Shown here: positions 1 to 64,000 of the stretch, in pieces
How positions within the stretch are numbered: the first letter of the stretch is position 1
How the letters are laid out: each line of letters begins with the position of its first letter
From: a virus
Length of the DNA: 64,000 bases
Direction: 5' to 3' (one strand)
IMG/VR virus record: IMGVR_UViG_3300037483_000793
Coordinates: 64,001 to 128,000 of that record
The notes under the pieces: generated by a model
The model's database searches: none
What the model was told of the DNA's origin: nothing
What the model saw: only the letters and a program-made list of their open reading frames with translations
Position numbers and translations under genes: made by a program

Positions 1-219
1 GTGTTCAAGAGTCGCGCGAAGCGCGCCGGGATACGTCACGTGTTCCCGCACCTCGCACGGCACAGCACGGTCACGTGGCTGCGTGAAGAAGGTAAGAGCG
101 CCGCCGAGGTCAGCAAGCTGACCGGGCAGACCGAACGAACGATCGAAAACATCTACACGCATGTGCGTACGCGCGGCGCCGTCAGTGCGGCGTTGCCGTC
201 GCTGGTGAAGAAGCCATGA
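1..219 (+). CDS. Tyrosine recombinase/integrase, C-terminal fragment (truncated by window start)
   Basis: HLARH (HxxRH) motif, then TGQ at the usual LGH position and IYTH carrying the nucleophilic Tyr. Confidence 0.8.
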   Translation: MFKSRAKRAGIRHVFPHLARHSTVTWLREEGKSAAEVSKLTGQTERTIENIYTHVRTRGAVSAALPSLVKKP

Positions 220-617
220 AACACGGACCCGGAGAACCGCGGATCAATCCGCAGTGCGGCTCGCAAGGCCTCGATACCGACGGTCACTGCGGGCGCTGCG
301 GCCTGATTCCGATCATGGGCGAACACTGCCCGCCAGGCTTCCTCGATCCGACTGTCGAGATGATCACGCGCGCGGCGATCCGCTACGAAAGCACGGTCTA
401 TTCGACGACGCCACCGGGACGGCACCACAACGTGATCTGGCAGATGTGTGAAGCAGGTTTGCCAAGCGAAGCATGTGCGATGCAGAACCAGGGCTTCGTG
501 ACGAGCGCGGGTCGTTTCGTCGATCGCTACGAGGGCTTTCGGATCGCAAAGGCGGCGGGCCAGCTGTGGCGCTCGCCGACGCCACCGAACATGCTGACGT
601 CCGAGGATGTGTGGTGA
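216..617 (+). CDS. Conserved phage hypothetical protein (GRHH...QGFVTSAGRFVDR...SEDVW type)
   Basis: ATGA overlap with integrase stop; motif pattern recalled from phage proteins. Confidence 0.6.
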   Translation: MKHGPGEPRINPQCGSQGLDTDGHCGRCGLIPIMGEHCPPGFLDPTVEMITRAAIRYESTVYSTTPPGRHHNVIWQMCEAGLPSEACAMQNQGFVTSAGRFVDRYEGFRIAKAAGQLWRSPTPPNMLTSEDVW

Positions 618-780
618 CACGCGCACGTAGGCCACAATCGGTGCCGCGCGAAGCGCACCGAGCGTGGCTCGAACAGAAGCTGCTCACGGATCCGTGTCCG
701 TGTTCGCGTCGTCACGCTGCGCGCGAGCTAGGCAAGGTCTGGGCGGAAGAGACACTTGAAAAGATCCAGAAGGCACTCGC

Positions 781-1119
781 GTGAACCTGAATGATCCAAG
801 TCTTGCAATCGACGTGCGGCAGTGGCGCGACGCGAACCTGCGCTTCGACGGTGCTGCCTACGTGTTCCCCGACGGTACCGACTTCGAGCGTGTACGCGCT
901 GCGATTCAAGTCGCATGGCTTGCGCAGAACTACTTCTTCGCGCTCGACCTCGCGTGTCGCTACGGTATCGACAGCGTGCTGTGCCTGCGCTGTGTGCAGC
1001 GTCACGTGCATCCAACGAACATGACGCTCATCGCGCCGACGCAAGCGACGGGAATTCCTCGCGCAGCGTGGCATTCGCTGTGCGACCACTGTTGCCTCGA
1101 TCTCATGGGTGTTCGGTGA
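781..1119 (+). CDS. AIQxAW-RYG-CLRC family Zn-ribbon protein, copy 1
   Basis: RAAIQVAW...RYG..VLCLRC...LCDHC; GTGA-coupled. Confidence 0.7.
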   Translation: MNLNDPSLAIDVRQWRDANLRFDGAAYVFPDGTDFERVRAAIQVAWLAQNYFFALDLACRYGIDSVLCLRCVQRHVHPTNMTLIAPTQATGIPRAAWHSLCDHCCLDLMGVR

Positions 1120-1367
1120 TTGCCATCCCGGATCCGTTGCCCGATGGAACACCGCTCGCTGATCTGCAGGCGGCGATTCAAGCTGCGTGGATGGCAGGCG
1201 GTCACGCGACGGTCGCGGAGCTGCTGCGACAGTACAAACTGTTCGATTGGATGTGCCCGTGCTGTGCGCGCTTGCGGTCAACACGGTTCACGAGCGCGAA
1301 TGCAGCACATCGCGACGCGCTCCTGGTCCGCCTGTGCGCATCATGCAAGAACACAGGCAAGCCGTGA
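1116..1367 (+). CDS. AIQxAW family protein, copy 2
   Basis: LQAAIQAAW...RQYKLFDWMCPCC...LCASC; GTG start overlapping previous stop. Confidence 0.7.
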   Translation: MIAIPDPLPDGTPLADLQAAIQAAWMAGGHATVAELLRQYKLFDWMCPCCARLRSTRFTSANAAHRDALLVRLCASCKNTGKP

Positions 1368-1564
1368 GCACCGAGCCCAACCTCGACGACATCGTAGCAG
1401 CGATTCAAGCTGCCGCTGCCGTTGACGATAGTCGCCTCGCACGTGAAATCATGGAGCGCTATGGGCTCCGTCTTTGCGTGAGGTGTACCGTGCCGTTGAA
1501 GCATCAACGCGACTGGTGGTTGTGCGGTGAGTGCACGCATACGTGGCCGTGGGTACTGCCGTGA
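1364..1564 (+). CDS. AIQxAW family protein, copy 3
   Basis: VAAIQAAAA...MERYGLRLCVRC...LCGEC; GTGA overlap. Confidence 0.7.
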   Translation: MSTEPNLDDIVAAIQAAAAVDDSRLAREIMERYGLRLCVRCTVPLKHQRDWWLCGECTHTWPWVLP

Positions 1565-1845
1565 AGGCCGACAGCGATCACTTCGGTGCCGCACTCTGGC
1601 CGACGGAGTTTCCCGACGGCGCAAGCAAAGAAAACATCCAGTCGGCGATTCAACTCGCGTGGCTTGCGGGCGATGTGAAGCTCGGCCGCGAGATCGCTGA
1701 GCGCTACGGCGTGTTCGGTCGCGTTTGTCTTCGCTGCGCGACCGGCGGCTTGTCGATCTTGCCGCCCAACAAGAAACGTCCCGACCGGATTCTGTATCAC
1801 CTCTGTGATCACTGTGGACACGACGAGATGCACGGACCTGTGTGA
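1561..1845 (+). CDS. AIQxAW family protein, copy 4
   Basis: IQSAIQLAW...AERYGVFGRVCLRC...LCDHC; GTGA overlap. Confidence 0.7.
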   Translation: MKADSDHFGAALWPTEFPDGASKENIQSAIQLAWLAGDVKLGREIAERYGVFGRVCLRCATGGLSILPPNKKRPDRILYHLCDHCGHDEMHGPV

Positions 1846-2258
1846 TCCAGCGCTACAAGGAACCGGTGTTCGCTGATGACTTGATCATCGATGACAGCGC
1901 GATCGCTGACATCCAAGCGGCGATTCAAGCCGCGTGGCGTGCCGATCCTGCGTACGCTGTGCAGCTCGCGCAGCGCTATGGGCTCTACGACAAGATTTGC
2001 TTGCGCTGCGTCGAGCGCGGGCTCACTGCACTCGAACCGTCATCAATCGTGAAGAGCGCGCTGGGTGCGCTCGCCTATCAGCTCTGCATCAACTGCGTCG
2101 CCTTGGAAGCACGCGAACGCCGCCGACCAGGCAAGCCCGTCAACTTCGGCGTGCCGTGTGTTCAGTGCGCCCAACCGGCAACGCAGCGCGTAGGGGCCTT
2201 CGGCGACCACTTCCACTTTTGCGATCCCTGCTTCGACCGCAAGGTTCGTGGTGGGTGA
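1842..2258 (+). CDS. AIQxAW family protein, copy 5 (extra CxxC pairs)
   Basis: IQAAIQAAW...AQRYGLYDKICLRC...LCINC...CVQC...CDPC. Confidence 0.7.
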   Translation: MIQRYKEPVFADDLIIDDSAIADIQAAIQAAWRADPAYAVQLAQRYGLYDKICLRCVERGLTALEPSSIVKSALGALAYQLCINCVALEARERRRPGKPVNFGVPCVQCAQPATQRVGAFGDHFHFCDPCFDRKVRGG

Positions 2259-2304
2259 ATCCTCTTTTCTGTGCCCCAGGACTGCGATACAAGCAGCGAG
2301 CAAC

Positions 2305-3451
2305 ATGACACCCGAAGTCGAAGTACCTGTACCTGATCACTTGACGCCAACGGAAGAGGCTACGGCCAACGCCGTCGAGGCGGAATTCGAAGCGCTGTTT
2401 GATCGCTGGGGCGAGCGTGGGTTTCCGCGCTCGGTCGTCGTGCCGATGGCGCTGATTGTCGCCGTCGACGCAGCCAAGAAGTCCGGCGTTTCGTTCGAGA
2501 GTGCGGTCGAGACGCTCAAGATGATCTGGCACGGCGCCAACGAGCCGAGCTGAGGCGTCGTGTCTACCAAGCTGATTCAGAAGTGCGACTGCTGCGGCAC
2601 CGAACACAGCTACGACAACGAGAACGGTATCGCCGGTATCACGAGCGTTCCACAGTGGGGCAGCTTGTCGACGATGAGCACGACGATGGGTCCTGCAACC
2701 TTCGATCTCTGCGACGTCTGCACAAAGCGCGTGACGGACCTGCTCGAATTGGCGCCACCGGAACCGCACACGATCAGCCGTCGACTCGGCGGCTACCACG
2801 CGATCCCGATGGTCGGTCAGGTCGGGCGGGTACAGCGTCTTCCTCTCGGTGGACCTGTGCAGTCGATTGGTGGGCTCATGCAGTCGTCGTATCCGCTGCC
2901 ACCACTGCCACCGGGCATGCTGAGCGAGCTGGAAGGCGAGTACGTGTTCGATCCACCAATCGCACCCGGCGTCGACACCAGCACAGGCCTGTTCACGTGC
3001 CCGAAGTGCAGTGCGCAGCGCAACTGCCAGAGCTTCAACCCCGTGTGCATTGCGTGCGGATACCAGGATCCGGATCCGAAGTACCGGTGAGCGACTGGCG
3101 CCAGAACATGGCTGACGCACTCGCTGCGGGTGGCTGCAAATCGCAGACAGAGTGGGTCGCGAAGTTCCCGGGCGTGCATTGTTGGTTTGAATTTCGCGGC
3201 TTCGACTCGTGCGCCAGCTGTGGCGTATGCCGACCGTACGACGACAACAAGTGCAAGCCGTGTCGCGGTATCGTCAAGATCGAGCTGCGATGAAGCACGC
3301 GACCGTCAGCGCCGGGCACGCCACGTACGACGACGCCTTCGCTGTCGCTGTTGGGATCGTCCACACGGCGCGCAAAGAGTCATGGCGGGGCCGTGTACGC
3401 ATCAAGTACCGCAAGCGCACGCAGACCTTCGACGTGCAGGTCCCGGCATGA
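2305..3451 (+). other. Run of small hypothetical CDSs (2305-2553, 2560-3090, 3087-3293, 3290-3451), several with CxxC motifs
   Basis: Closely spaced or overlapping same-strand ORFs. Confidence 0.55.
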
Positions 3452-3642
3452 AGTTCCCCAAGCGGCCCACCGGGCGCCTGCGGCGCGTTGGCTTACGTAC
3501 CAATGCCGGTTGGTGCGTGCCCGTCGACGTCGACGCCAAGGGCTGGGTCTGGACGTCGAGCCCGCGCGAGGTCATGCACCCGTACCGCGTCGAGGCTGCC
3601 CAACGGTGTCCGTTGCCACGTCGATCGCGCACGCGATCGTGA
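3448..3642 (+). CDS. Small basic protein with two Cys and Arg-rich tail
   Basis: ATGA-coupled; MKFPKRP...WC...RCPLPRRSRTRS. Confidence 0.5.
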   Translation: MKFPKRPTGRLRRVGLRTNAGWCVPVDVDAKGWVWTSSPREVMHPYRVEAAQRCPLPRRSRTRS

Positions 3643-3657
3643 TACGCTGAGGCCACC

Positions 3658-4098
3658 ATGGCGCGGTTTCGAGGCACAAAAATCACCGGCAACTGGTGGG
3701 ACAAGCACAAGGATCGCGGCGACGGCAAACGTTGCGAGATCACAGGCGGCGGCGGTGAGCACGGGACGCCCGGCGCGAAGATCGGTATCCACGACGTGAA
3801 GCAGTGTGCGGATACCTGCAAGAGCCACTTCTTCGAGCCCGCCACGATGCGGTTCTTCAGTTCGCGTGTCGCCGATACGGCGTACCAGGATGGCCGTGGC
3901 GGTGCGTTCTTCACGACCAGTGAAAAGGGCCCCAACGGTGTCCGTGCCTACTCGGTGCGGCACTACGACCCCGAGCGCTGCGGCGTCGACACCGTCGGCA
4001 AGTTCCAGAGCTACCACTCGATGGCGGCTGCACAGACGGCCGCGAAACGCGCCGCGAGCAAGGGCGCGCTTGGTCGTCGTCGTCGCAAGCGTCGCTAG
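3658..4098 (+). CDS. Basic protein with HFF..TMRFFSSRV phage motif and ALG-RRRRKRR tail (putative virion core protein)
   Basis: Motif recalled from phage proteins; 4 Cys; preceded by GATCGC-N4-GCGATC and TGA-TACGCT. Confidence 0.65.
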   Translation: MARFRGTKITGNWWDKHKDRGDGKRCEITGGGGEHGTPGAKIGIHDVKQCADTCKSHFFEPATMRFFSSRVADTAYQDGRGGAFFTTSEKGPNGVRAYSVRHYDPERCGVDTVGKFQSYHSMAAAQTAAKRAASKGALGRRRRKRR

Positions 4099-4368
4099 CT
4101 AGGCGCTCTCGGCGTTCTGCGCGCGCTGGATCTCGTCGAGCTTACGCATGATGATCTCGGCGAGCGGCTTGAGCATCTCGAAGAGGTCCGGGCCCGCGCT
4201 TTCGACCTTGCTCGACGACGGCGGTACGTGACTGGAGTCGTACTTGGTCGTGATCGTGATCTTGAGCGGGCCGTGGATCTCGAACGTCCGGGTCTCGGTC
4301 GATGTGTACGGACCGGGCTCGGGGGGCGTTTCGGCGGCAGCCGCGCCGGGCAGGAGATCGGGCATGCG
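4099..4368 (-). CDS. Hypothetical protein
   Basis: Fills gap between convergent genes; plausible composition. Confidence 0.45.
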   Translation of the reverse strand, partial: RMPDLLPGAAAAETPPEPGPYTSTETRTFEIHGPLKITITTKYDSSHVPPSSSKVESAGPDLFEMLKPLAEIIMRKLDEIQRAQNAESA

Positions 4369-4431
4369 TGCCAGGTAAGGCTGAGGCACGTACTGTCAAG
4401 GCCAGAACGTGCGCCGCCGCAGGCGGCCCGG

Positions 4432-4743
4432 TTACTTGTCGTACGCCGAACGGCGCATGCACGGACCCGAACCGAAGCTCGTGACCGCGTCGTGGATCTT
4501 CTGCCCAACGTCGATCATCGACTTCGGGACGCCGTGCTCACCTTGGGATGTCGACACCACATGTTCGTAAGCACGCGCGTAGTTCTGACTCGCGCGATTG
4601 AGCCGACCGTACACAGCGAGACAACTTTCGGTGTCCTTCGCGCTTGCGAGATCGAGCTTGGCGCGGCGCAGATAGTCGCGTGCGAGCTGCTCGTGGGTGC
4701 GGTCCGTGGAGCCGAGGGCTTTGCGTTTACGCTTCCGTGCCAT
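4432..4743 (-). CDS. Basic protein with MARKRKRKALG N-terminus, 2 Cys
   Basis: TATCAT -10 five nt before ATG; palindrome upstream. Confidence 0.65.
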   Translation of the reverse strand: MARKRKRKALGSTDRTHEQLARDYLRRAKLDLASAKDTESCLAVYGRLNRASQNYARAYEHVVSTSQGEHGVPKSMIDVGQKIHDAVTSFGSGPCMRRSAYDK

Positions 4744-4775
4744 GCCCGATGATAGCCGATCGCTCGCGCGATCCG

Positions 4776-5045
4776 CTACCGCCGCGGTGGCGTGACGTAC
4801 CGAGCGCAGGTCTGGAAGTCCTCAACGAAGCCTTCGCTGCCACTGGCTTTGAGATCGGGGATGAGGGTTCCGCGAAGGAAACGTACGAACTTCGCGTCGG
4901 TCTTGCCCGCTGAAATCAGCCGCGCACACTTCTGGAGATCCTGTGCGGTATGTGTACGCCCCGACGCTTTGGTATCGGGGATGATCGTGTGCCGCAGATA
5001 GTTCAGATACGCGCGCCGTTGCTTCGATAGTTTGCGTCTGGGCAT
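4776..5045 (-). CDS. Basic two-repeat protein (LRxTxIPDxKASG...CAR twice)
   Basis: Internal tandem duplication; TACCAT -10 seven nt before ATG. Confidence 0.7.
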   Translation of the reverse strand: MPRRKLSKQRRAYLNYLRHTIIPDTKASGRTHTAQDLQKCARLISAGKTDAKFVRFLRGTLIPDLKASGSEGFVEDFQTCARYVTPPRR

Positions 5046-5092
5046 GTCCATGATGGTACCGGATCGCGGACACGATCTGGTAGGCTCCCAGG

Positions 5093-5326
5093 ATGGCGAA
5101 GCGCAGACGCAAACGAGCACAGATGGCCGGTGACCGCCCACTTGTGGATGCGATTCGTGCCGGTTGTCGCGTGACGATCGTTGATCGATTCGGCAAGCAA
5201 CGCACTGGGCGCGCGGTCATGAAGGGCCCTGCAGGTTGGGTCTTGAACATGGGCGGTCGTTACGGCACGCCGGGCATCGCGAGCGATGACAACGTCACCA
5301 ACGTTCGCTGCACGAAGAGGAAATGA
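5093..5326 (+). CDS. Small basic protein, MAKRRRKR N-terminus, 2 Cys
   Basis: TGG-TAGGCT six nt before ATG. Confidence 0.65.
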   Translation: MAKRRRKRAQMAGDRPLVDAIRAGCRVTIVDRFGKQRTGRAVMKGPAGWVLNMGGRYGTPGIASDDNVTNVRCTKRK

Positions 5327-5601
5327 CCGTGGCCATCAAGAAGATTCACGAGACGCCTGTCGGTGCGAAGTGCGCCGTGCGTATCTATCGCAACTACGAG
5401 TACGACGAGTACATCGTGAAGTCGGTCGTCAACGGAAAGGTTCAAGGCGGTAAGGACGGCGGCTACTTCACGTCTGACAAGGCCGACGCGCACGGCACGG
5501 CTGCCTTTGAAGTGAAGCGGTTGCAGGCACGTCCGGCTTGTCAGGTGTCGCTCGCAGCTCGTCCGCGTCGTCGCCGTAAGAAGCAGAAGCGTCGTGGGTG
5601 A
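5323..5601 (+). CDS. Small basic protein with YFTSDKADAHGTA motif and Arg/Lys tail, 2 Cys
   Basis: ATGA-coupled; ends LAARPRRRRKKQKRRG. Confidence 0.65.
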   Translation: MTVAIKKIHETPVGAKCAVRIYRNYEYDEYIVKSVVNGKVQGGKDGGYFTSDKADAHGTAAFEVKRLQARPACQVSLAARPRRRRKKQKRRG

Positions 5602-5866
5602 CAGTGACATCGGCAACTGCTTTATCTGCGGCGAAAAGGCGCAGTACGCGCACTTCTACGACATCAGCGTCGGTCACTTCGTCAGTGGCGGCGAACCGCG
5701 GACGTGTGCGGCGTGCAGTGACAAACTGCACGAGATGACCGACGAACAACGCCGCAAGCTCTTCGAGATCTTCGAGACGCTGCCCGAAGCGCCAAACGAG
5801 AGCGGCGACCTCCTCGGTGACACGCTCGCGCGCAGCGAAGAATTCAAAAATCGCGGGCGCGCGTGA
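5594..5866 (+). CDS. CxxC...CxxC Zn-finger hypothetical protein
   Basis: CFIC and CAAC pairs; overlaps upstream stop. Confidence 0.55.
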   Translation: MGDSDIGNCFICGEKAQYAHFYDISVGHFVSGGEPRTCAACSDKLHEMTDEQRRKLFEIFETLPEAPNESGDLLGDTLARSEEFKNRGRA

Positions 5867-5900
5867 AGCGGAAGCAGAGCACCTAACTCCACTTCCGCTT
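5866..5900. terminator. Possible hairpin between convergent gene blocks
   Basis: AAGCGGAAG ... CTTCCGCTT inverted repeat; no clear U-tract. Confidence 0.3.
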
Positions 5901-6068
5901 ACGACCTCCTTACGGGCATACAGCTCCTCACTTTCTGGTTCGTCGTCGAGAAAAAGGGTCCGTGGGCGGGATCGGCCCCCACGGTTGAACACACCACCGA
6001 TCTGGCGCCGCGAGCATCCCTGCAATGCTTCGCTCGCGGTCGACTTGCCTGCTTCTGCAGGAGGGCAA

Positions 6069-6485
6069 CTACTTCGACAGTGCGTGCACTGTCCAAAACG
6101 TCCGACTTGCGGACACGTCCTTGCAACCGGGATCATCCGGTTCCTGCGGCGCGAGTGGGCCGCCGTACATCGTAAAAACGATGCACGTATGCTCGTCGTG
6201 CGGTCCGGCGATCACTGTCACCGTACGCATCTGCTGCAGCGGCCGATCGACGAGGCGCGAGTTCCAGGCGCGCGTTCCGCGCTTGGCATACGTGACCTCG
6301 CTCTCCTCGACGGGCGCCCCACCGGTCAACGGGCCGTGTAGTCCACACGGGACAGTTCCCAGTGCTTCCGGCAGCTCGACCGTCTCGATGAAGAACGCGT
6401 CGCGATCTGCGAAGCGCTTCATCATGAAATCGATCTGCTCGGCCGACAGGCCGTGGTCGAAGTGACTTTCTTTGTGTTTCTTCAT
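6069..6485 (-). CDS. Conserved phage hypothetical protein
   Basis: Strong SD (AAAGGAGGTGA); motif VPCGLHGP...RxWNSRLV...TMYGGPLAPQEP. Confidence 0.75.
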   Translation of the reverse strand: MKKHKESHFDHGLSAEQIDFMMKRFADRDAFFIETVELPEALGTVPCGLHGPLTGGAPVEESEVTYAKRGTRAWNSRLVDRPLQQMRTVTVIAGPHDEHTCIVFTMYGGPLAPQEPDDPGCKDVSASRTFWTVHALSK

Positions 6486-6536
6486 GTTTCACCTCCTTTC
6501 TATTTCGTAGACGCCGCTCAGCGGCGTTTCTGACAG

Positions 6537-6875
6537 TCAAACGTTCTTCGTCGTCCGGATCTGAGAGCTGAGATCACGTCGCGCGGTTGCGAGCGCCTCA
6601 GTCCATGCCTTGCGGTTCTGCGCGTCACACGGGCCCACGAGTGCAAGTTCGGCCTTCGCGATGAACACTTCGATCGCGCGCTGCCGTGACGTGAAGTAGT
6701 AGCCGAGCGGGTGCGAACCCTGTGTGTCGAGTTCAGCGACGCGCAAGATCATCCCTGCAATGCCCTTGTAGATCACGATCTCCGTCGGGATTCGGTGCTC
6801 GACGGGATACGTCTGCAACCCCAACAGCGGCTGGTACGTAAACACGCGCTTGATCTTCTTGAACCGCATCTTCAT
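6537..6875 (-). CDS. Hypothetical protein
   Basis: Upstream of 6069-6485 on same strand, divergent from promoter at 7033. Confidence 0.55.
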   Translation of the reverse strand: MKMRFKKIKRVFTYQPLLGLQTYPVEHRIPTEIVIYKGIAGMILRVAELDTQGSHPLGYYFTSRQRAIEVFIAKAELALVGPCDAQNRKAWTEALATARRDLSSQIRTTKNV

Positions 6876-7032
6876 GTCCTATGACGGTGACCGGGTGCTG
6901 CTTCTGACAGCGAAAACGCACGACCCGATCTTTTTCTGAGAGTTGCCGACCACAATTCATAGGACGCACCGAATGCCTCGAATCGGACAGCCGAACGTGA
7001 AAAACTTTTCGTGAGCGGGGATCGCTAGTTAA

Positions 7033-7071
7033 CAACTTACTCTTGCTTTGTAGAATAACCGCAGGCATCAT
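7033..7071 (+). promoter_or_regulatory. Class 1 early promoter cassette CAACTTACTCTTGCTTTG..GAATA (TTGCTT-N17-CATCAT)
   Basis: AT-rich motif repeated at 10743, 11781, 17849, 44989. Confidence 0.7.
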
Positions 7072-7086
7072 GATGTCTACAAAGCC

Positions 7087-7911
7087 ATGAACGTCCTCGA
7101 ACGCATCAAGAAGTTGCTCCGGCTCGCGCAGAACGCGGGCAGCGAGCACGAGGCCGCGAACGCTGCGCGTCGTGCCGCACAGTTGATGGCGCTGCACCAG
7201 ATCCACGAGGCGTCGGTCAACCTCGACGGCCCCGACGAGGTCCGTGCCGTCGAAGAGATCGCGCAGTGCCACGAGGTCACGTACACCAAGAAGCGCGTCG
7301 CATGGCACATCCGGATCGCGTCGGCTGTCGCTGCGAGCTACGGCGCCGAGATGTACACGATGGGTGGTTACAGCGAGGAGCGCGAGAACGGAATTCGGTT
7401 CTTCGGGCGGCTCAGCGCGGTGCAGGCAGCGGCGTACACGACGCAGTACCTGATCCGCGAGGTCGAGACGATCACTGACAAGCAGGCACCCCAGAGTTTG
7501 TACGCGCGCCGCTACCGCAACGCGTTCCGGCTCGGGTGCGCGTCGCGCATCGGCGCGCGCATCAATGAAGAGACGCAGGCCGAGAAGCAGAAGCTCAGCA
7601 AGCGCCGCAAGCAGGCTGAACGGTTCGAGGACACGCACGATGTCTCGGATGAGAGCGGCGACGAGCGGCCCGATCTCGACAATGTCCCGACGCCTCCGGC
7701 GAGTGCGGGCGTGCTCGCGCGCGTCGAGAAGGACCGCGAGGAAGTCACGCAGGCCTACAAGAACTACTCCAAGAAGTGGGGTCGCTCGACCGGTGTCGGT
7801 ACCGTGTCGTCGGGCAGCGGTTACACGGCCGGGAAAGCGGCCGGTGATCGCGTGAAGCTCGGCAACCGTGCGCGTGGTGGGCTGCCCAAGGGTCAGGACG
7901 TGCTGCGGTGA
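7087..7911 (+). CDS. DUF2786-domain protein
   Basis: N-terminal VLERIKKLLRLA...EHEAANAARRAAQLMALHQI typical of DUF2786. Confidence 0.8.
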   Translation: MNVLERIKKLLRLAQNAGSEHEAANAARRAAQLMALHQIHEASVNLDGPDEVRAVEEIAQCHEVTYTKKRVAWHIRIASAVAASYGAEMYTMGGYSEERENGIRFFGRLSAVQAAAYTTQYLIREVETITDKQAPQSLYARRYRNAFRLGCASRIGARINEETQAEKQKLSKRRKQAERFEDTHDVSDESGDERPDLDNVPTPPASAGVLARVEKDREEVTQAYKNYSKKWGRSTGVGTVSSGSGYTAGKAAGDRVKLGNRARGGLPKGQDVLR

Positions 7912-8653
7912 GCAAGCTGTTTCAGACCCGCTGCGCGTGCGGCCGTCGCTGGATCGACTGCAACGGACAACACACCGAGTGCAAGCAGCCGATGTTGTCG
8001 GCTACGGATCGCGCGACGGGTCGCACCTACTTCGACAGTCGTACGACGTCGTATGGGATGCTGGTCGGCTCGCTCGCGTGCGAACACTGCGACGGCGAGC
8101 GCCAGCGCCTCGTGCGCAATGATCACCTGCGCGGCTGGGTTTGCCCGCCGTGCGACAGCTCGCTCGACGAGATGCTCCAGGAAGGAGCGTGCGTGCCATG
8201 AACCCGTACTACAACATCCGGCCGCGTTACACGCCGGGCTCGCCCGCGATGGTCTACGACAACCCGACAGCTTCGCGTGTCGCGAAGTCGGAGAAGGCGT
8301 TCTACGAGGATGCGCTCACCGGCATCCTGGGTGCCGCGCTGAAGGAGCGCGCCGAGCGCGAAGGGCTCAAGGGTATCGTCGAGCGCGTGCTGCGCGAGCG
8401 CCGCGAGAACCGTGTGAACGGCTTCGTCGTGTACGACCTGATCACGTGCGAGGAGTACTGGCGTCCGCAGCGGATGCGCGACGACAGCGACGCCGAGCCG
8501 GACTGCCTCTACGAAGAGGACCATCAGGTTGATCATATGACGCTGCACTTTCAGACGGGTGAGAACAACACGGTGTTGATCGGCGCGAAGTGCAAGCTCT
8601 GTGGTCGCGTCGGTCGCACGCAGCCGCTCGGCCTTACGTTCGGAGAATCGTGA
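7908..8653 (+). other. Two hypothetical CDSs (7908-8201 Cys-rich; 8198-8653)
   Basis: Coupled overlaps. Confidence 0.55.
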
Positions 8654-9072
8654 TGAAGCAGCAGGACGTCATCGAACACTGGGCCGAGCGTTGGCGTAGC
8701 TTGGCGGCGTGGCGTGCGGTGATCCCGATGCGGATCACATGCAAGACGCGCAAGACGAAACGGCGCGCAGGCACCGCATGGAGCCACGAGGGTCGCGCAG
8801 TCGTGTACATGACGAACGATCTCGCGTACGACCTCGCGACGGTACTGCACGAGCTGGCGCACCTCGCCGCACCCAACAGCGAACACCACGGCGAGCACTG
8901 GCGCAAGCTGTTTGTCGCCGCTGCAGTCGAGGCGCTCGGTGGCCCGGACGACTACGAGACCGACGACGTCAGCTACGGCGAGTTGGATGCGCAGGTCGAG
9001 GACGCGGTCCGTGCATGGCTCAAGCGCACCGGCCAAGAGGTTGTCCTGCGCGCAATCGGAGTCGCACCGTGA
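8653..9072 (+). CDS. SprT-like/zincin HExxH metalloprotease-domain protein
   Basis: TVLHELAHLAAPNSEHHGEHWRKLF. Confidence 0.7.
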   Translation: MKQQDVIEHWAERWRSLAAWRAVIPMRITCKTRKTKRRAGTAWSHEGRAVVYMTNDLAYDLATVLHELAHLAAPNSEHHGEHWRKLFVAAAVEALGGPDDYETDDVSYGELDAQVEDAVRAWLKRTGQEVVLRAIGVAP

Positions 9073-9211
9073 AGCGCCGAGGACGGCACACGCCGCAGCA
9101 CGAACAAGCCGTGCAGGAGCAAGCGCAGGCCGAGCGCATTGTCGCGACGCTCGATCGCGTCGAGCACTTCTTGATGCTCAAGAAGAAGTTCGGACCGCGG
9201 AAGGTGACGTC

Positions 9212-9919
9212 GTGAACAAGATTTGGCGTTGTCCCAAGTGCGAGAGCGGCATCCGCGCGCCCGAGCGGTTGCGGCACATCGACGTGCGCCGCTACTGTTT
9301 CGAGTGCAGCACGAAGACCGGCCTGCTCGTCGAGCGCACGATCCCGAGCCGAGATGCCGAACGTGCACGCGCCAAACTCCTGCGCCGCGAGCACGAGGCC
9401 AAGGCGCGCGAGCGCGACGCAGCAAAGCGGACGGCGCACGTGCAGTCCGAGCGCGGGCAGCTCGAAGCGTTTGCGCGGGCCGCGCTCAAGCTCGACGCGT
9501 ACATCGGGCTCGGCTGGCAGATTCTCGACTTCAAGATCCGGCTCGCACGTACGACGCCGCTCAAGACCGAACCGCGCACGCGGATCATCGATGGGCAGGA
9601 AGTCCACGACACGATCACGTACGGCGGTTATCGACAGGAACAGTCGAGCGGTCACGCGTACGGTAACAACCGGTTCGTGATCACGGCGGGTTCGGATCCC
9701 GCAGACGCACGCGCAACGATCCTGCACGAGATCGCGCACTGCGCTGCGGGCTACAACGGCGGCGCCCACAACGACAAGTGGCGCTCGATCTTTACGAGCG
9801 CGACCGTCGAGCTGACTGGCGAGACGCCGCAAGCCACAGGCTCGTCGTATCACGATCTACACACTGCAATTGCTGGGTGCGTCCAGCGCTGGCTCGAACG
9901 AGGAGAAACGTTGCCATGA
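9212..9919 (+). CDS. N-terminal Zn ribbon plus SprT-like HExxH domain protein
   Basis: CPKC...CFEC; TILHEIAHCAAG...AHNDKWRSIF. Confidence 0.7.
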   Translation: MNKIWRCPKCESGIRAPERLRHIDVRRYCFECSTKTGLLVERTIPSRDAERARAKLLRREHEAKARERDAAKRTAHVQSERGQLEAFARAALKLDAYIGLGWQILDFKIRLARTTPLKTEPRTRIIDGQEVHDTITYGGYRQEQSSGHAYGNNRFVITAGSDPADARATILHEIAHCAAGYNGGAHNDKWRSIFTSATVELTGETPQATGSSYHDLHTAIAGCVQRWLERGETLP

Positions 9920-10742
9920 CCGAGATCGCCGACAATCAGAAGTACCGCGTGAACCTGATCTGCCAATGCCAAGACGATGCCGCGTTCGGATACGGCGCGA
10001 CACCGGACGTTGCACGACGGAACGCCGAAGGATTCTTCCGCGAGCATCACGGCGCGAAGGGTCAGTATCGGCAAATCGTTGTCGAGCACGCAGTCGCGCA
10101 CACGGACGGTTCGCACTACGAAGTGTTCGCTGCGGGTATGCGCTACGAGTTCACGCGCGGACTCGGTGCTGCGTTGTACCCGCTGGAACGCTTCGGCAAC
10201 GATCTCTTCAAGCGTGATCACGCGTCGCGCCCGTACGTCTTCGAAACGCACAGCTACCAGTGCGCGAAATCGTTGCGCGAAACGCTGCAGCACATTGCAG
10301 ACGACAAGCGCAAGAACCAGAAGATGCGCGACGCGGCAAAACGCGCACACGACGAGATCACGAAGATTTCGCGAGCTGTGTGGTGAGCACCGGCATGTGC
10401 CCTGCGCTGTTGCACGGCCTCGACTTCGACGGTCAGGCGTGTGACTTCTGCGCCGAGATGGTCAAGCAGGCAGGTCGACTGCAGTACCAGATGACGCAGT
10501 ACAAACCGTTCACCGAGCGGGCATACTGCGTCGCGTGCCCCGAGTGCAACGCACATCCACTGGAAGGTTGTTGTGCCTACGGTGGACGCTCGTGCAAGCT
10601 GCACAGCAAGCGTGAGGCGCGCGCGAACGGGCTCCGGGCGACCCCGCGGCGCGGTTTCTTTCAGCGACCGAAGACCCCGATCCAGTTCAACGAGGCCGAA
10701 CGTCAGGCCTTCCAGCTACTTGGCCTTCCGATCCCCAAATAG
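9916..10742 (+). other. Two hypothetical CDSs (9916-10386; 10383-10742 Cys-rich)
   Basis: Coupled overlaps. Confidence 0.55.
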
Positions 10743-10781
10743 CAACTCACTCTTGCTTTGTTTGAATAGGCTCGGTACAAC
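10743..10781 (+). promoter_or_regulatory. Class 1 promoter cassette copy
   Basis: CAACTCACTCTTGCTTTGTTTGAATAG, TTGCTT-N17-TACAAC. Confidence 0.7.
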
Positions 10782-10796
10782 CGACGTCAGGTCACC

Positions 10797-11741
10797 ATGA
10801 TGAACAACGCGAACAAGCCCGCCACGCCTCAGATCGAAGCGCTGCCCGGCATGACGCCGCTGGGTTTCACGCCGCCGCGCAAGGATGCGCGCCCCGACGA
10901 CATCGCGCTCGATGCTTCGAAGGCCAGCGACCGTGGCGATCACCGCGACGCCGAGCGGCTGTATCTGCTCGCTGCGGCGCGCGCCTCGACCTACACGAAG
11001 GCACCGACGATGCGCAAGAACATGCAGCACTGGGACAAGTGTGCGTCGCGCGAGCGGCGCTTGGCCGAGCTGACCAAGAAGTAGGCGTGTCGTGGCAAAG
11101 AGACCCGCTACCCATCTCCGCATCACGACTTCGTGGGGCAACCACAAGCGAATCTCGCTCTGGTGCGCAGAACGCACTGCAGTAACTGCCTCACGCAACT
11201 TCGACACGACGGAAGATCCCACGAAGGTCAACTGCCGCAAGTGCATCAAGGCGGGCGGCCGCGGCCCAGGATGGAAGTCGTCGTGAACATCAACCGCCTA
11301 CGCCCGACGGGCGTTGAGGATCTCGCCCTCTGGCTGTCGGGTGTCGTCAACGACGCGATCCGCGACGTACGCGAGGCCGGGCTCGACGAAACGTCCATCT
11401 ATCTCCTGCTGAAGAAGTACGCCGAGACCAACCACCCGTACGGGTATCGCAACAAGGATTTTCCAGTGGCACATACACAGCCCGCAACGCTGTTCGAGAT
11501 CCGGGCGCTCGACAACAAGTCCAAGGGCACGCTCTTGATCGCCGACTTCAACGAGACGCGCGGCAAGCCTGCCGAGTACATGGCGACGCTTGCGACCCCG
11601 CCGCTCGTGGCGACGGGTTTCGCGCCCCCGAACGAGTACCGCACGCAGAGCGCAGCCGTCCGGGCGGTCGCTGATCAGGTCAAGAGCATTCTCGACCAGC
11701 TGGGCGAAATTGCCCGCACCCTCGAAGCGAACGGCAAGTAG
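10797..11741 (+). other. Three hypothetical CDSs (10797-11084, 11092-11286, 11283-11741)
   Basis: Operon downstream of promoter cassette. Confidence 0.55.
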
Positions 11742-11747
11742 ACGCTT

Positions 11748-11779
11748 TCCCGGCCCGATCGCTGCCGGGATCACTTTTT
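11748..11779 (+). terminator. Possible rho-independent terminator
   Basis: TCCCGGC/GCCGGGA stem followed by TCACTTTTT. Confidence 0.45.
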
Positions 11780-11780
11780 C

Positions 11781-11807
11781 CAACTTACTCTCGACTTGTT
11801 TGAATAG
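11781..11807 (+). promoter_or_regulatory. Class 1 promoter cassette copy
   Basis: CAACTTACTCTCGACTTGTTTGAATAG. Confidence 0.65.
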
Positions 11808-11871
11808 CTCCGGGGCCCGCCCGTCTCACCTACGAACCCGAGACGCTAACCCCGACGAAAGGCCCGCGACC

Positions 11872-13317
11872 ATGTCCAAGCTCGAACTCTCGATCAACGT
11901 GCAGTACCTGCCCTCCTGGGGCGCCTGGGAAGGCATCCGTGAGCTGATCCAGAACGGCAAGGACGCCGAGACCGAGTTTTCGGCTCCGCTCAAGGTCGAC
12001 TGGCGCGGCGGTCAGGCTATGGCGTGTTCGAGCTGCAAGCGCGTCTCGGCGAGCGCTGCTGCAAATTCGCTTTGTGACGTACCGCAGCCTGATGGGGATA
12101 ACTGCACTGGACATTTCCGTGCGAGCGGCACGCTGCGCATCGAGAACGAGGGTGCGGAGCTGACGCGCGAGGCGCTTCTGTTCGGCACGTCCAGCAAGGC
12201 CGACCGCAGCGACATGATCGGCAAGTTCGGCGAAGGCTTGAAGCTCGGGATCCTGGCGCTCGTGCGCGCCGGTCACCCGGTCAAGATCCGGACGGGCGCT
12301 GAAGTCTGGACGGCCGGTATCGCGCGCAGCGAGCGCTACGACGCGGACGTGCTGTGCTTCGACTGCGTCGGTGGCCGCGAGGCCAAGAAGCGCGTGCGCG
12401 TCGAGATCGAGAACGTGACCGCATTGGAGTGGGAACGGCTCAAGGAGCGGTTCCTGTTCCTGGTCAAGCGTACGGTCAAGGACGCCGAGTCGATGGTTGC
12501 GACGTCGCGCGGCGACCTTTTGCTCGGCGAGAAGTACGTCGGTCAGATCTTCGTCAAGGGCATCTACGTCTCGATGGACGCACGTCTGTCGGCGGGCTAC
12601 AACTTCCGCAACGTAGACCTCGATCGCGACCGCAAGATGGTCTCGTCGTGGGACCTGCAGTGGACCTGCAGCCAGATCTGGACCGAAGCAGCAGCGAGTC
12701 GCCCGGACCTGCTCGGTCAGCTGTTCAGTCACGCACTCGACGGCAAGGCTGACGTCGCAGGCTTGGAGCACAACGCGTCGTACGCACCCGACGCGGTCAA
12801 GGAGTGCATGGCGGCGACGTTCGCGGCGAAGTTCGGCGAGCGCGCGGTGCCGGTCGCGAACCTCGCTGAATCGGCCGAAGTCGAGCACCTGGGACGGCGC
12901 GGTGTCGTTGTCTCCAAGTCGCTCGGCGCGTTGCTCGCGACCACGCTCGGCACCAAGGAACAGATGCACGCCAAGCTCAAGAGCGAAGTCGTGCGCACGC
13001 TGTCGTGGGGCGACATGACCGACACGCAGAAGGCCGACCTGCTCGATGCAGTCAAGCTCGTCGCTGCGGTGCGCTCCGAGTGCACGCTCGATCTGATCGA
13101 CGTCGTCGAGTTCAACTCGGTGGGAACGCTCGGCCAGTTCAAGGACGGTCGCATCCTGCTCGCAGCGCGCATGCTCGACGACCGCGACGAGCTGCTCGCG
13201 ACGATCGTGCACGAGTTTTCGCATCGCTGTGGCGGCGACGGCGAGAAAGATCACGTGATGGCGATCGAGGACATGTGGCGCGACATCGTGAAGCACCTCC
13301 GCAACGGCGGCGTGTGA
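11872..13317 (+). CDS. GHKL (Hsp90/MORC-like) ATPase with C-terminal HExxH motif
   Basis: RELIQNGKDA (ExxxN), IENEG, IGKFGEGLKLG; C-terminal IVHEFSH. Confidence 0.85.
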   Translation: MSKLELSINVQYLPSWGAWEGIRELIQNGKDAETEFSAPLKVDWRGGQAMACSSCKRVSASAAANSLCDVPQPDGDNCTGHFRASGTLRIENEGAELTREALLFGTSSKADRSDMIGKFGEGLKLGILALVRAGHPVKIRTGAEVWTAGIARSERYDADVLCFDCVGGREAKKRVRVEIENVTALEWERLKERFLFLVKRTVKDAESMVATSRGDLLLGEKYVGQIFVKGIYVSMDARLSAGYNFRNVDLDRDRKMVSSWDLQWTCSQIWTEAAASRPDLLGQLFSHALDGKADVAGLEHNASYAPDAVKECMAATFAAKFGERAVPVANLAESAEVEHLGRRGVVVSKSLGALLATTLGTKEQMHAKLKSEVVRTLSWGDMTDTQKADLLDAVKLVAAVRSECTLDLIDVVEFNSVGTLGQFKDGRILLAARMLDDRDELLATIVHEFSHRCGGDGEKDHVMAIEDMWRDIVKHLRNGGV

Positions 13318-16300
13318 TGGACAAGGTCATCACAGACCGCGAGATCCAGATCGCGCGTCAACGTGCCCGCGAGGGTGGGCGTACGGTCTCCGGCGACGGT
13401 GGTGACGTTGCGCTCGTCGAGATGTTGCAGCAGTTGCTCGACTACCGGCGCATCTCGCGTGAGGTCGTCACCAAGCACGATTACCGCGCACACCACAACA
13501 AGTCGATGTCGTACCTCGATTCGCTTGTCGGGCAGAGCGGCTGCCAGTGGTTTCAGTGTACGGCAGAAGCGAAGACGCACCGAATGCGCAACGAGGCACA
13601 CAGCCGCGGTGAGGCTTCTTGTGTGTGCTGCAAGCATGCAGACGAAGGCGAAGAGAAGGGTCTTTGGGACATGCAGCACCCGATGAGTATCGAGTGGAAG
13701 CAGTCGGACATGTCCATGCGCGAGTGGGCACGCAAGCGCGACGAAGAACGCGCACGCGAGGAGGTAAGCCATGGCGCGTAGCGCCCGCAAGACGACGGTG
13801 GCCGACCTCGACAAGCAGCTGGCGAAGCTGCTGGAAGAGAAGCGTCACCAGTTGCGTGACGCTGTGCTCGAAGCGATCGAGGATGGTGTCGAGCAGCTGG
13901 ACGTGGAGCAGGCCCGCACGTGGCTCGCCGACCTGCGCGAGGATTTCGACCTCAAGCTCGCAGCGCTCGACGAACAGATTCAGTGGGCAAAGGAGCACGG
14001 ACAATGAAAAAGTTTGAGCTAGGTCCCAAGGACAAGCACCCCGCGCCACACGGCTTCGGCAGCGACTTTCGGCATACCGAGCCGCAGCGCCGCGTGCCGT
14101 GCATCGTCGGCGACATGCTCGCGCCAGCGAGCGCGGACGACATCCCGCCGATCCCAGAGTCGGCAGCCTACAGCGTGCGCAAAGCGTTCGAGCTGCTCGC
14201 GCAGCTCGTCGGTGACCGCGACCACAACCTGTTCCTTGGCAATGCAGATCACGACGGCAAGGCTACGCGCGAAGCCGAGGCGATCTCGCGGGCGTGTGAC
14301 GGCGTGCTGGCGATCTTGCGCGTCGGGGTGACACCGGAGTTTCTGTACTTCGATCTGATCAACGCGTTGAACATGCTGTCTGCTGATCACAGTCTCCGCG
14401 TCGCTGAGGCCGGTGACGCAGCGCCAGACGTCTGCGGCGGCCCGGTCGCGGACGTCGTGTTTGCGTATCGTCGGTTCAAGGAGAAGCTGTGAGCGTCCAA
14501 AAAAAGAAGCGCAAGTGCTCGCTGTGTCCGTCGACAACGCACCGCGCCGACTTCCACGGCTCGAAGCGTGATCGCGAACTGGCGAAGTACAAGATGCCCG
14601 AGCTGCCGAACGACATCGCGATGCGGACGATGATCGATCCGTTCTACGCGGTTTGGCTCGTCACCGAGGGCAACGTCGGCGAAGCGCTGGCGAATGCGAC
14701 ACGCAAGACCCACGAGGCACGCAAGATCGGCTTCAACGTCAGCGATACGTTGCTGCAGGCACTTGCTGAGCTGGAGTTGCGTGCACGCGACCTTGATCCC
14801 CAACTGCTCAAGCAGGCTCGCGAACTGCGTCACCTGATGGACCTTGCGGTGGTCAAGTACCGGACGGTCGAGATCCAGATCACCGACCTGCTCGGCTATC
14901 CGAGGAAGAGCTAGCCATGGCGAAGTCACAAACGATCATGTTCGCGTTCGTGATCGATTCAGCGCACGTCGACAAACGTGACGCGTTGGTGCGCAAGATC
15001 GACGCTACGCTGATGCTGCAACAGTTCCGCGTCCTAGGCGGCGAATACATCGTCACGATCAAACGCAAGCCGCGTTTGAAGGTGAAGGGAGCGCGGTAGT
15101 CATGGCGACCACGACCGCGTCTGACATCTTGGAAATGATCGAACGGTTGCGTCACGATGAAAGTCTCAGCGCACGCGAGGCGCTCAGTGCTTTGTCGACG
15201 GACCTGCAGAAGCGCTTCGACGACGGTTACCTCGGTGTGCAGTACCGTACCGATTACGTCGTCGAAGGCGAAGAGGACTTTCCGTTCGACATGCTGCGCT
15301 ACACGCAGTCGTGGCCGACAAAGGAAGAGGAAATTCGATTCGTCGAACGTCCGCTCGACGGCTACCCAAAGCGTCGCGTGACGCTGTCGAAGTTTCACCG
15401 CGACCCCAAGCCGAACCTCGCCGAGGATCGTTGGGAACGCAAGTTCGGGTGGAAGGTCGTTGAGATTCTCGACACGGTAGCGGACTAGCTATGGCTGAGA
15501 AACCCCAAGATGTGAAGGTCGTCGAAGACAGCGGCTGGACGCACAACGCGCACACGTCGATCCCGCGCCGCGGCATCAACGACTATGAACGCACGATGAC
15601 GTTCGCCGCCAAACTTACTGACGATCAGCTGAAGGCCTGGTGCCGTTGGTTGGAGAGCGACAATTGCCCCGGCTGGACCGGCGTACGCGGCTACGTGCAA
15701 ATGAACAACGCGTACAAGTTCACCACCACCTACGATTCGAGCGATTGATCATGCACCTCACAGTCACAACGCCCTCGGGTATCAGTCTGGCCATCGACGC
15801 GTGGCCGACGGGGAACATCGATCTCTGCGCCGACGGTTTTACCGTTGCAGCAGTCGAAGTCAGTTTCTTCGCCGCGTGTGTGCGCCTCCAGGGCGACGGG
15901 CTGCACGAGATCAAAGGCCCGAGCTTGTTCTCGCCGCGCGCCGAGAAGGCGCTGTGGGTCAAGCCTGAGGATCTGTCGGCCGATGGCGTACCGTTCAAGC
16001 ACGAGGAGCTGATCGCTGAGGCTGCTCGTGTGCGTGAGCTGGTACGTGAACGTGCGCAGCATGGCTGGTTGGGACCGAACTGGCCATGATGCCCGCGATC
16101 GAGATCAAGATCGTCAAGCCGCGCCCGGTAGCTGCCGCCAAAGGCCAAGTCGACTACGAGGAACGCGACTTCCGCGAGTGGGCCGTGTACGCGATTCGAC
16201 ACCAGGGATGGCGGCAGCACTGTGAGGTCGGCGAGACACGCTTCGGCCCGAATGTCGAATCGGTCGTGATTATCGCAGCACCCGATGGTCGTGTCGCGGT

Positions 16301-17848
16301 CTGGTACGGCCGCACGACACTCCTGCGCCACACCGAAAATCGTCCGCGCCGCGGACGCAAGGACGACACCGCCAATCCGCTCGACGGTGCCATCGCAGCG
16401 TTGCAGCCGTACGGTGACGTCGGGCGGGCCGCTGCCGCGTACTGGGACAAGAAGCGCACGCGAGGTGGCGACCGAGACGTAAGCCAACTTGCGGCCGCGG
16501 CGTGCCGCGTTCTGCACGCAGACGCGTACGGCTACTCGTCGTCGCTCCGCGACCGGCTGTTGGCTGAATTCACGCTGCTCGAAGGCGATCGACCGCCGAC
16601 ACCGCACCTACTGCGCGCGACCGACAATGAACTGCTGGCTGCGAGCGCGCTGCTTGCGGCACGTGAGAACAACGGAGCGCGATCGCTGCTCGCGCGGAAG
16701 GGTGCTGTCGGGGCATGATCACGAACGAACGAAAACTGGAATTGCGGAAAGCCGCTGCCGCACTGGCACGTGTCGCTGTCGAACGTGCAGCCGTTGTTAC
16801 GGTGCGCCCGGCAGCAGCTGCAACGCCCGAAGAGGATCGCTACGCACGCAAGTACCTGGCGTGCCTGGCCAAGAAGATCACCTACAGCGTGTTCATCGAC
16901 GAGGCCGACCTGTGAAACACCACGAGCGCACGAACATGACGCCGCTGGAGCTAGCAGTTTGGGCAGCAGCGTACGTCAACGGCGGCCCAACAATAGAACG
17001 CCAAAGCTATCCCGTCGAGCACGCAGACCAAACTGTCATGAAGCTGCGTGAGCGCCTCGAAGCGAAGCGGCAACAGGAGTTGCTGGACGCGGCGAAGGCA
17101 GCACACCGGCTTCAGATCGTGACGTCGAAGCGTTCCGGGGTCGGTGTACCGGGAACGATGCGCTGCTCGTGTGGCTACGAACCACCCATCACGGACGCGA
17201 CCGACGGCGAGGAGCTGATGGTGCTGCACATGGCGCACGTGCGGGCCGTCGCGCCGACGGAGCACTAACGTGACATCGCACCGCGTTCGACTAGATCGTC
17301 TTGGACTGGAAGTCGGTGATCACACGAGCGGCAGCACGATGCTCATCGCCAAGCACGACAACCGCGAGCTGAACTGGGGAAACGCAAGTCACCGCGGCGG
17401 GACATCCCAGATCGTCGTGCTCAAGTTCGGTGAGCTGGTTGAAATCACCGTCGACGAGGACATCGCGCATAGACCGCTGATGCAAGCACTTCACGACAAG
17501 TTCTACGGACGGCAACGCGACAAGAAGAAAGACGACGCGGTTGTCGAGCGTGTCGCAGACGCGCGGAAACGTCGTGAAGCGGCCGAGGCGGCGCTGCTCG
17601 CGAAGGACTACAAGCTCGGGGCCGAAATCGATTACACGCTCCTGTTCGATACGATCGCGGATGCGATCATCGAGCATTACGCCAAGTACATGGGCAGCGG
17701 CGGTCTTTTGGCGTTGCTCGGCAGCATTCAAAAGACCGTCGATAACGAAACCAAGTACGCATTCGATCGCGGACGTGAAGACGCGAAGGGCGAGCTACGC
17801 GGCTGGCTAGGCGCGGGATCGGGTTGTCGGTTTTTTCGTAACCCTTGA
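13317..17848 (+). other. Run of about 12 coupled hypothetical CDSs (13317-13781, 13771-14007, 14004-14492, 14489-14914, 14917-15099, 15102-15488, 15491-15748, 15751-16089, 16086-16718, 16715-16915, 16912-17268, 17270-17848)
   Basis: Contiguous same-strand ORFs with 1-11 nt overlaps or tiny gaps; 15102-15488 has an FPFDMLRY phage-like motif. Confidence 0.6.
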
Positions 17849-17874
17849 CAACTTACTCTTGCTTTGAATAGTCT
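17845..17874 (+). promoter_or_regulatory. Class 1 promoter cassette copy
   Basis: TTGACA then ACTTACTCTTGCTTTGAATAG; TAGTCT 18 nt after TTGACA. Confidence 0.65.
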
Positions 17875-17880
17875 GGGTCT

Positions 17881-18709
17881 GTGAGACGTCAAGGGTTCAA
17901 CATGTTGGTGGAAATCATCGAGAGCATTCTGCAAGGCGCGCTGGATCATCAGCCGATGAAGGCGTCGGACCCGCCGGAGATTCAAGCACGGAAGTGGGCA
18001 GCGCAGGAGCGTGCGTACGTCGATGACCTGGGCGGTGCGACGTTCAGCTACCGCGCTGTGCCGGTCGATCCGAAGGACTGGCCGTGAAGGTTCGACTCGA
18101 AAGTGGTGAGCGGCTCGTCGTCGAAGTGCCGGTCCGGTTAGCTACTTGTGCAGCTGTATCCATCCAAGCTGAGTCGCTCCCACCCGGCTTCGCTTCGCAG
18201 CTTACTACGCATTTCTCGCAGCACCTCGTCGACGTCACGATCGAGGACGGTTTGATCGACACAGTCAACGAGCGCGTCATTCGCCGTCACGCGGAAGCGC
18301 TGCGCACCGAGGATCGCCTTGTGCTGTGGGGGCACATTATCTCGCAGCACGCGTCGTGTGTTGGGCTCGACATGACGCTCGAAGAGCTGATCAAGCTACA
18401 CGAACACGAGCACGATGGCCCGGGGACGATCCGGAATCATCCACGTACGTCGCGCGAGTACAGCCTCCACAAGATCGGTCAAGTCCTGATCGAGTCGGAT
18501 CGCTGATGTCCCGGCCGATCCGCGTTCAGCTCGACCTCGACACGTTGCCGACGATAATTCGCGAGTCCGTGCAGCAGTGCTTTGCTGTGCACCGTGTGCA
18601 GCTCGCAATCGACGGCCGCGTACTCTCGCCCGAAGAGACTGCGCGCTACATGCGCGAGATGGGTAACAACACCGCTGGAGTGATCGCGCTCCAAGAAGTC
18701 ACGTCATGA
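17881..18709 (+). other. Three hypothetical CDSs (17881-18087, 18084-18506, 18506-18709)
   Basis: Coupled ORFs. Confidence 0.55.
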
Positions 18710-19428
18710 GCAACCTGAAGAACCCACCCAAGCCCGAGCAGCACGAACACCCGTCGTACGGGATGCTGACGATTGGTCGCAGCATGAGCACGCACGCGAA
18801 GCGACTGTTCGGCAGCTCGCTGAAGTCACACCACGGAACCATCACCTTGACGGTGAATCCGGGTTACATGAAGCACGAGCTGAACCACGATTGGTACCAC
18901 TCGACGGCGGCAACAATCTTCGAGATCGAGTTGTCAGCAGCACAGTTCGCCGAAGCGATCACATCGATCAACTCCGGTCATACGCCGTGCACCATCCGAT
19001 TCAACAACGGCTGGATCGAAGATCCGCCCAACATCGAAACCGAAGTCGAGCGCGTCAAGAACCGCTTCGGGGCTGACCTCAAAGACATGATCAAGGTCAT
19101 GAAGGAACGCCGCGCCGAGATTGAGAAGCTGACCGCTAAGCTGTCCGACAAGGCCAAGCAGCAGCTCAAGATCGAGCTGGACGTGATGATCCAACAGATG
19201 ACGTCGAACGCACCGTACGTGCTGGAGCAGTTCGATGCGGCAACGGAAAAGGTCGTTACGTCGGCGAAGACCGAGATCGAGAGCTTCGCGATGCACGTGC
19301 TGCACGCTGCCGGTCTCGAAGCAATCGCCGACGGCAGGTTGCCCAAGATGCTCGCCGCGAGCGCCGAGCCCCGCGTCGCCACCGACGATCAGAACGTCAT
19401 CGACCAGCGAGATAAGGAGAAATCGTGA
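18706..19428 (+). CDS. Conserved phage protein (HPSYG...LFGS...QFAExITS.N.G.TPCTI) with coiled-coil C-half
   Basis: Motif pattern recalled from large phages. Confidence 0.65.
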   Translation: MSNLKNPPKPEQHEHPSYGMLTIGRSMSTHAKRLFGSSLKSHHGTITLTVNPGYMKHELNHDWYHSTAATIFEIELSAAQFAEAITSINSGHTPCTIRFNNGWIEDPPNIETEVERVKNRFGADLKDMIKVMKERRAEIEKLTAKLSDKAKQQLKIELDVMIQQMTSNAPYVLEQFDAATEKVVTSAKTEIESFAMHVLHAAGLEAIADGRLPKMLAASAEPRVATDDQNVIDQRDKEKS

Positions 19429-19702
19429 GCCGTACCAAGAAAAGTGTAAAACAGAAGACCGCACCGGCACCGGACGCCGTCACGAAGGACAAGTAATGCC
19501 ACAAGACAGCACAGGCAAATCCATCAAGGTCGGCGACCGTGTGATGTGGCGCGGGCAGCGCTATACCATCAAAGCATTCGGTGAGCGTGTCGGACGTTTC
19601 GACACGTACTGCATCGAGTTCGAAGAACCGTTGCACTGTCAGGAAGTGCCTGACGAGGTCGCGGTGGATCTTATCGTGGACCTCGTCGGCGGTCGGTGAA
19701 AC

Positions 19703-20215
19703 ATGGCAACGAACGTCGAACCGCAGATCGTCGAGGTCAAGAGTGCGTGCCCCAAGCCGTGCAGCTCGTGCCCGTGGCGCCTCGCGAACCAGGGCAGCAA
19801 GCCCGACCCGCACAAGTTCTACACCAAGGCGAATCTCGCGCGCCTCTGGCGCGGCTTGCGTTCTGGCGCACGTATGTCGTGCCACCCGACGGACCCGCGC
19901 ATGGCCGAGTTCGCAGGCTACGAGGCACTCGCTGATCGCGAGGTCACGCACGAGTGCGCAGGTGCGCTCGTGATCACGCAACGCGAGATGATGCGGTTCC
20001 AGGGCCTCACCGAAGCGAATCCCGGCGGTGCCGCGCTCAAGAACTACAAGCGGCAGCATCCCAAGGGTCTGACACGTGATGGGCTCGTGTCGCTCGTAGA
20101 ACGTTCGGTGTTCGGCGGCACGGGCCTGGATCGCGTCAAGATGGCGCTGCCCGACCTGAACGACACCGAGATCGGCTACGACGTGCTCGGTGCGTGGATC
20201 GTGAAGCAACCGTGA
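19703..20215 (+). CDS. DUF6283-like Cys/His metal-binding protein
   Basis: PCSSCPWR...MSCH...CAGA. Confidence 0.55.
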   Translation: MATNVEPQIVEVKSACPKPCSSCPWRLANQGSKPDPHKFYTKANLARLWRGLRSGARMSCHPTDPRMAEFAGYEALADREVTHECAGALVITQREMMRFQGLTEANPGGAALKNYKRQHPKGLTRDGLVSLVERSVFGGTGLDRVKMALPDLNDTEIGYDVLGAWIVKQP

Positions 20216-21104
20216 ACCTCGTGCACGAAAGCTGGTGCAACGTCAATGCATCCGATGACGCACGCGGTTCGATGTCCGTCGATCGGACAACGTGCGACTG
20301 CGGCGCCGAGCGTCGTCACGACGGTCTCTGGCAGCCACATCGCGATGCTGCGACGGAGGTTGGCGCAGGCTTCAAGAAGTTCCTCGAACGGCTGAAGCTC
20401 GACACGTTCACCGACTCGGTGCACCACACATTCTTCATTCGGGGGCAGGATGGTTGGGCGTTCGGTGCAGCGGTGCGGTTCCAGTCCATCGCGCACAGCC
20501 TTGCGAACGGCAACGAACAGTACTACTGGTCGGGGTATCACCTGCTCGCGCTGATCATCGAACGTGCTCGCAAGGATCTCGTGCTCCTTGAAGCGATCGA
20601 AGCCTTGGCGATCGCGCACGTTCACGGCAATCTGTCCGAGAGCAATGCAGGCACGCAGCTGAAGCAGATGGGAGTGTGGCCGTGAGTGACGAGAAGAACC
20701 CGAAGATCATCGGAGCCGAGATCGAACTGACCGCGTGCGATCGCGGTGGGATGCACGTAACCAACATCCGTCCGATCACGGATGCGGCACTCATCTACGA
20801 CGCACCGGACGCTGACCGCGTTTTGGCCTCGTCCAAGACGTTCGGTTGGACCAGCGCACGCACTTGGAACAAGAACTGGGACACGACGTTCGGTGACACA
20901 CCAGAGCCCGAGCTGAACTAGATGCCGAAGAAACGCCTCAGCGACAAGGTGCGGCAGCAACTCACGCGCGAGCTGTTGGCCGTCAAGGAACGGCTGCGCA
21001 AGCACGCTAGGCAAGTCACGTACGAACGTTACGCACGCTCGCTGAGCGAACACATTGCAGACATCAAACGGCGCGACGAAATCGAAAAGCTACTGACCCA
21101 ATGA
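20212..21104 (+). other. Hypothetical CDSs (20212-20685, 20682-20921, 20922-21104)
   Basis: Coupled ORFs. Confidence 0.55.
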
Positions 21105-21517
21105 AGACGTTCGTGTTCGATACGGGTGCACTGCCGCGCGTGTTGAACACGAAGCAGATCTATTGGATCGAGGATGGCAAGACGACGTCGAAGGTCTTGC
21201 TCGTTTCGACACCCGCGCCGATCGGTGCGACTCTCACCGAGATCGACGACGGCACAGAAGAGCGCGAGATCCGCGAAGCGATTCAAGCCGCGGCGCTCGC
21301 ATGCGACTGGGCACTCGCGTACGAGATCGTCACGCGCTACGGCTTGTCGGCGTGCCTGCGTTGCGGTGAAGACGTCTCGCAGCGTCCGACGTGGCGACTG
21401 CAAAACTTCAGTCGAATGATGTGCGCGATGAAGTACACGTTCCAGACGCCTGAGGTTGCAGGCTGGGGTGAAATTTGTGGCGGGTGTGCAGCGAAAATGC
21501 TCAAGGAAGGCGCGTGA
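21101..21517 (+). CDS. AIQxAW family protein, dispersed copy 6
   Basis: IREAIQAAALACDWALAYEIVTRYGLSACLRC...ICGGC; GCGATTCAAG at 21278. Confidence 0.7.
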   Translation: MKTFVFDTGALPRVLNTKQIYWIEDGKTTSKVLLVSTPAPIGATLTEIDDGTEEREIREAIQAAALACDWALAYEIVTRYGLSACLRCGEDVSQRPTWRLQNFSRMMCAMKYTFQTPEVAGWGEICGGCAAKMLKEGA

Positions 21518-21683
21518 TGGAGCGGCCCTACAATCACGAATCGTGGTGCGCGTACGAGTACGTCGAATGCGAGTTGTGCACGTGCGATCTCGAAGAGCGT
21601 CAAGCACGCTGGGATTGTGAGAATCGCGCGTCGAACGCTGCTGAATTACCACGCGCCATCACACGTCAGCGTCAACGGAGAGC

Positions 21684-22073
21684 GTGATGGAGAAAGCGAA
21701 GCGTCAGAAACTTGAAGCTGCTGGGTGGCGTGTTGGGTCCGCGAAGGCGTTCCTCGCGACGAAAGAGAAACAGCCGCCAAAGCCGCCGATGCGGTACGGC
21801 AAGCATGCGCTGGAACGTTTCATCGAGCGCTGGGGACCGATGCCCAACGCCGAACAAGTGCTCAAGGTCGCTGTCAGCTGCAGCGCCTACCACGTCGAGA
21901 ATGTCCCCGATGAGAATCAAAGCATCTGGGGTTTCGTCGTGCACTACGGTCCGCGCAAGGGCGAGGTCGCGCTTATGGTTGTCGCCGCCGACGGGACGGT
22001 TCGTACTGTTCTACCGTCGGGCTCGCGGCGGCCCGCGAAACGCCGCCCGACGCAACGTCGGAGATCCAAGTGA
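21684..22073 (+). CDS. Chimeric protein: HigA-antitoxin-like N-terminal peptide plus HALERF domain
   Basis: MEKAKRQKLEAAGWRVGSAKAFL then KHALERFIERW...VVAADGTVRTVLP. Confidence 0.45.
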   Translation: MMEKAKRQKLEAAGWRVGSAKAFLATKEKQPPKPPMRYGKHALERFIERWGPMPNAEQVLKVAVSCSAYHVENVPDENQSIWGFVVHYGPRKGEVALMVVAADGTVRTVLPSGSRRPAKRRPTQRRRSK

Positions 22074-22831
22074 AGATCCCGACGCTGGCCGAATGCGAAA
22101 AGGCGATCGGCGAGCCTGCAAGTTCGTGGACCGCGCGCTGCTACGAGATCTCGTGCAAGATCGTCAAGGCAGGTCTCGTGTCGCGCAAGCGCGGGCTCGG
22201 CGGCGAGGCCGTCTACGGCCACTGGCTTGGGCCCGTGTCGCCGCGTAGCCACTTCGCAGATCGCAAACGCACGTTGCCGTTCATCCCGCACGGCTGGATC
22301 TGGGTCGAGTCGCATTCCATGGTCATCGACCCGACACGGTGGGTGTTCGAGGCGCACACGCCGTACCTGTTCGCGGACTACGAGACCGACGAGACAACCG
22401 TCCGCTGCAAGCACTGCCAGATGCTGCAGTGCGAGCATGACTTCCTGGGCGCGAACGACGAATGCATCCTGTTCGAGCCCGAACGCTGGCCGTACGACGA
22501 AGGCGGCAACGCATGGCGTGCAGCAATACACATCCACCGACCGGCACCCGAGCCGAAGGCAAAGGACAAGCGATTCAAGCTCAAGCTCAGCAAGGACGTG
22601 GCGATCCTCGTCGGTGGGCTGCTCGGTCAACGAGACAGTACCAAGGCGACGGCCGAGCAGATCTTCTGGCTGTCGAACCTGCCCTACCAGCAGATCGCTG
22701 GTGGAATCGGTCCGCGCGCTGTCAAGGAGGTCTACGACGCGATCTGCGATGCAGGAAGTTACTACATCGAGTTCATTCCGTTGGATAACAGGGTGAAGGC
22801 GAAGCGCGAGGCCGGTTTCTCGCGCACGTAG
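22070..22831 (+). CDS. Hypothetical protein with CxxC insert
   Basis: 253-aa coupled ORF. Confidence 0.6.
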   Translation: MKIPTLAECEKAIGEPASSWTARCYEISCKIVKAGLVSRKRGLGGEAVYGHWLGPVSPRSHFADRKRTLPFIPHGWIWVESHSMVIDPTRWVFEAHTPYLFADYETDETTVRCKHCQMLQCEHDFLGANDECILFEPERWPYDEGGNAWRAAIHIHRPAPEPKAKDKRFKLKLSKDVAILVGGLLGQRDSTKATAEQIFWLSNLPYQQIAGGIGPRAVKEVYDAICDAGSYYIEFIPLDNRVKAKREAGFSRT

Positions 22832-22834
22832 GAG

Positions 22835-23062
22835 TTGGGAATGAACACGTTCGATAGCCTGAAAGTTTTCTCCGCGTCGCTGTACCGTGACCGCGAAGTA
22901 CTCGGCGAGCGGATCACCGATTGGATCGCAGCGAACGACGTCGAGATCTCGCGCTTCGAGGTCCGGCAGTCGTCCGATCGCGCTTTTCATTGCTTGACGA
23001 TCATCGTGTTCTATCGACAGGCCAGTAAGCCAAACGCTGCCGCCGGAGGCGTTCGTGGCTAG
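22835..23062 (+). CDS. Small conserved protein resembling a myxobacterial family (KVFSA...LGE.IT.W...QSSD..FHCLTI)
   Basis: Motif recalled from Myxococcota hypothetical proteins. Confidence 0.55.
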   Translation: MGMNTFDSLKVFSASLYRDREVLGERITDWIAANDVEISRFEVRQSSDRAFHCLTIIVFYRQASKPNAAAGGVRG

Positions 23063-24791
23063 AGAGCGGCACGGGCGCAAGATCGAGCCGTATGTTCCGT
23101 CGCCCGGTGCCCTGCCGTTGCACGAGGTCGTGCGTGAACTGTTCGAGAGCGCCCGCACGTTGGATCAGCTCGACGACGAAATCGGGCGGCTTTTGCGCGA
23201 GACGCAGGAACTGTTCTATACGCGTCGGCCGACAGGCTACCCTGTCGATGTTCCGTTCCCGCCGTGGGGCAAGCTCGCGTGGAGCGGTCGGCGCGGTCGG
23301 TGGCGTCTCGTTGTACTCGAAGACGAAGATTGCACGGACCTGTTCGACATGCCACGTGAGTGTCGCGCCGACGCGTGCCACTTGCTGGCCAAGCTCGCTG
23401 AAAGGATGAATCTGCTGTGAGGAGCTATGCGTCCCGTAACATCTTCCACGAGACCGCGATGGCGGTCTGGGCCGACGCTGTCGATTTGGTCGATCGCGTG
23501 AGCGATCGGCACCTCGATGAAGTGCGCTGCCACGAGCTGGCGCGTGCTGCATGGGCAGCACTCATGGATCTCAACCTGTACAAGCTCGTCAAGGCGAACG
23601 CGACCCTCGTACTCGTTGACGGTCAGCTCGGTGCGATCGAGCACAGCTGGCTCATGTACCGCTGGCATGATCCGATCGCGCCGAAGCGGTTTATCCTCGA
23701 CGTGTACTGTCCGGGACGGATACCGCAGGTGCAGTTGATCGACACGCACATCTTCATCGCGCGCAACTACGAGCAAGGTCCCGCGCGCACGGACATCTCG
23801 AACGAGATGACGTCGATGCTACTCGCGGAGATGCAACGTGGCCGATAACCTTCCAGCTGGCATGTTCGTCGTTACCGACAACGACATCTCGACGAAGACG
23901 CAGCTTGTCGCTGCGTTGCGGAAGTTTCTCGTGACAGGCAAGACGACGGTGCCGCCCGATAACGGCCGTGACTATCACGCGAGTCCTGGTGAGCTGGTGC
24001 TCGTACACGCGATCGCGGACTACTACGAGTACAACGATGCGATCCCGGACAAAGTCCTCGGCATCGGTGTTTTCCACGATCTGCGCAAGCATCTTGCTGA
24101 AGCGTTCCACGCGTTCCGTACCGAGCCCAAGTACGACGTCGTACGCGAGGCATACAAGCGCGAAACCGGCGAGAGCGACGAGATTCCAGACCTGTTCGAT
24201 GCACGCGGTCGCTGGACGCGACACCGTGTGGTCTACGATTTGTGTCGGCTCATGCCGCTGATCGCGGGTCGCATGGGTGGCGTATGGCTGGAGCGTGACC
24301 TCGAAGGTTACTTCGAATGTCAGGTGCACGTCGTCGAAGCAGCATGGCGTGAGTTCGTGCGGCGGTGCTACCGCGAGATCGCTCCTGTGATCAAAGCAAG
24401 CGGTTCGACTTCGCGCCGCGGGTTGTTCGGACGGACGTATCTGAACGCCGATGCGATGGCAGGCCGCGTCCAGTACACATTCGAGCGCATGACATCGGAG
24501 CCCGACCTAAAGATTCTCGATCAGTTGACGGCCCTGGCCGAGAATCGCGACGCCACCGTCGAGAACAAGTACGCCGCGATCGAGGCGTTGCTGATGACAC
24601 GCCGAGCACCGAAAGAGACGTGGGGGCGCTACGAGATCTCGTTTGCTGCTGACGAGAGCGACCTGCTCGGGATGCGCTCGGGCATGAACTTCCCGGGCTC
24701 AAGTATCACGGACTACAAGTCCTGCGTCGACATGATCGAAGACGTCGTGGCGCACTGGGATCTGTCGAAGCTCGTCGAAGGCCGCTATTGA
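23055..24791 (+). other. Three hypothetical CDSs (23055-23420, 23417-23848, 23838-24791)
   Basis: Coupled ORFs. Confidence 0.6.
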
Positions 24792-24797
24792 GACGAT

Positions 24798-24830
24798 ACT
24801 CTTGACTTGTCGTAGATCGCGCGCTAGCGT
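24798..24830 (+). promoter_or_regulatory. Class 2 sigma70-like promoter CTC-TTGACT-TGTC (TTGACT-N17-TAGCGT)
   Basis: CTCTTGACTTGTC also at 33979 and 36731, each with a 17-nt spacer to a -10-like hexamer. Confidence 0.7.
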
Positions 24831-24850
24831 GGGGTAGGTAGGTAGATCGC

Positions 24851-26212
24851 ATGAGCGACAGCAAGAAGATCCACATCATCTCGGGTGGTACGATCAGTCA
24901 CATCACGCCGCATCTCGGGCTCACGGCCCGCGCCTACGGCAACACGGGTCGTGCGCTTGCGCGGCTGTGCGCCGAACAGATGCCGACTCTCGATGCGTTG
25001 CTGCACCGCACGCGGATGGCAGGCGGTAACAAGCTCGAAACCAACGACGACGTCGAGCAGCTGATCAACAAGCTCAAGGCGGATGCGTCGACGAAGATCA
25101 TCTTCATGCCGGTCGCGCTGTGCGACTTCGATGTCGTCGAAGCGACGCGTACTGTCGAAGAGATGCGCGACGACATGCCGTACATTCGACACGTCAAGCA
25201 CGCACTCGGCAAGGATGCGCCGCGGCTGAAGACGTCCGAGCATGAGCGTCTACCGCTCGGCGAGTATGACTCGGCCGATACGCTCGGTGAGCCATCGCTG
25301 CATCTGGCACTCGTTCCTGCCAAGAAGATCATCCCGATGGGTCGTGACGGTCGCAAGGACATCTTCCTCGTCGGGTTCAAGACGACGAGTGGCGCGACCG
25401 AAGACGAGCAGTACATCGCCGGTCTGAACCTGCTCAAGGGCGCGAGCTGCAACCTCGTGCTCGCAAACGACCTCAAGACGCGCGTCAACATGATCATCAC
25501 GCCCGAGGAGGCGCGCTACCACGTCACGCGCGATCGCGAGACGGTATTGCGTGAGCTGGTCGACATGACAAAACTGCGTTCGCACCTGACGTTCACGCGC
25601 AGTACTGTGATTGCGGGCGAGCCTGTGTCGTGGACGAGCAATTTGGTCCCCGCGTCGCTGCGTCGCATCGTCAACCACTGCATCGAGAAGAACGCGTACA
25701 AGCCGTTCCGCGGTGCGACGGTTGGCCACTTCGCGGTCAAGATCTCCGACAACGAGTTCCTGACGTCGCAGCGCAAGACCAACTTCAACGACCTGCACAA
25801 GCTCGGCCTCGTCCGGATCAAGACCGACGGTCCCGACACCGTGCTCGCGTACGGCGCAAAACCGAGCGTAGGCGGTCAGAGCCAGCGCATCGTGTTCTCG
25901 GAGCACCCCGAGTACGACTGTATCGTGCACTTCCACTGTCCACTGCGTCAGACGTGGGATCTCCCATCACTTAGTGACATCCCCGTCGTCTCGCAACGCG
26001 AATACGAGTGCGGTTCGCACCAATGCGGCCAGAACACGTCGCGCGGCCTCAAGAAGTTCGGCAATCTCAGCTGCGTGATGCTCGATCAGCACGGCCCGAA
26101 CATCGTGTTCAATCACAGCATCGATCCCGACGAGGTCATCAACTTCATCGATGCGAATTTCGATCTGAACGCCAAAACAGGCGGCTACGTGACGCTGGGA
26201 GCGCAGTCGTGA
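24851..26212 (+). CDS. Fusion of CoaB/DFP-like (phosphopantothenate-cysteine ligase fold) and class II aldolase/adducin-like domains
   Basis: ISGGT...GNTGRALA, PVALCDF, LVGFKTT, LVLANDL; then GHFAVK..KPS..IVHFH..LDQHG. Confidence 0.7.
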   Translation: MSDSKKIHIISGGTISHITPHLGLTARAYGNTGRALARLCAEQMPTLDALLHRTRMAGGNKLETNDDVEQLINKLKADASTKIIFMPVALCDFDVVEATRTVEEMRDDMPYIRHVKHALGKDAPRLKTSEHERLPLGEYDSADTLGEPSLHLALVPAKKIIPMGRDGRKDIFLVGFKTTSGATEDEQYIAGLNLLKGASCNLVLANDLKTRVNMIITPEEARYHVTRDRETVLRELVDMTKLRSHLTFTRSTVIAGEPVSWTSNLVPASLRRIVNHCIEKNAYKPFRGATVGHFAVKISDNEFLTSQRKTNFNDLHKLGLVRIKTDGPDTVLAYGAKPSVGGQSQRIVFSEHPEYDCIVHFHCPLRQTWDLPSLSDIPVVSQREYECGSHQCGQNTSRGLKKFGNLSCVMLDQHGPNIVFNHSIDPDEVINFIDANFDLNAKTGGYVTLGAQS

Positions 26213-26649
26213 GCGGCAAAATTGTGATGAGCAAAGACGTTCTGCTCCAGACGCGTGTGCCCGCTGGCGCAGCGCGCGAAGTCAAACGTCGCGCTCGCAA
26301 CAACGGCGACTCCGACGCAGCGTGGTTGCGGCGTCTGTTGCTGGACGTGACCGGCGAAGCAGAAATCGTTCAACCGCGATCGCAATCCGCCGACGAGTTC
26401 TTCGACCTCGGGCAGCTGTTCATTCGCAAGTCGATGATCGTTGCGATGGACTGGATCGACCCGAACAAAGGCTCGTGCGCGTCCGGATCGAAACCGTGGG
26501 AGTTGCGCGTGCAGTTGCGCGACGGTAGCAGTCTGATGCTGTCGACGACACCGGCCAAGATCGTTCTGAAAGCGTTCGGCTTGCCGCACGCGAATCCGTA
26601 TCCGGCGGGCACTGAAGCGGCGCGGAAAGCAGAAAGGAACGCACGATGA
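26209..26649 (+). CDS. Protein with possible N-terminal ribbon-helix-helix domain
   Basis: LLQTRVPAGAAREVKRRARNNGDSDAAWLRRLL. Confidence 0.4.
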   Translation: MSGKIVMSKDVLLQTRVPAGAAREVKRRARNNGDSDAAWLRRLLLDVTGEAEIVQPRSQSADEFFDLGQLFIRKSMIVAMDWIDPNKGSCASGSKPWELRVQLRDGSSLMLSTTPAKIVLKAFGLPHANPYPAGTEAARKAERNAR

Positions 26650-29600
26650 CGGGCGACCTGACCATCCTCGACAAGCTCGCAGCGATCATCGCGAATTCCG
26701 ATGCCAGCGACGAGAACAAGTATGCAGCAATCCAGGTAGTGATGCTGACACGGCGCCCGCCGTCGTCGATGCTGACACTCAGTGCTTACGATCAAGAACT
26801 CGCCAAGAGCGCAGGCAATCCACTGCCTGTTGACGCTCTCGCACTCGTATTCGGTGACGGCCGCGCGTGCGTATGCGTTCGCATCTACGGATCCAGCGCT
26901 TGGCGCGAAATTATGTCCGCGCCGGGCACCACTGAGGATGGTCTGGCGTGTGGCGTCAGTTTGCGTTCGCCGGATGCGTTCGCGTGTGCGCCGTTTGCGA
27001 TCGCTGGAGGGCCAGACGACTTACACGTACCGCTGGCAGTGGCACCGTGAGCGTCAACTGGTCCAAGAAAGAGTTCGCGTCGAAGCTGGTACAGCACGTT
27101 CGGTTTGCATCGGAGCTTCAAATCGGTGACATCGTGTTCGAGGACGGCAACCCGATCGGTGTCGCGAAGGTCGTCGTGGGCAGCCGCGTCCAGATCTACG
27201 ATTGCGACGACAACGGCTGGGAGTACGCGAGCGAAAAGTTGGTCTTCATCGTGCCGCGTGAAATGCTGAGGACTACATGAACACGACACCACAGTTCAGT
27301 TACAACCGTCTCCTGAGCGGCAAAGCGATCGTCACGTGCACGTGCGGTTGGCGTGACCCGCTTGGGCCAATGCCGGTTAGTCCGTTCGATCCTCGCGAAG
27401 CGCTTGCAGCTGCAGCTGCTGAGCACCTGAAGTGCGACCCGCAGCCGCAGCCTATCACCGAGCTGACGACGCTCGGTGAACTAGCTGTACAGCGCAAGAT
27501 GCTTGGCATCACGAGCATGACGCTGTTCATCGACCCAGACGGTCCCCGACGTACGGTCGTCATTTTCAACCACGAGCAAGGTGCGTTGACCGGCGACGGT
27601 GAAACCGAAGCAGCAGCAATCGAAGCTGCATTCTCGGCGCTGCGACGTGCAATGTTGCCGCCGGAGCTGCGTGCGCTGCTCAACGCCCCAGCGCCTGCGA
27701 AGCCGTGACCGCCCCGATCGTCACACCGTATCCGAACACCGAGTTCGAGAACCGTCTGCATCGCTACCAACGTCAGCGCGATCTCGCGCTACGTGGCTAC
27801 GAAAGGAATCGAATGTCGCTTGCACTGGCCGAAGCACTCCGCAACGAAATCCGTGCCGCCCTCGAAGCAGACGGCAAACCGTTCGACATCAACGTCGCGC
27901 GCCACGTCTACGACCTCGCGATCGCCGCCAAGGACATGTGCGCCGCAGCGACGGCAGCGACAGGCGGCGTCGGTGACACGGTCAAGTTGATCGCCGACAA
28001 CAACGGTCCCATCGAGTCGCTCGGCGAGCTGGAGCCCGATGCACCTGCGGTACAAGCGCAGGCGTCTGAGACGTTCGGTGCACGTATCCTGCGCGAGCTG
28101 ATGGCGACGCTCAAGCCGCCACAGTCACTGCCGGTCGAGGACCCGAAGGCGCTCGTGCATGCGCTCGCCGAGGCACGCCGCAACGGCATGACGGACGTTG
28201 CTACCGAGCTGGAGATCAAGCTGTTCGGTCGCGAGCTGCTCAGCAACAAGCCGATCGCGCACGCGATCGATGTTCCGCATGGCAGCTTCGATCACGGCTA
28301 CGCCGACGGCAAGGTCGATCGCCCGCCGGAGTACGGCGATGAGAACAGCGACTACCATCTCGGTTTCCTGCGCGGCACTGAAGCGCGGTTCCTCGAACCG
28401 GTCGGTGGTCGTGCAGGCGCTATCGAGAAGAAACTTGTCGACGACCCGCCGCTCTGCGCGGCGTGCATCAAAGACCCTGATCCGCGCGGCGGCTCAGCGT
28501 GCTTCCGGTGCCGTAAGATCCGGCGGGCCGCTGACCGCGGCTCGGCGCATCCGTTCGTCACGCGCGTTACCGACCGCTTTGCGGGTCCGCCGTCTGAGAC
28601 CTGCGAGGTATGTGGCACTGATCCACGCAACGTGATGCACGAGAACCACGAACAGGCACTGCGCGATGCGCACAGCTCGAACGGAGTCACGATCGTATGA
28701 AAACCTGGTTCATTCCGAGCTGGAACGGCGACTTTCGACTCGTCGCAGGCGACGACGCGAACACGTCGAAGTTGCTCGTCATGGAGCCGACACCGCACGA
28801 GAAGCAACTGCTCGCCGTGTTCATGAAGCAAGCGCGCAAGAAGGGTTGGACCGCCGAGCCGTTCGCGGCCGATGACATCATCGATACGCGGACGATCGAG
28901 TTGAAGACGCCGCTGACCAAGGCCGGTCCCGCGCTCGTCAAGATCGTCAAGCCCAAAGACCGCACGCTAACGGCGGTCAGCTTCAAGAACGGCAAGCTCG
29001 AAGTCGCCGAGGCTGACGGGCTCACAACGCTCGTCGCGAAGGCCGAGAACGACAAAGAGGCCAAGGCTGTCAGCGTGTCGCGTCCGACGCCGTGCTGTCC
29101 GCGCTGTGAGCCAGGTGCAATCGCGCCCGCGCGCGACGTGCTGCTGGCCTTCCTCAACGAGCAGGAACACGCTGACTGGGCCGAGCACCGCGCGATCAGC
29201 GTGACGGGTGGGATGTCAGGTCACCGCTATCTGCTCGCGCACCGCAACAGTCCGACCGCCGGACGGCTCGGTAAGATCTGCTACGACATGGACGAGCGGT
29301 TCGTGTTGCACTTCCACGCGACAGATCTGCCACCTGAGGAAGAAATCCTCGCCGCGAAGCTGATCCTCGAACACCGTGAGCCCTGGCTGCGCAACGAGGC
29401 TACGGTCGTGCAGCAACGCGCTGACGGTACGTGGACGGACCTCGGTTTCATGCGCTACAAGAACCCGTTCGGCGACATCCAAGACGGTCGTGTCGACGCA
29501 GCGATCACAGGCGCGATCGGCGGGTTTGTGGAAATGATGTTGGACGTGAAACCGTGAAGGACGCCAACGGCCTGGAGATCGGCCCCGAGAAGCCGTGCCT

Positions 29601-32513
29601 GATCTGCGGCGAGCCTGCCTCGACACGTCCTGACGGCTCGGTACGCGCGCACTCGCGCTGGAAGGCTGAAGGCGTCCCACGGCTTGGTGTCGAGTCATGT
29701 CCAGGCGGGCACAAGCCGTCAACGACGTGTCCCGAGTGCGGCGTCGAGGACAGTGTCACGTGGCGGCGTGAAGAAGAGAAGTTCCCGTACGGCGCGCCGG
29801 TCGGCTACGGGGCCATCTACGGCGTCGAGCCCGAGATCGTCGAGCTGACCGCGATCGTCGATATGGGCCGCTGCGCCGTTTGCAAGTTCGAGTTCACCGA
29901 TTGGCGTGCTGAAATTGCGCGCGACGCAGCGGTGCAAGTGCACCTGAACGGAGCTGCGAAGTGAGCAACAAGTGCACCTGCGGTCAGCTCGGGCCGCTGT
30001 CACTGCGCAGCGGTGACATCTGCCTCTTCTGTGAACGGCAAGAAATCGAGAACAACTCGACCATCGGTGCGGGTGTTTCATCGAAGTCATACACGCGCGA
30101 CGTGGCGATCGCGACCATCGAGATGCAGCAGGCCCGAGGCGCGACCAGTCGTTGCCTGAAGTGTCGGCATGTGAGCGGCGACAACTGGGAGCAGTGTGAA
30201 GGCACCTGTCCGATGCCGGGCTCGCCGCACTACGACGATCTCACGGCGCACGCGTTTCAGCGAATCCCGTTGCCTCGTGAATAAGTCGAGAGTAACATGT
30301 GTCGTACAAGGGCAACGCTATGAAGTGGCTCAAGTACCAGCACAAGTTCTCGTCGGGGCGCAGCGCATGGCAGTGGAAGCGGCTTCCTGACAACGCGACT
30401 GAAAAATACGTTTGCGAAGAAGGCGTTCTCAGCGAGCTGACCGAGGAGTACAGCTTCTCCGACAAGTACAGCGGCATCGACTACGAGGTTGTTGACAAGG
30501 CCCCGCGCTGGGTAATCGAGGAGAAGATGCGCGCTGCCGCTTCACGTCGAGCTGACGCCGACGCCGATTTTCGCGAGTACGCGAACTTGATCGATGGCGC
30601 TCAATACATCACCTGTCGTCAGTGCGAAGCCGCGACGGTCGCGACCGACGAACACTACCGCACGTACTCGCACGACGGTTCGATCAAGCCGTGCCCAACC
30701 TGTGGACGCAAGGTGATCGCGGACACGATCAAGTTCTGGCTCATGCCAGATGACGAAGACGCCGTCAAACTTCTCGGCTCGCTAGTCGAGCAGGGTGCAC
30801 GCAGCGTCAAGAGCAAGAAGTTTCGTTGGCCCGTCGAAGACAAAGACGAAGAGGAGGCGTACCAGCGCCTCGGCAAGCTCGGTCTTGTCGCCGGTTCGAG
30901 CTACCAGAACGTTCACGAGATCCACGCGACGAGATCCGGCGAAGCCGAGTGGCGCAAACACAAAGGAACTGCAAAGTGAATGACAAGCTCGAACAGCTGC
31001 TCAAGCATCGCCCGTTCCGGATCTCGTTCCTGATCTCGTTCCTCGTCTGCTTCCTCGGTGTGATGAACGGCTTCGAGCGCGCGATTGTCAGCGTGCTCGT
31101 CGTCGCGCTCGGCACGCTGATCGGCTACGGTGGCGCGATGCGGTTCCGGCGCTGGCGTGGAGATTTCGACAAGTGAAGAACGCCGAGATCGTCAAGGCGC
31201 TACCGAACCTCAAGTCGCTTCAGTACGAACACGAGGCATTGAAGCGTCAGATCCAAAACCTGACGAAGCAGGAGCAGCAGCTGCAGCGCGAGATCGGCGT
31301 GCTCGGTCGCGTGACTGAAATCTTCGAAGGTGTCGCGCTGACCGTCAACGAGAAAGCCTACGCCAACGGTCCTGCACTTGACGTGCACGCTGCGGACTTC
31401 AGTCTCGCTCGGTGGGCTGACGTCTACCCGAACGCGCACAACGGCGGCAAGGACTGGGGCCTCAATATGCGCGACACCAGCGGTGCGGGCCCGGCGAGGC
31501 GCGAGAAGTGGGGTGGTACTGGCTGGCCGTTTGCCGAGGCGTGTGCCGCTGCGCGAGCGTACGTGGCTCACGGTACCGAGCCCACTGAGGCGTATATAGA
31601 AATGATCAAGCTGCGACACGCACTCGACCCCGAGCGCAAAGCGCCGAAGCGTCGCCGTGACGCGTTCGAGGCCGCGTACACAGCCGGACACGTCGAGCTG
31701 GCGAAGGAGTTGCTCGTTGGCCGTGCGAAGCTATCCGCCTTCAAGAAGACCGAACGAGAGGATGCGAGTGATGGACAACTACAAGACCAGTGACTACTGC
31801 GCGGTTTGCAACGAGTCACCCGAGTCAGGTACGCACCTGATGGGTCCGCGGCACCATGATTACGTACCGCCGACTGCTGATGACATCTGCACGTGCGGTC
31901 GGCCGCGTGGATCACAGGTACACGCATTCGATGCACCGCAAGGACACAAGTGGATGCCGGAGACGACTGTGCCTGTACCGCTCGAAGCTGCGCTGCGTGC
32001 GTCGACTACGCTGCACAACGACCCGAACATGGTCGCCATCGATGAGCGTGGCCGTGTTCTGACCGCGCCGAGCCTGATGCGCGTGATGGTCGAGGATCGT
32101 CCGGGCATGCCGCAGTTCGGTGTGCTCGTCGGCATGTTGCTCGACGAGCACGGTGACATGCAATCGGTAGTTCGGCTCGATCACTACGGCATGATGCTCA
32201 AGACGTTTCATCCGTCGAAGGTCACGCCCGTCACGCCCGAGCAGGAAGAGAACTACAAGCCGTGAGCCGTTTTCCTGTCGATCACTACTGCCTGGCGCTA
32301 CGTGACCGCGAGCGGGTGCCGCCTGGCGGTATGATTCGCGCACTCGCGAAGCGCTGTGTCTGGTTGGAGCAACGTATCGAAATCCACGCTGCACAGGGTA
32401 AAGCACACCACTTCTATACGGACGAGCTAGCAGCAATTGTCAGCCTCGTCGAGGCGCAACTGAACGTGCCGTTTTTTCAAGAGCGCTTGATAACGGAACG
32501 GAACCGGCCATGA
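26646..32513 (+). other. Run of about 12 coupled hypothetical CDSs (26646-27050, 27047-27280, 27277-27708, 27705-28700, 28697-29557, 29554-29964, 29961-30284, 30320-30979, 30976-31176 membrane, 31173-31793, 31771-32265, 32262-32513)
   Basis: Contiguous 4-nt overlaps; many CxxC motifs. Confidence 0.6.
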
Positions 32514-33037
32514 TCTGGCGCGTGCCGATCGACTTGCAGCTCGTACCGACGTCGGACCGCGATCACGTTGTCAAGCCGCACCAGACACACCTACCACTGT
32601 CGCCGCATCTTGGCGCCTTCGGCGTCAAGCGCACACACCATACACACGAAGGCGTCGATCTCTACTGCCCGTCGGGTACGTCGGTCTTCGCAGTCGAGTC
32701 CGGTACGGTCGTGCTGGTCATGCCGTTCACTGGCTCATGCGCCGATCCACCGTCGCCGTGGTGGCGCGACACCGAGGCGGTGCTCGTTGAGGGCACCAGC
32801 GGTGTCGTCGTGTACGGTGAGGTTCGCAGCAGCGTGACCGTCGGAGATCGCATCATACGCGGCGACATGATCGGCTCCGTGGTCCAGGTCTTGACCAAGG
32901 ACAAGGGCTATCCGCTATCGATGCTGCATCTCGAACTGCACGCGCACGGTACACGCAGTGCATACGACTGGAACGACGAACGGCCGCCGTCGCTTCTGGA
33001 TCCAACTCCGTTTCTCATGGCGAGCTACCTGGAGTAG
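32510..33037 (+). CDS. M23 family metallopeptidase (peptidoglycan endopeptidase fold)
   Basis: HEGVDLY (HxxxD), VFAVESGTV, VGDRIIRGDMIG, MLHLELH. Confidence 0.85.
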   Translation: MIWRVPIDLQLVPTSDRDHVVKPHQTHLPLSPHLGAFGVKRTHHTHEGVDLYCPSGTSVFAVESGTVVLVMPFTGSCADPPSPWWRDTEAVLVEGTSGVVVYGEVRSSVTVGDRIIRGDMIGSVVQVLTKDKGYPLSMLHLELHAHGTRSAYDWNDERPPSLLDPTPFLMASYLE

Positions 33038-33978
33038 TTGTGAGCGACGCACAGAAAATCGCTACGTGGATGCGCAAGACGTTCGGTCACACGATCCGTA
33101 GCGAGGTCTACGACGCGATCGAGCGCGGCGACTGGTGTGAGCCAGAACCAGCGGCGCAGCCGCTCTTGGCCCGCGACCCGAAGGACTTGACGCTGCCGAC
33201 GACGACGAACGAGTTCGCGCAGTGGCTGCGCGACATCGCGACGCAAGTCGATCGCATCCCGGATCGTCCGTTGCAGCTCGATGAAAACGACGTCGAGATT
33301 GGTTTCTACTACGGCAACGTGGTGTTCCCGCGCAAGCCGACGGGTCTGCACTTTGAGGTCAGCTTCGCGACGACCGAGTACGCTGGGCGACGACCACCGA
33401 AAGCGCATGTGAAGTGACGAAGGGTAGTGAGGTGCATGACGAGTTGGGTCGGCACGTGAAGGCGTGTCGCGTCTGCTCGAAGGTCGCCGGTCCGATCCGT
33501 GTGGACCCGCAACCGGTCTGGTTGTGCGTGTCCGGGCAGCGCATCTACAATCGCTGGCGCACGTGGTGCCTGTCGAATGACTGAGATCCACATCTTCCGT
33601 GCTCGTGATCAGCCCGCAACGCGTTACCGGGTTCAGCTCGATCACACGACGTTGACGATCCAGAACCGCCGCCGATCGCAGTTGTGGGCACGGTGCTGCA
33701 AGCGTCGGCGCTACGCGCGGAACCTGTTCGCGCACGTCTACTACGACGGTACGTGGTTCTACTGTCGACCTGGCACGGGTTGCAAGCATGCCCGATGATC
33801 TGTCGGGCTGGGGCTACTGCCGGGCGTGTCACACGATTCATGAGCGTGACGTCGACGGTTTCTTGTGCGGCGATACACGACCGCTGCCGATGGCCGTGAT
33901 CGCCGCGTTACCGTCGCGGGTCCAACGGTTCTTGGATTGGATGCGATCCCGGCTGCGACTGCGACGACTGCGACAACG

Positions 33979-34010
33979 CTCTTGACTTGTCTGTGCCCGC
34001 ACGGCATCGT
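33979..34010 (+). promoter_or_regulatory. Class 2 promoter (TTGACT-N17-CATCGT)
   Basis: CTCTTGACTTGTC upstream of ATG 34020. Confidence 0.6.
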
Positions 34011-34019
34011 GTGAAAGTT

Positions 34020-34397
34020 ATGTCGAGCACGGACAAGCTCAAGAACGTGAAGTGGCGCAAGATCCACGCGCCCACAACCTGGCGGCCGAGTGATACCGGC
34101 GAGGAGCTGATCGGCTTCTACGCAGGGCGTACCAAACGCGACGGCACCTTCGGTCAGTACGACGTCGTGATCATCGCGGTGCCGTACAAGGGCACGTTCA
34201 TGATCAGTGGTACCAAGCTGATCCAACTGTTCGATTCCGCGATGCTCACACGCGGTGAGGCTGTACGCGTGCGTTTTCTCGGGCGTCAGGACATCTCGAC
34301 CCCGGACGAGAAGCGCGAGATGAAGCTGTTCGAGCTGTTCGTCGGCGAGCTGCCGATCGAGATGGACTTGCCTGTGGAAGAGGCGCAGCCGTCGTAG
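34020..34397 (+). CDS. Putative OB-fold single-stranded DNA-binding protein
   Basis: WRP...GEELIGFY...V.V.FLG.Q...MKLFEL beta pattern and acidic C-tail; own promoter. Confidence 0.45.
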   Translation: MSSTDKLKNVKWRKIHAPTTWRPSDTGEELIGFYAGRTKRDGTFGQYDVVIIAVPYKGTFMISGTKLIQLFDSAMLTRGEAVRVRFLGRQDISTPDEKREMKLFELFVGELPIEMDLPVEEAQPS

Positions 34398-35351
34398 TGC
34401 GATGCTGGACCTCGACGACAACGCACTGATCGCTCTCGGGTTGCGCGAGCACGCACAGACCTGCGATCACATTGCACAGAAGTACAACTACGGTCACGTG
34501 AACCGTGCGGCATGGACTGCTCGCGCGGTACGGTGTCGCGAGATCGCGGTGCGCTACGAGACAGCGTCGAATGCGAGCAAGCCGAGGAACCTCGCATGAA
34601 GCCACAGTGTCCATCCGTCGTCGAGGGCACGTCGCGCTTCGTTCACGAGAACTGTCAAACCGCGGCGTGCCACTGGTGGACGAAGCGCTGTACGGCGGCT
34701 GATACGATTCCAGTCGCCGCGTTGATGCGTGGGCGCCTCCGCAAGAAGCGGTTGGCGTGCGCACTCGCAGAACGCTGTCGATGGATGCTGCAAGCGCCAG
34801 ATGGACTGTGCCCGCCCATGAAGATGGGCGAGATCTGCGAACACCAGGGTGGCACGTACAACACATCGCTGCTCGATGGCTACCCAATGTGAGAGAGCTG
34901 GGACCGGTGAAGCTCACTGAGAATCAGCGGCAGTGCCTAGAGTACGTCGCACAAGGTGACAACCCATGGTCGTTCCGTACGACGACGAAAGATTCACTCG
35001 CTCGGCACGGTTTGATCGAGCACACGTCGACAGGTTGGCGCATCACGCCAAGCGGCCGGGATTGGCTCGCGGCACACAAGGATGAATTGTGACCCGACTG
35101 CAGCACCTGCTCTACGTTCTCGGCGCGTGGCGTTTCAAAGGCTATCGCCGTTGGATCGGTGGCCTGTGGCGCGAGCGGTTCATCGAGGCGACGCCGCACT
35201 CGTCTGAGCGCGACTGCTGGCGATGGGAACCCTGCATGCGATTCGATTCCGGCGGTCCCGCGCGCACGTACGCGTTCGAGTCATGGCCGATCAGGCCGAC
35301 CGAGCTGCCGATCGCCCGCGCGATCGCAACTCGTGATAGGAAAAGCGACTG

Positions 35352-35756
35352 ATGTTGGACGACAAGACCAACCCACGCGGCTTCGACGACCCCAACGACA
35401 TGGCGTTCATGCACGGCGAACGGTTCTGTGGCGCTTGCCCTGAAGGCGAGGGCAGCTATCCGAACCACTGTTTGCACGGTAGCGGTGAGAACCTTGCATG
35501 CTGCTGGTGCGGCGACATGTTCGTCAGCGATACGCGACACGCGGTCCACGGCGACAACTTCCACCCGCTCACGCCGCGCGAAGTCGATGTCGTGAGGCTG
35601 ATGGCTGACGGACTCTCGAACAAGTTGATCGCGGATCAGCTCGGCATCAGTAATCACACGACGAAGTTCCACATCAGCAACATCGCGCGCAAGCTCAAGA
35701 AGACCACACGCGCGGGTATGGCGGCTGAAGCGGTTCGCCGAGGCATCTCGTCGTGA
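35352..35756 (+). CDS. LuxR-type HTH regulator with Cys/His-rich N-terminal domain
   Basis: LTPREVDVVRLMADGLSNKLIADQLGISNHTTKFHISNIARKL; N-terminal CGAC..HC.H..CCWC. Confidence 0.85.
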   Translation: MLDDKTNPRGFDDPNDMAFMHGERFCGACPEGEGSYPNHCLHGSGENLACCWCGDMFVSDTRHAVHGDNFHPLTPREVDVVRLMADGLSNKLIADQLGISNHTTKFHISNIARKLKKTTRAGMAAEAVRRGISS

Positions 35757-35949
35757 GTACGCCGCCTGAGCTTTCCGTGCTCCAAGCGCAACTCCGTGCG
35801 CTCACCGAAAAGTATCCCGGCGAAGCGATGTTCGCGATCATGGAAGTCTTGATCGAGATTGCGTGCGGCGACAATCCCGCGCTGCGCGACATCAAGCGTC
35901 GCTGGCTCTACGTCGGCATTCTCACCAAGCTCAAGGCGAAAGGACTCAC

Positions 35950-36696
35950 GTGATCAAGCTCGCAATCGGCCTGCCAGCGTACGGCAGCAAACTCGACGTT
36001 GGTCATGCGGCAATGTGGCTCGGGGTTGGTGCAGCGCTCTGGCAAGCGCACGACAAGATCGAGTTGGCGTGGTTCAGCGAGTACCACGTCAACGGCATTG
36101 ATTTGTGCCGCAACACGATTGTCTACGACGCGATGAAAGCGGGTTGCGACTGGGTACTCATGGTCGATGCCGATACGTTCCACCGCACGACCGGCCAGGA
36201 CGGCGTTTGCGACGCGATCGGTGACGCAGGCGTCGACATCATTCAGATGGTCCGCGACGCGGACCGTGGCCAGTACGCGCACTGGGATGGCGAGAAGCAC
36301 GTGCTGAAGTCCATCGAGATTCCCGGGCCGGAGTATGCCAAGAGCGGTATCGCGTTGATCGGCGCGCCCGTGCGCGGTCGCGGCGTGGGCGACACAGGCG
36401 TCTGCGTGCAGCACAGCGACGGTTCGCAGATTCCGCTCGATCAGCTCGCGGGTAAACTCACTCACGTCTGGCGCATCGGCGGCGCGTGTATCGCCGTGAA
36501 CCTCAAGTGGTTCCGCGAGCATTGGCGCAAGGGACCGTGGTTCGAGATGGAGCACGACTACTCGGAGCGTCCCAAGAACGCGCGCGGTGAGGACTATTCG
36601 ATCTGTGACGGAATCTGGACGCGTCAGGGCGCTGTGATTTGTGATGGCCGCTTCGTGCCCTCGCACGTCGATCGGCGTCGTCTCGTCGGTGAATAG
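35950..36696 (+). CDS. GT-A fold glycosyltransferase
   Basis: IGLPAY, DLCRN, WVLMVDAD (DxD), GGACIAV, GEDYSIC. Confidence 0.75.
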   Translation: MIKLAIGLPAYGSKLDVGHAAMWLGVGAALWQAHDKIELAWFSEYHVNGIDLCRNTIVYDAMKAGCDWVLMVDADTFHRTTGQDGVCDAIGDAGVDIIQMVRDADRGQYAHWDGEKHVLKSIEIPGPEYAKSGIALIGAPVRGRGVGDTGVCVQHSDGSQIPLDQLAGKLTHVWRIGGACIAVNLKWFREHWRKGPWFEMEHDYSERPKNARGEDYSICDGIWTRQGAVICDGRFVPSHVDRRRLVGE

Positions 36697-36699
36697 CAC

Positions 36700-36775
36700 G
36701 ATCGCAAGAGCGATCGCACTTGACAACTAGCTCTTGACTTGTCGCAAAGCAAGAGCCATGCTCAATGTCAAGAGC
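36700..36775. promoter_or_regulatory. Operator/promoter cluster: GATCGC-N4-GCGATC, TTGACA, TTGACT-N17-CATGCT and four CTCTTG/CAAGAG boxes
   Basis: Read directly in the 36697-36833 intergenic gap. Confidence 0.65.
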
Positions 36776-36833
36776 GGAGAGCCGCCTAGGGACCACATGA
36801 AGACTGTACAGTTGACACCCGGAAACGACTTCT

Positions 36834-37190
36834 ATGTCGGATCCTAAACGCATCCAAAGCATCTTCCAACGGCACGTCGACGCCCTTGCGCGAGAGCTGG
36901 CGCAAGAGCTGACGCAGCCCTTGGCAGATCGCTTTGGAATCTCGCTCACCGAAGCTGTAGCGCCCGTCGTCACAGCGCCGTCCACGGTAGCCACCGCGGT
37001 ACCTCTCACGAACGCGTCGCTGATCTATGATCCGCGTGCGCGCAAGTGGGGGTGTCCGAAGTGTCGCGCGTTCTCGGACCTGCGTCGCAGGGCCGTGACT
37101 ACGCACATGCGGTTCTGCACGAAGACAGCGCTTGTGCCACCGGAGCCACCGCCGAAGGTGCGCCGCAAGCCGAAAAAGACCAAGAAATGA
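36834..37190 (+). CDS. Zn-finger (CxxC...H...C) putative DNA-binding protein
   Basis: WGCPKCRAF...TTHMRFC; Lys-rich tail. Confidence 0.55.
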   Translation: MSDPKRIQSIFQRHVDALARELAQELTQPLADRFGISLTEAVAPVVTAPSTVATAVPLTNASLIYDPRARKWGCPKCRAFSDLRRRAVTTHMRFCTKTALVPPEPPPKVRRKPKKTKK

Positions 37191-38089
37191 CCTCGCTCGA
37201 AAACGCAGTCGATCGCAGCTCCGATCTCCGGCCCCGTACCAAGGAACTTTACCTACAGCATGTTCGCGCGTTCCTCGCCTTCGTCGGTGACACACCTACG
37301 CGTGATGTCACCGAAGAACTGGTGAAGTCATGGTGCGTGAACATGCGGCGCCGTCGGATCAGCCCGCAAAGCGTGAACGTTGCGCTCACGGCGCTTCGTT
37401 ACGCGGCTGTCAACGCCCACCACAAACATCTCGCGGATCACGCACTGAAGCTGCGGCTTCCGGTCGCCGAGAACACAGAAGAGATCGACGAGACTGCGCG
37501 TGCGCTGACGTGGGACGAAGGTCGGCAGCTCGTCGGTGCCTGCAACGGGGTGCGCGGACGCGATCTGCGCGACAATGCACTCATCACACTCGGGCTTCGC
37601 ACCGGCATGCTGCGGTTCTCGATGTGCCAGCTCAAGTTCGACGACATCGATCTTCCGCACCTGACGTTTGTCAAGAAAGGCGGCGTGAAGCACGCGATCC
37701 GCCTCGACACCGTCACGACGCATGCACTGCGCGCGTGGATGCGCTGGCTCAAGGAGCGGGACATCACCAAGGGATGTCTGTTCCGTTCGCTTGGACGGCA
37801 ACGTGTCGGTCCGAGCAGCAACGCCGCAATCGGTGATCAGCTGACGCCGGATGGGCTCTACCGGGCGCTACGCGAGCGGGCACGCAAAGCCGGTCTTGAC
37901 GATCTGCACCCGCACGTGTTCCGCAAGACGTTCCTTGCGTGGGCCAAGGAAGTCGGGGCGCAGCCCAGGCAGGTCGCAGCGGTCACAGGTCACAAATCCG
38001 ACGCGGTCGGTGACGACAGCAACGGCACCGGCATCACAGTTCCGGCCAACATGTTGTTCCCGGCGTGGACGGGAAAGAAGCTCGCCTGA
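37187..38089 (+). CDS. XerC-like tyrosine recombinase lacking the canonical C-terminal Tyr
   Basis: SAM-like N-terminus, LRDNALITLGLRTGMLR, KGG, HPHVFRKT, VTGH; no Tyr after GH. Confidence 0.8.
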   Translation: MTSLENAVDRSSDLRPRTKELYLQHVRAFLAFVGDTPTRDVTEELVKSWCVNMRRRRISPQSVNVALTALRYAAVNAHHKHLADHALKLRLPVAENTEEIDETARALTWDEGRQLVGACNGVRGRDLRDNALITLGLRTGMLRFSMCQLKFDDIDLPHLTFVKKGGVKHAIRLDTVTTHALRAWMRWLKERDITKGCLFRSLGRQRVGPSSNAAIGDQLTPDGLYRALRERARKAGLDDLHPHVFRKTFLAWAKEVGAQPRQVAAVTGHKSDAVGDDSNGTGITVPANMLFPAWTGKKLA

Positions 38090-38255
38090 TGTGTTGCCCC
38101 GCCTGTGAGTATCGCGCATCTGACAGGTTCGACTACGCCGCGTGGTTACGTGCAGCGGATCGCGCCATCGACAAGGGTCTCAACGCGAACGCGGTGTGGC
38201 GACTGCACGAGAAGTTCACGCGACGCGGCGACGACTGCGAGATCGGTGGTGAAGG

Positions 38256-38513
38256 ATGAGCTGGGTCGATAACTACTACGCGGCGATCTTCACGTGCGTC
38301 GAGCGCTACCGCACCATGGCAGAAGGGATGCCGGATGTGCTTGCGTTCCTCGACGAGTTCAAGCGCAATGTCCCGATCGTCAAGCTCTCGCGCTGGCTCG
38401 GGTACGTCCAGGGCGTCCTGATCGAACGTGGCAAGACAACGGTCACTGCCGAGCGCGACACGACGCGGTCACTGTTCCGGCCGCTCGACTACCCGCAGTT
38501 AGGCGAAACATGA
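38256..38513 (+). CDS. Conserved phage protein (KLSRWLGYVQGVL...ERDTTR.LF)
   Basis: Motif recalled from phage proteins. Confidence 0.6.
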   Translation: MSWVDNYYAAIFTCVERYRTMAEGMPDVLAFLDEFKRNVPIVKLSRWLGYVQGVLIERGKTTVTAERDTTRSLFRPLDYPQLGET

Positions 38514-39097
38514 TGCGTGAGCTAACTAAGCTGCTCGCGAAGATGGCTGAGATCGCGCCGCTGCCGTGGAAGGCTGACATCGACGACGAGAGCATCGAAC
38601 ACGCTGCGATGTGGACCGGCAAGTTCTACACGGCTGCTACGGACGCGCGCTCGACATGGACCAGCTACGACACGCCAGACGAGCGTCTGACACCCATCGC
38701 ACAGTTCATCGAAGCGGCTGTGAACGCAGTGCCGGAACTGATCGGCCGTCTACTGCCAGCGAAGAACGAGAGCCTGCTCGCGATCGAAGCGCAGAAGCTG
38801 GATCGAAGCGCAGAAGCTGATCGACGAGTGGAATCGTGGCGAGTTGAACCGCGCCGAATTCGAGATCATGATGAAAGAGTTGATCAGGGCTGCGTGATGT
38901 CGCGGAAACCGAAACCGCCGAAGACGCTACCGAAGTGGATCAAGTCGTGGTGCTGCCAAGCAGTTGCACTTCGGATGGGTGGCGATCTCCGGTGCCAGTG
39001 CTGCGGCAACATGCTGTTCGACGACTATGCCGAACAGCGGCTGATCATCGACGGTGAACCGTACGACCCCAGCGAAACTATCCCGGACCCGTTCTAG
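38510..39097 (+). CDS. Apparent fusion of two genes (38510-38897 and 38897-39097) caused by a 19-bp duplication
   Basis: Removing one repeat copy restores TGATG stop-start coupling at 38895-38899. Confidence 0.65.
   Translation: MMRELTKLLAKMAEIAPLPWKADIDDESIEHAAMWTGKFYTAATDARSTWTSYDTPDERLTPIAQFIEAAVNAVPELIGRLLPAKNESLLAIEAQKLDRSAEADRRVESWRVEPRRIRDHDERVDQGCVMSRKPKPPKTLPKWIKSWCCQAVALRMGGDLRCQCCGNMLFDDYAEQRLIIDGEPYDPSETIPDPF
38782..38819 (+). repeat. Perfect 19-bp tandem duplication GATCGAAGCGCAGAAGCTG x2
   Basis: 38782-38800 identical to 38801-38819. Confidence 0.95.
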
Positions 39098-39099
39098 AG

Positions 39100-41885
39100 G
39101 TGAAGATGCTGACGATTGAATGTGACGACGACGGTGGCTGTTACCGCTTGCTCGACGATGGTATCGGGCTCTGTGTCAGCAAATCGCGCAACGTGCTCGT
39201 GCGCGTTCGCGATGCACTCAACGCCGTGCGCGAGACGGGACTCGTCGGGTTGACCGTTGCATGTGGCGCGGACACAGGCGTCGTACTCGCGCTATGTAGC
39301 GGGCCGCCACAGCTTGTTGTCCGACGCGCGAACGGACAACTCCATACGTGGCTCGTAGTTGATTGCTGCGTCGTTGAGCCTGCGCGCCCCGACAAGGACA
39401 CGCCGAGCAATGAACCGGGGATTGGCGTCTACGCTGCGTGTGACTTGCTGCATCGTTGGACTGAAGCGTCGACCGGTTACGGTGTCACGCCCGAACGTGT
39501 CGAACGGGTGATGCAGCTCAAGACTGAGACGGCAAACTTCCTCAAGGCGCGTGCCGACGCGGAGCCTGTGCCGTGACGTTCGAGAACTTCCTCACGCGCA
39601 TCGTCGACGACGGCATCAAGGCCTGCCAGGAGAATTACAAAGGCGGCGATACGAGACAGCAACAGAAACGGGAAGGTGCGACTGCGGGCTTCGAGTCGTG
39701 TCGTGGCAAGACCGTATTCGAGCTTCGCCAGCAGCTCGACATCGCACGCAAGCTCTCGGATCTGGCGTTCGTCGACAAGCAGAACTACTGGTACCACCGC
39801 TGCTTCTATGCGGAGGTCGAGTGGGTTTGCAACGTCGTCTCGGCGGCGTTAGAGAATCAGAAGCAACCCGGGATCGTCCAGGTGACCGCACGCGGCTTTC
39901 TGAAAGCCGCTGAGATTCTCGGCGTGGCACGTAACATGGAGTTGAAGGAGTTCAACTGATGTTGATGTTCGTCATCGCGCTTGTCGTCGTCGGTGTTCTT
40001 GTTTGGGCGTGGACACGTTCGAGCTATCGCGGACACGTCAACGATCTTCGCGAGTCGGTTGCCTACGAGCGGTGTATGCGCCGCCGCGAAGAAGAACGTG
40101 CCGAGGTGTTGAGCGACGCGTTGTTCGGACGCACCAAGACACGGCAACGCAGCGACACGGGGATGCGGAACTGATGACACGGAACATCGTCGATGCCCTC
40201 AAGGCCGTCATCGCGGCGCGCAACTGGGATCTCGCTGGCGAGCTGGCAGACAGCAACGACTTCGTCGACTGCCTGCGCTGCTTCAGTGCGCCACGACGAA
40301 TTCTGTACGACAACGAGACGCCGAGCGTCTACATGTGCCTGTTCTGTGCGAGCTGTTGGTACGCGCACGAGAAGCACACAGGCCCGCGTCTGCTAGGAAA
40401 AGATGGTGTGCGCTACCATCGGCGCAAACCACTCTCTGAGTGCGACGTGTGCGACGTCGTCAAGCACCACTCGATGGAAGAGGTCTGTGGCATCCAGGCG
40501 CTACGTCAAGCTGAACGACGCTACTTGGCCGCACATGGTTGGATTCGTCGCGGCGAGTTGTGGGATCCGCCATCGGATCAGCACTTCAAGTACCAGAGCG
40601 GCTACACACATAACCACGCGGTGAACACGCTCAAGAAACGCCAGGGCGAGTCGAGCCAACCGCGGCAACCGCGGAATCCGCGCTGGTCGAAGCCCAACGA
40701 CGATGAGTGAAACTGGCTTCTGCTCGCGCTGCAAGCTCGTTCGTCAAGACGACGAATACGGTTGGCCGGTCACGCCGTGTGCGTGCTTCGTCGAGCACCA
40801 CGCCGACGACTGCCGCTTGCGCGTCGCGATCCGTGCGCCGATCGGCATCCCGTGTGAAGTACACAGCACTGACTCGTGCCCGACATGCTTCTCGTGCACG
40901 TGCGGCGTCGATCCTGCGCGAGCGTTCGTGTGGGCCAAGCACGTGTTCGAGTGGGAAGACAGTGTCGGACTCATGCCAGTGACGAGAATGTGATGCACGA
41001 CGTTCCATCGTTGATCGAGCTACGCTACGGCCGCGCTTGGCCGCGGATCGCTTGTTTGCTCGCGCACAAGACGCGCCCATACGCATTCTATGGCTGTCAC
41101 AAGTCACATGGTCACTACGGCACGTGTGAACACGAACCGCAACGGACGTTGTGTGTGCATCGCGGCGGTTGCTATCCCTGCCTAGGCGTCAACGGAGAGC
41201 ACTGTAACTGCCCACGGCGCGATCAAGATTCCGGTGACGAAACGTGAGCACAAAGATCTGGGAGGCGTACTGCATCAAGCCTGAACACGACGTCTGGACC
41301 GTCATGTGGGATTTGCGCCGTCGTGCCGAGCAGCGCGTGCGCAAGACACTGACGAAATTTTATCGTGCGCTGATCGAAGACGTGAAGCTACCCGCGAAAG
41401 AACGCGCGTGGCTAATCGGAACTGCAGGCGCTTCGATGGACGCATCGGACTTTACGTACCTGAGCGCGAGTCGGTTTGTTCAGAGCGAGTACAAGCAGAC
41501 CATCGGCCGGTCCGAGCGCAGCATCTGGGACTTGAACGTCAGCGTCGTCGTACGGCGCGCGAGCAGGAAGCGAACGCTGTTGATCCCGTACCCGGGCTCG
41601 GGACTACTCAACGGTTCGCTGGCGTTCATGCGGCGCCACAAGGCACTCGCTGACTACCACTACCAGAATCAGTCCGACCGACCGTCGCACGTGTCAGCCA
41701 GAACGTGGCGCGAACGCGCCCGCACGTGGGATCCGCTACTCGACGACGAGAACTGGCAGGACAAACTCGTGCTCGAAATCGTGTCGATCGACGGTTTCTT
41801 CCGCGTCGACCCGGTGTGGAATCTCATGCGCCGCGAGTTCAGGCGCACCGGCAAACTACCAGAACCACAAGCCGATCGCCCTTGA
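39100..41885 (+). other. Hypothetical CDSs (39100-39576, 39573-39959, 39959-40174 membrane, 40174-40710 divergent AIQxAW-family member, 40703-40993, 40993-41247, 41244-41885)
   Basis: Coupled ORFs; 40174 has ALKAVIAARNWDLAGELA...DCLRC...CLFCASC. Confidence 0.6.
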
Positions 41886-41888
41886 TCG

Positions 41889-41920
41889 CTCTTGCGAGTG
41901 CTTGTAGAGCCGCGTAAGGT
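41889..41920 (+). promoter_or_regulatory. Promoter CTC-TTGCGA-N17-TAAGGT
   Basis: Same CTCTTG core as other promoters. Confidence 0.5.
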
Positions 41921-42290
41921 CCGCGGTCTTATGTGGACCGGATCACCGATCGCACGTGCGATCGACATCGAAGTGCTAGAGCTGCTCGTCATCGAGATGC
42001 AGCTCAACAGCGCCGAGTCCGTGTATAGTCAAGAGCATCATGATCGCAGCGGTCGAACGAGCAGCAACAAAAACCAAACCGGATCGGTTGTGTGTCGTGC
42101 GTTGGACGGGTCGCGTACGATTGCACGTGGAAGTGTTGACGGTCTGCGGTGAGAGTATCGACGCCGCCGATGGTGTCGTGCAGGTTCCCGAGTTCATCTT
42201 GACCGGCCGCGCAGTGCCGAGCATCAGTAATCTCGGCGGTGAGGGCATCAAGGCTCTGAAAATCTGCGAAGACTGCAAGCGCGCGATCGG

Positions 42291-43055
42291 CTAGCGGTGC
42301 TTGATCGCGAACTGCAGTGCTTCGCGGCCGAGCCTGAACGCGAGCGCCTTGCCGCTCGGGCCAAGTCGATACGGGCTCTGCGCAGCCCGCTTGGCGATGC
42401 GTAGCGCGAACCATGAAGCGGCGACGACGCCCACGACACCGAGCGCGCCGAGACCGATCTTGGCGCCCGTTGACATGCCGGTCGAGGCCATCGACGGCTG
42501 GACGCCGAGTGTCGCGAGCGCGGCAGCGATCTGTGGCGCGGCATCGCGTGCACCGTCAGCTGTGAAGTGGATCCCGTCGCCGCTCCGCTGCGCCATCTCG
42601 GTCAGCGGCCGGATGTCGAGCGTGCGGTCGATGCCGTACACGCCTCGGATCGTGTCCAGCATGAGCGGTGCAGCGGTCTCGAACTTGATGGCGTCGTACG
42701 ACGGCGGTCCGAGCGCGACAACTTCGGCGTGCGCGAGCTTGTACGCGTCACGGATTGCTTTCATGGCCGTCGCGGTCCGTGCAAGTTCGGGCGTCGTCAT
42801 GCCGCGATTGATGTCGTTGGTGCCAAGAAAGACGATGACTTTGGTCGGCTTGAACTGCGAGATGTCCGACGCGATTTGCGACAACCCGTTCTCGCCCTGA
42901 ATGAAGCTGATCGCCGAGCGGCCAACGCGCGCATTGATGTGGACGTCCTGTGCGCCAGCACCGTGCAGGAGCTGACCGAGAACGCCGCCCGGCGAGAACG
43001 CGCTCGCCGACAAGCTGTCACCGAGAATCAGAATACGCTCGCCGCGGATGTTCAT
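42291..43055 (-). CDS. SGNH/GDSL hydrolase with C-terminal membrane anchor
   Basis: ILILGDSLS, VGRS, FLGTND, DGIHF; C-terminal GLGALGVVGVVAASWFALR then basic tail. Confidence 0.85.
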   Translation of the reverse strand: MNIRGERILILGDSLSASAFSPGGVLGQLLHGAGAQDVHINARVGRSAISFIQGENGLSQIASDISQFKPTKVIVFLGTNDINRGMTTPELARTATAMKAIRDAYKLAHAEVVALGPPSYDAIKFETAAPLMLDTIRGVYGIDRTLDIRPLTEMAQRSGDGIHFTADGARDAAPQIAAALATLGVQPSMASTGMSTGAKIGLGALGVVGVVAASWFALRIAKRAAQSPYRLGPSGKALAFRLGREALQFAIKHR

Positions 43056-43993
43056 CGGCGCTTCCGCGTGTAGCCGACGAGTGGGCCGCGCGTCGCCAAG
43101 TTCTTGGCAACGTGGAGCGCGAGCCAACCCGCACCGACCAAGCCGCCAATCGCGGCAATCACCGCGAAGAACCTTTTGACGCTACTGTCAGCGTCGGCGG
43201 ATTCGGATGCCGTCGTCGAGCAGATCGGCATGTTCGGCGACCAGTTCGGAGCTGCTTCATTCGACACGGCCGCGATACCGCGCGCGAGCAGCGTCATGCC
43301 TTGTGGCGACGTCGGCTGCACGCCGTACTGGCGCATGAGAAACGTGCGGCGGTGATCGACACCCGGCAGCGGACCGACCCAGTAGTTGCCGCGCGTCGCA
43401 GTACTCTGCAGTGTCGCGGCCGGGTTGGGGTACGCGTTGCGGTTGAACAGATTAGATTGATCGTCTGCGAGCCGCGCGAAATTGTGGCTGCGGCCTGACG
43501 CGATGAGGTCTCCGAGTAGGAGCGTTAGCACGCTCGGATCGAGACGCGTCGAGGCCCAACGACGATACGGCGCCGTCGTGACACCGGTCGGTCCATGGAT
43601 CGGACCATAGAAGCCGTAGTTCGGATGGCCTACGCCCTGGTTGTAGAGCAGGACGTTGAGCACCGACTTGCCGCGGAGCTTGGCGCGGTTGACGGCCGCT
43701 TCACCGACAGCGACGCGTTCTTCGATCGTGCCGTTGCCGATCTCGGACTGCATGTAGCGGGCAAGCGTGTAGGCTTCGAGTGAGAGCTTGCCACTGAACA
43801 GTCCCGGCGCGAGCTGCTTGAGCCGCGTCTCGGCGTTCGCGCGCATGCTCTCTGGCGAGCACGCGATGTTGCCCTGGTCGTTGAGCGCACAGCCCGAGAA
43901 CACGGTGACCTGCGCGCCCCGCGCGAGCGGCGCAAGCATGGCGTGCCATGGCGGATAGCACGTCGTCGGCGTGTCCAACATCGGAGTCGCCAC
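43052..43993 (-). CDS. SleB-like (Hydrolase_2) cell-wall hydrolase with C-terminal membrane anchor
   Basis: LARYMQSEIG...ERVAVGEAAVNRA; TM FFAVIAAIGGLVGAGWLAL; tail LVGYTRKRR. Confidence 0.7.
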   Translation of the reverse strand: MATPMLDTPTTCYPPWHAMLAPLARGAQVTVFSGCALNDQGNIACSPESMRANAETRLKQLAPGLFSGKLSLEAYTLARYMQSEIGNGTIEERVAVGEAAVNRAKLRGKSVLNVLLYNQGVGHPNYGFYGPIHGPTGVTTAPYRRWASTRLDPSVLTLLLGDLIASGRSHNFARLADDQSNLFNRNAYPNPAATLQSTATRGNYWVGPLPGVDHRRTFLMRQYGVQPTSPQGMTLLARGIAAVSNEAAPNWSPNMPICSTTASESADADSSVKRFFAVIAAIGGLVGAGWLALHVAKNLATRGPLVGYTRKRR

Positions 43994-43996
43994 GGG

Positions 43997-44608
43997 CTAC
44001 CTGCTCCGGCGGTTCCGACGGCGATAGGTGCGGCCGAGCCCGTTGCGCTTGGGCTTGCCGAAGCCTTGCGCGAACGCGATGGTCGGCGTGATGACCGGAA
44101 ACACCGCACCCATGACGCCCCACCAGATGCCCCAGCCGAGACTGTCGTTGCGTTTGTAGCCGTGATAAACGCTCGCCGCAAACGAAGCAGTGCTCAGCAC
44201 GCCCCAGATGATCCGGACAGGCATCGACGGCGGTTTCAGGAAATTGGCGCGCCGCTCGAATGCGCGCATGCCCTGCTGTACGAGCAACGGATTGGCGCCA
44301 ATCGCAATCGCGCGAGCCGCGACCTCTTGACGTTCGGCGTCCGTCGAGAGGACTTCGAGAATCGCCTGAACGTCCGCAGCGAACATCGCGCTGCGGATCC
44401 GCTCCGCGAGCTTTTGCAGCTCGGCGTCGGTCAGCGCACCGAGCCCACCGAACACACCACTGTCACCGAAACCGCCCGCACCGATGCGGACGTCGCCATC
44501 GGCGGGCAGATTCCACGGGACGGGCTGGATCCCGCCGCCACCTCCGCGAACGACAAAGGTCTCGTGGCGGTGAATAGGCGAAACGGTCTCGGTACCGAGC
44601 GTCAGCAT
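43997..44608 (-). CDS. Membrane protein with YHGYKRN hairpin and GLG-Arg tail
   Basis: Two hydrophobic segments; ends NGLGRTYRRRNRRSR; TAGAAT six nt before ATG. Confidence 0.7.
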   Translation of the reverse strand: MLTLGTETVSPIHRHETFVVRGGGGGIQPVPWNLPADGDVRIGAGGFGDSGVFGGLGALTDAELQKLAERIRSAMFAADVQAILEVLSTDAERQEVAARAIAIGANPLLVQQGMRAFERRANFLKPPSMPVRIIWGVLSTASFAASVYHGYKRNDSLGWGIWWGVMGAVFPVITPTIAFAQGFGKPKRNGLGRTYRRRNRRSR

Positions 44609-44673
44609 GCATTGATTCTACACCCAAACATTCACTTGATCGCGCGAGCGATCGCGTTGTAGCGTCCGTCGCG

Positions 44674-44895
44674 ATGCCACGAGGAAAGGCCGTTGACTAC
44701 GCGCAACCGCTCACACCGTACGAGCGTTCCGACGAAGAGTACCGGCAGCTGGCGATCAGTACGAAGTTGCGAACCCTGGCTGACATGTCCGAGCGCGAGA
44801 TCCGCGCGCTGGAGCGGTACTACAAGTGCCCCGTGATCAGACCCGAGGTGCGCAACCGGCGCCGCCGGGCCCCCGGCCACGCCGTAGCAGCCTGA
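44674..44895 (+). CDS. Hypothetical protein
   Basis: TTGATC-N18-TAGCGT upstream. Confidence 0.45.
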   Translation: MPRGKAVDYAQPLTPYERSDEEYRQLAISTKLRTLADMSEREIRALERYYKCPVIRPEVRNRRRRAPGHAVAA

Positions 44896-44988
44896 CCCGG
44901 GGATCGCTCTGGGCGCCTGAAATCAGCGAATTCAAGCTGATTTGCGCTGTTTTAGGGTCCTGAAATCGCGTACTTACGAGAAAGTGCG

Positions 44989-45012
44989 CTTACTCTTGCT
45001 TTGTTTGAATAG
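44989..45012 (+). promoter_or_regulatory. Class 1 promoter cassette copy
   Basis: CTTACTCTTGCTTTGTTTGAATAG. Confidence 0.7.
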
Positions 45013-45084
45013 CTTGCTGCGTGGGTCGTCTGTAGGGCAGACTCGGTTGTTGCCAAGTCGCTCTCGACAAGGAGACGCCCCCCC

Positions 45085-45522
45085 ATGAAGCTCGCATCCG
45101 GCCCCGACGCACTCAAGTTCGCTCTGGCAGGCAACGCGCGCCTGACGCTTGTGTCCGAGCGCACCGGCACGCGGTTCACGTTCCGCATCAGGGCAAAGGC
45201 CGTCAAGAGCGGCGAGGCTCCGGCACCGCCCTGGTTCGTGTCGGTGCTGACCGGCCGCGAGAACGAGAGCGACTATACGTTCCTCGGCACGATCTTCGAG
45301 GACCGCGTCACCTACCGCCACGGCCGCAAGTCGACCGTGTCGCCCGAGGCGCCGAGCGCCAAGGGCTTCGCGTGGGCCTGGACGTTCATTGCCAAGGGCG
45401 AGCTGCCGCCGGGCTGCGAAGTCTGGCACGAGGGTCGCTGCGGTCGCTGCGGTCGCGCGCTGACCGTGCCTGAGTCGATTGCGTTGGGCATCGGGCCCGA
45501 GTGCGCGAGCGGAGGGTTCTAG
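45085..45522 (+). CDS. DUF6011-domain protein
   Basis: C-terminal RCGRCGRALTVPESIALGIGPEC. Confidence 0.8.
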   Translation: MKLASGPDALKFALAGNARLTLVSERTGTRFTFRIRAKAVKSGEAPAPPWFVSVLTGRENESDYTFLGTIFEDRVTYRHGRKSTVSPEAPSAKGFAWAWTFIAKGELPPGCEVWHEGRCGRCGRALTVPESIALGIGPECASGGF

Positions 45523-45525
45523 GTC

Positions 45526-48500
45526 ATGTTCGATCTCAATAGTCTCAAGCTCATTCGTCAGCGCTGCGTCGATCCTATGTGCTGCCAGGGCAGCGTTGAT
45601 TGCGAGCGCCCGATTCACGTGTTCACGTACCCCGGTTTCGACGGCTACGTCGAAGCGTGCAGCGAGCACGCCCGCGAGGAACTTGCGACCGCCGTCGATG
45701 AGAACGACTGGCAGATCATCGATGGCAAGCTCGTCGAGCGCACCGACAACCGCTGCCGCGACTGTGGCGTTCTCGGTGAGACGGTCGGACATCAAACCTG
45801 TGCGTACCCGCAGGAGCACCTATGACGATGTTCTACGTCGAGAAGCCTGAATCCCAGCCGCGTGCATACGAGCTGACGGACACGGTGCCCGCGCCCTCGG
45901 GCCCGTACCGTCGCTACATCACGAAGTTCGAACAGACGCCCGCATTCATCGTGCACAGCAAGATGCACGGCACGCACGAGAAGCCGCAGCCGTATGTCGT
46001 GCGTGGCGTATCCAAGCGCGGAGAGCTGCTCGTGCAGGCGACGGTCGAGACCAAGTACGAGCCGATCGGCCGTTGGCTCGAAGTCGAGTGCGGCGACACG
46101 CAGGAAGGCTACCGGTTCAAGCGCCGCCTGCTCAAGCCGATCGCGACGCTGATCAAGATCGCGGCCGATGCCGCCAAGGCGAACGCGCGTGTGCAGAAGC
46201 AGCAGGCGCATCAGGCGGACCGCGACGAAAAGTGCGGCGAGTGCCCGGCCTGCTTCGGTGACTACGTCGTGGTGCCGACCAATGCAGCGCGGCTCAAGTT
46301 GAGCAACGCGGCGCAGTACAAGATGGTTCATCACGGCTACGAGCGGCCTGGTGACGGCATGATTCACGGTGATTGCTACGGCGTTGGTTACGCGCCGTTC
46401 GAGGTCTCGTGCGAAGGCACCAAGTTCTACCGTGGCATCGTGCAGAACTCACTGCAGATGCGTCAGGACGTACTGACGGCGCTGCCAATGTTGGAGACGG
46501 TCAAGGTCGAGGACGGCTCCAAGTTCGTCGGCGGGCGGTTCTGGCCCGTGTACAAGGAAATCAAGCGTGGCGAGTACGGGTTCGACGCCGAAATCGCGTT
46601 GCGCCGTCGGAAGCTCGAAAGCCAAATCGATTCGGCCAGGCATCACCTCGCCGAGCTGAACAAGAAGATCGCGAACTGGAAGCCGCAGCCGTTTCCACGA
46701 CCGATCAAGAAAGGCAAAACGTCGTGACCAAGACCAAGCGTCGTGTTTCCCGTGAACAGCGTCTGCGCGACGACGTTGCGTATGCCGCCTCATGTCTCAA
46801 AGAGGCAGGTGACCCACTTCATCACCTCGGCCCGAGCGGGCAGTACGAGGACGCGTTCCAGCGCTACAGCAAAGCGATGCATGCACTGCTCGCGTTCGAC
46901 TGTCCACTCGGGATCGAGGAGTGGACGTGGGACGGCTATGCCGGGACATTCCACTTCAAGTGGGTGTTCGGTGCGCAGGCGCGCGAGCTGGGATCCGCCA
47001 AGGCGTACGAGACCCGATACATCAACATGACGTCGCACGGGCGCCTCGACGATTCCAAGCTGATCGACGAGGAGCTGGTGCGCCTCCGCGCCGAAGCTGT
47101 GTATCTCGACGAGATGCGCAGGGCCTTGACGCGTTGGTCACACGATCACGTGAAGGGCGCCGCCAAATGAAGTGGACCAAGGTCCGTGCGGGCCTGTACC
47201 GCAGCGGCAAGTACGAGCTGCGTCAGGCACGGTGGCGCGCGTCCAACGACGGTTGGATGATCACGACCGACGACGAATCGTTCCATGACTCGGCGCGGCT
47301 TCTGGTCAAAGCAAAGCGCCGTTGCGAGACGCACGCTGCAGACGAGATCAAGAAGGAAGAGCAGCGTCTCGGTCCCGATTTCGGGACGCGCCTGTTCAAT
47401 GCGCATGCGAAGGTAGCCGCGACCGCGCCAAAAACAACGGAGCCGGTGATCCCGAAGGTCGATTTGCTCAATGCATCGGCGCAGCTGTTCTGCGAGACGT
47501 TGTTCCTGGCATCGAAGATCGGTGTCACGGACGCGATGCAAAAGGTCACGCGAGACGATCACGCGCTCGCGACATTGCTCTGCAAGCCGAAGTGCTACCG
47601 CTACGAACACGTGCGCATGCTTCACGAAGCATACGAGGCGGGCCAAACGTTCATGGAGCTGCAAGGTCAACCGACGAACATGAAGTGGGACAAGTCATGA
47701 GCGACTCCAGACGCATCACCAACGAGACGAAGTCGATCCGTTCGGTTGAGAAGGGATCGCGCCTCACGCGCGAGTGCCGTTCGCAGCGCTTGTACTGGCG
47801 CGGTGTGCTGTTCTCGTTCGCGACAAAGCACCACGGTCACGACTACTTCATCGCCGAGATCGATTGCCTCGGAAGGATCATGTGATGGGAAAAAACCGCG
47901 TCAACATCAAGGCAATTCTTCGCGACCCTGCACAGTGCCGCGAGCTGATGATCGATACGATCATCGCAACACAAGCACGCGAAGGCATCACGACCACGCG
48001 CAAGCAAGCTGCGGCTGCATGGGACAAGGTGCAGATAGAGAAGGCGCAGTACTCACTCAAGCAGCGCTTGGACGTTTCACCACAGCGGCCGTTGCCCGTT
48101 CCGCCTGGGTATCGTGACATCGCCACCGCGTTCGGCGAAGCCGAGTTGGAAGAGCCTGTGATGCGCGAGATCTTGGAGCGGTACCACTTCACCAAGCGCG
48201 AACGCAGGGCGCTCGTGAAGGCGATTGTCGCGGGCTACCTCGAAGGTTGGGTTCGCGCCAACTGCGAGCGCGATGATCTGGCCAATCCCATCCTGATGAT
48301 CAGCGCGCCATAGGAGCTGACCATGAACGACACCACACGCGAACACCTGATGAATCACCGGCACACGAAGAACGACGGCTCGGAGTGGGCATACGACGCG
48401 CAGGGCATCGAGTTGTGCCGCGTGTGTCCCGAGTGCCGCGACGTCAAGCTGTCGCAGTACCGGCCGGAGATCCTGACCGGTTACGACCAGCACGACGTCA

Positions 48501-48756
48501 ACGAACCCATCGAACCCGAACCGGAGTAGCCATGTCACACCAACCGCCGGGATACCCGACCAAGGCCGAGCGTGATGCCGCGCTTCAGGCGCTGAAACAA
48601 ATTCGCGACCACGGCGAGAAGATTTTGATCAACTCGATGCACAGCCAACGTGCACGCAACCTGCTGGTGACACTCTCGACGTGCATCGAGGTTCTGCGAC
48701 GCGATCCGGACATGTACTTCAAGGCGGTGATGGTCGAGATCGAAGGCGAGCCATGA
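45526..48756 (+). other. Run of hypothetical CDSs (45526-45825, 45822-46727, 46724-47170, 47167-47700, 47697-47885, 47885-48313, 48323-48529, 48532-48756)
   Basis: Coupled ORFs; 45822 has CPAC..HHGYERPG..C.G phage motif. Confidence 0.6.
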
Positions 48757-49187
48757 CACGTAAGCCAGAGCGCGGCAGCGCCAAAGACAAACTCGAAACG
48801 GTCAAGCAGTGCAAGTCATGTCCTTGGCGTGTCGACTGCGTGCCTGAGAAAGACATCCCGAACGGCTACTGCGCGAACATGCACGCTGAGCTGCACGGCA
48901 CGATCAAAAGTGGTCTGGAGTCGTTGCCGCGACCGGGCGGCGTCATCCGTGCGATGGCGTGCCACTACAGCAAACCCGGCGAGGAGTTCGTCTGCGCTGG
49001 TTGGTTGGAGAATCAGCTCGGGCCTGGCAACAACATCGCGGCGCGTCTCAAGGTTATGACAGGCGCGTGGCCGGTGCCCGAGATCGACGGCGAGCAACAC
49101 GAGCGCTTCGAGGACACGCTGCCCAAAACTAGCACTCGGGCGCCCAAGCGAACGCGACGGCCCCGACAGCCGCGCCGGTCGCGGTGA
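48753..49187 (+). CDS. DUF6283-like Cys/His protein
   Basis: QCKSCPWR...MACH...VCAGWL. Confidence 0.6.
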   Translation: MTRKPERGSAKDKLETVKQCKSCPWRVDCVPEKDIPNGYCANMHAELHGTIKSGLESLPRPGGVIRAMACHYSKPGEEFVCAGWLENQLGPGNNIAARLKVMTGAWPVPEIDGEQHERFEDTLPKTSTRAPKRTRRPRQPRRSR

Positions 49188-49380
49188 TGCCGACGGCGGT
49201 CGCCAGACCGTCCGAAATCGGTTCGCCGGGCGCCGATCGTGCGAGCCGCCGCAGGGACACGGTCGTGCCCACCACCAGGCCCAAAACGCCACCTACGAGA
49301 CCACCCATGAGCGCCCCAGCTGTGCCGCGGGCGACGCGCGAGCTGCGACTACAGTGCGCGCTGAGCTGACGACGGCGCAT
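49129..49380 (-). CDS. Gly-zipper helical-hairpin membrane protein ending PEC
   Basis: Paralogous to the C-half of 49381-49860. Confidence 0.65.
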   Translation of the reverse strand: MRRRQLSAHCSRSSRVARGTAGALMGGLVGGVLGLVVGTTVSLRRLARSAPGEPISDGLATAVGITATGAAVGAVAFAWAPEC

Positions 49381-49860
49381 CTAGCACTCCGGCTTGGCGG
49401 CGCCGATAGCGAGGCCGCTGACAGCGCCCAGGACCGCGATACCGGACCCGATGAGCATCCAGTGCTTGTAGCGGGCGATGCTAGCGATGGGTTCCGTGAT
49501 GTCGGCCTGCGTGGTCGCGACGGCGACAGCTAGGCCGCCGCCAATCATGCTGCCGATCACGCCGCCGATCAGGGCGCCGAGCCCGCCACGAACGACGCGG
49601 GACGTGTTCGAGCAGGAAGAACTGCCCAGATTCTTGCGATTCCGCACACCATCGAAGTGAATCTTCGCGAGCTTCTTGTAGTAGTTTTTGTCTTCGCACA
49701 GGTGATCGAGCGCGATCTGTTGCGCGATCTTGTGATCGGTGGTGTGTTCCAGCTCGACCGCGGTACCTCGATGTAGCTGCGCAGCGTCGAAGTCCTTTGT
49801 GTGGCATCCGTGACGGCGGGCGTAACCGTTAGGTAGACGGACAGATCGTGCGGGCGTCAT
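49381..49860 (-). CDS. DUF5661-like domain fused to Gly-zipper membrane hairpin ending PEC
   Basis: GTAVELEHT.D...A.QIALDHL.E...YY.KL; two TM segments. Confidence 0.7.
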   Translation of the reverse strand: MTPARSVRLPNGYARRHGCHTKDFDAAQLHRGTAVELEHTTDHKIAQQIALDHLCEDKNYYKKLAKIHFDGVRNRKNLGSSSCSNTSRVVRGGLGALIGGVIGSMIGGGLAVAVATTQADITEPIASIARYKHWMLIGSGIAVLGAVSGLAIGAAKPEC

Positions 49861-49895
49861 GCGCTCGACGATACCATGATCGCGTGCGCGATCGA

Positions 49896-50114
49896 CTAGA
49901 GGGCGTCGGCGGTCGGCAGGCCGAGACCGCGCCGCATAACGTCACGCGCCGCCGACGAGATGTTGGGCTTGCGCTCGTCGTCCCGGCGGATGCCTTCGAG
50001 CTTGCGCGCGTAGGCTTCGAGGCGGTCGTGCAGTGTATCGTCGACGACAACGTGCAGATGACGAACGTGATCGCTGGCGCGACTGGTGGACCGCTTGGGA
50101 CGTTTTGGCTTCAC
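49896..50114 (-). CDS. Ribbon-helix-helix DNA-binding protein
   Basis: HLHVVVDDTLHDRLEAYA...NISSAARDVMRRGL; TATGAT seven nt before GTG. Confidence 0.6.
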   Translation of the reverse strand: MKPKRPKRSTSRASDHVRHLHVVVDDTLHDRLEAYARKLEGIRRDDERKPNISSAARDVMRRGLGLPTADAL

Positions 50115-50147
50115 GCGTGACATCATACTCGCGCTTTGCGCGCGAGG

Positions 50148-50879
50148 CTAGTGTCGCTTGAGCAGGACCGCTGTGACCAGGCCGAGCACGACTGCGCTGC
50201 CAGTCGCAGCAGCGATCACGATCTTCGTCTTGCGTGACATCGGGGGCTTCGAGACGGCAATCGGCCTTGGCGCAACCGGCGTCACGTCGCCCGACTTGAG
50301 CGCGGTGATCATGTTCTCGATCGCCGCTTTGACGTCGTCGAGTGTCCCGAGCGTCGCGATCGCGATCGTCGGGTCCATCATGCGCGCGTTGTTGATGCGC
50401 GCGGTTACGTCGCTGTTGGGGACCTGTGCCGCGACCGTGCCACCTGCTGCGGCAGTTGCCTGCTGCAGCAGCGCCATCGTCCCGCCGTGGACGACCCACA
50501 ACCGGTTGTTGAAGTCGCTGTACGCGCCGGTCGAAGTGCCGACGTCGAACACGACATCAAAGCTGTGGAACGTGGTCACCATCCCAAGGAAGCGCTCGAA
50601 CACCGCGATCGCATCCTCGGCAGACATGCCTGCAGCACCGAATCCGGGCTGCATGTACATGTTCGGATCGTACATGTAGTGGTACCGCGACGTCTCCGCG
50701 TCGGGGTAGTGCTTGCCGATCACGCCCGAGTAGATGCGGCTCTGATCATAGCGCGCCGCGTGCACGGGAAACTCGGCGGCGTAGAAGTCGGGGAAGCCGT
50801 AGCGGTACGGACCCTTTCCCCACTTCGTGACCAGCTCGTTGGCGCTCTCGCCGAAGGCGCCGTAGTGCGCGATCAGCAC
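50148..50879 (-). CDS. Tail-anchored membrane protein with AFG leader (putative virion)
   Basis: MLIAHYGAFG; C-terminal TM IVIAAATGSAVVLGLVTAVLL-KRH. Confidence 0.65.
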   Translation of the reverse strand: MLIAHYGAFGESANELVTKWGKGPYRYGFPDFYAAEFPVHAARYDQSRIYSGVIGKHYPDAETSRYHYMYDPNMYMQPGFGAAGMSAEDAIAVFERFLGMVTTFHSFDVVFDVGTSTGAYSDFNNRLWVVHGGTMALLQQATAAAGGTVAAQVPNSDVTARINNARMMDPTIAIATLGTLDDVKAAIENMITALKSGDVTPVAPRPIAVSKPPMSRKTKIVIAAATGSAVVLGLVTAVLLKRH

Positions 50880-50882
50880 GGG

Positions 50883-51755
50883 TTACCGGCTCCGCGAACG
50901 GCGCCGACCGAGTGCGGGCGACGTGTAGAGGAAGCCGGGCTTGTGCTTGCCCGCCGCGACCGCACCGACGGTGGTGAGGCCGACCATCGCAGCGGCGCCC
51001 ATGACGATTGGCGCCCACTTGCTGCGCTGTTCGCCTGCCTTGGGCACGACGAACGGAATCGTCGAGACGTCGAGCTGCGTCTGGATCGGAACGTTGCCGC
51101 GCTCGTTGAATTGCGACAACAGCGCCGGGAAGTGATCAGCGACGTCGTTGAGGTAGTCGGCGATCTCCGTCGAATACTTGGCGTAGATGTCCGTGCGTGT
51201 CGGCGACACGAATGCGAGGGCGATGCCCGGGTTCGGGAACTTCTTGAGCATGCCCGCGAGTGTCAGCGCGAGTACCGTGAACTGCATCGTCGAAGCACCG
51301 ACCACACCGTCGTAGCCGCTCTGCGCGCCAACTGGGCTCATGAGGTTCGAGGGCACCGTGAAGATCTGCTCGGATGTCGATCCGTCGCCGGACGGCATCT
51401 GACCTTTCATCTGCCGCCCCGCGAGACCGTTGGTCGGGATGAGGTCGATCACGCGGTCGGCAGCGCGCTGCATGTTGCGAATCGGTGCCTTGCCGCTCTC
51501 GCCAGCCTTGTTGAGCACACACTGCGGACGGTTCGCGTTGTCCTTGGTGCAGTACACGAGCCCGTCATCGGACTTGTACGTGGTGCCCGCACCAGCTGCC
51601 TGGAACACGGAAAAGTCCGATACTGCTGCGCCAAAACCGTAGCCGGTGTTGACCCCGCCGCGCATGCGGGCACGGTCCTGCGCGACCTGGATAAGAACAA
51701 GCGCGGAGGGCGCTTGCGACTGCCCAAATCCGTTGCCGTAGGAGCTGACGATCAT
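50883..51755 (-). CDS. Tail-anchored protein with GFG leader and PG-binding-like DGVVG..T motif
   Basis: MIVSSYGNGFG; YDGVVGAST; TM; tail ALGRRRSRSR. Confidence 0.6.
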   Translation of the reverse strand: MIVSSYGNGFGQSQAPSALVLIQVAQDRARMRGGVNTGYGFGAAVSDFSVFQAAGAGTTYKSDDGLVYCTKDNANRPQCVLNKAGESGKAPIRNMQRAADRVIDLIPTNGLAGRQMKGQMPSGDGSTSEQIFTVPSNLMSPVGAQSGYDGVVGASTMQFTVLALTLAGMLKKFPNPGIALAFVSPTRTDIYAKYSTEIADYLNDVADHFPALLSQFNERGNVPIQTQLDVSTIPFVVPKAGEQRSKWAPIVMGAAAMVGLTTVGAVAAGKHKPGFLYTSPALGRRRSRSR

Positions 51756-51795
51756 GTGGTTAGCCTACCACAGAAGCGATCCCAGCAGCGATCGA

Positions 51796-52500
51796 CTACC
51801 GGCGCCGACGACGGCGCGCGAGGTTCGACTTCGACTTCGCTTTCTTGGGCGCGGGCTCACGCAGCACGGCATAACCGACGGCACCGACGACGACGACACC
51901 GGCAACGCCAGCGGTGACCCAGACCCACGTCGGGACCTTGCCCGATGTCGCGATCGGCATGAGCGACGCCGCGGCTGGGTTTGCGCCCGGCATCATGGTG
52001 GGCTGGATCGCTGCGGTCGTCGTTCCTCGTGGCGCCGTCACCATCAGCGACGGTGAAAGCGAAACCGACGTAGGCGGCGTGACGACGGCAATCGGCGTGC
52101 TGGACGGAACCGGCGTCGGCGTCGAGGTCGCAACAGGGAACTGCGATCGCGGCGCGGTCACACCGCCGAGAAACGCTTGCAGCCCGTCCTGAAGGATCTG
52201 TGCGTTCGATGCGATTGCCTCCTTCGTCGAGCCCGGTGACGCGAGCAGCGCTGCCGCCGCGGCCGCGCGTGCGGCCGTGACTGTCTGCGCCCCGATGAAG
52301 CCGTCGACGGTGAGCTGCCCCGTGTACGCAGACAGCCCGAGCTTGGCGTACTGGTTCAGCGTGCCCTGCAGCTGCTGAAGCAGCGCGTGGTTTGCTGCGC
52401 CGATCGCGTAGCAGATGCTGCTGTTGCAGTTGAAGTCGGTGCCTTGCGAGAGCACGCGAGCGGCGCCAAACGCGCCACTGATCGTTGTCGTGAACAGCAC
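51796..52500 (-). CDS. Peptidoglycan-binding-domain protein, Pro/Thr linker, C-terminal TM
   Basis: LTVDGFIGAQTVTA; FNCNSSICYA; tail NLARRRRRR. Confidence 0.75.
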   Translation of the reverse strand: MLFTTTISGAFGAARVLSQGTDFNCNSSICYAIGAANHALLQQLQGTLNQYAKLGLSAYTGQLTVDGFIGAQTVTAARAAAAAALLASPGSTKEAIASNAQILQDGLQAFLGGVTAPRSQFPVATSTPTPVPSSTPIAVVTPPTSVSLSPSLMVTAPRGTTTAAIQPTMMPGANPAAASLMPIATSGKVPTWVWVTAGVAGVVVVGAVGYAVLREPAPKKAKSKSNLARRRRRR

Positions 52501-52503
52501 GGG

Positions 52504-53082
52504 CTAACCCCGTGCCTTGCGACGGTAGACGACGTAGCCGACGCCGCCGACACCGAGCACGGCCACGACGCCGCCAAGGATCCACCACAGCGTCTTGGAC
52601 TTGACCTTCGGCAGCGCCGCGGCAGCAGGTGACATGCCCGGGATCTGCACAGGTCCGATCGTGGTCGTCTGGTGCACGACTGGCGGCGGCTGGTACGCGA
52701 CAGCAGTACCGGACGGCGACGGCCGCATGCCTCCAGCCTGTTGTACGACGGCGAGGTTCTGAAGCAGGTCGATCAGCATGCCCGCGTTTGCGGCGACGGC
52801 TTCTTTCGTCGATGGCGCCGTCGCGAGACCCAGCCTCTTGATCGCTTGCAGCGCCGTTACCGTAGCGGCGCCGATGAAGCCATCGACGGTGAGCGGCTTG
52901 AAGCCTGCAGCACCGGAGAAGACGTTCGTCTTCATCTGCAGCTGCTTGAACAACGCGTCGTTCGTCGGGCCGATCGCGTAGCAGATGGCGTTGTTGCAGT
53001 TGAAGTCCTTGCCCTGTGTCAGCCCGGCGGCGCTGAAGCCGTAGCCGAAGCCGTTACCGCCGCTGTGAGCCTGAATAAGCAT
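52504..53082 (-). CDS. Peptidoglycan-binding-domain protein (paralog of 51796-52500), C-terminal TM
   Basis: LTVDGFIGAATVTA; FNCNNAICYA; GGAG RBS before ATG 53082. Confidence 0.75.
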   Translation of the reverse strand: MLIQAHSGGNGFGYGFSAAGLTQGKDFNCNNAICYAIGPTNDALFKQLQMKTNVFSGAAGFKPLTVDGFIGAATVTALQAIKRLGLATAPSTKEAVAANAGMLIDLLQNLAVVQQAGGMRPSPSGTAVAYQPPPVVHQTTTIGPVQIPGMSPAAAALPKVKSKTLWWILGGVVAVLGVGGVGYVVYRRKARG

Positions 53083-53207
53083 GGATTCTCCTGTCCAAAC
53101 ATGTATCACGCGAGGTCCGGGACGGGCAACGATCGCGCACGCGATCGGCCTGCCAAACGCCTGTCAGGCCCTCCGAAACCTCGATCGCGTCGGCGATCCA
53201 GAGTAGG

Positions 53208-53540
53208 ATGAACGTCAACGTCGTGAACCCCGCCGCCAACGCCCGCACCATCGTCGTGCTGTTCACGATCCCCGGATGTGAAGCGTGCGCGGAGTACAAG
53301 CCGCGCTTTCAGCGCATCGCGCAGCAGTATCAAAACGTCGTGCCCATCTACATGCTCAACGCTAACGACACGCGACCGGACGTCGCGGACCTTGCAAGTC
53401 GTTTGCATGTTGCGAACGTACCTGCGACGTTCGTGTTGCGGCGACCGACCGGCGTGATCCGCGTCGAAGGTGCTATCCCTGATTCTCAAATCGCGTGGCT
53501 GCTTGGTGTCGCTGCGCGCGAAGTGTCGAACCCTTACTAG
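53208..53540 (+). CDS. Thioredoxin-fold protein without signal peptide
   Basis: FTIPGCEAC (CxxC) and VANVPATF cis-Pro loop. Confidence 0.85.
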   Translation: MNVNVVNPAANARTIVVLFTIPGCEACAEYKPRFQRIAQQYQNVVPIYMLNANDTRPDVADLASRLHVANVPATFVLRRPTGVIRVEGAIPDSQIAWLLGVAAREVSNPY

Positions 53541-53553
53541 GAGAGAAACGAGA

Positions 53554-53898
53554 ATGATGTACGCAAACCTTCGCGACGCCAGTGGCAACATGGTCGGCTC
53601 CGTCGCAGTCGATCCCACGCAGGCAGGTGGCCTGCAAGGCGCTCTCAGCGACGCGATGCAGAAGCTGCAGCACGCGCAAGGCCAAGGCGTGCCGCACCAG
53701 GCACGTCCACTGCCGCCCGGTTACCTACCGCCGGGTGCGGGCCAGTCACAGCCGTACTCGCAGTCGCGGCCGTTTGTCTGCCAGATGCGTTACCAGACGC
53801 GCGCGCCGAACGGCCAGGTCGTGTGGGCGACGCAGTCGATCACGTGCCCGCCGGGGATGCCGCCGGGCATCTACATCCACTCGCCCGGCCACCGCTAG
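53554..53898 (+). CDS. Gln/Pro-rich hypothetical protein with 2 Cys
   Basis: GGAG RBS; follows thioredoxin. Confidence 0.6.
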   Translation: MMYANLRDASGNMVGSVAVDPTQAGGLQGALSDAMQKLQHAQGQGVPHQARPLPPGYLPPGAGQSQPYSQSRPFVCQMRYQTRAPNGQVVWATQSITCPPGMPPGIYIHSPGHR

Positions 53899-54434
53899 TT
53901 CTTGGCGGTGGCGGCGGTTCCGCTGCGCGTGTCGGGGAACTTCTTCGACGCGTAGTGGATCGTGGTGTAAAACGTCGCGCACGTGATGACGTCGATCGCG
54001 ACCATCGTTGCGATCGGCCACGACAGCGGCAACGTGGTGGTCAAGTACACCGGCACGTAGATCGCGCGTGTGATCATCACGCAGATGGCGAGGCTGATCG
54101 GGTTACCGCGCGCACGCCACGAGCGGAAGAACCGTAGCAGAACGGGGATCCAGGCCAGAGCGACGACGAGCGTCGCGATGGGTACAGCTTCCTGGTTCAC
54201 GTTGGTTCACGACTTGACGTGCAGGCCAGCGCCGTTGAGGGTGTGCTTGAGGTCGGTGCTGGCCCGACCGAAGCGTTGTACGTGACGCCGCTGGGCGACT
54301 TCAGCCGCCGCGTGGATCTGTTGATCCACTTCGGCTGCAGCGTGCCTGACGGTGCGCCGTGTGCGCCGCTGCCACAGTCCGAGACCGACGACGAGCACGA
54401 TGAAGATCAGAACCGATGTTACGAAGGACCACAT
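53895..54434 (-). other. Two small membrane proteins (53895-54200 multi-TM; 54207-54434 single N-terminal TM)
   Basis: Hydrophobic segments; adjacent to holin-like gene. Confidence 0.55.
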
Positions 54435-54435
54435 G

Positions 54436-54642
54436 TCATTTTCCTTCTTCAGGAGCTGTGCCAGCAGCGAGCGTCACAGCTTCGGGAACATCGAGTGTCT
54501 TCAAGATCACCGCGTTGACGATGGTGAGCTTTTGGATGAGGAGACGAATTTCTCGCAGCTCACGCGTGACGCTCATCATGAGCCACAGCGCAAAGCCGAC
54601 GGGAAATCCCCACCGCTCGATGATGGTTTGGAAGAGATCCAC
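54436..54642 (-). CDS. YvrJ/BhlA-like holin-type small membrane protein
   Basis: IIERWGFPVGFALWLM followed by amphipathic helix. Confidence 0.55.
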   Translation of the reverse strand: MDLFQTIIERWGFPVGFALWLMMSVTRELREIRLLIQKLTIVNAVILKTLDVPEAVTLAAGTAPEEGK

Positions 54643-54658
54643 GAGTAGTTAGTCGTGG

Positions 54659-54943
54659 TTACATCCGAGCGGCGACGCACTTGCGGAACGCCTTGGCACT
54701 CTTGCCCTTGCAGGCACGTGCAGCGGCGGCGAGCTTGCGCTTGTACGGCGCGAGGTGGCGCGTCGATGGCGCGCGACGCGGCGAGCAGCCCGGCCCGGTC
54801 TTGCCCTTGAACGAGATGACCTTGCCACGCTTGGTCTTGAAACGGACGATGCCGCTCCGGCAGCTGGCGCCGCGCGCGCGGCTCCGCTTCTTGCTGCGCT
54901 TCTTCCGTGCACCGAGGGCCTCGAACGTGTTGATACCGAACAT
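54659..54943 (-). CDS. Very basic putative DNA-condensing core protein
   Basis: MFG..EALG-ARKKRSKKRSRAR; Lys/Arg rich; 4 Cys; AGGAG RBS. Confidence 0.65.
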   Translation of the reverse strand: MFGINTFEALGARKKRSKKRSRARGASCRSGIVRFKTKRGKVISFKGKTGPGCSPRRAPSTRHLAPYKRKLAAAARACKGKSAKAFRKCVAARM

Positions 54944-54971
54944 GCTGCTCTCCTGAAGGTTGTGCGCTGCC

Positions 54972-55127
54972 TTAGCGCTTGACGAACGGGTTCGGACGCT
55001 GCACCGGACGCTGCACCGGACGCTGCACGGGCCGCGCGGGTTGCGCAGGCATCGTACGAACGCAGCAATCCTTGCCGGACTGCGGAGCTTGCCGAACAGG
55101 AGCTTTGGGGCTACGGCGACCGAACAT
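54972..55127 (-). CDS. Unannotated 51-aa basic protein MFGRRSPK...(PVQR)3...KR
   Basis: Below ORF-track cutoff; TGG-TAGGAT seven nt before ATG; contains the 12-bp repeat in frame. Confidence 0.6.
   Translation of the reverse strand: MFGRRSPKAPVRQAPQSGKDCCVRTMPAQPARPVQRPVQRPVQRPNPFVKR
54993..55028. repeat. 12-bp tandem repeat CGGACGCTGCAC x3 (encodes PVQR on minus strand)
   Basis: Read directly. Confidence 0.9.
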
Positions 55128-55249
55128 GGCGTTCATCCTACCAGAACATTCGGTCGATCGCGCAAGCGATCGGGTACGCCAACGTGGGCGATCCCTTCAG
55201 GGACTGTTTGACCCGTACTGGCGCTACCCGTACATTCGAGCCCAGCGCC

Positions 55250-56257
55250 ATGACTCAGATCAATCCCCGTTCGTTCGCGGACGCCAAACAGCTCGGCGAT
55301 TCCACCTATGAACTGATCCTGACGAACTGGGGCAACTTCGGCAGTGCGCGCGATCCGAACAACGCCTCCGAGCAGTATCCGCCGATCAAGAGCACTCCGG
55401 CGCCGACACCGCCGGGACCGCTCGCGTTGCCGAACGGCGCAATTCCGATCGTCGGCGAGTGGCTACTGCCGCCGCTTCCCAGCGTCTTCGCGATCGCGAT
55501 TGCACCGCGCAGCGATCTCGATCGTTGCATCTTGAACTTTCCAGCGCTGCCGCAATTTCCAGCGGTCGACACACCAGAGCCGTACGGGCCACGCGGGCTC
55601 ACCGGCAAGAGCATTACGATCGCTGAAGGTTTCGTAAACTACGGCGGCATCCTGGAGACCGAACAGTTTCTGAGCGTGAATGCGCCGTTGATCGGTCAAA
55701 TCAACGGGCCGATCCTCGTTCGTGCTCACACGTTCGCGTGGTTCAAGGACGGTTACACACCGCTCGATCCAGCTGGGACGCAGCGCTTCGGTACTGCCCT
55801 CAACGAACCGTTCAGTACGTCAGGTGTGATCAGCAATTTTCAGGTGCCCGAGCTGCGCCTCTTGCTGTACTTGACCAGCAAGAGCGGGCTGCCGCCACAG
55901 AAGCGTGCGCCACTCCATCGCACCTTCAACATAACGCCAATCTACCCGGCAGCGGGTATCGTCGGCCCGTGGGTCGTACCGATCATGGGACGGCGTCATG
56001 TCGTGATCTCGGCGCGTAGCACCAGCGCCGGACCCGTCACGGTGAACGCAGGCGGTGTCATGAATAGCGAGTTCACCAACTTCGGAAGCACGGCAGACTT
56101 CTCGATGGATGAAGTGCCGCTCGGAACGGTCACGATCGCTGCAAACGGGGGCGGGGTCATCACCATCGACAACCCGGGTTGTCCGTTCCTGACGGTGCAG
56201 GCATCCGGCGGCGGCCTCTTCGATTTCATGACCGTCAACGTCGACGCATTCGACTAA
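55250..56257 (+). CDS. Beta-rich putative virion structural protein (alternative start 55184)
   Basis: Alternating beta-strand pattern, Pro-rich, 2 Cys; palindrome upstream. Confidence 0.5.
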   Translation: MTQINPRSFADAKQLGDSTYELILTNWGNFGSARDPNNASEQYPPIKSTPAPTPPGPLALPNGAIPIVGEWLLPPLPSVFAIAIAPRSDLDRCILNFPALPQFPAVDTPEPYGPRGLTGKSITIAEGFVNYGGILETEQFLSVNAPLIGQINGPILVRAHTFAWFKDGYTPLDPAGTQRFGTALNEPFSTSGVISNFQVPELRLLLYLTSKSGLPPQKRAPLHRTFNITPIYPAAGIVGPWVVPIMGRRHVVISARSTSAGPVTVNAGGVMNSEFTNFGSTADFSMDEVPLGTVTIAANGGGVITIDNPGCPFLTVQASGGGLFDFMTVNVDAFD

Positions 56258-56691
56258 AAGCAAAGCCCGTACGCGTTCCGGCCGGGTGGCGCCGGGCTCA
56301 CCTCGCAGTGGTGGTTAACGCTCGTCGCGCAGTCTGCATCGGTCACGCAGTACGGTTGACACTGTCCGTAAAAGCACATCGTGCCTGCCACGCAGTCGGT
56401 GTTGTTGAGACAAAACGAGTACACCTGACCTGTCCCGGCCGGTTCACAGGACGTGCTGGTGCTGCTGTTCGTGTAGCAGGCCTGCGTCGCGCCGCAGTCC
56501 TGCGCGATTGGGTCACAGCACGTGTCACACGGCGCGTATGAGATCGGCGGGCCGTCGATGCTACCGTCACCGAGTGCGTTGCCGTCGCCGTCGCTGTTAC
56601 CGGCGTCAATGACGTCGTCGTCGTCGCCTGTTCCTGTACTACCGCAACCACACCACGCGACGACTGCCGCGACCCAAATCATGTTTCGCAT
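56254..56691 (-). CDS. Cys-rich secreted/lipoprotein of myxobacterial type
   Basis: Hydrophobic N-terminus ending AWCGC, Asp/Gly linker, CDPIAQDC...C..DC repeats. Confidence 0.7.
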   Translation of the reverse strand: MRNMIWVAAVVAWCGCGSTGTGDDDDVIDAGNSDGDGNALGDGSIDGPPISYAPCDTCCDPIAQDCGATQACYTNSSTSTSCEPAGTGQVYSFCLNNTDCVAGTMCFYGQCQPYCVTDADCATSVNHHCEVSPAPPGRNAYGLCF

Positions 56692-56774
56692 GTTTCTCTC
56701 GACTTGTTGTACTGCAGAGAGACGCGCGAACCGGCTGAATGTTCACGCAGCAATTTCGCTGCGACTTCAACTTG

Positions 56775-57125
56775 TTACAGGTCCGACGACGACAGGATGT
56801 ACCAGGCGACGCCGTCCGAAACTACGTGCATGACGTCGTACTGGTCGGGTAGTGACTGCGTCGGCGCGCCGTCGATCGTGTCGACGCCTGTCGGGTTGAT
56901 CGTCACGGCGAAGGCAGCACTGATGTTCTTGATCCAGTACGCCTTGCCCTTGTTGTCGGCCGCGAGTGGCAGTGTCACCGTGGCGAGCGCATTGACGAGA
57001 ATGACACTGGCGGGTGCATCGACACCGGCAGCGAACGCAGCGGTCACCGTGATGACGCCGTAGTGCAAGTACGGTGCGTTCATCAGCGGATAGCGGTCGT
57101 CCCAGGTCTCCTGATTTTTGCTCAT
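56775..57125 (-). CDS. Spike/fibre-type beta domain protein
   Basis: VTLPLA..KGKAYWIKN...TIDG...QY..VSDG..WYI pattern common in virion fibres. Confidence 0.7.
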   Translation of the reverse strand: MSKNQETWDDRYPLMNAPYLHYGVITVTAAFAAGVDAPASVILVNALATVTLPLAADNKGKAYWIKNISAAFAVTINPTGVDTIDGAPTQSLPDQYDVMHVVSDGVAWYILSSSDL

Positions 57126-57136
57126 GGCGGTCTCCT

Positions 57137-57439
57137 TTACGGAACGGGCAGTGCCTCGGAAGCCGAGACGGAAAGTAGACCGCTGACCGCCGCGCCGACG
57201 GCGTAGAGGCCCTGCTTCGGTGCGAGCACGAACGCGTGCTGTTCGCCGGGAAACACACGGTACGACGCGGTTGTCGGCGCAGGGAACAGATCGGTCGTCG
57301 TCAAGCTGACGAAGATCAGCACAGGGCCGACGTTGTTGACGAGAACACGCAACGGCTTGGTGCTGGCCGCTTTCGCGATCGTCGTCGGCTGCGTGCCGAC
57401 GGCTTGGACGGTGTACGTCTCGAAGTTTGTGTTCTGCAT
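57137..57439 (-). CDS. Small beta-sandwich virion protein
   Basis: VLVNNVGPVLIFV...RVFPGEQHAFVL...LYAV. Confidence 0.55.
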   Translation of the reverse strand: MQNTNFETYTVQAVGTQPTTIAKAASTKPLRVLVNNVGPVLIFVSLTTTDLFPAPTTASYRVFPGEQHAFVLAPKQGLYAVGAAVSGLLSVSASEALPVP

Positions 57440-57456
57440 CGCGAACAGCTACCGCG

Positions 57457-57993
57457 TTAGCGGACCTCGCTCGGGGGGCCGATGATGTCGAGGTAACCCT
57501 GGAAGTTGACCTCGATGCGCACGAACTGCACGTCGACGCGCTCGGGCTCGATGTTGGCGTCAAGGATCACGACCGCCGGGTAATCCTGCGTGTCGATCTG
57601 CACCTGGAAGCCCTCGCTGCGGACGATCGTGTAGGGCTCTTCGAGATCCCACGCGCCTGTGTTCTTCTGCAGCAGCTGGCTGACGAGCGTTGCGCTCTTG
57701 GTCAGGTTCTCGTTCTTCGCGAAATCGAGGATGCGCATACGCACCCGCTTCTCCAGCGTGGTCGGTTGCGGTTCGAGCACCGTTGGCGTTGAAAAGCCGT
57801 CGGGCGTGCCCTTGGCCGTCAGGCCGATCCGGACGCGGTGGATCTCGAACGGCTTGTCGACGTTGTGGAGAAACGACGCTTCGGGGAACACGACGCCCGA
57901 CAGGTTCGGACCGACGTCCAGCTCTGCGGCGACGTTGTACGGAATGCGAAACGTGATGTCCTTGCCCGCAAAAGCTACTGGCAGACGGCCCAT
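57457..57993 (-). CDS. Putative single-jelly-roll capsid-like protein
   Basis: 178 aa, all-beta pattern (FEIHRVRI, VRMRILD, LEEPYTIV..EGFQVQIDT, IEVNFQGY); GAGGAG RBS; heads a structural operon. Confidence 0.45.
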   Translation of the reverse strand: MGRLPVAFAGKDITFRIPYNVAAELDVGPNLSGVVFPEASFLHNVDKPFEIHRVRIGLTAKGTPDGFSTPTVLEPQPTTLEKRVRMRILDFAKNENLTKSATLVSQLLQKNTGAWDLEEPYTIVRSEGFQVQIDTQDYPAVVILDANIEPERVDVQFVRIEVNFQGYLDIIGPPSEVR

Positions 57994-58114
57994 GGGTGTT
58001 CTCCTCGAAGGTCGATCGCTGCTGCGACTGGTGTAGGGTCACCATCGCGCACGCACTGGATCTCCGCAAGGTTGTTCGCGTTTTTTCAGATACGAGCAGT
58101 GGTAAGTTCTACAA

Positions 58115-58519
58115 GTGCCTCAACGAATCGTGAAGACCGTCCTGCCGGTCGACGGTGTGTTTCGTTTCGAGGCGACGGTACGCGCCGAGGGCAACGCACG
58201 TAGCTTGCGCGTCGCAGTCCCGGCCGCGATCGTGCGCGGGCTCGTGCACGTCGGTTGGACCGGCCGCTGGCTCAGCGTGATGCTCGACGCCGCCCCGTGC
58301 TGCCTGTCCGAAGAACCGCGATTTCGCGTTGCTGTTCGCCCGCATCCGACGAGCGTGATGTTCGCGTTACCGCAGCGTGCCCGTGGCGAGCTACGCGCGG
58401 GTGATCGCGTGGCGTTGACGATCGCGGCTGTCGACGGCCCACGTGCGCCAAGGAGCCGCCGCGTACGCGGCGAGATTCGCCGTGCAAACTCGTCGCTGAC
58501 GCTGCCGTGGCTACGCTGA
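58115..58519 (+). CDS. Possible tandem AbrB/swapped-hairpin protein
   Basis: SLRVAVPAAIV and SVMFALPQRARGELRAGDRVALTI. Confidence 0.35.
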   Translation: MPQRIVKTVLPVDGVFRFEATVRAEGNARSLRVAVPAAIVRGLVHVGWTGRWLSVMLDAAPCCLSEEPRFRVAVRPHPTSVMFALPQRARGELRAGDRVALTIAAVDGPRAPRSRRVRGEIRRANSSLTLPWLR

Positions 58520-58546
58520 GGTTGCCGCTCGGGCAGTTCTGTTAGT

Positions 58547-59446
58547 ATGGTGGCTGCGATGGCGCGCGTGCACGGTCGACGGCCACCTCGGCTCGAAGCG
58601 AGAGACCGCGTATGGATTGCGCGGATGCGGCAGCTTGCAGCGGCCGAGGCACGCGCCAACGCCGAAGACGCCGAGTTCGAAGATCGTCCGGTTCGCGCGC
58701 TCGCGCAGCGTGAGCAAGAACTGGCTGCGCCCGCCGTACGCGAGATCATCCGCGAGCGTGCATCGTCATGGATGCCGCTCGCGATTGGCCTGGGCATCGT
58801 TGCCGTGATCGGTGTCGCGGGCGTGGTGATCTACTTGCTCGTGCGGCGCAAGGACGGCCAGACAGCGGTGCTCGGCGAAGTCGATCCGCGCTTCGTGCCG
58901 ACACACATGCAGCAGCAACAGCCGCAGGTCTACCTGATCAACGCAGGCGGCGGTCAAGCGCAGGTCACGCGTGCCGAGCCTGCAAATGCGTCGGCACCCG
59001 CAAACGACGGTGCGATGTTGTCATTGCTCGGCCGCATCGAGGCAGGCATTGGCTCGCTCGTGAATCACAACAAGGTGCCCTACAACCAATCGACGATGCG
59101 AACGTACCGACTGCCGTGGCTTGCCGATGCAGGCAACTCGGCAGTCCGGATCGCGACCGCTGGCAATTCGTCGATGGAAGCTGTCGTGCGCGTCGTTTCG
59201 CCACCGGGCGGTCTTGCAGCATTCTCGTTCTCGCCGAACGAGTTGAATCTCGCGCAGACCGTCGTCGCGCCCGGACTGTCGACGGTACCAGCTGGTGAAA
59301 CGCTCGTGGTGCCCTCGGGGCAGCAACAGCCAATCCATATGAACCCGAAGCAGGTGCTGTACGCCAAGGGCAACCTGTCGAACTCGAACCCGACGGGCGC
59401 CGTCGTCATCTCGATCAGCACCGTTGACAACTACGTCTCGCGATGA
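58547..59446 (+). CDS. Single-TM protein with C-terminal beta-sandwich (putative virion)
   Basis: TM LAIGLGIVAVIGVAGVVIYLLV-RRK; C-terminal strands ending VISISTVD. Confidence 0.6.
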   Translation: MVAAMARVHGRRPPRLEARDRVWIARMRQLAAAEARANAEDAEFEDRPVRALAQREQELAAPAVREIIRERASSWMPLAIGLGIVAVIGVAGVVIYLLVRRKDGQTAVLGEVDPRFVPTHMQQQQPQVYLINAGGGQAQVTRAEPANASAPANDGAMLSLLGRIEAGIGSLVNHNKVPYNQSTMRTYRLPWLADAGNSAVRIATAGNSSMEAVVRVVSPPGGLAAFSFSPNELNLAQTVVAPGLSTVPAGETLVVPSGQQQPIHMNPKQVLYAKGNLSNSNPTGAVVISISTVDNYVSR

Positions 59447-59475
59447 GCGGACGTAGGCACATGATAGGCTGAGCC

Positions 59476-59886
59476 ATGGACCCGGCTCGGGCGCTCGTCA
59501 CATCGCCCACGATCCGTAACGACACGCCCGCCGCGCCAGACGACTGGGCGATGGTCGTGTTGATCAAAGGCGGTGGTGGTATTCCCATCATCGTCACGGT
59601 CGTCGGGCCGACGACCGGTGTCACGACGACGATTCCTGTCTCGGTGGTTCCGGTCGTTTTTTTAGCCGCGAATCCAGCACGGCTCGGCGCGACGATCGTC
59701 AATGACTCACCGAATCGGTTCCTCTACGTCAAGTTGGGTGCGGGTGTCGGACTCGCAAGTTACTCGGTGCGGATCGGGCCGCACAGTTACTATGAGTTGC
59801 CGTTCCCGGCATATACAGGCGTGATCGAAGGCGTCTGGAACGCTGTGACACCAGGAACATTCGCGACCGTCACCGAGTTGACGTAG
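59476..59886 (+). CDS. Small jelly-roll-type virion protein (N..R.GA.I.ND...YTG...TELT family)
   Basis: Paralogous to 61186-61743 and 61764-62138. Confidence 0.6.
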   Translation: MDPARALVTSPTIRNDTPAAPDDWAMVVLIKGGGGIPIIVTVVGPTTGVTTTIPVSVVPVVFLAANPARLGATIVNDSPNRFLYVKLGAGVGLASYSVRIGPHSYYELPFPAYTGVIEGVWNAVTPGTFATVTELT

Positions 59887-59894
59887 GATGAGGT

Positions 59895-60188
59895 ATGCCC
59901 GTTCAAGCCCTCATCCGTAAGCTGACCCGTGCGCAGATCGACAAGGTCGTCGCTGACTCCAAAGCGAAGCTCACCGTCCAGGATCAGAGCGGCGCAACGC
60001 TCGTCATCGTGACCGCTACGATGGACGGCGAGGGTAAGGATCCCGTCGCCAACCTCGCGCTGCAGAAGATCTGCGACATGGATGCTGCCGTTGTGCAGAA
60101 GGAGCGCGAGGAAGAGGCGGCCAAGATTGCGGCCGAGAAGCGGGCCAAGCTCGCTGCAGAAGCGGCGAAGGCCGCCAACAACGGCTAG
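59895..60188 (+). CDS. Hypothetical protein with Ala/Glu/Lys-rich helical tail
   Basis: GAGGT RBS. Confidence 0.55.
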   Translation: MPVQALIRKLTRAQIDKVVADSKAKLTVQDQSGATLVIVTATMDGEGKDPVANLALQKICDMDAAVVQKEREEEAAKIAAEKRAKLAAEAAKAANNG

Positions 60189-61102
60189 GCAACACGCCGA
60201 CGCTTCGGCGGTCTGCGCGACTTGGTCTTTTTCGTTTGTACCTTCGCACGCGCTTTCGCTGCTGCCTCGACAAGACTCGGCGGGTTCTCAGGCAACGGTT
60301 CCGGTGGCGGCGCTGGGGGTGCCGTGTTGAACTTCGCGAGCGCGATGATCTGTTGCACCATGACGATCAGTGGCTTGGGTGGATTTTCGGCGTCAAACCA
60401 GCCGACGCTTTCCCACATCGCGTCGATCGGTTGTGGTTCGCCGCCGACGTACTCGCAGGACATCACCAGCGTCAGGAAGTGCTGACCCGCTTTCTCGACA
60501 AACGTCGAGACGTATGGCGCGAACTTCGAGACCGCTATCCGACCGACGTCGAGACCGGTTGTGACCTTCACGGCACGCTGTACCGCGCTCTCGACGGACT
60601 CGCCGACTTCGAGTGCACCTTCGGGCAGCACATAGACGCCGCTCTTCTTGAGCTTGCCCATGAGGACGTTGCCCTCGTGGATCATGAGCGCTGTGACAGC
60701 GACGCGAACGACGGGCCTGTCGGTGGCGTCGATCTCGCCGATTTTGAAATCGGTCGATACCGGACACGCAGGATCGACTGGCCAGCGCCCCAATGCCCAC
60801 TTCTTGGCGTCGTTGCGATCGAAGAACGTCGCTAGCGGTTCCTGTGAATCGGGCGGCGCGAAGACCGCGGACACACGGCGACCGCCGATTGCCAGCTCGG
60901 GCGGTTTCGAGCCGATTGTCAAGTAGACTGGCTTGCCGTCTTTGCCCTGGTCAAGTACGAGCAGTGCCTCGTCACCCAGCTCGGCGCGCCGCGTCGAATA
61001 CGCCTCGGCCAACATCCGAACTGCCAGTGGCGGCAGCTTTTCAGCAGCGATTCGTTCAGGTGAATCGGCAGCGTGCGGACTGATGCGGATGATCGTCTTC
61101 AC
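60185..61102 (-). CDS. Protein with C-terminal degenerate Nudix domain
   Basis: VAVTALMIHEGNVLM...LPEGALEVGESVESAVQRAVKVTTGL. Confidence 0.7.
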   Translation of the reverse strand: MKTIIRISPHAADSPERIAAEKLPPLAVRMLAEAYSTRRAELGDEALLVLDQGKDGKPVYLTIGSKPPELAIGGRRVSAVFAPPDSQEPLATFFDRNDAKKWALGRWPVDPACPVSTDFKIGEIDATDRPVVRVAVTALMIHEGNVLMGKLKKSGVYVLPEGALEVGESVESAVQRAVKVTTGLDVGRIAVSKFAPYVSTFVEKAGQHFLTLVMSCEYVGGEPQPIDAMWESVGWFDAENPPKPLIVMVQQIIALAKFNTAPPAPPPEPLPENPPSLVEAAAKARAKVQTKKTKSRRPPKRRRVA

Positions 61103-61185
61103 GGACGGACCGTAACACGACACGAAGATGGCCCTGATCGGGTAGACTAGAGGTCGATCGCTGCTGCGATCGAGGAGCACCCAGG

Positions 61186-61743
61186 ATGTCGTTAACCAAC
61201 GCCTACACCGTTCTCTACGATTCAGCTGACGTCGAGACCGGTACAGCCACGAACCCGCTGCGTATCGACCCGACCGGTACGACAACGCAGCCTGTCAGCG
61301 GCACGGTAACGGCCAATCAGGGTACACCTGCAATCGTCGCGAACGCGTGGCCGATCCTGGTCACCGACGGCGTTGACACAGCCGAAGTCGTGAACGCCGC
61401 ACCGGGTGCAGGTGCGTTCGGTCTCGTGGTTCGCATTGCCGGTACGATTACGACGTCGATCGCGCAGCCCGCGACGTCGACGGTCACAAGTGTGGCCGTC
61501 GACGACACCGTTGATACGATTCTCGCTTCAAACGCGAACCGTCTCGGGGCGATTCTGTGGAACGATGGCCCCAACAACGCGTTCGCCAAGCTCGGTGCAG
61601 CCGCGACCACGGCGAGCTTCACGGTTCGTCTGGCGAACAAGAGTGAGTGGGAAATCCCGTTCCCTGTCTACACAGGAATCATCACGGGCATCTGCGCGGC
61701 GACGCAGACCGCGACCGTGCTCGCAACCGAGCTGACGCCGTAG
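61186..61743 (+). CDS. Virion protein: LRIDPTGTTTQPVS stalk plus small jelly-roll
   Basis: C-terminal NANRLGAILWND...YTG...TELT. Confidence 0.65.
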   Translation: MSLTNAYTVLYDSADVETGTATNPLRIDPTGTTTQPVSGTVTANQGTPAIVANAWPILVTDGVDTAEVVNAAPGAGAFGLVVRIAGTITTSIAQPATSTVTSVAVDDTVDTILASNANRLGAILWNDGPNNAFAKLGAAATTASFTVRLANKSEWEIPFPVYTGIITGICAATQTATVLATELTP

Positions 61744-61763
61744 TGGTAACGTCGGGCTGAACG

Positions 61764-62138
61764 ATGCCCGTTAACGACCAGACCCCCGACGTAACGCTGG
61801 TTGACCCCAACGGGGGCGAGGTTGGCACCCTCGCCAGCCCGCTGTTCACCCAAGAGGCGACGGTCGGTACGCTTAACGCGGGCGCACAGGTCGCCTTCGG
61901 CGCGGCACAGGGCTCTATCCTCGCCGCGAACGCCAACCGCAAAGCCGTCATCGTTCAGAACATCAGCGCCACTGCGGCGTGTCGCGTCGGCGTGACCGGC
62001 GTGACCAATGCGACTGGCATCCAGGTCGTGGCCGGTGCAACCCTGATCCTTGAGATGCCGTATTGTCCGACCGCGGAGCTGTTCGCGATCCGCGAGGCCG
62101 CGGTCAGCGGCACCGTTCTGGTCACGGAGATCACATGA
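61764..62138 (+). CDS. Small jelly-roll-type virion protein
   Basis: NANRKAVIVQN...VLVTEIT. Confidence 0.6.
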   Translation: MPVNDQTPDVTLVDPNGGEVGTLASPLFTQEATVGTLNAGAQVAFGAAQGSILAANANRKAVIVQNISATAACRVGVTGVTNATGIQVVAGATLILEMPYCPTAELFAIREAAVSGTVLVTEIT

Positions 62139-62326
62139 GCGTACGCATCATCCTTCCGTCTTCGGGCAGCAGCCCCCCATCGGGCCCGCCTTTCCTCAAC
62201 GACCACGTGCTCACGGCAGACACGACCATCACCGCGGGCACCGCCCTCACGGTCAATCGCTACGTTGAAATCGCGGCGGGCGTGACGCTGCGTATCGAAG
62301 CAGATGCCGATCTGGAGATTTCATGA
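62135..62326 (+). CDS. Small beta-rich virion protein
   Basis: ATGA overlaps at both ends. Confidence 0.55.
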   Translation: MSVRIILPSSGSSPPSGPPFLNDHVLTADTTITAGTALTVNRYVEIAAGVTLRIEADADLEIS

Positions 62327-63522
62327 GCTACGTGACGCAGATGGAGGGTGCTGCACCTGCAACACCCGCTGCTGGCGAAGGCACCTGGTACATCGACACC
62401 AACGGAGAGCCCAAGTTCATCGACGACAACGGCGTCAATGTTTTCCTCGCGCCCAAGTGGAAGTACAACTGGGTGCGCAACGGCGGGATGTGGTTCGCGC
62501 AGCGGCAAGCGCCCGGCACGCTGACCACGTACAGCAACACGACTGGTCGGTCATGCGGAGCGGATGGGTGGTGCATCACCAACGAGAACGCGAGCGTTCA
62601 ATACCAACGCACTGACACGATCACGGCGCCCGAGACCGGGTTGGTCGCGCGCTATTACGGCAAGTTCACCAAGATCACGTCGGCGGGCAAGCTAGTCGTC
62701 TCGCAAGTTATCGAGGGCCTCGACACCGCGAACCTGCGCGGCAGCACGGTGCGCGTTCAGGTGAAGATGAAGAGCATCGTCAATGACCTGACGGTGCGTC
62801 TGGGGCTCGCGTATCTGACCACCGGCACGCCAGACACCGGCATGCCAGCGGTGTTCGTCACTGCGTTTGGTGCCAACACCGTCGATCCGACACTGGGCAC
62901 AAACCTTTCGTACATCGCGCCCAAGGCCGGTGTGAATGCCGATGGCGGAACCGTCGATGGCAACTGCGTCGACTGCGCACTCACCACAACGACATGGACT
63001 CGCTACGGTGCGGTGTTCGATGTGCCGTCGGGCGCGCGCAACCTCGTGCTCTTGATTTTCTCCGACAGCCAGCTCGCTACCACCAACGGCATCGCGATGT
63101 CCGAGGCCACCTTGACCGATGGCCAAGCGATCCAAGACTGGGCGCCGCAGGCGTATCAACAAGAGCTGGCCCGTGTGCAGCGCTTCTACGCCAAGAGCTT
63201 CGACATCGACACGCTGCCCGCACAGAACGTCGGCATCGCCGGATCGGTTCGTGGACACGTGAACGTCGCGGGTGCGACCGCGGGTCAGGTCATGGGCGCT
63301 CGGTTTCCAGTTGCGATGCGCATCGCACCGACAACAGTTACGTTCTTCAACCCGAGCGCGGCCAACGCCTTTGTTCGCAATACGACAGCGGGAACCGACG
63401 CCACCGCAACCAGCTTCGCAAATGCTGCGGAGCAAGCGATGGACATCACGTTCACCGGCATCGCAGCGTGGGCAGTCGGCGCCGCAACCGCCGTTCATTA
63501 CACGGCCGACGCCGAGATCTAA
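62323..63522 (+). CDS. Fibre/receptor-binding protein with carbohydrate-binding-like beta domain
   Basis: NWVRNGGMWFAQR...DGW...TTTWTRY...QQELARVQRFY pattern of phage fibre proteins. Confidence 0.7.
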   Translation: MSYVTQMEGAAPATPAAGEGTWYIDTNGEPKFIDDNGVNVFLAPKWKYNWVRNGGMWFAQRQAPGTLTTYSNTTGRSCGADGWCITNENASVQYQRTDTITAPETGLVARYYGKFTKITSAGKLVVSQVIEGLDTANLRGSTVRVQVKMKSIVNDLTVRLGLAYLTTGTPDTGMPAVFVTAFGANTVDPTLGTNLSYIAPKAGVNADGGTVDGNCVDCALTTTTWTRYGAVFDVPSGARNLVLLIFSDSQLATTNGIAMSEATLTDGQAIQDWAPQAYQQELARVQRFYAKSFDIDTLPAQNVGIAGSVRGHVNVAGATAGQVMGARFPVAMRIAPTTVTFFNPSAANAFVRNTTAGTDATATSFANAAEQAMDITFTGIAAWAVGAATAVHYTADAEI

Positions 63523-63524
63523 AG

Positions 63525-64000
63525 ATGCAGTCGTTCAGGTTCAGGCAGCCGCCCGGAGCGAAGCCTGGGGCGACGCATCGCTACGTCGAGCGTAACCGCG
63601 GGGTGAGTGACCTCGCGACGCTGTCTCAACCGCCAACGCTCTTGCCGTTCGCGCAGGAAGACAGCGGCGCGCGCTACGCGCTGTCACGTGGCAGCTACTA
63701 CAACTACCTCCGCAACTCGGGGTTCTGGTCCACGCAAGTGCGGTCACTCAACAGCACCGCCGGTCTCGGCTTTACGATCCCAGTCAACGAACGCGTGTTG
63801 ACCTACGACGGCTGGTCCATGTGCTCGTCAGATAACGGAGTGAACCAAACCTTCCTCGAAGGGTTAGTGTCACGACAGCCGCTGTACCGATCGCCGTATT
63901 ACTGGGGCGCGTTCGGTATCGACGGCGGTGGTCGCGCGATGGTCTCTCAGGTCATCGAGGCGCAAGACGTGTTCGCATTGCGCGGCAGGATCGTCCGCGC
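63525..64000 (+). CDS. Paralog of the 62323 fibre protein (runs off window end)
   Basis: YNYLRNSGFWSTQ, DGWSM, VSQVIEAQDVFALRG match the upstream gene; open to the window end. Confidence 0.7.
   Translation, partial: MQSFRFRQPPGAKPGATHRYVERNRGVSDLATLSQPPTLLPFAQEDSGARYALSRGSYYNYLRNSGFWSTQVRSLNSTAGLGFTIPVNERVLTYDGWSMCSSDNGVNQTFLEGLVSRQPLYRSPYYWGAFGIDGGGRAMVSQVIEAQDVFALRGRIVR

Follow-up and report, generated by a model that had tools for sequence, protein, structure and literature searches.

A palindrome built into the promoters of an uncultured phage is a probable protein operator

Introduction

The sites described here find their closest parallel in the stoperators of Cluster A mycobacteriophages (L5, Bxb1), which are dozens of near-identical short sites found genome-wide in short intergenic gaps, some of them inside promoters, with a clade-specific consensus kept among relatives and with one phage-encoded regulator, as we propose below for our sites (PMC6550527, PMC9283540). 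Stoperators are asymmetric, oriented with transcription and mostly not promoter-associated, and their binder is a monomeric repressor that blocks elongation (PMC6550527, PMC9283540). In contrast, the site of this phage is a perfect inverted repeat that is orientation-free, and its copies concentrate at divergent promoter regions, 3-5 nt from an extended -10 element, in a genome that is four times larger than those of Cluster A phages and belongs to an unrelated virus group.

A second parallel is the IncP-1 plasmid RK2, which has about 12 operators for KorB, a ParB-type protein, compared with ~50 sites in this phage. The palindromic operators of RK2 KorA and KorB are likewise spread over a whole mobile genome, where a small set that overlaps promoters, or lies upstream of or distant to them, co-ordinates most operons; unlike this phage, RK2 is a plasmid with four interacting repressors (PMC3199767, PMC4889941).

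The best candidate regulator of this phage shares with the C-terminal domain of NarL (PDB 1JE8) and with GerE (PDB 1FSE) a GerE-family HTH, which forms its own C-terminal domain. Members of the LuxR/NarL/GerE group bind inverted repeats of 16-20 bp as dimers, and activate or repress by site position. Unlike LuxR/NarL regulators, the candidate is without a receiver or autoinducer domain, and the operator predicted here lies at -33..-16 instead of the usual -42.5 for LuxR/NarL/GerE-type regulators. Promoters of similar build are known from the middle class of T4, where a MotA box sits at -30, and from the middle/late class of Thermus phage P23-45, with an extended -10: as here, such phage promoters have no -35, but their -10 is a strong TGn-extended one and the region around -30 holds an element specific to the phage. 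Unlike the palindrome here, the T4 and P23-45 elements are non-palindromic and act via sigma appropriation or inhibition of -35 recognition.

The window analysed is a stretch of 64,000 nt (bases 64001-128000) of a 195,792-bp uncultured phage record; positions are those of the window unless marked as genome.

Results

The palindrome is enriched between genes

As a functional unit the site spans 18 bp, in a 7-4-7 inverted repeat, cGATCGC-(K-C-R-C)-GCGATCg. The window holds 14 perfect copies, against 0.05 +/- 0.22 expected from dinucleotide shuffles, and the whole phage holds 44. In our own gene call of the whole phage (347 genes, 91.4% coding, 8.6% non-coding), 28 perfect copies are entirely intergenic and 33 have half or more of their length between genes, where a first-order Markov model of intergenic DNA gives an expectation of 0.003; this is the intergenic enrichment on which the earlier note had made its operator proposal depend. 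Together with recurrent variants of the arms (GGGATC, GCGACT), the 33 perfect copies bring the intergenic total of the whole phage to ~50. Genes hold 11 copies, above the 2.66 +/- 1.30 (maximum 6) of 300 codon-preserving shuffles of the whole phage. The coding background is not zero, as had been suspected: seven of the 11 read Ile-Ala-x-Ala-Ile and three Asp-Arg-x-x-Asp-Arg. Several of the 11 directly precede the next gene start or stand at a probably mis-called start (35310; genome 135132 and 163247).

The sites of the window are listed here (class A, extended -10 at 3-5 nt downstream; class B, palindrome inside the transcribed 5' leader; unstranded, no strand assigned):

3623-3638, plus strand: perfect palindrome, class A; TGaTACGCT next, -10 at 3643-3648, ATG 3658; serves gene 3658-4098 (plus strand, DUF7447)
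4758-4773, minus strand: perfect palindrome, class A; -10 TATCAT 4749-4754, predicted leaderless ATG 4741-4743, gene 4432-4743
5062-5077, unstranded: one-mismatch palindrome serving both directions; plus side TAGGCT 5081-5086, ATG 5093, ORF 5093-5326; minus side TACCAT 5053-5058, ATG 5049-5051, gene 4776-5051
11757-11772, plus strand: one-mismatch copy with the recurrent GGGATC arm, in the gap before gene 11872-13317; followed by a second repeated promoter-like box, aacttactctcgacttgtttgaatag
17653-17668, unstranded: perfect copy in gene 17339-17848, read Ile-Ala-Asp-Ala-Ile; no promoter context; probably coding background
23492-23507, unstranded: perfect copy in gene 23417-23848, read Asp-Arg-Val-Ser-Asp-Arg; no promoter context
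28253-28268, unstranded: perfect copy in gene 27705-28700, read Ile-Ala-His-Ala-Ile
35310-35325, plus strand: perfect palindrome within the final codons of ORF 35089-35352, with the LuxR/GerE start 26 nt further on; TGaTAGGAA 8 nt after, its hexamer TAGGAA (35337-35342) 11 nt after
36700-36715, plus strand: perfect palindrome 3 nt past a stop codon; tandem -35 boxes (cTTGACA, gCTCTTGACTTGTC) follow 4 nt downstream and lie ahead of gene 36834-37190 and tyrosine recombinase 37187-38089
41948-41963, unstranded: perfect copy 17 nt inside ORF 41931-42152, which has weak support
44638-44653, unstranded: perfect palindrome in a divergent gap; plus side TAGCGT 44660-44665, ATG 44674; minus side TAGAAT 44615-44620, ATG 44606-44608, gene 43997-44608
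49878-49893, minus strand: perfect palindrome, class A; aTGgTATCGT, -10 at 49868-49873, predicted leaderless ATG 49858-49860; serves gene 49381-49860 (minus strand, DUF5661); palindrome kept at the G003 ortholog
51778-51793, minus strand: one-mismatch copy with the GGGATC arm; TGgTAGGCT, -10 hexamer 10 nt away (51762-51767); ATG 51753-51755 is likely the true start of the minus-strand gene
53131-53146 and 53183-53198, unstranded: two perfect palindromes in one divergent gap, between gene 52504-53082 (minus strand) and thioredoxin gene 53208-53540 (plus strand)
55156-55171, unstranded: perfect palindrome in a divergent gap; on the plus side the canonical promoter of gene 55250-56257, TTGACC-17-TACATT (55208-55236), lies 36 nt downstream; minus side TAGGAT 55135-55140, ATG 55125-55127
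58014-58029, plus strand: recurrent variant GATCGC-N4-GCGACT; TAGGGT (58034-58039) 4 nt later
61156-61171, plus strand: perfect palindrome, class B, between -10-like TAGACT (61143-61148) and RBS GAGGAG (61172); gene 61186-61743 downstream, whose ortholog keeps the palindrome in G003 and is without it in G002

Every perfect copy in this list was found where the earlier note had placed it, save the two inside genes at 17653 and 23492, which it had omitted; its imperfect copies are also real, with one mismatch at 5062, 11757 and 51778 and two at 58014 and 41884. Placement at the 3' end of a gene holds for 35310, whereas 3623, for which the same had been said, is intergenic in our gene call. Two copies had been suspected of being coding coincidences: 28253 probably is one, but 41948 may be intergenic.

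The palindrome stands at a fixed distance from -10 elements

In the commonest layout, cGATCGC-N4-GCGATCg is followed after 3-5 nt by TGnTAnnnT (an extended -10) and after a further 6-7 nt by ATG or GTG; class A makes up ~40% of intergenic copies. With three genomes pooled, TAnnnT stands 3-5 nt from the palindrome end at 45 of 121 sites (3.7 expected), and a second spacing group has the -10 at 9-10 nt (13 of 121 sites, 2.4 expected). The modal spacing is 4 nt, and 17 of the 21 cases with this spacing have a TG ahead of the -10. In 25 of 49 cases the -10 is followed 6-7 nt later by a start codon, so that class A mRNA would be leaderless. By this layout, the palindrome fills about -33..-16, the place of the -35 box and spacer, and class A promoters show no conserved -35. 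Elsewhere the palindrome stands at about +5..+20 relative to canonical TTGACA-17-TAGCTT promoters, or directly ahead of a -35. As a separate observation, which speaks against repression, the 3-5 nt spacing resembles a stereospecific RNA polymerase contact of the type typical of activators.

Sites favour divergent gaps and extend beyond the structural genes

Across the whole phage, a site occurs in 15 of the 23 divergent gaps, in 1 of the 23 convergent ones and in 24 of the 300 between co-directional genes, a distribution that fits a promoter and not a terminator. The sites span the capsid operon and the majority of gaps between 99 and 155 kb (genome), in line with the late, structural regulon first proposed, but further sites at 22-31 kb, 54-69 kb and 155-196 kb (genome) stand beside non-structural genes, including thioredoxin, DUF genes and a region with Prim-Pol and NUDIX genes; a late-only regulon is thus only partly supported. 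Class A promoters drive the capsid operon, where a purely lytic cycle would lead one to expect activation, an observation that does not favour repression.

None of the 7 gaps of the replication module has a site, and of the 13 gaps in the small-gene block (genome 69.5-99 kb) 1 does. The small-gene blocks carry strong host-type 'CTCTTGAC' promoters, most without the palindrome; a lysogenic repressor would leave these unregulated, which argues against one.

The palindrome is conserved in relatives

Copies number 20 in 91 kb of the relative G001 and 36 in 221 kb of G003, and G004, G005 and G008 have 11, 10 and 7 copies. In G001 and G003 the palindromes stand at the same positions upstream of orthologous genes while the flanks diverge, a conservation that sustains the operator reading. 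G002 has 1 palindrome in 95 kb, though it is nearer this phage than G003 by protein identity. It keeps the TGnTAnnnT elements, the leaderless starts and the TTGACA-17-TAGCTT promoter, with the palindrome mutated or removed by a 15-nt deletion, suggesting that these promoters work without it, which favours repression over activation.

Candidate binders

Copies run at 225 per Mb in the phage and at ~3 per Mb in candidate host genomes (Gemmatimonadota, Polyangiales and Actinomycetes MAGs carrying capsid-gene relatives), which points to a binder that is probably encoded by the phage. Only three or four DNA-binding proteins are recognisable in the 196-kb genome, and the best candidate among them is:

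35352-35756, plus strand: LuxR/GerE-type protein, 134 aa, with a C-terminal GerE/NarL-type HTH (residues 72-123)

Its Pfam GerE match (E=8e-18) makes it a genuine GerE-family HTH protein, as the earlier note had it, and its best PDB match is the NarL C-terminal domain; two further proteins proposed there, 'RHH' (49896) and 'Zn-finger' (36834), are without Pfam support. The N-terminal part, ~70 residues with 10 invariant Cys/His and no Pfam family, could serve as a sensor; the structure model is confident only for residues 75-129 and of low confidence in the N-terminal part. The protein has 38 homologs (57-77% identity), in metagenomes only. Its gene is present in both complete palindrome-bearing genomes, G000 and G003, and absent from a related Gemmatimonadota region and from G002, which like G001 and G004 is an incomplete record, so that gene absence from these is weak evidence. 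All LuxR-encoding metagenome contigs of at least 5 kb carry a perfect palindrome or, in one (L239), a recurrent arm variant. For homologs with an altered recognition helix, the palindrome is unaltered in the little DNA available, and no perfect palindrome was found in the 240 bp upstream of the G003 ortholog. The LuxR-type gene sits in an early-looking block with 'CTCTTGAC'-type promoters. HTH_17 protein #1 (genome 4241-4447, minus strand) is distributed over the genomes in the same way as the LuxR-type protein and is likewise missing from G002. We only tentatively assign the palindrome to the LuxR-type protein, an assignment that falls a little short of an even call.

Discussion

The palindrome is very probably a protein operator at promoters, because it is strongly intergenic, favours divergent gaps and keeps a fixed distance from -10 elements; what stands of the operator for a viral late regulator proposed earlier is thus the promoter-linked, protein-type operator, more than its restriction to late genes. 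The sites fall on the core promoter or within the transcribed leader, and a dimer bound to them would overlap the RNA polymerase footprint, so that repression or gating is the most likely outcome and the net effect of the bound regulator is, on balance, predicted to be repressive. Taken as a whole, the reading that we favour, by a modest preference, is that of an operator of one sequence-specific, dimeric, phage-made regulator, built into phage promoters and most likely repressive.

It is possible, but doubtful, that a phage-made activator at -33..-16 replaces the missing -35 box and turns on a middle/late regulon that includes the capsid operon; this corresponds to the 'late regulator' of the earlier note. 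An early regulator, such as the LuxR-type protein with its gene in an early-looking block, would then bring host RNA polymerase to extended -10 promoters or stabilise it there, and canonical promoters would be switched off by the copies that lie downstream of them, giving a dual-function temporal switch. At promoters without a -35, lambda CII and T4 MotA work from the -35/-30 position, and whether GerE activates or represses depends on where its site lies. Such an activator would suit the tight 3-5 nt spacing with its mode of 4, the lack of a conserved -35 in class A, and a set of sites that takes in the virion region and the promoter of the capsid operon and leaves out the replication module and the 'CTCTTGAC' small-gene blocks. 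However, G002 has these same promoters but lacks both the palindrome and the candidate regulators, and near-consensus TGnTAnnnT promoters usually need no activator. The second spacing, ~5 nt or half a helical turn off, misfits face-of-helix activation; a centre at ~-24.5 is known among activators only for the MerR family, which needs a -35 and an over-long spacer, absent here; and copies at +5..+20 cannot activate.

Methylation could be layered on either a repressor or an activator, with the two GATCs as the functional core and with Dam-type methylation or hemimethylation setting promoter or regulator activity, on the model of the pap and agn43 switches or of timing coupled to replication. We consider this unlikely. 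Each perfect copy does carry a pair of GATCs 12 bp apart, GATC survives in most of the recurrent arm variants (GGGATC, ACGATC, GTGATC), and the phage encodes a D12-class N6-adenine methylase (genome 20565-21467) whose solved relatives (DpnM, E. coli Dam, T4 Dam) all act on GATC. But the 2064 GATCs of the phage are at 1.04 observed/expected, with similar density in coding and non-coding DNA, so that GATC marks nothing specific and two per site are not special; the inner GC and flanking c/g are as conserved as GATC, and the conserved variant GCGACT has one GATC fewer. G002 retains the methylase and has lost the palindromes, suggesting that the main role of the enzyme lies elsewhere, for example in protection from restriction.

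That a host transcription factor reads the palindrome, with the phage promoters plugged into a host regulon, would fit the scarcity of recognisable DNA-binding proteins in the phage, but is improbable: the candidate host genomes are at background density, their copies are unclustered with spacers like coding sequence, and G002 lost its copies together with two phage DNA-binding genes. A nucleic-acid hairpin (terminator, RNA processing or stability element, or DNA cruciform) is very improbable, since, for all its 6-8 bp G+C-rich stem with a 4-nt loop (-9 to -13 kcal/mol), the many copies starting 1-3 nt past a stop codon, the transcribed class B copies and a copy at genome 133228 that spans both stop codons of a convergent gene pair, the palindrome is followed by no T-run (0 copies were called terminator-like), favours divergent over convergent gaps, lies upstream of the inferred start in class A and so is untranscribed from that promoter, lacks a loop strand preference relative to the promoter (GCGA 10, TCGC 9), and folds no better than shuffles in 3 of 8 examples (z -0.7 to -0.9; the other five, z -2.0 to -4.5).

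Under the repressive operator that we favour, the regulator would repress or gate some two-thirds of the divergent promoter regions, among them the promoter of the capsid operon. The phage encodes two tyrosine recombinases, and repression could serve a lysogenic or carrier state, or a device for timing lytic growth.

The palindrome is enriched between genes along the whole phage genome

The window contains 14 perfect copies of GATCGC-N4-GCGATC, against 0.05 ± 0.22 expected from dinucleotide-preserving shuffles, and 44 are found in the whole phage record (195,792 bp, 62% G+C, completeness judged ~90%), where they cover the full length rather than one module only. Every perfect copy listed in the earlier note was recovered, as were its imperfect copies at 5062, 11757, 51778, 58014 and 41884, but its list had omitted perfect copies at 17653 and 23492. 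Genes were called with a codon-usage caller trained on the phage genome (347 genes, 91.4% coding). Although just 8.6% of the genome is non-coding, 28 perfect palindromes were wholly intergenic and 33 at least half intergenic, when a first-order Markov model of intergenic DNA predicts 0.003. Eleven copies lay inside genes (2.66 ± 1.30 expected, maximum 6 in 300 codon-preserving shuffles); the proposed enrichment between genes thus stands when checked against background. The earlier caution that some coding copies might be Ile-Ala-x-Ala-Ile coincidences was justified, since seven have that reading, but the excess over shuffles remains, and some of these "coding" palindromes sit directly ahead of the next gene start.

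Intergenic copies number ~50 if single mismatches and the recurrent arm variants (GGGATC, GCGACT) are allowed. Sites occur in 15 of 23 divergent gaps, 24 of 300 co-directional gaps and a single convergent gap out of 23, which is the distribution of a promoter element and not of a terminator. The sole convergent-gap copy (genome 133228-133243; positions 5228-5243 of sequence L009) is a perfect palindrome overlapping both stop codons of the gene pair (TGATCGC..GCGATCA), and is absent at that place in G001, an incomplete record of a relative.

Palindromes keep preferred distances to predicted promoters

The repeat continues into its flanks as cGATCGC-N4-GCGATCg, which makes an 18-bp 7-4-7 palindrome with a centre preference K-C-R-C (GCGA/TCGC, GCAC, GCGC). 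Among 121 intergenic sites pooled from the studied genome and two relatives, the distance from the palindrome end to the next TAnnnT peaked at 3-5 nt (45 sites vs 3.7 expected), with a second mode at 9-10 nt (13 sites vs 2.4 expected); ~40% of sites abut a -10. At a spacing of 4, TG stood two bases ahead of the hexamer in 17 of 21 sites, giving the consensus GCGATCGTGgTAgg.T (cGATCGCgCncGCGATCGTGgTAgg.T), upstream of which we found no conserved -35 and nothing else conserved. The features of sigma-70-type extended -10 promoters (TGn plus TAnnnT, no -35 needed) are present in these sequences, for which promoter activity is predicted. Three layouts were distinguished.

Promoter layouts that include the palindrome
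Class A (commonest): palindrome at about -33 to -16 of an extended -10 promoter without a -35; window 3623, 4758, 5062 (both directions), 44638, 49878, 51778, 58014
Class B: canonical TTGACA-17-TAGCTT promoter, palindrome ~10 nt past the -10 (about +5 to +20), then a ribosome-binding site; genome 140560, 143238, 150093 (the last with a GCGACT-variant copy in tandem); window 61156
Class C: palindrome a few bases 5' of a -35, including the repeated box CTCTTGACTTGTC; window 36700; genome 42874, 54813

Class A hexamers are followed 6-7 nt later by an ATG or GTG in 25 of 49 cases, which predicts leaderless mRNAs for many of these genes. Leaderless starts predicted by this grammar (-10, then ATG 6-7 nt on) at window 5093-5326, 51753-51755 and 55125-55127 disagree with longest-ORF or ribosome-binding-site-based calls.

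The box CTCTTGACTTGTC itself marks a putative second promoter class, mostly palindrome-free. It takes the form (a)CTCTTGAC(T/A)(T/A)G(T/C)C, usually with TAGCGT or TAGGGT at -10 distance downstream.

Occurrences of the second box
Window: 17845-17874, 24799-24830, 33979-33991, 36731-36743
Genome: 42893, 47824, 54852, 153834, 160156, 165453, 186383

Since the box stands at the head of long one-strand small-gene blocks, mostly without a palindrome, it probably represents a separate promoter class, early and host-type. At window 11780 and at genome 33950 we noted a related box, aacttactct.g.cttgtttgaatag.

The motif is conserved in relatives, and one sister lineage has nearly lost it

Three IMG/VR relatives (G001, G002 and G003) were found via a 793-aa protein flanked by two sites. 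Palindromes number 20 in 91 kb of G001 and 36 in 221 kb of G003, mostly intergenic in both. When IMG/VR was scanned for palindromes with a TGnTA tail, G004 (11 copies in 65 kb), G005 (10 in 79 kb) and G008 (7 in 36 kb) were recovered, clade members among G004-G008 being mixed with chance matches. An exact 18-mer scan of IMG/VR gave only single chance matches among the matches listed, no GenBank phage was matched in a megablast with 12 kb of the window, and PHROGs searches with 10 large proteins returned no functional names. In orthologous upstream regions the palindrome and the -10 hold position while the flanks diverge. Conservation in related genomes, by which the operator proposal could be judged, was therefore borne out: G001, G003, G004, G005 and G008 carry the motif, with positions kept at orthologous genes. 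Even the weaker-looking variant GATCGC-N4-GCGACT is kept in relatives at the same two sites, both located where the capsid operon and a small HTH_17 gene diverge; it occupies the HTH_17 promoter in three of three genomes (the studied phage, G001 and G003) and the capsid-operon promoter in G001 and G003, where the studied phage has a perfect copy.

G002 has most core genes in common with the studied phage at 55-92% identity, and is closer to it than G003 for most of them, but carries one palindrome copy in 95 kb. Its orthologous promoters retain TGnTAnnnT, the leaderless start or ribosome-binding site, and TTGACA-17-TAGCTT; the orthologous palindromes are mutated, or lost to a 15-nt deletion with one half-site left behind. 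Because of the order of relatedness, loss by G002 is the simplest history. These predicted promoters evidently work without the palindrome, which favours a modulating element, most likely a negative one. No other k-mer was enriched in G002 intergenic DNA, and a possible replacement palindrome, CCCGATC-N7-GATCGGG (18 copies), proved to be no promoter motif but the repeat unit of a CRISPR-like array with which the contig ends. This array (93.5-95.0 kb of G002, IMGVR_UViG_3300036768_000843; ~13560-14993 of sequence L039) has at least 18 copies of a ~36-nt repeat (GTCGTTACGCTTGCCCGATCAGCCGACGATCGGGAC), with spacers of 23-37 nt, some of them near-duplicates.

The putative regulon includes virion genes and extends beyond them

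Sites are unevenly distributed among genomic regions.

Intergenic gaps with a palindrome site, by genome region
1-22 kb, replication module: 0 of 7
22-31.5 kb, site-rich: 4 of 8
54.5-69.5 kb, site-rich: 7 of 17
69.5-99 kb, one-strand small-gene block: 1 of 13
99-128 kb, site-rich: 8 of 15
128-155 kb, site-rich: 10 of 18
155-196 kb, site-rich: 7 of 25

The most conserved gene, a putative capsid gene at genome 135255-136004 (90-93% identity in all relatives), belongs to an operon that begins at a class A promoter at genome 138122, and genes downstream of other sites include thioredoxin, DUF7447, DUF5661 and LuxR-type genes. The putative regulon therefore takes in virion genes but is not restricted to them, so that the "late regulon" of the earlier note has partial support, from its virion part, and is too narrow for the other regions and genes covered.

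Divergent from the capsid operon lies a small HTH_17 gene (genome 138257-138487; L009 ~10190-10487 when taken with 138190-138215). Between the two, TGATCA-N5-TGATCA at genome 138190-138215 is kept in four of four genomes, including G002, and may be bound by a second regulator acting at the capsid-operon switch. A less G+C-rich gap separates the operon of another HTH_17 gene (HTH_17 #1) from the replication genes (genome 4448-4869, sequence L005; G002 85700-85900); here GATC sites are densely clustered (7 in ~130 nt; in G002, about a dozen in ~150 nt), a canonical TTGACA-17-TAGCGT promoter is present, and the gap may be a replication origin or control region.

A bound regulator would probably act by repression or gating, with methylation as a possible addition

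We lean towards repression or gating as the role of a regulator bound at the palindrome. Such a protein would meet sites that overlap the core promoter or the transcribed leader, at extended -10 promoters of the self-sufficient type, with two preferred spacings half a helical turn apart, and G002 does without the sites. Two recombinases and a related Gemmatimonadota chromosome region of ~45 kb make a temperate or carrier lifestyle plausible. The recombinase genes, both of the tyrosine (phage integrase) family and both kept in G002 and G003, lie as follows.

Window 37187-38089: tyrosine recombinase, adjoining the LuxR-type gene, with palindrome 36700 and tandem -35 boxes upstream
Genome 63278-64219: tyrosine recombinase

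The chromosome region (CP070815.1, a Gemmatimonadota MAG chromosome, 3.674-3.719 Mb; sequences L212 and L215-L230) encodes homologs of the capsid operon and of other virion-region genes, 31-71% identical to those of the phage, and lacks the palindrome; possibly a smaller relative has integrated here, giving a hint on host range and lysogeny.

That the regulator instead activates, or serves as a dual switch, is possible but doubtful. The very tight spacing between palindrome and -10, the absence of a -35, the virion genes among those covered and the location of a candidate regulator gene in an early-looking block would all suit activation, but the promoters that G002 keeps without the palindrome argue against an indispensable -35 substitute.

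The methylation sensitivity suggested earlier could be added to either reading. The sequence features of a Dam switch are present: each palindrome contains two GATCs, and the replication module encodes a 300-aa D12-class N6-adenine methylase (genome 20565-21467; L006:565-1464), kept in all relatives examined, including G002. Operator methylation is plausible because the closest solved relatives of this enzyme (DpnM, E. coli Dam and T4 Dam) all have GATC as their target. Against a special role of GATC, its 2064 sites are neither enriched nor avoided (observed/expected 1.04; 10.4 per kb coding, 12.1 per kb non-coding), non-GATC positions of the motif are conserved equally, and G002 has the enzyme without the palindromes. 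A methylation-sensitive switch thus remains a possible add-on to the operator model.

A LuxR-type protein ranks first among candidate binders

DNA-binding proteins were sought with Pfam on 289 proteins (in two batches), with 30 proteins singly and with four family searches. Few were recognisable: one GerE/LuxR-type, two small HTH_17, one RelB-like and the two tyrosine recombinases. HTH_3 and MerR_1 searches of the studied genome gave no match, and no ParB was among the Pfam families listed for the 289 proteins. Of the three regulators named beforehand, the LuxR protein belongs to the GerE HTH family (PF00196, 64 bits vs a cut-off of 23.5), but neither the "RHH" nor the "Zn-finger" protein had a DNA-binding match in Pfam. 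Among 20 small proteins kept in G003 and missing from G002, Pfam found one extra DNA-binding protein, an HTH_17.

Candidate binders
Window 35352-35756 (+): LuxR-type protein, 134 aa
Genome 4241-4447 (-): HTH_17 #1, 68 aa, Pfam match
Genome, start near 138257 (+): HTH_17 #2, HTH_17 match at 138333-138467, missed by the gene caller

The structural model of the LuxR-type protein, confident for the HTH only, has four helices at residues 75-129 (pLDDT 84-97). A NarL-like C-terminal HTH is preceded by 70 N-terminal residues with 10 invariant Cys/His. Its 38 homologs (57-77% identity) come from metagenomes only, and the next-best matches are ordinary response regulators, similar in the HTH only. The gene is present in both complete palindrome-bearing genomes (the studied phage and G003) and absent from G002, and all metagenome contigs of at least 5 kb retrieved with the protein carry a perfect palindrome, except one (L239) that has a recurrent arm variant only. 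Homologs with altered recognition helices (HTVHFH, FTVNYH) had no altered palindrome in 6-11 kb of flanking DNA. HTH_17 #1 follows the same pattern: the studied phage, G001, G003, G004 and the G006 contig have it, and in G002 the syntenic 400-bp gap lacks it. Since G002 does encode HTH_17 #2, this second protein is a poorer candidate. LuxR/NarL-type proteins are typically dimeric on 16-20-bp inverted repeats, and for this reason we rank the LuxR-type protein first as candidate binder, on data that do not separate it from HTH_17 #1.

A host transcription factor is unlikely to be the reader of the palindrome, since three genomes with capsid-gene relatives hold ~3 copies per Mb, vs 225 per Mb in the phage, and the spacers of those copies look coding-like. 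We find it highly improbable that the palindrome acts as a hairpin (terminator, RNA element or cruciform) and not as a protein operator: its stems do fold at -9 to -13 kcal/mol, but of eight folded examples three did not outdo shuffles (z -0.7 to -0.9, against -2.0 to -4.5 for the remaining five), the T/U run and operon-end enrichment of an intrinsic (rho-independent) terminator are absent, terminator-like calls include 0 palindromes, convergent gaps hold just the one site, and oriented spacers have no strand bias (GCGA 10 vs TCGC 9). A GNRA loop or a strand bias of the spacer, as would point to a function in RNA, was rejected.

Comparison with known operator networks

Two known systems come closest: Cluster A mycobacteriophages with their operator/stoperator networks (PMC6550527, PMC9283540), and plasmid RK2 with its global Kor repressors (PMC3199767, PMC4889941). 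The phage palindrome would have in common with them one regulator and many dispersed sites. Like stoperators, the phage sites are dozens of near-identical, clade-conserved copies throughout the genome. Two defining features of stoperators are missing: stoperators are asymmetric and set in one orientation to transcription, whereas the phage motif is a perfect, orientation-free inverted repeat, and the phage sites are locked to promoters, as seen in their preference for divergent over co-directional gaps and their frequent abutment on a -10. MerR-type operators resemble the motif in 7-4-7 shape and position, but were rejected given the missing upstream -35 and the lack of a MerR_1 match, small HTH_17 proteins being the only ones present. 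A full-text literature search for the palindrome half-site in phages returned nothing relevant.

We regard the palindrome system as a real operator network, conserved and genome-wide, whose promoter grammar is distinctive and which belongs to a group of uncultured, very large phages. A bolder scheme, which we consider improbable, is that this giant, apparently tailless phage places most of its promoters under one network, with the LuxR-type protein, which would be virus-specific, bound to ~50 GATC-bearing palindromes at the -35 place, its Cys/His residues forming a metal or redox sensor, and release brought about by a redox/metal signal, titration through genome replication and/or the phage's own Dam methylation. 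If true, the phage would possess a master switch, coupled to replication or stress, whose kind has not been described in any phage, and the sister lineage G002, having lost it, would show that the switch is removable as a unit.

For a virus group without a cultured member, the motif provides the first concrete map of its transcription programme: ~50 promoter-linked operators, a grammar of 18-bp palindrome, TGn-extended -10 and leaderless start, a putative second, palindrome-free promoter class and two or three named candidate regulators. The grammar can be used to correct gene starts (for example the probably mis-called, predicted leaderless starts at 5093, 51755 and 55127), and the motif to set operon limits, to find relatives in metagenomes and to design host-free binding or reporter assays. 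G002, its sites lost and its promoters kept, is a natural "knock-out" and offers an unusually clean control for the gain or loss of an operator network.

Follow-up and report, generated by a model that had tools for sequence, protein, structure and literature searches.

A cluster of signal-less, C-terminally anchored proteins with a predicted SGNH esterase and SleB-fold wall hydrolase in a 196-kb uncultured phage genome

Phages known to contain a membrane have small genomes, of 10-20 kb in the tectivirus and PM2 types, and each encodes one or two wall enzymes that are membrane-bound, those of PRD1 (P7) and Bam35/GIL01 (P26) being of the SLT/GH23 type. Bam35 P26 is a transmembrane transglycosylase without a signal peptide (PMC8539640), and the PRD1 transglycosylase is membrane-associated (Rydman and Bamford 2000, as cited in PMC13552765). 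In PM2 P3 and NO16 GP18, the N-domain lies under the capsid and the transmembrane helix (TM) is C-terminal (PMC13552765). The membrane proteins of PRD1 and vesicle pinching have been described (PMC6356626), and for PM2 there is a model in which the viral membrane fuses with the outer membrane (PMC6356626, PMC13552765). Here we describe a group of anchored proteins encoded by an uncultured phage whose genome (196 kb, 90% complete) is far larger. The window analysed is a stretch of 64,000 nucleotides (positions 64,001 to 128,000 of IMG/VR record IMGVR_UViG_3300037483_000793), to which all coordinates refer unless stated otherwise.

The anchored proteins and their common build

The interval 42291-53109 contains ten minus-strand genes, at coordinates that match those of a first-pass annotation of this DNA. 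They are listed here with the divergent gene that follows them (K/R, lysines and arginines in the tail after the TM, from hydropathy profiles).

42291..43055, minus: SGNH/GDSL esterase; one C-terminal TM at about residues 224-242 of the long ORF (42291-43127, 278 aa), 36-residue basic tail, 9 K/R
43052..43993, minus: SleB-fold wall hydrolase, putative lytic transglycosylase, 313 aa; one C-terminal TM, basic tail, 6 K/R
43997..44608, minus: 203-aa protein at the operon head; soluble N-part, two weak hydrophobic segments, Arg-rich tail with an LGR..RR motif
49129..49380, minus: 83-aa protein; two glycine-zipper-like TMs, C-terminal Pro-Glu-Cys
49381..49860, minus: 159-aa protein; DUF5661 N-domain, two TMs, C-terminal Pro-Glu-Cys
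49896..50126, minus: 76-aa basic soluble protein within the operon
50148..50879, minus: 243-aa tail-anchored protein with an N-terminal leader; one C-terminal TM, 2 K/R
50883..51755, minus: 290-aa tail-anchored protein; NGFG leader, two invariant Cys, one C-terminal TM, 30-residue tail, 7 K/R (alignment A3)
51796..52500, minus: 234-aa tail-anchored protein; leader, Cys-pair domain of about 120 aa, Pro/Thr/Ser linker, one C-terminal TM, 11 K/R
52504..53082, minus: paralog of the 234-aa protein; leader, same domain, one C-terminal TM, short basic tail, 4 K/R (ORF 52504-53109, 201 aa)
53208..53540, plus: thioredoxin-fold protein (CxxC), divergent from the module; Pfam PF00085, 31.7 bits, above cut-off

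Seven of the ten proteins combine a soluble N-domain with a C-terminal anchor and a basic tail, and hydropathy profiles disclosed no N-terminal hydrophobic segment in any of these seven. The anchor consists of two segments in the 203-aa protein and of one helix in the other six, which have the layout of tail-anchored proteins, that is, a single TM in about the last 50 residues with no N-terminal signal or other TM. In three families, the C-terminal TM was kept in 30 of 30 (the SleB-like family), 21 of 24 and 21 of 21 relatives, and a Sec-, Tat- or lipoprotein-like N-terminus was found in none of the 75 members; the SleB-like and peptidoglycan-binding-like (PGB-like) families also displayed a bias of positive charge on the C-flank of the TM. 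Hydropathy and relatives thus agree with the first-pass annotation, which had described, for most of the proteins, a soluble N-domain without a Sec signal, a single TM at the C-terminus and a basic tail. In the whole genome, this signal-less build occurs in about 13 of 290 ORFs, and seven of them lie within 10.8 kb, or 5.5% of the genome (binomial 2e-6, a value that is descriptive only because the genes of an operon are not independent).

Six anchored proteins start with a short Gly-Phe-Gly leader, absent from the SleB-like, SGNH and C39 proteins, and a Leu-Gly/Ala-Arg-Arg tail motif is common to the anchored proteins. The C39 protein is a tail-anchored peptidase encoded outside the module, and further anchored proteins with the same leader are found at 141-147 kb of the genome, which brings the total to at least three anchored enzymes and at least eight other anchored proteins. 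Polybasic C-termini occur genome-wide and also on soluble proteins, so that the tails may bind DNA or target proteins to the particle instead of setting topology. The common leader and tail motifs, the tail-anchored C39 peptidase, the thioredoxin that travels with the module and the genome-wide polybasic C-termini are new here. Cysteine pairs or quartets are invariant in the N-domains of the SleB-like, PGB-like and 290-aa families (alignments A1-A3). We rejected a sortase or exosortase sorting signal: there was no N-terminal signal, and all matches to the C-terminal sorting models of NCBIfam fell short of threshold, that to LPXTG_anchor (13.3 bits, cut-off 15.9) being confined to the C39 protein.

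Profile searches yielded no family match for the 203-aa and 76-aa proteins. The 83-aa protein had weak Gly-zipper/Romo1 matches, and the C-terminal half of the 159-aa protein (Pfam PF18905, 40.1 bits; homologs in the related loci L011 and L015) looks like a paralog of it. The 243-aa protein belongs to a small family (21 representative clusters) whose members keep the TM and the Arg tail. In the 290-aa protein, both the NGFG leader and the 30-residue tail, which ends in ALGR-RR, are conserved; its structural model (pLDDT 68, core 80-96) resembled no known fold (best Z 3.5) and searches of BFVD and Atlas gave none. The interval also includes a plus-strand block (44674-49187; DUF6011, DUF6283) unrelated to the anchored module, and small multi-TM proteins are encoded near the module at 49129-49860 and 53895-54434.

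Predicted wall enzymes and peptidoglycan-binding-like proteins

The first-pass annotation had proposed an SGNH esterase and a SleB-like wall hydrolase, and both proposals hold. The SGNH protein matched two Pfam profiles above their cut-offs (PF13472, Lipase_GDSL_2, 40.5 bits against 32.9; PF00657, 36.2 against 23.6), and the translated 42291-43055 gene contains the four catalytic blocks GDS, G, GxND and DxxH. The reading frame extends to 43127, but translation probably starts with the ATG at 43055, where start codon and upstream stop codon share bases as ATGA. Among named relatives, TesA/lysophospholipase L1 is closest (NCBIfam NF007819, E 4e-06), with a score far under the cut-off. The SGNH and SleB-like genes are translationally coupled through this overlap, and the pair is kept in the distant relative L014, where the SGNH homolog has the four blocks and a TM anchor and adjoins the SleB-like gene. 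It is reasonable that the esterase would act ahead of the lytic transglycosylase, as the first-pass annotation had suggested.

The SleB relationship of the 43052-43993 protein escaped the sequence models. Pfam Hydrolase_2 (PF07486) matched nothing in the six-frame translated genome at E<=10, nor did hmmscan report it at E<=0.1. Profile comparison with PDB sequences did not detect the relationship either, the Pfam SLT model matched another gene, and Foldseek alone missed the fold. In contrast, VIA-align matched the AlphaFold model (pLDDT 87.9) to the SleB catalytic domain 4fet_A with Z 9.0 and rmsd 3.2 over 114 of 122 residues, and to 4f55_A with Z 8.6, while the next match (Z 4.5) spans only the TM helix. 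The model thus confirms a SleB lytic-transglycosylase fold for what is a predicted enzyme. The protein has four conserved cysteines and an invariant Glu in a YxxSE helix (alignment A1); this residue, Glu66, is invariant across 30 aligned sequences and is a candidate for the catalytic glutamate. The gene has more than 239 homologs, without Pfam domains and on contigs of up to 275 kb, with 45-79% identity across 120 relatives among the matches listed. It belongs to the core genes of the virus group and is widespread.

The 234-aa protein and its paralog (about 192 aa from the ATG at 53082, in an ORF open to 53109) had been annotated as two clear peptidoglycan binders. Their resemblance to PG_binding_3 (PF09374) was found at the level of a motif: the Cys-pair domain of the 234-aa protein carries a DGxxGxxT-type motif (alignment A2), and the query's own matches reached 14.4 and 13.7 bits (cut-off 24.6), over about 20 of 76 profile positions. 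The same sub-threshold match was present in 19 of 24 family members (best E 0.01); weaker leads were a PDB profile search (E about 1 to the PG_binding_3 entry 6v3z/6v40) and an Atlas cluster (score 0.76) with PG_binding_1 (PF01471) in 34% of its members. Peptidoglycan binding by both paralogs is, therefore, probable rather than clear.

Around the SleB-like gene of 11 related IMG/VR loci, a thioredoxin homolog was found at 2-9 kb in eight, PGB-like genes with a C-terminal TM adjoined it in six, and a homolog of the small protein 57457-57993, a putative shell protein, was nearby in six. The conserved cysteines in the anchored proteins may be a target of this thioredoxin.

A proposed virion membrane and the alternatives

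With moderate confidence, we favour the explanation that the phage is large and tailless, that a lipid membrane lines its protein shell on the inside and that the products of these genes are tail-anchored structural proteins of that membrane. The proteins, which have no N-terminal hydrophobic segment, would be made in the cytoplasm without a signal peptide, and the C-terminal helix would hold each of them in the viral membrane with the N-domain on the capsid-facing side, as in PM2 P3. Opening of the particle at the cell surface would then expose or remodel the membrane, and the SGNH esterase and the SleB-fold lytic transglycosylase would open the wall for DNA delivery, helped by the two PGB-like proteins and probably by the tail-anchored C39 peptidase. 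The Arg-rich tails would most likely contact the packaged DNA or constitute a particle-incorporation signal, and the Gly-Phe-Gly leader may be a peptide for docking to the capsid or for processing.

In support of a virion membrane we count the conserved build, both enzyme folds and the coupled pair kept in L014; the wide distribution of the SleB-like gene and its synteny with PGB-like, thioredoxin and putative shell genes; the leader-bearing anchored proteins at 141-147 kb; and the precedents of Bam35 P26, PRD1, PM2 P3 and NO16 GP18. Tailed-phage hallmarks, which the first-pass annotation had named as what would speak against its proposal, were not found: searches of six frames of the 90%-complete genome gave no match at E<=1 to TerL_ATPase, Terminase_6N, Terminase_3, TerL_nuclease, Phage_capsid (HK97), Gp23 or Phage_portal, and neither Pfam nor PHROGs placed any of the 30 largest proteins in a terminase, portal, HK97 or T4 capsid family. 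The failure to find these families also counts for the virion membrane, as do two other proteins of the genome that could serve lysis, an M23 peptidase and a separate SLT-domain protein whose N-terminus is weakly hydrophobic. Against it, no FtsK/HerA-type packaging ATPase was found with PF01580, and the weak support for peptidoglycan binding by the two paralogs also has to be considered. Moreover, a cytoplasmic N-domain would require a tail with as many as 11 positive charges to be moved across the host membrane, against the tendency described by the positive-inside rule, and the conserved Cys pairs of the N-domains suggest an oxidising (periplasm-derived) side. The first-pass annotation had seen a paradox in basic tails that would be cytoplasmic on N-domains without an export signal. 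We consider it overstated, because NO16 GP18, with the same predicted out-to-in orientation, sits on the inner capsid face (PMC13552765) and the basic tails are found on soluble proteins too.

Another point against the virion membrane is the gene order, in which a membrane protein of 203 aa comes before a wall hydrolase, reminiscent of holin and endolysin. In a lysis cassette, the 203-aa protein would be the holin, the SleB-fold and SGNH proteins would be membrane-tethered endolysins reaching the wall after the membrane is breached, and the second operon would supply accessory envelope-disruption proteins. We regard this as unlikely. The tight coupling of membrane protein, hydrolase and esterase, the small multi-TM proteins nearby (49129-49860, 53895-54434) and the failure to find a T4-type lysozyme, GH19, Amidase_2 or M15 endolysin in the genome are in its favour. 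However, the 203-aa protein is unlike a holin in size and layout because of its soluble N-part of 130 aa before the C-terminal hydrophobic segments, and we know of no endolysin with a C-terminal TM anchor and a cytoplasmic catalytic domain. In addition, the SLT-domain protein and the M23 peptidase are available for lysis, and the SleB-like gene is unusually conserved (45-79% among the 120 listed relatives) and syntenic with putative structural genes. The classic layout of a holin with an N-proximal TM plus a soluble or N-anchored endolysin was discarded, the hydrolase being C-terminally anchored.

The same virion membrane could also hold the proteins in reverse, with the tails cytoplasmic or capsid-facing and the N-domains exported by an unrecognised route into the vesicle lumen with the DNA; a PM2-type fusion with the outer membrane (PMC6356626, PMC13552765) would then deliver the N-domains into the periplasm, facing the wall. 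The C-flank charge bias of the SleB-like and PGB-like families and the invariant cysteines, which fit an oxidising compartment, agree with this orientation, and the leader found on six of the anchored proteins could direct export in an unconventional way. Nevertheless, the SleB-like, SGNH and C39 proteins lack that leader, none of the 75 family members has a Sec-, Tat- or lipoprotein-like start, no known C-terminal sorting domain scored above cut-off, and the C-anchored proteins of PM2 and NO16 place their N-domains on the capsid side (PMC13552765), so that we consider it rather improbable.

A bolder version of the virion membrane, which we offer as a speculation with little chance of being right, is that at least six and perhaps thirteen proteins carry a two-part particle address: a Met-hydrophobic-...-Gly-x-Phe-Gly leader, cut by the C39 peptidase (of the double-glycine type) or docked to the shell, and a C-terminal helix followed by a Leu-Gly/Ala-Arg-Arg-Arg tail that would pass through the membrane and hold the 196-kb DNA, the cysteines being handled by the phage thioredoxin. 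Such an address has not been described before, and the cytoplasmic disulfide system would resemble those of poxviruses and giant viruses. Very improbable, finally, are non-virion proteins of the host-cell membrane, for example assembly-site organisers, lipid-remodelling enzymes (the SGNH domain would then be of the lysophospholipase type) or factors that exclude superinfection from the cytoplasmic side of the membrane. Bacterial tail-anchored proteins normally face the cytoplasm, and the closest named SGNH relative, far below cut-off, is TesA/lysophospholipase L1, but a SleB-type hydrolase and PGB-like domains would have no substrate in that compartment, and related loci show a linkage of the module with putative shell genes.

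Significance and comparison with known systems

A 196-kb genome of a widespread uncultured group devotes a dozen or more signal-less C-anchored proteins to the cell envelope, and its SleB-like proteins represent a wall-hydrolase family that sequence models miss, the fold being seen by structural model only. If the proteins are on an internal membrane, they amount to a concrete inventory of the parts with which a very large tailless phage gets through the bacterial wall, and to a test case for reconciling strongly basic tails with tail-anchored topology in bacteria. The leader and tail motifs are sequence handles for particle proteins in related metagenomic viruses.

The sortase and exosortase signals (LPXTG, PEP-CTERM, MYXO-CTERM) also place a hydrophobic helix before an Arg-rich extreme C-terminus, but they need an N-terminal signal peptide, and the phage proteins have neither this nor the signature motif. 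With SleB and CwlJ (4FET, 4F55), the phage hydrolase shares the fold of the catalytic domain, and its own first conserved helix contains an invariant Glu; it has 14-15% identity to them, lacks the N-terminal PG_binding_1 domain and the signal peptide, and adds Cys-rich N- and C-extensions and a TM anchor. The SGNH O-acetyl-peptidoglycan esterases of the Ape1/PatB type have the same SGNH set and coupling to an enzyme of lytic-transglycosylase fold, whereas the phage enzyme is tail-anchored instead of secreted and its best named relative is TesA-like. PM2 P3/P6 and NO16 GP18 are likewise signal-less with a C-terminal TM. They are small (80-130 aa), dock an N-terminal part under the capsid, lack enzymatic domains and are not similar in sequence to the proteins described here, which have N-domains of 120-270 aa and long Arg-rich tails. 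PRD1 P7 and Bam35/GIL01 P26 also join a muralytic domain to a TM without a signal peptide, on an internal virion membrane and for use at entry; in the phage studied here, where the arrangement is predicted from the genes, the fold is of the SleB type, the genome is about 13 times larger and at least three enzymes are anchored.

Gene layout and the anchored build

Many of the proteins analyzed here share an anchored build: a soluble N-domain without an N-terminal signal, a C-terminal transmembrane helix (TM) and a basic tail. The regions and features concerned are listed below, L005 being another stretch of the same genome.

Window 44608 to 42291, minus strand: operon A (203-aa protein, 313-aa SleB-like protein, 278-aa ORF).
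Window 53109 to 49129, minus strand: operon B (201, 234, 290, 243, 76, 159 and 83 aa).
Window 44674-49187, plus strand: unrelated block dividing operons A and B (DUF6011 and DUF6283 proteins).
L005:13317-16197 and 17617-18575 (genome 141317-146575): third anchored group (630, 323, 174 and 170 aa).
Window 44638, 49878, 51778, 53131, 53183 and 20 more positions: copies of the palindrome GATCGC-N4-GCGATC.

By hydropathy, six proteins have a single hydrophobic helix close to the C-terminus and, after it, a K/R-rich tail of 5-36 residues (2-11 K/R), and the 203-aa protein an Arg-rich end with two weaker hydrophobic segments. A hydrophobic N-terminus was found in none of the anchored proteins of the two operons, nor in the 203-, 159- or 83-aa proteins. 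Genome-wide, the build was present in about 13 of the ~290 ORFs obtained by a crude gene call on third-position G+C, seven of them within window 42291-53109, which is 5.5% of the genome; the remainder form two further groups (genome 25.9-31.9 kb, with the 372-aa Peptidase_C39 protein among its members, and 141.3-146.6 kb), and no family matches were found for the 630-, 323-, 174- and 170-aa proteins. Relatives of three of the proteins keep the C-terminal TM (313-aa protein, 30/30; 234-aa, 21/24; 290-aa, 21/21), so that the build is no accident of one genome. A signal-like N-terminus appeared in none of these 75 relatives, and the small family of the 243-aa protein and an SGNH homolog of 35% identity also keep the build. 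Hydropathy and the relatives thus bear out the first-pass annotation, which had described signal-less proteins that are anchored by one C-terminal TM and mostly end in a basic tail.

The 159- and 83-aa neighbours (window 49129-49860, minus strand) share their C-terminal half, where two glycine-zipper-like TMs lie. Both TMs are glycine-rich in each protein, the C-terminus is Pro-Glu-Cys, and one of the pair carries a DUF5661 N-domain; these proteins could be channel-forming or membrane-remodelling. With at most one mismatch allowed, the window has 25 copies of the 16-bp palindrome (1.3 expected), among them copies in the gaps flanking and dividing both operons.

The virus record, of which the window is positions 64001-128000, is a single record of 195,792 bp (62.4% G+C) in which positions 1-178 are repeated exactly at 195615-195792, and it therefore assembles as a circle. 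Judged from its sequence, this end repeat suggests a complete genome, circular or terminally redundant, although its source lists it as linear. CheckV completeness is 90%. A DNA search of the window region against the phage collection gave no match, and no account of the virus group turned up in a search of the literature. MAG bins yielded conflicting calls (Polyangiales, Bdellovibrionales, Tessaracoccus, Actinomycetes) and hence no consistent host.

Predicted wall enzymes and their neighbourhood

The 313-aa protein had no match in Pfam, PHROG or NCBIfam, the Pfam Hydrolase_2 model matched nothing in the whole genome even at E<=10, and a sequence-profile search of PDB sequences returned nothing relevant. 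One Glu is invariant and four Cys are conserved among its relatives (more than 239, 44-79% identical, none with a Pfam domain). Thirty of them went into an AlphaFold model (pLDDT 87.9), for which Foldseek against the PDB gave nothing, and it was only the exhaustive structural search that disclosed a likeness to SleB: the catalytic domain 4fet_A came first (Z 9.0, 114/122 residues) and 4f55_A second (Z 8.6), while later rows scored Z 4.5 or less and covered the TM helix only. Since SleB ranks first and far above those rows, the earlier description of a SleB-like wall hydrolase is right at the level of fold; as modelled, the 313-aa family has a SleB fold, and the family escapes sequence models. 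In the public gene call this protein has 295 aa, its start being placed 18 codons too late (window 43939-43993), so that a conserved N-terminal Cys-x-Pro-x-Trp-His motif, found in the 313-aa ORF and its relatives, is lost. The 278-aa ORF encodes an SGNH/GDSL hydrolase, with a Pfam score above the cut-off and all four catalytic blocks; its likely start is the ATG at 43055, overlapping the upstream stop as ATGA.

Further enzymes were located as follows, L002 being another stretch of the same genome.

L002:10808-11926 (genome 30808-31926), plus strand: Peptidase_C39 protein of 372 aa with C-terminal TM and basic tail (Pfam, 50.9 bits).
L002:7542-8300 (genome 27542-28300), minus strand: SLT-domain protein (23.2 bits, slightly over its cut-off).
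Window 32510-33037, plus strand: soluble M23 peptidase (36.5 bits, above cut-off).
Window 53208-53540, plus strand: thioredoxin-fold gene with a Cys-x-x-Cys site (Pfam, above cut-off), divergent from the module.

Related locus L009 has a copy of the C39 protein (61% identity) at its edge. For the protein itself there are two readings, a further anchored envelope enzyme or a candidate protease acting on the Gly-rich leaders. The SLT-domain protein has a weakly hydrophobic stretch close to its probable N-terminus; it and the M23 peptidase are further wall enzymes, both being candidates for lysis. T4-type lysozyme, GH19, Amidase_2 and M15_4 were absent from the genome.

We compared the neighbourhood of the SleB-like gene in eleven IMG/VR contigs (49-150 kb). 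A gene like those of the peptidoglycan-binding-like (PGB) paralogs of operon B adjoined it in six, often with more C-terminal TM genes (L012, L016, L018), and the SGNH gene in one. A thioredoxin homolog was found within 2-9 kb in 8/11, and a homolog of the 178-aa protein (window 57457-57993) within 4-10 kb in 6/11. Given the invariant cysteines of the anchored proteins, a phage-run disulfide system is possible, and the thioredoxin may belong to it, handling those cysteines; it could just as well reduce the phage's ribonucleotide reductase.

Candidate binders, leaders and tails

In the 234- and 201-aa PGB paralogs, a common leader precedes a 120-aa domain that has a DGxxGxxT-type motif and two invariant Cys; a Pro/Thr/Ser linker then leads to the TM and the basic tail. 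They had been annotated as two clear peptidoglycan binders; the link to PGB domains is consistent and weak, so that on sequence grounds they are probable rather than clear peptidoglycan-binding proteins. Their N-domain had no tblastn match in the phage collection. In an hhalign comparison with the 290-aa family the alignment covered TM and tail alone, and the two N-domains are therefore not detectably related. The confident core of the 290-aa model (residues 91-235) matched no solved or viral fold (structural search, BFVD); the best structural match of the AlphaFold model reached Z 3.5, and a few entries with peptidoglycan-binding domains (5anz, 9h68, 6tci) scored Z 2.3-2.9, which is within noise. 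Searches with this protein in Atlas and BFVD, and a related-locus search of IMG/VR with it alone, returned nothing.

In four consecutive operon B proteins the N-terminus reads Met, then two hydrophobic residues, then a short variable stretch and Gly-x-Phe-Gly; the anchored 323- and 170-aa proteins (genome 143-146 kb) have the same leader. This leader is conserved in alignments of the PGB and 290-aa families and disordered in the 290-aa model. Comparison of these two profiles also revealed a motif after the TM, Pro...Ala-Leu-Gly/Ala-Arg-Arg, which is seen again on the 203-aa protein, on a soluble 146-aa protein and in close relatives of the SleB-like protein. Polybasic C-termini (at least 5 K/R within the last 12 residues) were found in 22/290 ORFs (7.6%) versus 1.6% of internal windows, about a fivefold excess. 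Many of these proteins lack a membrane helix; the ALGRRRR motif of the anchored proteins is also the C-terminal end of one soluble protein. LPXTG, GVDTG and LAVTG models of C-terminal sorting signals gave only sub-threshold scores.

Genome 67658-68098, 23120-23595 and 139043-139549: examples of polybasic-ended proteins.

Possible placement on a virion membrane and known systems

Terminase, portal and HK97 capsid, which the first-pass annotation had named as evidence against its reading, were looked for in six frames and none was found: TerL_ATPase, Terminase_6N, Terminase_3, TerL_nuclease, Phage_capsid, Gp23 and Phage_portal had no match at E<=1, control genomes being positive in the same searches. 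Capsid_NCLDV and FtsK_SpoIIIE were also negative. By Pfam or PHROGs, the 30 largest proteins comprise replication and nucleotide-metabolism enzymes, vWA proteins and unknowns.

L005:2533-4902, minus strand: vWA protein of 789 aa (phrog_2426, E 4e-170).

The phrog_2426 gene is common to this genome and tailed phages, its product being 33-34% identical to a conserved Ackermannviridae protein (Dickeya, Klebsiella and Salmonella phages). As a particle clue it was discarded: its links reach only Ackermannviridae accessory genes, so nothing is learned about the particle.

There are precedents for muralytic proteins that lack a signal and sit by a TM on an internal virion membrane: P26 of Bam35 (PMC8539640) and, as cited in PMC13552765, one of PRD1. 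PRD1 membrane proteins go into the host membrane, a patch of which is then pinched off inward (PMC6356626), so that its cytoplasmic face turns into the capsid-facing one. With pinching of this type, the N-domains would come to lie between the shell and a putative virion membrane and the basic tails would reach the DNA. We regard it as evenly balanced whether the anchored proteins are so placed. Three observations fit this orientation: the same tails also occur on soluble proteins, the tail motif is conserved and the predicted orientation of NO16 GP18 is "wrong" in the same way. That operon A serves lysis is a serious rival. Two points count against the first orientation and favour the mirror arrangement, in which N-domains would be lumenal in a virion membrane vesicle and released on membrane fusion: the positive-inside rule, and the conservation of cysteines. 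The mirror arrangement seems to us improbable.

PM2 P3 and NO16 GP18 have a C-terminal anchor with the N-part under the shell (PMC13552765), and GP18 shows the same "wrong" predicted orientation as the anchored proteins here. The general type, anchored muralytic proteins of a virion membrane, is already known; the novelty lies in the scale, in a SleB-fold family with a TM anchor, in the SGNH partner coupled to it, in an anchored C39 peptidase and in the common leader and tail motifs.

Follow-up and report, generated by a model that had tools for sequence, protein, structure and literature searches.

A shared glycine-ended N-terminal leader and a candidate C39 leader peptidase in a large uncultured bacterial virus

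Why should a series of otherwise unrelated viral proteins begin with nearly the same few residues? In the window analyzed here (64,000 nucleotides, positions 64,001 to 128,000 of IMG/VR record IMGVR_UViG_3300037483_000793), four adjoining minus-strand genes at 50148-53082 encode proteins that start with short leaders and that each end in a membrane helix followed by a basic tail, and two small basic proteins begin with MFG. The virus is a large, uncultured bacterial virus with a genome of 195.8 kb (~196 kb), in which no recognizable HK97 capsid, terminase or A32-type ATPase was found. It encodes dozens of tail-anchored proteins. The features of the locus are as follows (window coordinates).

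42291..43127, minus strand: GDSL-type lipase/acylhydrolase (Pfam Lipase_GDSL_2, 40.5 bits; cut-off 32.9)
43997..44608, minus strand: protein H, 203 aa; ML start, conserved N-terminal piece, Gly-rich stretch ending VFGGLG-ALT
50148..50879, minus strand: protein A, 243 aa; leader MLIAHYGAFG, then ESANELV
50883..51755, minus strand: protein B, 290 aa; leader MIVSSYGNGFG, then QSQAPS
51796..52500, minus strand: protein C, 234 aa; leader MLFTTTISGAFG, then AARV
52504..53082, minus strand: protein D, 192 aa; leader MLIQAHSGGNGFG, then YGFSAAG
53208..53540, plus strand: thioredoxin (Pfam Thioredoxin, 31.7 bits; cut-off 23.5)
54659..54943, minus strand: basic Cys-containing protein, 94 aa; leader MFGINTFEALG, then ARKKRSKKRS
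54972..55127, minus strand: small basic Pro-rich protein starting MFG-RR; no gene called there in the contigs of relatives

All N-termini listed by the initial annotation were recovered in the ORF translations, those of A and C behind GTG starts and that of the small basic protein (MFGRR) within ORF 54972-55136. The ORF of D can be extended to 53109, yet its ortholog starts are ML. The internal motifs GYGFG-AAV, PGFG-AAG and, in protein H, VFGGLG-AL also lie where they had been reported and are conserved in ortholog alignments. Start assignments are supported by a stop codon 3-40 nt upstream of the leader-gene starts (translational coupling) and by an M1 that is invariant in the ortholog alignments. 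The small basic ORF at 54972..55127 failed a crude composition filter; it is a real gene, since tblastn matches at the syntenic position in five relatives (53-80% identity) retain MFGRR, along with CCVR and PFVKR. The predicted proteome contains 47 [GA]FG in 50,229 residues, and simple arithmetic gives an expectation of ~0.01 per protein within residues 5-14 and of ~1e-8 for four adjoining genes. A chance origin of the leaders is excluded by this expectation and by the enrichment on tail-anchored proteins described below. Codons vary among the leader copies (GGC/GGT/GGA, TTC/TTT), which indicates selection on the peptide, and a DNA-level repeat or promoter element was rejected on the same ground.

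The tag is kept in metagenomic orthologs of every family; despite changes in length and spacer it retains its M-L start and its [F/L]-G end, and it lies exactly at the junction of the variable N-terminal piece and the conserved protein body. Protein A, which has no Pfam or PHROG match, contains an internal junction (QPGFG-AAG) and ends in a membrane helix plus KRH; its orthologs keep ML..[F/L]G-ESANELV, with Q77, P78, G79 and G81 invariant (alignment A5). Protein B has a second junction, GYGFG-AAV, at about residue 42 and a C-terminal membrane helix, and its basic tail is joined through ALG-RRRSRSR; M1, G9, F10, G11, G42, P280, A281, G283 and R284 are invariant (alignment A4). Among 48 deep representatives of this family, nearly all full-length members show an ML start and [F/L]G just before the conserved domain, and the tag is kept in representatives at <30% identity. 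Protein C consists of a Cys-containing domain, a Pro/Thr-rich linker, a membrane helix and a poly-Arg tail; the domain weakly resembles PG_binding_3, the Pfam match being below the cut-off. Its 33 homologs (35-65% identity) are all metagenomic, and in alignment A1 a conserved MLFT start is followed by a Gly/Tyr/Phe stretch of variable length and then by G-F-G-A. Protein D is a paralog of C (40% identity, BLASTP E = 4e-34) that ends in a membrane helix plus RRKARG, and its ortholog leaders include MLIQQHSGGNGFGYGFGAAG, MLVQARSGYNGFGAGLG and MFIQSHSGGSGYGFGY. Protein H has two C-terminal hydrophobic segments and a basic tail joined via NGLG-RTYRRR; F53, G54, G57, G192 and R193 are invariant, and the length of its Gly-rich stretch varies (alignment A6). 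The 94-aa basic protein is a candidate DNA-condensing core protein, in which M1, G11, A12 and R13 are invariant (alignment A7); the relatives include one with the leader shortened to MFG-ARKRKRSK and one with MFETLG-ARGKK. A distant MAG contig carries ten tandem ML...GFG-D genes. These leader families are known only from metagenomes, since IMG/VR searches for related loci with A and with C, a search of species genomes with the alignment-A1 profile and a tblastn search of cultured phages with C all gave no match.

Other genes accompany this module. The GDSL lipase has a C-terminal membrane helix and is a tail-anchored enzyme of the same module without a leader; it is syntenic in relatives. The thioredoxin gene is divergent from, and adjoins, those of the Cys-containing leader proteins; it is kept beside D in relatives with gene lists and is not flagged in L017. 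A capsid candidate (genome 135255-136004) gave a model with pLDDT 52 and no Foldseek match at E <= 0.001. Single-jelly-roll capsid proteins stand at the top of its list of weak Foldseek hits, an observation that carries no evidential weight. Gene content suggests that the leader-bearing proteins are probably virion components, the model of the capsid candidate being of low confidence.

The [G/A]-F-G motif originally proposed is present in the listed sequences, but it is too narrow, because the conserved end is [F/L/Y]-G (A orthologs have MLVAQLG-ESANELV). Judged from the alignments, a more fitting description of the tag is M-[LIF]-hydrophobic ... small-[F/L/Y]-G, then A/Q/E/D, at the junction with the conserved body. 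Leader length ranges from 3 to about 25 residues, and the hydrophobic residues occupy positions 2-4 from the N-terminus, at a variable distance from the Gly. The leaders had been described as not hydrophobic; this needs correction, as residues 1-5 are partly hydrophobic (the first 3-5, ML-I/F/V), though too short for a signal peptide. Sec signals have a basic n-region and a hydrophobic core of at least 7 residues, Tat signals a twin-Arg, lipoprotein signals a lipobox Cys and prepilin leaders G|F followed by a hydrophobic stretch. By inspection, the viral leaders have 3-5 hydrophobic residues, no basic n-region, RR or Cys, and polar residues after the Gly. All four classes were thereby rejected, in agreement with the initial annotation.

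A stand-alone 193-aa Peptidase_C39 is encoded at genome 31345-31926, outside the window. It matches Pfam PF03412 with 53.6 bits in the six-frame search and 50.9 bits as a protein (cut-off 22), and all 46 orthologs except one short fragment have a precomputed PF03412 match. The 18 orthologs from these 46 that were aligned share H105 (GHF) and D120 (MDPN) without exception, and Q14/Q15 and C21 (YSCGAA) occur in at least 90% of orthologs; the Gln, Cys, His and Asp stand in family order and align to the QIDTRDCG, H and DP motifs of ComA. The AlphaFold model has a pLDDT of 81, with the leader disordered, and the best Foldseek matches were PCAT1, ComA PEP (TM 0.87, rmsd 2.3) and LahT150 (TM 0.81). 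By sequence and predicted structure, the enzyme is a member of Peptidase family C39 with intact catalytic residues. It has a single C-terminal helix, an anchor like that of the leader proteins, and its own leader, MLAAAHLG-D-VEPYQQ. Of 35 ortholog leaders, 31 have L and 4 have F at P2, 32 have G at P1, and 33 have D, Q or E at P1'. An ABC exporter partner was not found, the only ABC_tran match in the genome scoring 22 bits, below the cut-off of 25. Because a membrane-anchored C39 leader peptidase bearing the tag is encoded along with the tagged proteins, the tag is probably an address label that is cut off.

The C39-like protein might instead be a cell-wall peptidase of the virion (lysin), with the shared N-termini being remnants of gene duplication that have no signal function. 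Peptidase_C39_2 also scores on the protein (38.9 bits), and domains of this family are present in phage lysins (10.1101/2021.02.23.432618), which counts against a leader peptidase. The module further holds other wall- or membrane-active enzymes (the GDSL lipase and, in a relative, an M23 peptidase), and C and D are paralogs, as are E and its neighbors. However, C39 proper outscores C39_2, and a profile of the C39 orthologs gave nine PDB matches, all to leader peptidases (ComA, LahT150 and PCAT1) and none to a lysin. Furthermore, A, B, C/D, H, the basic proteins and C39 have no detectable similarity to one another outside the tag, yet all are tagged, and purifying selection has kept the tag over deep divergence. 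We therefore regard this explanation as highly improbable.

The distribution of C39 and of the leader among related genomes was compared. G000, G001 and G008 encode C39, whereas five complete relatives do not. A strict leader is found on 11/36 tail-anchored versus 14/439 other proteins in the C39-carrying genomes G000 and G001 (p = 2e-7), and on 3/49 versus 15/478 in the five C39-lacking relatives (p = 0.23). The difference between the two groups of tail-anchored proteins, 11/36 against 3/49 (p = 0.006), is a single phylogenetic contrast involving one large-genome subclade; the background on other proteins is ~3% in both. Leader-like N-termini do occur on tail-anchored proteins of C39-lacking relatives (MLFLRGLG-R, MMQTRLLGLG-A and MLLARDGFGGLG-AFG-A), and some C/D paralogs in C39-carrying genomes start directly at the domain. 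Some leader-bearing proteins lack a membrane anchor, and relatives have many tail-anchored proteins with no leader, so the leader is not a membrane-insertion signal, and that possibility was rejected.

The leader-like N-termini in genomes lacking C39 would also suit another enzyme, a membrane-anchored transglutaminase-like Cys-His-Asp protein (genome 139656-140465), which could cut the leader, leaving C39 with another role or with a subset of the substrates. This protein scores 22.9 bits with Pfam Transglut_core (cut-off 23), and C193, H226 and D245 are invariant in 18 homologs. It is a hallmark gene of the entire virus group, present in 15/15 related viral records including all those that lack C39, and is 79-87% identical in relatives whose leader proteins are only 50-60% identical. 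The gene adjoins a tail-anchored array both here and in the distant MAG contig, and it lies divergently beside a second array of leader proteins. On the other hand, leader removal is not, to our knowledge, among the activities of this family, whose members are cross-linkers, amidases or proteases, and no solved relative was found by sequence. Its own GAFG is not conserved in homologs and was rejected as a conserved site. Where this is the sole one of the two enzymes, tail-anchored proteins show no enrichment of the strict leader (the p = 0.23 comparison above), and its access to the leaders hinges on its membrane orientation. We consider such a role improbable.

The tag may also be retained uncut, as an N-terminal hydrophobic strand with a flexible Gly-aromatic hinge, through which these proteins dock onto a shared partner, be it the capsid lattice, a scaffold or a membrane patch, and are thereby loaded into the particle. 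The M-L-hydrophobic N-terminus is as conserved as the [F/L]-G end, which would suit a binding element, and a capsid-adjacent protein has multiple FG/LG motifs (MFGLDEFGQ..., HFGATLFGG) resembling short linear binding motifs. The N-terminal motif VGVAPxTTT is common to a tail-anchored protein and the capsid candidate, showing that N-terminal mimicry occurs in this virus group. The leader-like N-termini without C39 are compatible with docking as well. However, docking accounts neither for the virus encoding a bona fide leader peptidase that bears this very tag nor for the residue following Gly being mostly A, Q, E or D, and it leaves unexplained the occurrence of the same [F/L]-G junction ahead of C-terminal poly-Arg tails. 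A spacer of 0 to ~20 residues is also awkward for a fixed geometry. An uncut docking tag thus appears unlikely, though it deserves consideration.

We propose, with a probability of about one half, that the virus encodes its own leader system of a double-glycine-like kind, by which virion proteins are marked and trimmed. The leader would mark late, probably virion, proteins, comprising more than 10 tail-anchored membrane proteins and at least two small basic ones. It would consist of a hydrophobic N-terminal cap, M-[L/I/F]-hydrophobic-x-[T/S/H/Q], and a variable, often Gly/aromatic-rich spacer that leads to small-[F/L/Y]-Gly before A/Q/E/D. The viral C39, presumably held in the same membrane by a like C-terminal anchor and carrying the same leader, would read the junction and cut after the Gly. 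Trimming may accompany particle assembly, on the cytoplasmic side of the membrane, with possible analogs in PCAT peptidase domains, T4 head targeting leaders and adenovirus core propeptides. Papain-like peptidases select mainly on P2, which is often bulky and hydrophobic, so [F/L/Y] at this position fits cutting by C39. Counting against C39, P2 in its canonical sites is Gly instead of Phe or Leu, and the three-residue MFG is shorter than any leader that we know to be recognized by C39 domains. The strong conservation of the extreme N-terminus would be needless for a protease reading only P3-P1', and the leader-like N-termini without C39 and the leaderless family members described above also weigh against it. 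The dedicated processing or targeting code suggested by the initial annotation may accordingly stand in part: the motif is not lost in orthologs, as its refutation at the sequence level would have required, and has a cognate candidate enzyme, whereas its definition had to be revised, it resembles the double-glycine leader class, and similar N-termini occur at a low rate in relatives without C39.

More tentatively, at somewhat short of even odds, large, uncultured and apparently non-HK97 membrane-containing bacterial viruses may have captured a bacteriocin-type C39 as an enzyme of particle maturation and sorting. It would read a two-part code (Met-Leu-hydrophobic cap and small-Phe/Leu-Gly junction) used in three settings on more than 10 unrelated membrane and core proteins: in N-terminal leaders, at borders between internal domains and ahead of C-terminal poly-Arg tails. 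Such an arrangement would be the counterpart, independent and in bacterial viruses, of the maturation of adenoviruses and poxviruses. Our literature searches found no published description of such a leader system, and cutting of the tag by a viral C39 would be the first such case as far as these searches show. If true, a virus would contain a working double-glycine-type leader system that lacks an exporter, acts on large membrane proteins and has an altered P2 specificity. Such a system would provide a readable rule for which orphan genes of this virus group encode particle components, with predicted mature ends, and a small self-contained pair of protease and tag testable in E. coli.

Compared with double-glycine/C39 systems (ComA PEP 3K8U/5XE8, LahT150 6MPZ, PCAT1 4RY2/6V9Z), the viral enzyme shares the peptidase family, active-site residues and fold. 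The viral leaders are likewise short, N-terminal, non-Sec, hydrophobic-patterned and ended by Gly; in both cases the enzyme is membrane-held and one leader type occurs on many unrelated cargoes. Double-glycine sites are GG, GA or GS, with G at P2 and G/A/S at P1. The viral tag agrees at P1 (Gly in 32/35 C39 orthologs; G11 invariant in B and in the 94-aa basic protein) and differs at P2, which is Phe/Leu/Tyr in A-D, H and the basic proteins and L/F in C39. Double-glycine leaders have 15-30 residues with hydrophobic positions at -4, -7, -12 and -15, whereas the viral ones have 3 to about 25 and are hydrophobic at the extreme N-terminus. Unlike in PCAT/AMS export, the viral C39 is a 193-aa chain without an ABC transporter, with a C-terminal anchor and its own leader. 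The double-glycine cargo consists of small secreted peptides; the presumed viral substrates have ~50-630 aa and are mostly membrane-anchored, and the viral junction is also found before C-terminal basic tails.

The capsid targeting sequence of T4 and its protease gp21 (and phiKZ-type systems) offer another parallel, a leader of ~10 residues on unrelated particle proteins, including basic internal ones, that serves loading before a protease encoded by the virus itself removes it. In T4 the site is (L/I)-x-E, the protease is a serine protease of family S77 and the head is HK97-type, in contrast to [F/L]-G on mostly membrane-anchored bearers here. S77 (PF03420) had no match in the genome, an absence that is weakly supported because the control genomes gave none either; S78 had no match. 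A further parallel is offered by adenovirus adenain, poxvirus I7 (AG|X) and ASFV pS273R (GG|X), viral cysteine proteases that mature the particles of large DNA viruses by cutting membrane and basic core proteins at Gly-ended sites. These enzymes differ in belonging to clan CE (Ulp1-like; Peptidase_C5, PF00770, the one family of this clan searched, had no match in the genome), in acting in eukaryote hosts and in having Gly or Ala at P2.

The leader N-termini that the initial annotation had reported on proteins A to D are present, on four tightly packed minus-strand genes, as are its two MFG starts, on a basic 94-aa protein and on a small MFG-RR ORF. The bearers are as follows (a dash marks the presumed cut after Gly).

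50148-50879, minus strand: A, starts MLIAHYGAFG
50883-51755, minus strand: B, starts MIVSSYGNGFG
51796-52500, minus strand: C, starts MLFTTTISGAFG
52504-53082, minus strand: D, starts MLIQAHSGGNGFG
54659-54943: basic protein, 94 aa, starts MFGINTFEALG-ARKK
54972-55136, minus strand: small basic Pro-rich protein, 51-54 aa, MFG-RR start after two optional codons
genome 143277, outside the window: leader bearer, MLQTQYYGNGFGGFG
genome 146144, outside the window: leader bearer, MYVNEMQRTINGFG-QA
genome 177339, outside the window: leader bearer, MLVASSGTFG-R

An upstream stop codon lies 3-40 nt ahead of the start in three of the four genes A to D, and every product closes with a Gly-rich hydrophobic helix and, after it, a basic tail. 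C is a paralog of D; no sequence similarity was found between A and B or between A/B and C/D. The 54972-55136 gene, which occupies an apparent intergenic gap, failed the composition filter and has no called gene in relatives' contigs; five relatives nevertheless keep its pattern (MFGRR...CCVR...PFVKR) at the corresponding position. ML-type starts are also found on tail-anchored genes neighbouring the bearers outside the window. Chance origin of the leaders is ruled out by the rarity of [GA]FG (0.94 per 1000 residues of the predicted proteome), and a DNA repeat is ruled out because codon usage differs among the copies. Several leader genes (51755 in the window; 140590 and 143277 in genome coordinates) and the C39 peptidase gene (genome 31345) have palindromes of the GATCGC-N4-GCGATC type just upstream. 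Two adjacent minus-strand tail-anchored proteins (49381-49860 and 49129-49380), one with a DUF5661 domain, have a conserved Pro-Glu-Cys end right after the membrane helix (...AAKPEC and ...WAPEC); their terminal Cys, kept in orthologs, could serve for lipidation or for a disulfide.

Orthologs of every leader family were obtained from syntenic contigs. A orthologs start MLVAQLG-ESANELV, MMAVQLG-ESANELV, and MLIANHSQLG-ESANELV, those of B start MLVSSYFNGFG-QSQAPS, MLALYGFG-QPSLL, and MLSAHVRGFG-ATSLL, and those of the basic protein start MFG-ARKRKRSK, MFETLG-ARGKK, and MFEDSFGDSFG-ARPKK. C has 33 homologs, exclusively from metagenomes (35-65% identity), all of which show an ML(F/I)T or similar start and then a Gly/Tyr/Phe-rich stretch of variable length, closing with G-[F/Y/L]-G-A right ahead of the conserved Cys-containing domain. 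A B profile searched against 1.84 billion cluster representatives retrieved 48 proteins, and nearly all full-length representatives, even at E ~1e-10, have an ML start and an [F/L]-G abutting the conserved domain. The distant MAG contig GCA_040384425.1 carries approximately ten tandem tail-anchored genes with leaders, including MLAMTRGTMFG-D, MLTMTRGGNGFG-D, MLAMTQYRRRGFG-D, and MLALTLSGSGLG-D. From the ortholog leaders across families, the putative tag is most aptly divided into three elements: an opening M-[L/I/F]-hydrophobic-x-[T/S/H/Q], a variable spacer, and a closing small-[F/L/Y]-G with A/Q/E/D after it. The motif, whose absence from orthologs would have spoken against the initial annotation, is kept in them, and conservation of the tag is evident at the sequence level. 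The internal motifs picked out earlier are confirmed as well, and orthologs keep them without change: G42 in B, QPGFG in A, and FGGLG in H, the 203-aa protein at 43997-44608.

Because the short, Gly-ended leader recalls double-glycine leaders, we searched the genome for Peptidase_C39 and obtained a match (53.6 bits; cut-off 22).

genome 31345-31926 (L002:11345-11926): C39 gene, 193 aa, Peptidase_C39 match

The enzyme belongs to family C39: the family's Gln/Cys (QQIAKYSCGAA), His (GHF), and Asp (MDPN) residues are in place, and the best superpositions of its AlphaFold model (pLDDT 81, with the leader disordered) are on the ComA, LahT150, and PCAT1 domains, which are also the only PDB matches of the ortholog profile. 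The protein itself starts MLAAAHLG-D-VEPYQQ and ends with a membrane helix and RRKRAS. Both leader and anchor are kept in 46 orthologs (~195 aa, on contigs up to 241 kb); among 35 placeable junctions, the residue before the terminal Gly (P2) is L in 31 and F in 4, P1 is G in 32, and P1' is D/Q/E in 33. No ABC transporter is encoded in the genome. A role as a lysin is possible, since C39_2 domains are known in phage lysins, but the profile matches of this enzyme were leader peptidases in every case.

The window (62% GC, no tRNA genes found) is part of a single 195,792-bp contig, of which it forms bases 64001-128000. The contig's opening 177 bases appear again at its end, indicating that the genome is complete and has circular permutation or terminal redundancy. 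Genes for a family-A DNA polymerase with a fused UDG domain, ribonucleotide reductase, SNF2 and DEAD helicases, and a primase-polymerase are present in this genome, which is catalogued as viral. Searches of the genome for Terminase_6N, HK97-type Phage_capsid, Pox_A32, Peptidase_S77/S78, and adenain gave no match, and no capsid, portal, or tail hit came from scanning the larger proteins against PHROG and Pfam. The strongest link found here to cultured phages is a 789-aa vWA protein (L005:4533-6902, minus strand; genome 130533-132902) that shares 33-34% identity, across 95% of its length, with a protein in ~500 cultured-phage records (PHROG 2426), chiefly from phages infecting Klebsiella, Salmonella, Dickeya, and other enterobacteria. 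The capsid candidate (L013:7255-8004, minus strand; genome 135255-136004), which starts MAGAVGVAPSTTTLTL, has 15 relatives in IMG/VR, and all 15 records carry the following enzyme, whose gene is a hallmark of the virus group.

genome 139656-140465 (L014:656-1465, minus strand): transglutaminase-like enzyme, membrane-anchored, invariant Cys193/His226/Asp245

As the two genes also occur together in complete 81-138-kb genomes with terminal repeats (G002, G006, G007, G011, and G014; L021, L025, L026, L030, and L033), the 196-221-kb genomes are an expanded subclade of a wider group. The relatives come from samples of soil and peat. C39 was found among the 15 records only in G001 (221 kb) and G008, a 95-kb fragment also holding L016, and five complete genomes of 81-138 kb that have terminal repeats lack it.

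Leaders on tail-anchored and other proteins in seven genomes, counted in all of them with a single crude gene caller and a single strict leader pattern
C39-carrying, two genomes, G000 (this genome) and G001: 11/36 tail-anchored versus 14/439 other proteins; p = 2e-7 within the group
C39-lacking (five genomes): 3/49 tail-anchored versus 15/478 other proteins; p = 0.23 within the group

The tail-anchored share differed between the groups (p = 0.006), several true bearers being missed by the crude caller; a few leader-like N-termini are present in genomes without C39. The enrichment, a single phylogenetic contrast, supports a link between C39 and the leader. The protease could instead be the transglutaminase-like Cys-His-Asp enzyme, which occurs throughout the group, is strongly conserved (79-87% identity in close relatives; more than 280 metagenomic homologs), and is encoded beside a leader-gene array; however, the leader is not enriched in genomes that have this enzyme alone.

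We propose that the leader would mark late proteins and that the tail-anchored C39 peptidase would cut it off after Gly. The predicted topology of the peptidase would be that of its substrates, with a cytoplasmic N-terminal domain and a C-terminal anchor. Removal of the leader, the stage at which it happens, and the presence of these proteins in the virion are what we infer. The [F/L]-G junction is also found ahead of the C39 anchor (orthologs have QLG-E or QFG) and ahead of the C-terminal poly-Arg tails of B (ALG-RRRSRSR; P280, A281, G283, and R284 invariant), H (GLG-R; G192 and R193 invariant), and two other proteins. Alternatively, the leader would be a retained docking motif, which would account for the strongly conserved extreme N-terminus and for the multi-FG protein adjoining the capsid candidate. 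In this 272-aa protein (L013:8170-8988, minus strand; genome 136170-136988), several FG motifs (GNFGE, DMFGL, DEFGQ, and HFGATLFGG) lie apart from one another. The protein is conserved in one distant relative and may act as a substrate with multiple sites or as a multi-valent binder. A tail-anchored protein (L014:6617-7141, plus strand; genome 145617-146141) has the VGVAPxTTTxxLG motif of the capsid candidate near its N-terminus. The shared motif and the conservation of the pair in all relatives examined, including those lacking C39, suggest that this membrane protein mimics the N-terminal arm of the capsid candidate.

In full-text literature searches, no published account of C39-dependent maturation in a virus came up. 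A thioredoxin gene (53208-53540, plus strand) adjoins the Cys-containing leader proteins here and in most relatives, an arrangement reminiscent of the cytoplasmic disulfide pathways that poxviruses and giant viruses encode. The putative viral tag resembles double-glycine leaders in being likewise short and Gly-ended.

What the first reader, a model, noticed from the sequence alone, without database searches (positions are those of the whole stretch)
53208..53540. Viral cytoplasmic thioredoxin amid virion proteins with even cysteine counts: a poxvirus-like disulfide pathway?
Seen: a CEAC thioredoxin with no signal peptide, flanked by two palindromes. Manual Cys counts: 43052=4, 49129=2, 49381=4, 50883=2, 51796=2, 52504=2, 53554=2, 53895=2, 54659=4, 54972=2, 55250=2, 61764=2, 62323=4, and the 3.4-5.6 kb island 2,4,2,2,2,2. 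Exceptions are 59895 and 61186 (1 each). Most are not CxxC metal motifs. Established: poxviruses encode a cytoplasmic disulfide relay for virion membrane proteins. Inference: an analogous system in a bacterial virus, or alternatively a reductase for uncoating.
Basis: partly seen in the sequence, partly recalled or inferred. Interest (0 to 1): 0.75.

Follow-up and report, generated by a model that had tools for sequence, protein, structure and literature searches.

The report
Thioredoxin built into a phage's particle genes
A large uncultured bacterial virus and its relatives keep a small cytoplasmic thioredoxin-type enzyme among their particle-building genes, next to membrane-anchored proteins whose cysteines come in conserved pairs. 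This suggests, without proving, a virus-run disulfide chemistry like that of poxviruses.

Summary
The ORF at 53208-53540 is a real thioredoxin-fold protein. It has a C-E-A-C motif and a cis-proline, no signal peptide, and a confident model. It is the only redoxin I detected in this 196-kb virus record.

The cysteine counts are correct. The excess of even counts is significant in the 42-64 kb block (P=0.0002). It is absent from the rest of the genome and recurs in a distant complete relative. The paired cysteines are invariant across 7-14 homologues.

Two details need correction:
- Both palindromes lie upstream of the gene rather than flanking it.
- "Virion proteins" rests on context plus one jelly-roll model of moderate strength.

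The gene is a lineage core gene. It sits within 3-7 kb of the jelly-roll shell genes in all six records that cover the region, and it lies on the same strand as the shell genes in the distant relatives. A complete 85.6-kb relative keeps it but has no detectable ribonucleotide reductase, which argues against the refuting scenario.

No Erv, DsbB, VKOR, baculovirus P33 or FAD-Rossmann oxidase was found, so the poxvirus-like relay lacks its defining oxidase.

Verdict: the link to particle assembly is well supported. The redox direction and the compartment are unproven. Other reports of this scan had already read this genome as a tailless, membrane-containing virus.

The parts
53208..53540 (+). Thioredoxin-fold oxidoreductase, 110 aa, G-C-E-A-C active site, cis-Pro72 (V-P-A-T), no signal peptide
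53131..53198 (.). Two copies of the GATCGC-N4-GCGATC palindrome in the divergent gap upstream of the thioredoxin. The motif sits at the same place in at least 14 relatives.
53554..53898 (+). 114-aa protein always directly downstream on the same strand in the close relatives. Conserved N-terminal 40 aa, Pro/Gln linker, small C-terminal domain with a cysteine pair that is not invariant.
52504..53082 (-). C-terminally anchored membrane protein with an invariant C-x4-C loop and a D-G-F-I-G-x-x-T segment that resembles a peptidoglycan-binding domain. Divergent from the thioredoxin.
51796..52500 (-). Paralogue of 52504-53082 with the same invariant C-x4-C loop, a C-terminal anchor and a basic tail
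50883..51755 (-). C-terminally anchored membrane protein with a conserved C69/C79 pair
49381..49860 (-). DUF5661 domain plus a two-helix membrane hairpin. An invariant Cys lies before helix 1 and another is the last residue (P-E-C), both on the basic side.
49129..49380 (-). 83-aa hairpin membrane protein of the same design: an invariant Cys before helix 1 and a terminal P-E-C
53895..54200 (-). 101-aa three-helix membrane protein with two invariant cysteines inside helices 2 and 3, in the half nearer the basic loops
54659..54943 (-). 94-aa very basic (Lys/Arg-rich) soluble protein with four invariant cysteines. It is kept near the thioredoxin even in distant relatives.
54972..55136 (-). 54-aa basic, proline-rich protein with an invariant vicinal N-C-C-V-R motif
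56254..56691 (-). 145-aa protein with an N-terminal hydrophobic leader and 16 cysteines, most of them conserved. Probably exported.
57457..57993 (-). 178-aa cysteine-free beta-sandwich (jelly-roll type) protein. It is the most conserved gene of the module and a candidate shell subunit.
57137..57439 (-). 100-aa cysteine-free protein. It follows the jelly-roll gene in most relatives with the region and is the last gene before the thioredoxin in L035.
43052..43993 (-). 313-aa C-terminally anchored protein with four invariant cysteines. It is a lineage core gene found near the thioredoxin in distant relatives.

Best explanation
The gene encodes a soluble, cytoplasmic thiol-disulfide oxidoreductase that is a core part of this virus lineage's particle-assembly programme. 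I propose that it is made together with the shell and membrane proteins. I propose that it acts on their conserved cysteine pairs: the C-x4-C loops of the anchored proteins, the hairpin proteins with a cysteine at each end, the four-cysteine basic protein, and the four-cysteine anchored protein.

I lean towards it forming or shuffling disulfides, the role G4L plays in poxviruses, rather than merely keeping the cysteines reduced. The host cytoplasm already supplies reductants, and relatives of the enzyme carry PDI- and DsbA-type active sites but never the reductant motif C-G-P-C. The electron acceptor is unknown.

Shown: the fold and active site, the conserved position, the co-occurrence with shell genes independent of RNR, the conserved paired cysteines, and the parity bias.

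Inferred: that these proteins are its substrates, the direction of the reaction, and that the disulfides exist at all.
For: Fold and active site:
- C-x-x-C and the cis-Pro are invariant in 62 sequences, down to about 38% identity in that alignment.
- The model is confident and the fold hits are thioredoxins.

Position:
- At least 10 close relatives share the same gene order across 49381-57993.
- In four distant loci and in G004-G006 the gene lies within 3-7 kb of the two jelly-roll genes. In G006 it is on the same strand as the shell genes within a run of + strand genes.
- It is present in all six records that cover the region.

RNR:
- RNR is present in only 3 of 7 records and absent from the complete G006.

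Candidate substrates:
- The cysteine sets are invariant.
- The parity bias is confined to the module and replicates in G006.
- The shell proteins have no cysteine at all.

Wider family:
- Among the 97 small top hits of a full HMM search the motifs are CPAC 41, CGAC 24, CGHC 12 and CPHC 4, with no CGPC.

Shared upstream palindrome.

Precedent: the vaccinia E10-A2.5-G4 system acts on transmembrane virion proteins (PMC4213562).
Against: - No enzyme able to generate disulfides de novo was found in this genome or its relatives.
- A cytoplasmic thioredoxin is normally kept reduced by the host reductase.
- Topology is ambiguous. A crude positive-inside count favours an outward-facing N-domain for 43052 and 51796. 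In that case the host periplasmic Dsb system could make these disulfides.
- Small loops could also oxidise spontaneously after lysis.
- The palindrome occurs all over the genome, so it does not prove late co-expression.
- No experiment shows any disulfide.
Confidence: 0.55

Rival explanations
1. It is a general hydrogen donor. It supplies electrons to the viral ribonucleotide reductase (large subunit at genome 9284-11668, no small subunit found, so probably class II) or to other reductive enzymes, as T4 thioredoxin does. On this view its place among structural genes is incidental.
For: The genome has an RNR large subunit and no other detectable redoxin. Phage thioredoxins are usually tied to nucleotide metabolism (PHROG category; PMC6459318).
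Against: - It lies 107 kb from the RNR.
- The complete relative G006 has the thioredoxin but no detectable RNR.
- Its position beside the shell genes is conserved down to about 30% identity.
- A viral class II RNR has been shown to work with host thioredoxin (PMC6459318).
- No relative in the wider family carries C-G-P-C.
Confidence: 0.17
2. It is a reductant or holdase for assembly or uncoating. It keeps the cysteines of particle proteins reduced until assembly, with oxidation occurring outside the cell. Alternatively it is packaged and reduces particle disulfides at entry. In a variant of this idea it passes electrons to the three-helix, two-cysteine membrane protein 53895-54200, much as thioredoxin feeds CcdA or DsbD.
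For: - The context evidence is the same as for the main explanation.
- An acidic residue inside the C-x-x-C (E or D in the close relatives) would tend to disfavour a thiolate. This point is from general knowledge, not tested here.
- The invariant cysteines of 53895-54200 lie within membrane helices on the basic-loop side.
- No oxidase was found.
Against: - The host already provides cytoplasmic reductants, so selection for a dedicated one is less obvious.
- No clear counterpart of the three-helix protein was found in the distant relatives. BLAST gave no homologue, and a similar small protein in G006 shows no sequence similarity.
- Wider-family members carry PDI- or DsbA-type motifs.
Confidence: 0.18
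3. It has a redox-independent role as an assembly or replication cofactor, as host thioredoxin has in filamentous phage assembly or as the processivity factor of T7 DNA polymerase.
For: The genome encodes a family A DNA polymerase. Precedents exist for redox-independent uses of thioredoxin (from my own knowledge; T7 polymerase-thioredoxin complexes appear among the fold hits).
Against: Both active-site cysteines and the cis-Pro are invariant in all 62 aligned sequences, which points to selection on redox chemistry. The gene is linked to shell genes, not to the polymerase at genome 14-16.6 kb.
Confidence: 0.05

Closest known systems
Poxvirus cytoplasmic disulfide pathway (vaccinia E10R Erv-type oxidase, A2.5L, G4L thioredoxin-like protein), and its counterparts in other large nucleocytoplasmic DNA viruses
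   Same: A virus-encoded C-x-x-C thioredoxin-fold protein without a signal peptide, encoded with the morphogenesis genes. The candidate clients are membrane-anchored particle proteins with conserved cysteine pairs (PMC4213562).
   Different: No Erv/ALR oxidase and no conserved A2.5L-like relay were found. The enzyme resembles ordinary thioredoxin and PDI a-domains, and the poxvirus G4 structure is not among the top 50 fold hits. The presumed host is a bacterium.
Phage T4 thioredoxin (NrdC) and other phage redoxins serving ribonucleotide reductase
   Same: A small phage-encoded C-x-x-C redoxin in a genome that also carries an RNR.
   Different: It is not next to the RNR. It is retained in a complete relative without a detectable RNR and sits among the shell genes.
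PDI a-domain and DsbA-type oxidases or isomerases
   Same: The best PDB sequence match is PDIA4. The wider family includes CGHC and CPHC active sites. Val precedes the cis-Pro, as in DsbA (that comparison is from memory).
   Different: It is a single minimal domain with no helical insert, no export signal and no known reoxidising partner.
Intracellular disulfide use in hyperthermophilic archaea and their viruses, detected by an even-cysteine bias
   Same: The same parity signature is used as evidence (PMC3177088; PMC4187194).
   Different: Here the bias is confined to one module of the viral genome. The GC content and environment give no sign of thermophily.

Membership tests
Thioredoxin-fold superfamily (Pfam PF00085) | Profile match above the curated cut-off | tested here: met
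   31.7 bits against a cut-off of 23.5
Thioredoxin-fold superfamily (Pfam PF00085) | C-x-x-C at the start of helix 1, plus a cis-proline loop | tested here: met
   C24, C27 and P72 are invariant in 62 sequences. The C-x-x-C sits just before helix 25-38 in the model.
Thioredoxin-fold superfamily (Pfam PF00085) | Beta-alpha-beta-alpha-beta-beta-alpha fold | tested here: met
   Model pLDDT 85.7. Foldseek gives TM about 0.7 to many thioredoxins.
Canonical reductant thioredoxin (TrxA type) | W-C-G-P-C active site and a buried Asp six residues before the first Cys | tested here: not met
   The motif is G-C-x-A-C, and Leu18 stands at the position of E. coli Asp26 (the numbering comparison is from my own knowledge). 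None of the 97 small relatives has CGPC.
Poxvirus-type cytoplasmic disulfide pathway | Virus-encoded FAD sulfhydryl oxidase of the Erv/ALR family | tested here: not met
   No PF04777 match at E<=1 in this genome or in six relatives. DsbB, VKOR, baculovirus P33 and NAD_binding_8 were also negative. An oxidase that these profiles do not detect (a diverged member or an unrelated one) is not excluded.
Poxvirus-type cytoplasmic disulfide pathway | Thioredoxin-like C-x-x-C intermediate without a signal peptide | tested here: met
Poxvirus-type cytoplasmic disulfide pathway | Small cysteine-bearing adaptor between the oxidase and the thioredoxin-like protein | tested here: not met
   The only constant operon partner, 53554-53898, loses one or both cysteines in several relatives.
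Poxvirus-type cytoplasmic disulfide pathway | Clients are particle membrane proteins whose disulfide-bonded domains face the cytoplasm | tested here: inconclusive
   Conserved pairs in anchored proteins are shown. The side of the membrane is ambiguous by charge counts. Particle membership was not measured.
Poxvirus-type cytoplasmic disulfide pathway | Disulfides are actually present in particle proteins | not testable with these tools
   This needs non-reducing proteomics of particles.
RNR-dedicated phage redoxin | Co-occurrence and linkage with the RNR genes | tested here: not met
   It is 107 kb from the RNR. G006, which is complete, has the redoxin and no detectable RNR.

The most novel reading that the evidence does not exclude
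A bacterial virus with an internal membrane runs its own cytoplasmic disulfide-forming system for particle membrane and core proteins. This would be convergent with the nucleocytoplasmic large DNA viruses, but it would use an oxidant that is not of the Erv type. Candidates are one of the conserved small membrane proteins with buried or membrane-edge cysteines: 53895-54200, or the multi-helix protein with an invariant C-A-A-C at genome 150745-151113.
Probability: 0.2. Interest if true: 0.85.

Novelty: new variant of a known kind. Interest (0 to 1): 0.62.

Why it matters
Virus-encoded disulfide machinery for particle assembly is established for large eukaryotic DNA viruses. I found no report of it for a bacterial virus in three literature searches.

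In this lineage a thioredoxin-type enzyme is a core gene of the shell module, next to membrane-anchored proteins with invariant cysteine pairs. That gives a concrete, testable case. If the enzyme acts on these proteins, it would show that assembling a membrane-containing particle in a reducing cytoplasm calls for the same kind of solution in bacteria and eukaryotes. It would also point to an unknown oxidant.

Even the conservative reading changes the annotation. This gene should not be labelled as nucleotide metabolism by default.

Tried and rejected
- **Phage database searches.** Megablast of 6 kb and tblastn of the thioredoxin against 50,697 phage records found nothing.
- **Neighbour annotation.** PHROGs and Pfam on about 40 neighbours gave almost no annotation.
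- I could therefore not see the contexts of the metagenome proteins or of the 97 wider-family members. Their viral origin is unverified.
- **53554-53898 as an A2.5L-like relay.** Rejected, because its cysteines are not conserved.
- **43052-43993 as a SleB-type wall hydrolase.** This was my recollection of a motif. Neither Pfam on six family members nor a PDB sequence search supports it.
- **Peptidoglycan-binding reading of 51796 and 52504.** It rests on three sub-threshold PG_binding_3 hits on the same short motif. It is a lead only.
- **The C-A-A-C membrane protein (P0068).** Its CAAC motif is invariant in the two relatives where it was found. Its only resemblance is a weak DUF1360 lead, score 0.89. 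It is not a recognised oxidase.
- **A G006 counterpart of the three-helix protein.** Sequence comparison found none.
- **Tailed-phage and packaging markers.** Terminase_6N, HK97 capsid and FtsK profiles found nothing in the genome.
- **The jelly-roll model.** Foldseek on it gave no match at E<=0.001. Only the wide structural aligner gave capsid hits, at Z 6-7.4, mixed with nucleoplasmin and GOLD domains.

Full report
**Setting.** The window is bases 64001-128000 of a 195,792-bp IMG/VR virus record, estimated about 90% complete. GC content is about 62%. Because high GC produces many spurious ORFs, I called genes with a codon-usage model: 307 in the genome. That caller missed three small conserved genes, which I added after checking them against relatives.

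**The thing itself.**
- 53208-53540(+) encodes 110 residues with G-C24-E-A-C27.
- It passes the Pfam Thioredoxin cut-off (31.7 bits against 23.5). It matches the PHROG "thioredoxin domain" family weakly.
- In the PDB its best sequence match is a PDIA4 a-domain, ahead of ordinary thioredoxins.
- A full-database word search found 66 clusters of relatives, all from metagenomes or uncultured viruses.
- In 62 aligned sequences C24, A26, C27, P32, F34 and P72 are invariant. P72 is the cis-proline, in V-P-A/V-T.
- The first variable position of the motif is E, D, P, G, S, Q or A. The second is always Ala.
- The AF2 model is confident (pLDDT 85.7). It shows the minimal beta-alpha-beta-alpha-beta-beta-alpha thioredoxin fold.
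- Foldseek returns hundreds of thioredoxins and PDI a-domains at TM about 0.7. A mimivirus thioredoxin-like protein is the best viral match. The poxvirus G4 structure is not among the top 50.
- There is no signal peptide or membrane helix.
- Compared with E. coli thioredoxin (from my own knowledge), the Trp before the motif and the buried Asp26 are absent. Leu18 stands in the place of Asp26.
- A full HMM search of 1.84 billion representatives gave 272 hits at E<=1e-10. The 97 small ones share the family's signature. Their motifs are CPAC (41), CGAC (24), CGHC (12), CPHC (4) and a few others, never CGPC. I could not check their genomic contexts.

**Is it the only redox gene?** Yes, as far as profiles can see.
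- There is one PF00085 hit in the genome.
- The only glutaredoxin "hit" is this same gene.
- No Pyr_redox_2 (thioredoxin-reductase type) flavoprotein, no NAD_binding_8, and no Erv/ALR, DsbB, VKOR or baculovirus P33 were found.
- Erv is also absent from six related records.
- The genome has an RNR large subunit at 9284-11668 and no small subunit, so it is probably class II. It also has a family A polymerase.

**The neighbourhood.**
- PHROGs and Pfam say almost nothing about the neighbours. Their sequences are more informative.
- 50148, 50883, 51796 and 52504 share an N-terminal G-x-F-G leader, a single C-terminal membrane helix and a basic tail.
- 49381 and 49129 are two-helix hairpins.
- 53895 has three membrane helices.
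- 54659 is a 94-aa Lys/Arg-rich soluble protein.
- 56254 has a hydrophobic leader and 16 cysteines.
- 57457-57993 has no cysteine and is the most conserved gene. With a 49-sequence alignment it models confidently (pLDDT 89.4) as an all-beta sandwich.
- Foldseek found nothing below E 0.001 for that model. An exhaustive structural alignment put capsid jelly rolls of membrane-containing viruses at the top: EhV, PBCV-1, SPV1 with 142 residues aligned, HCIV-1, HHIV-2, FLiP, PRD1, P23-77 and STIV. They scored only Z 6-7.4 and were interleaved with nucleoplasmin and GOLD domains.
- Terminase_6N, HK97 capsid and FtsK profiles found nothing in the genome.
- Other agents of this scan had already proposed a tailless, internal-membrane, jelly-roll virus, perhaps of myxobacteria. 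My tests are compatible with that reading but do not prove it.

**Conserved position.**
- Twenty-six metagenome loci, two viral records and one MAG contig carry relatives of the thioredoxin.
- In at least 10 loci the order of genes from 49381 to 57993 is the same as in the window. The 114-aa gene 53554-53898 always follows directly on the same strand.
- In four distant loci, where the thioredoxin is 32-39% identical, the gene lies in a compact block. That block holds the homologue of the major shell candidate (genome 135255-136037), the jelly-roll gene, the thioredoxin, a homologue of 43052 in all four, and in most also the 57137 and four-cysteine basic-protein homologues.
- Searching the viral collection with the jelly-roll family gave six records. 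The thioredoxin family is found in five of them (G001, G002, G004, G005, G006), 3-7 kb from the jelly-roll gene in the distant ones. The sixth contig ends 3.7 kb from its jelly-roll gene.
- G006 is 85,650 bp with direct terminal repeats and is rated 100% complete. Its thioredoxin (C-P-A-C, V-P-A-T) lies on the same strand as the shell genes, within a run of + strand genes.
- RNR is present only in G000, G002 and G003. It is absent from G006.
- This co-occurrence pattern is my main argument against the RNR reading.

**Cysteines.**
- I redistributed the observed cysteines at random over the residues of each gene set to obtain a null.
  - The 42.3-64 kb block has 19 even, 7 odd and 11 zero, against a null even fraction of 0.43 (P=0.0002).
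  - The 49.4-58 kb core has 9 even, 1 odd and 6 zero.
  - The remaining 198 genes have 83 even and 85 odd.
- With the three added small genes, Fisher's test of module against rest gives P=0.009.
- The block was chosen after the signal had been seen, so I repeated the test in G006. There I delimited the module by homology only. The counts are 13 even to 7 odd inside and 14 to 38 outside (P=0.0035). Both genomes combined give P=0.0006.
- Proteins with no cysteine at all are also over-represented: 11 against 5.4 expected.
- The pairs are conserved, which matters more than the counts:
  - 51796 C25/C30 and 52504 C29/C34, 14 of 14 each.
  - 50883 C69/C79, 10 of 10 and 9 of 10.
  - 53895 C40/C74, 12 of 12.
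  - 54659, four cysteines, 13 of 13.
  - 49381 C83/C159, 8 of 8.
  - 49129, both cysteines, 7 of 7.
  - 54972, vicinal C-C, 11 of 11.
  - 43052, four cysteines, in every relative that covers them.
- The C-x4-C loop survives in the G006 homologue.
- Parity as a sign of disulfides follows published practice (PMC3177088; PMC4187194).

**Where are these cysteines?** This question decides between a viral cytoplasmic pathway and the host's periplasmic one, and I could not settle it.
- None of the anchored proteins has a signal peptide, which favours tail-anchored proteins with cytoplasmic N-domains.
- In the two hairpin proteins both cysteines lie on the side with the basic flank, which the positive-inside rule assigns to the cytoplasm.
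- The basic four-cysteine protein has neither a leader nor an anchor.
- For 43052 and 51796, however, the charge balance favours a cytoplasmic tail and an outward-facing N-domain.

**Palindromes.**
- GATCGC-N4-GCGATC occurs 14 times in the window against 0.05 expected.
- Two copies lie 10-77 bp upstream of the thioredoxin start, in the divergent gap. None lies downstream.
- The motif sits at a similar place upstream of the gene, mostly about 55-115 bp before its start, in at least 14 relatives.
- It is spread over the whole genome, so it marks promoters or operators in general rather than a late class.

**Reading.**
- The link between this enzyme and particle assembly is well supported.
- Its direction is not. 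I lean towards disulfide formation or shuffling for three reasons. The host already supplies reductants. The wider family uses PDI- and DsbA-type motifs and never the reductant motif. The parity and conservation data imply that these cysteines end up paired.
- The missing oxidase is a serious gap. The poxvirus pathway is therefore an analogy, not a membership.

Noticed in passing
window 53131-53146, 53183-53198 and 12 other sites: The GATCGC-N4-GCGATC palindrome occurs 14 times against 0.05 expected, often in divergent intergenic gaps. It is conserved upstream of the thioredoxin in at least 14 relatives and is present throughout the genome.
   Followed up: partly
window 50148-53082 (four genes, - strand): Four adjacent anchored proteins share an N-terminal leader ending in G-x-F-G, which could be a targeting or cleavage signal. 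51796 and 52504 are paralogues.
   Followed up: no
window 54659-54943 (-): A protamine-like Lys/Arg-rich 94-aa protein with four invariant, widely spaced cysteines. It is a candidate DNA-condensing core protein that could be cross-linked by disulfides.
   Followed up: partly
window 56254-56691 (-): A 145-aa protein with a hydrophobic leader (possibly a lipoprotein signal) and 16 mostly conserved cysteines. It gives a weak DUF7107 hit.
   Followed up: no
L010:4745-5113 (genome 150745-151113, +): A 122-aa multi-helix membrane protein with an invariant C-A-A-C at a helix start, 66-74% identical in two relatives. A DUF1360-like lead only. The adjacent 153-aa protein has C-A-N-C plus two further cysteines.
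   Followed up: partly
window 60185-61180 (-): A NUDIX-domain protein (Pfam 2.2e-8) embedded among the structural-type genes.
   Followed up: no
L009:7211-8152 (genome 134211-135152, -): A 313-aa protein with a BclA C-terminal / C1q-like domain (Pfam 2.4e-11), next to the major shell candidate. Probably a fibre or spike.
   Followed up: no
L042 (Polyangiales MAG contig, 10.3 kb) and protein P0133 (4.7-Mb Gemmatimonadota MAG contig): Relatives of the module occur on contigs binned with a myxobacterium and, for the jelly-roll protein, on a chromosome-sized Gemmatimonadota contig. These are host or provirus leads.
   Followed up: no
G006 (L058-L062), 85,650 bp with direct terminal repeats: A complete relative less than half the size of this genome. 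It shares the shell module and the thioredoxin but not the RNR, which makes it useful as a minimal reference for the lineage.
   Followed up: partly
L009:3533-5902 (genome 130533-132902, -): A 789-aa vWA-domain protein, about 34% identical to proteins of Ackermannviridae-type phages (Dickeya, Klebsiella, Salmonella). It was one of the few genes tried that found matches in the phage records searched.
   Followed up: no
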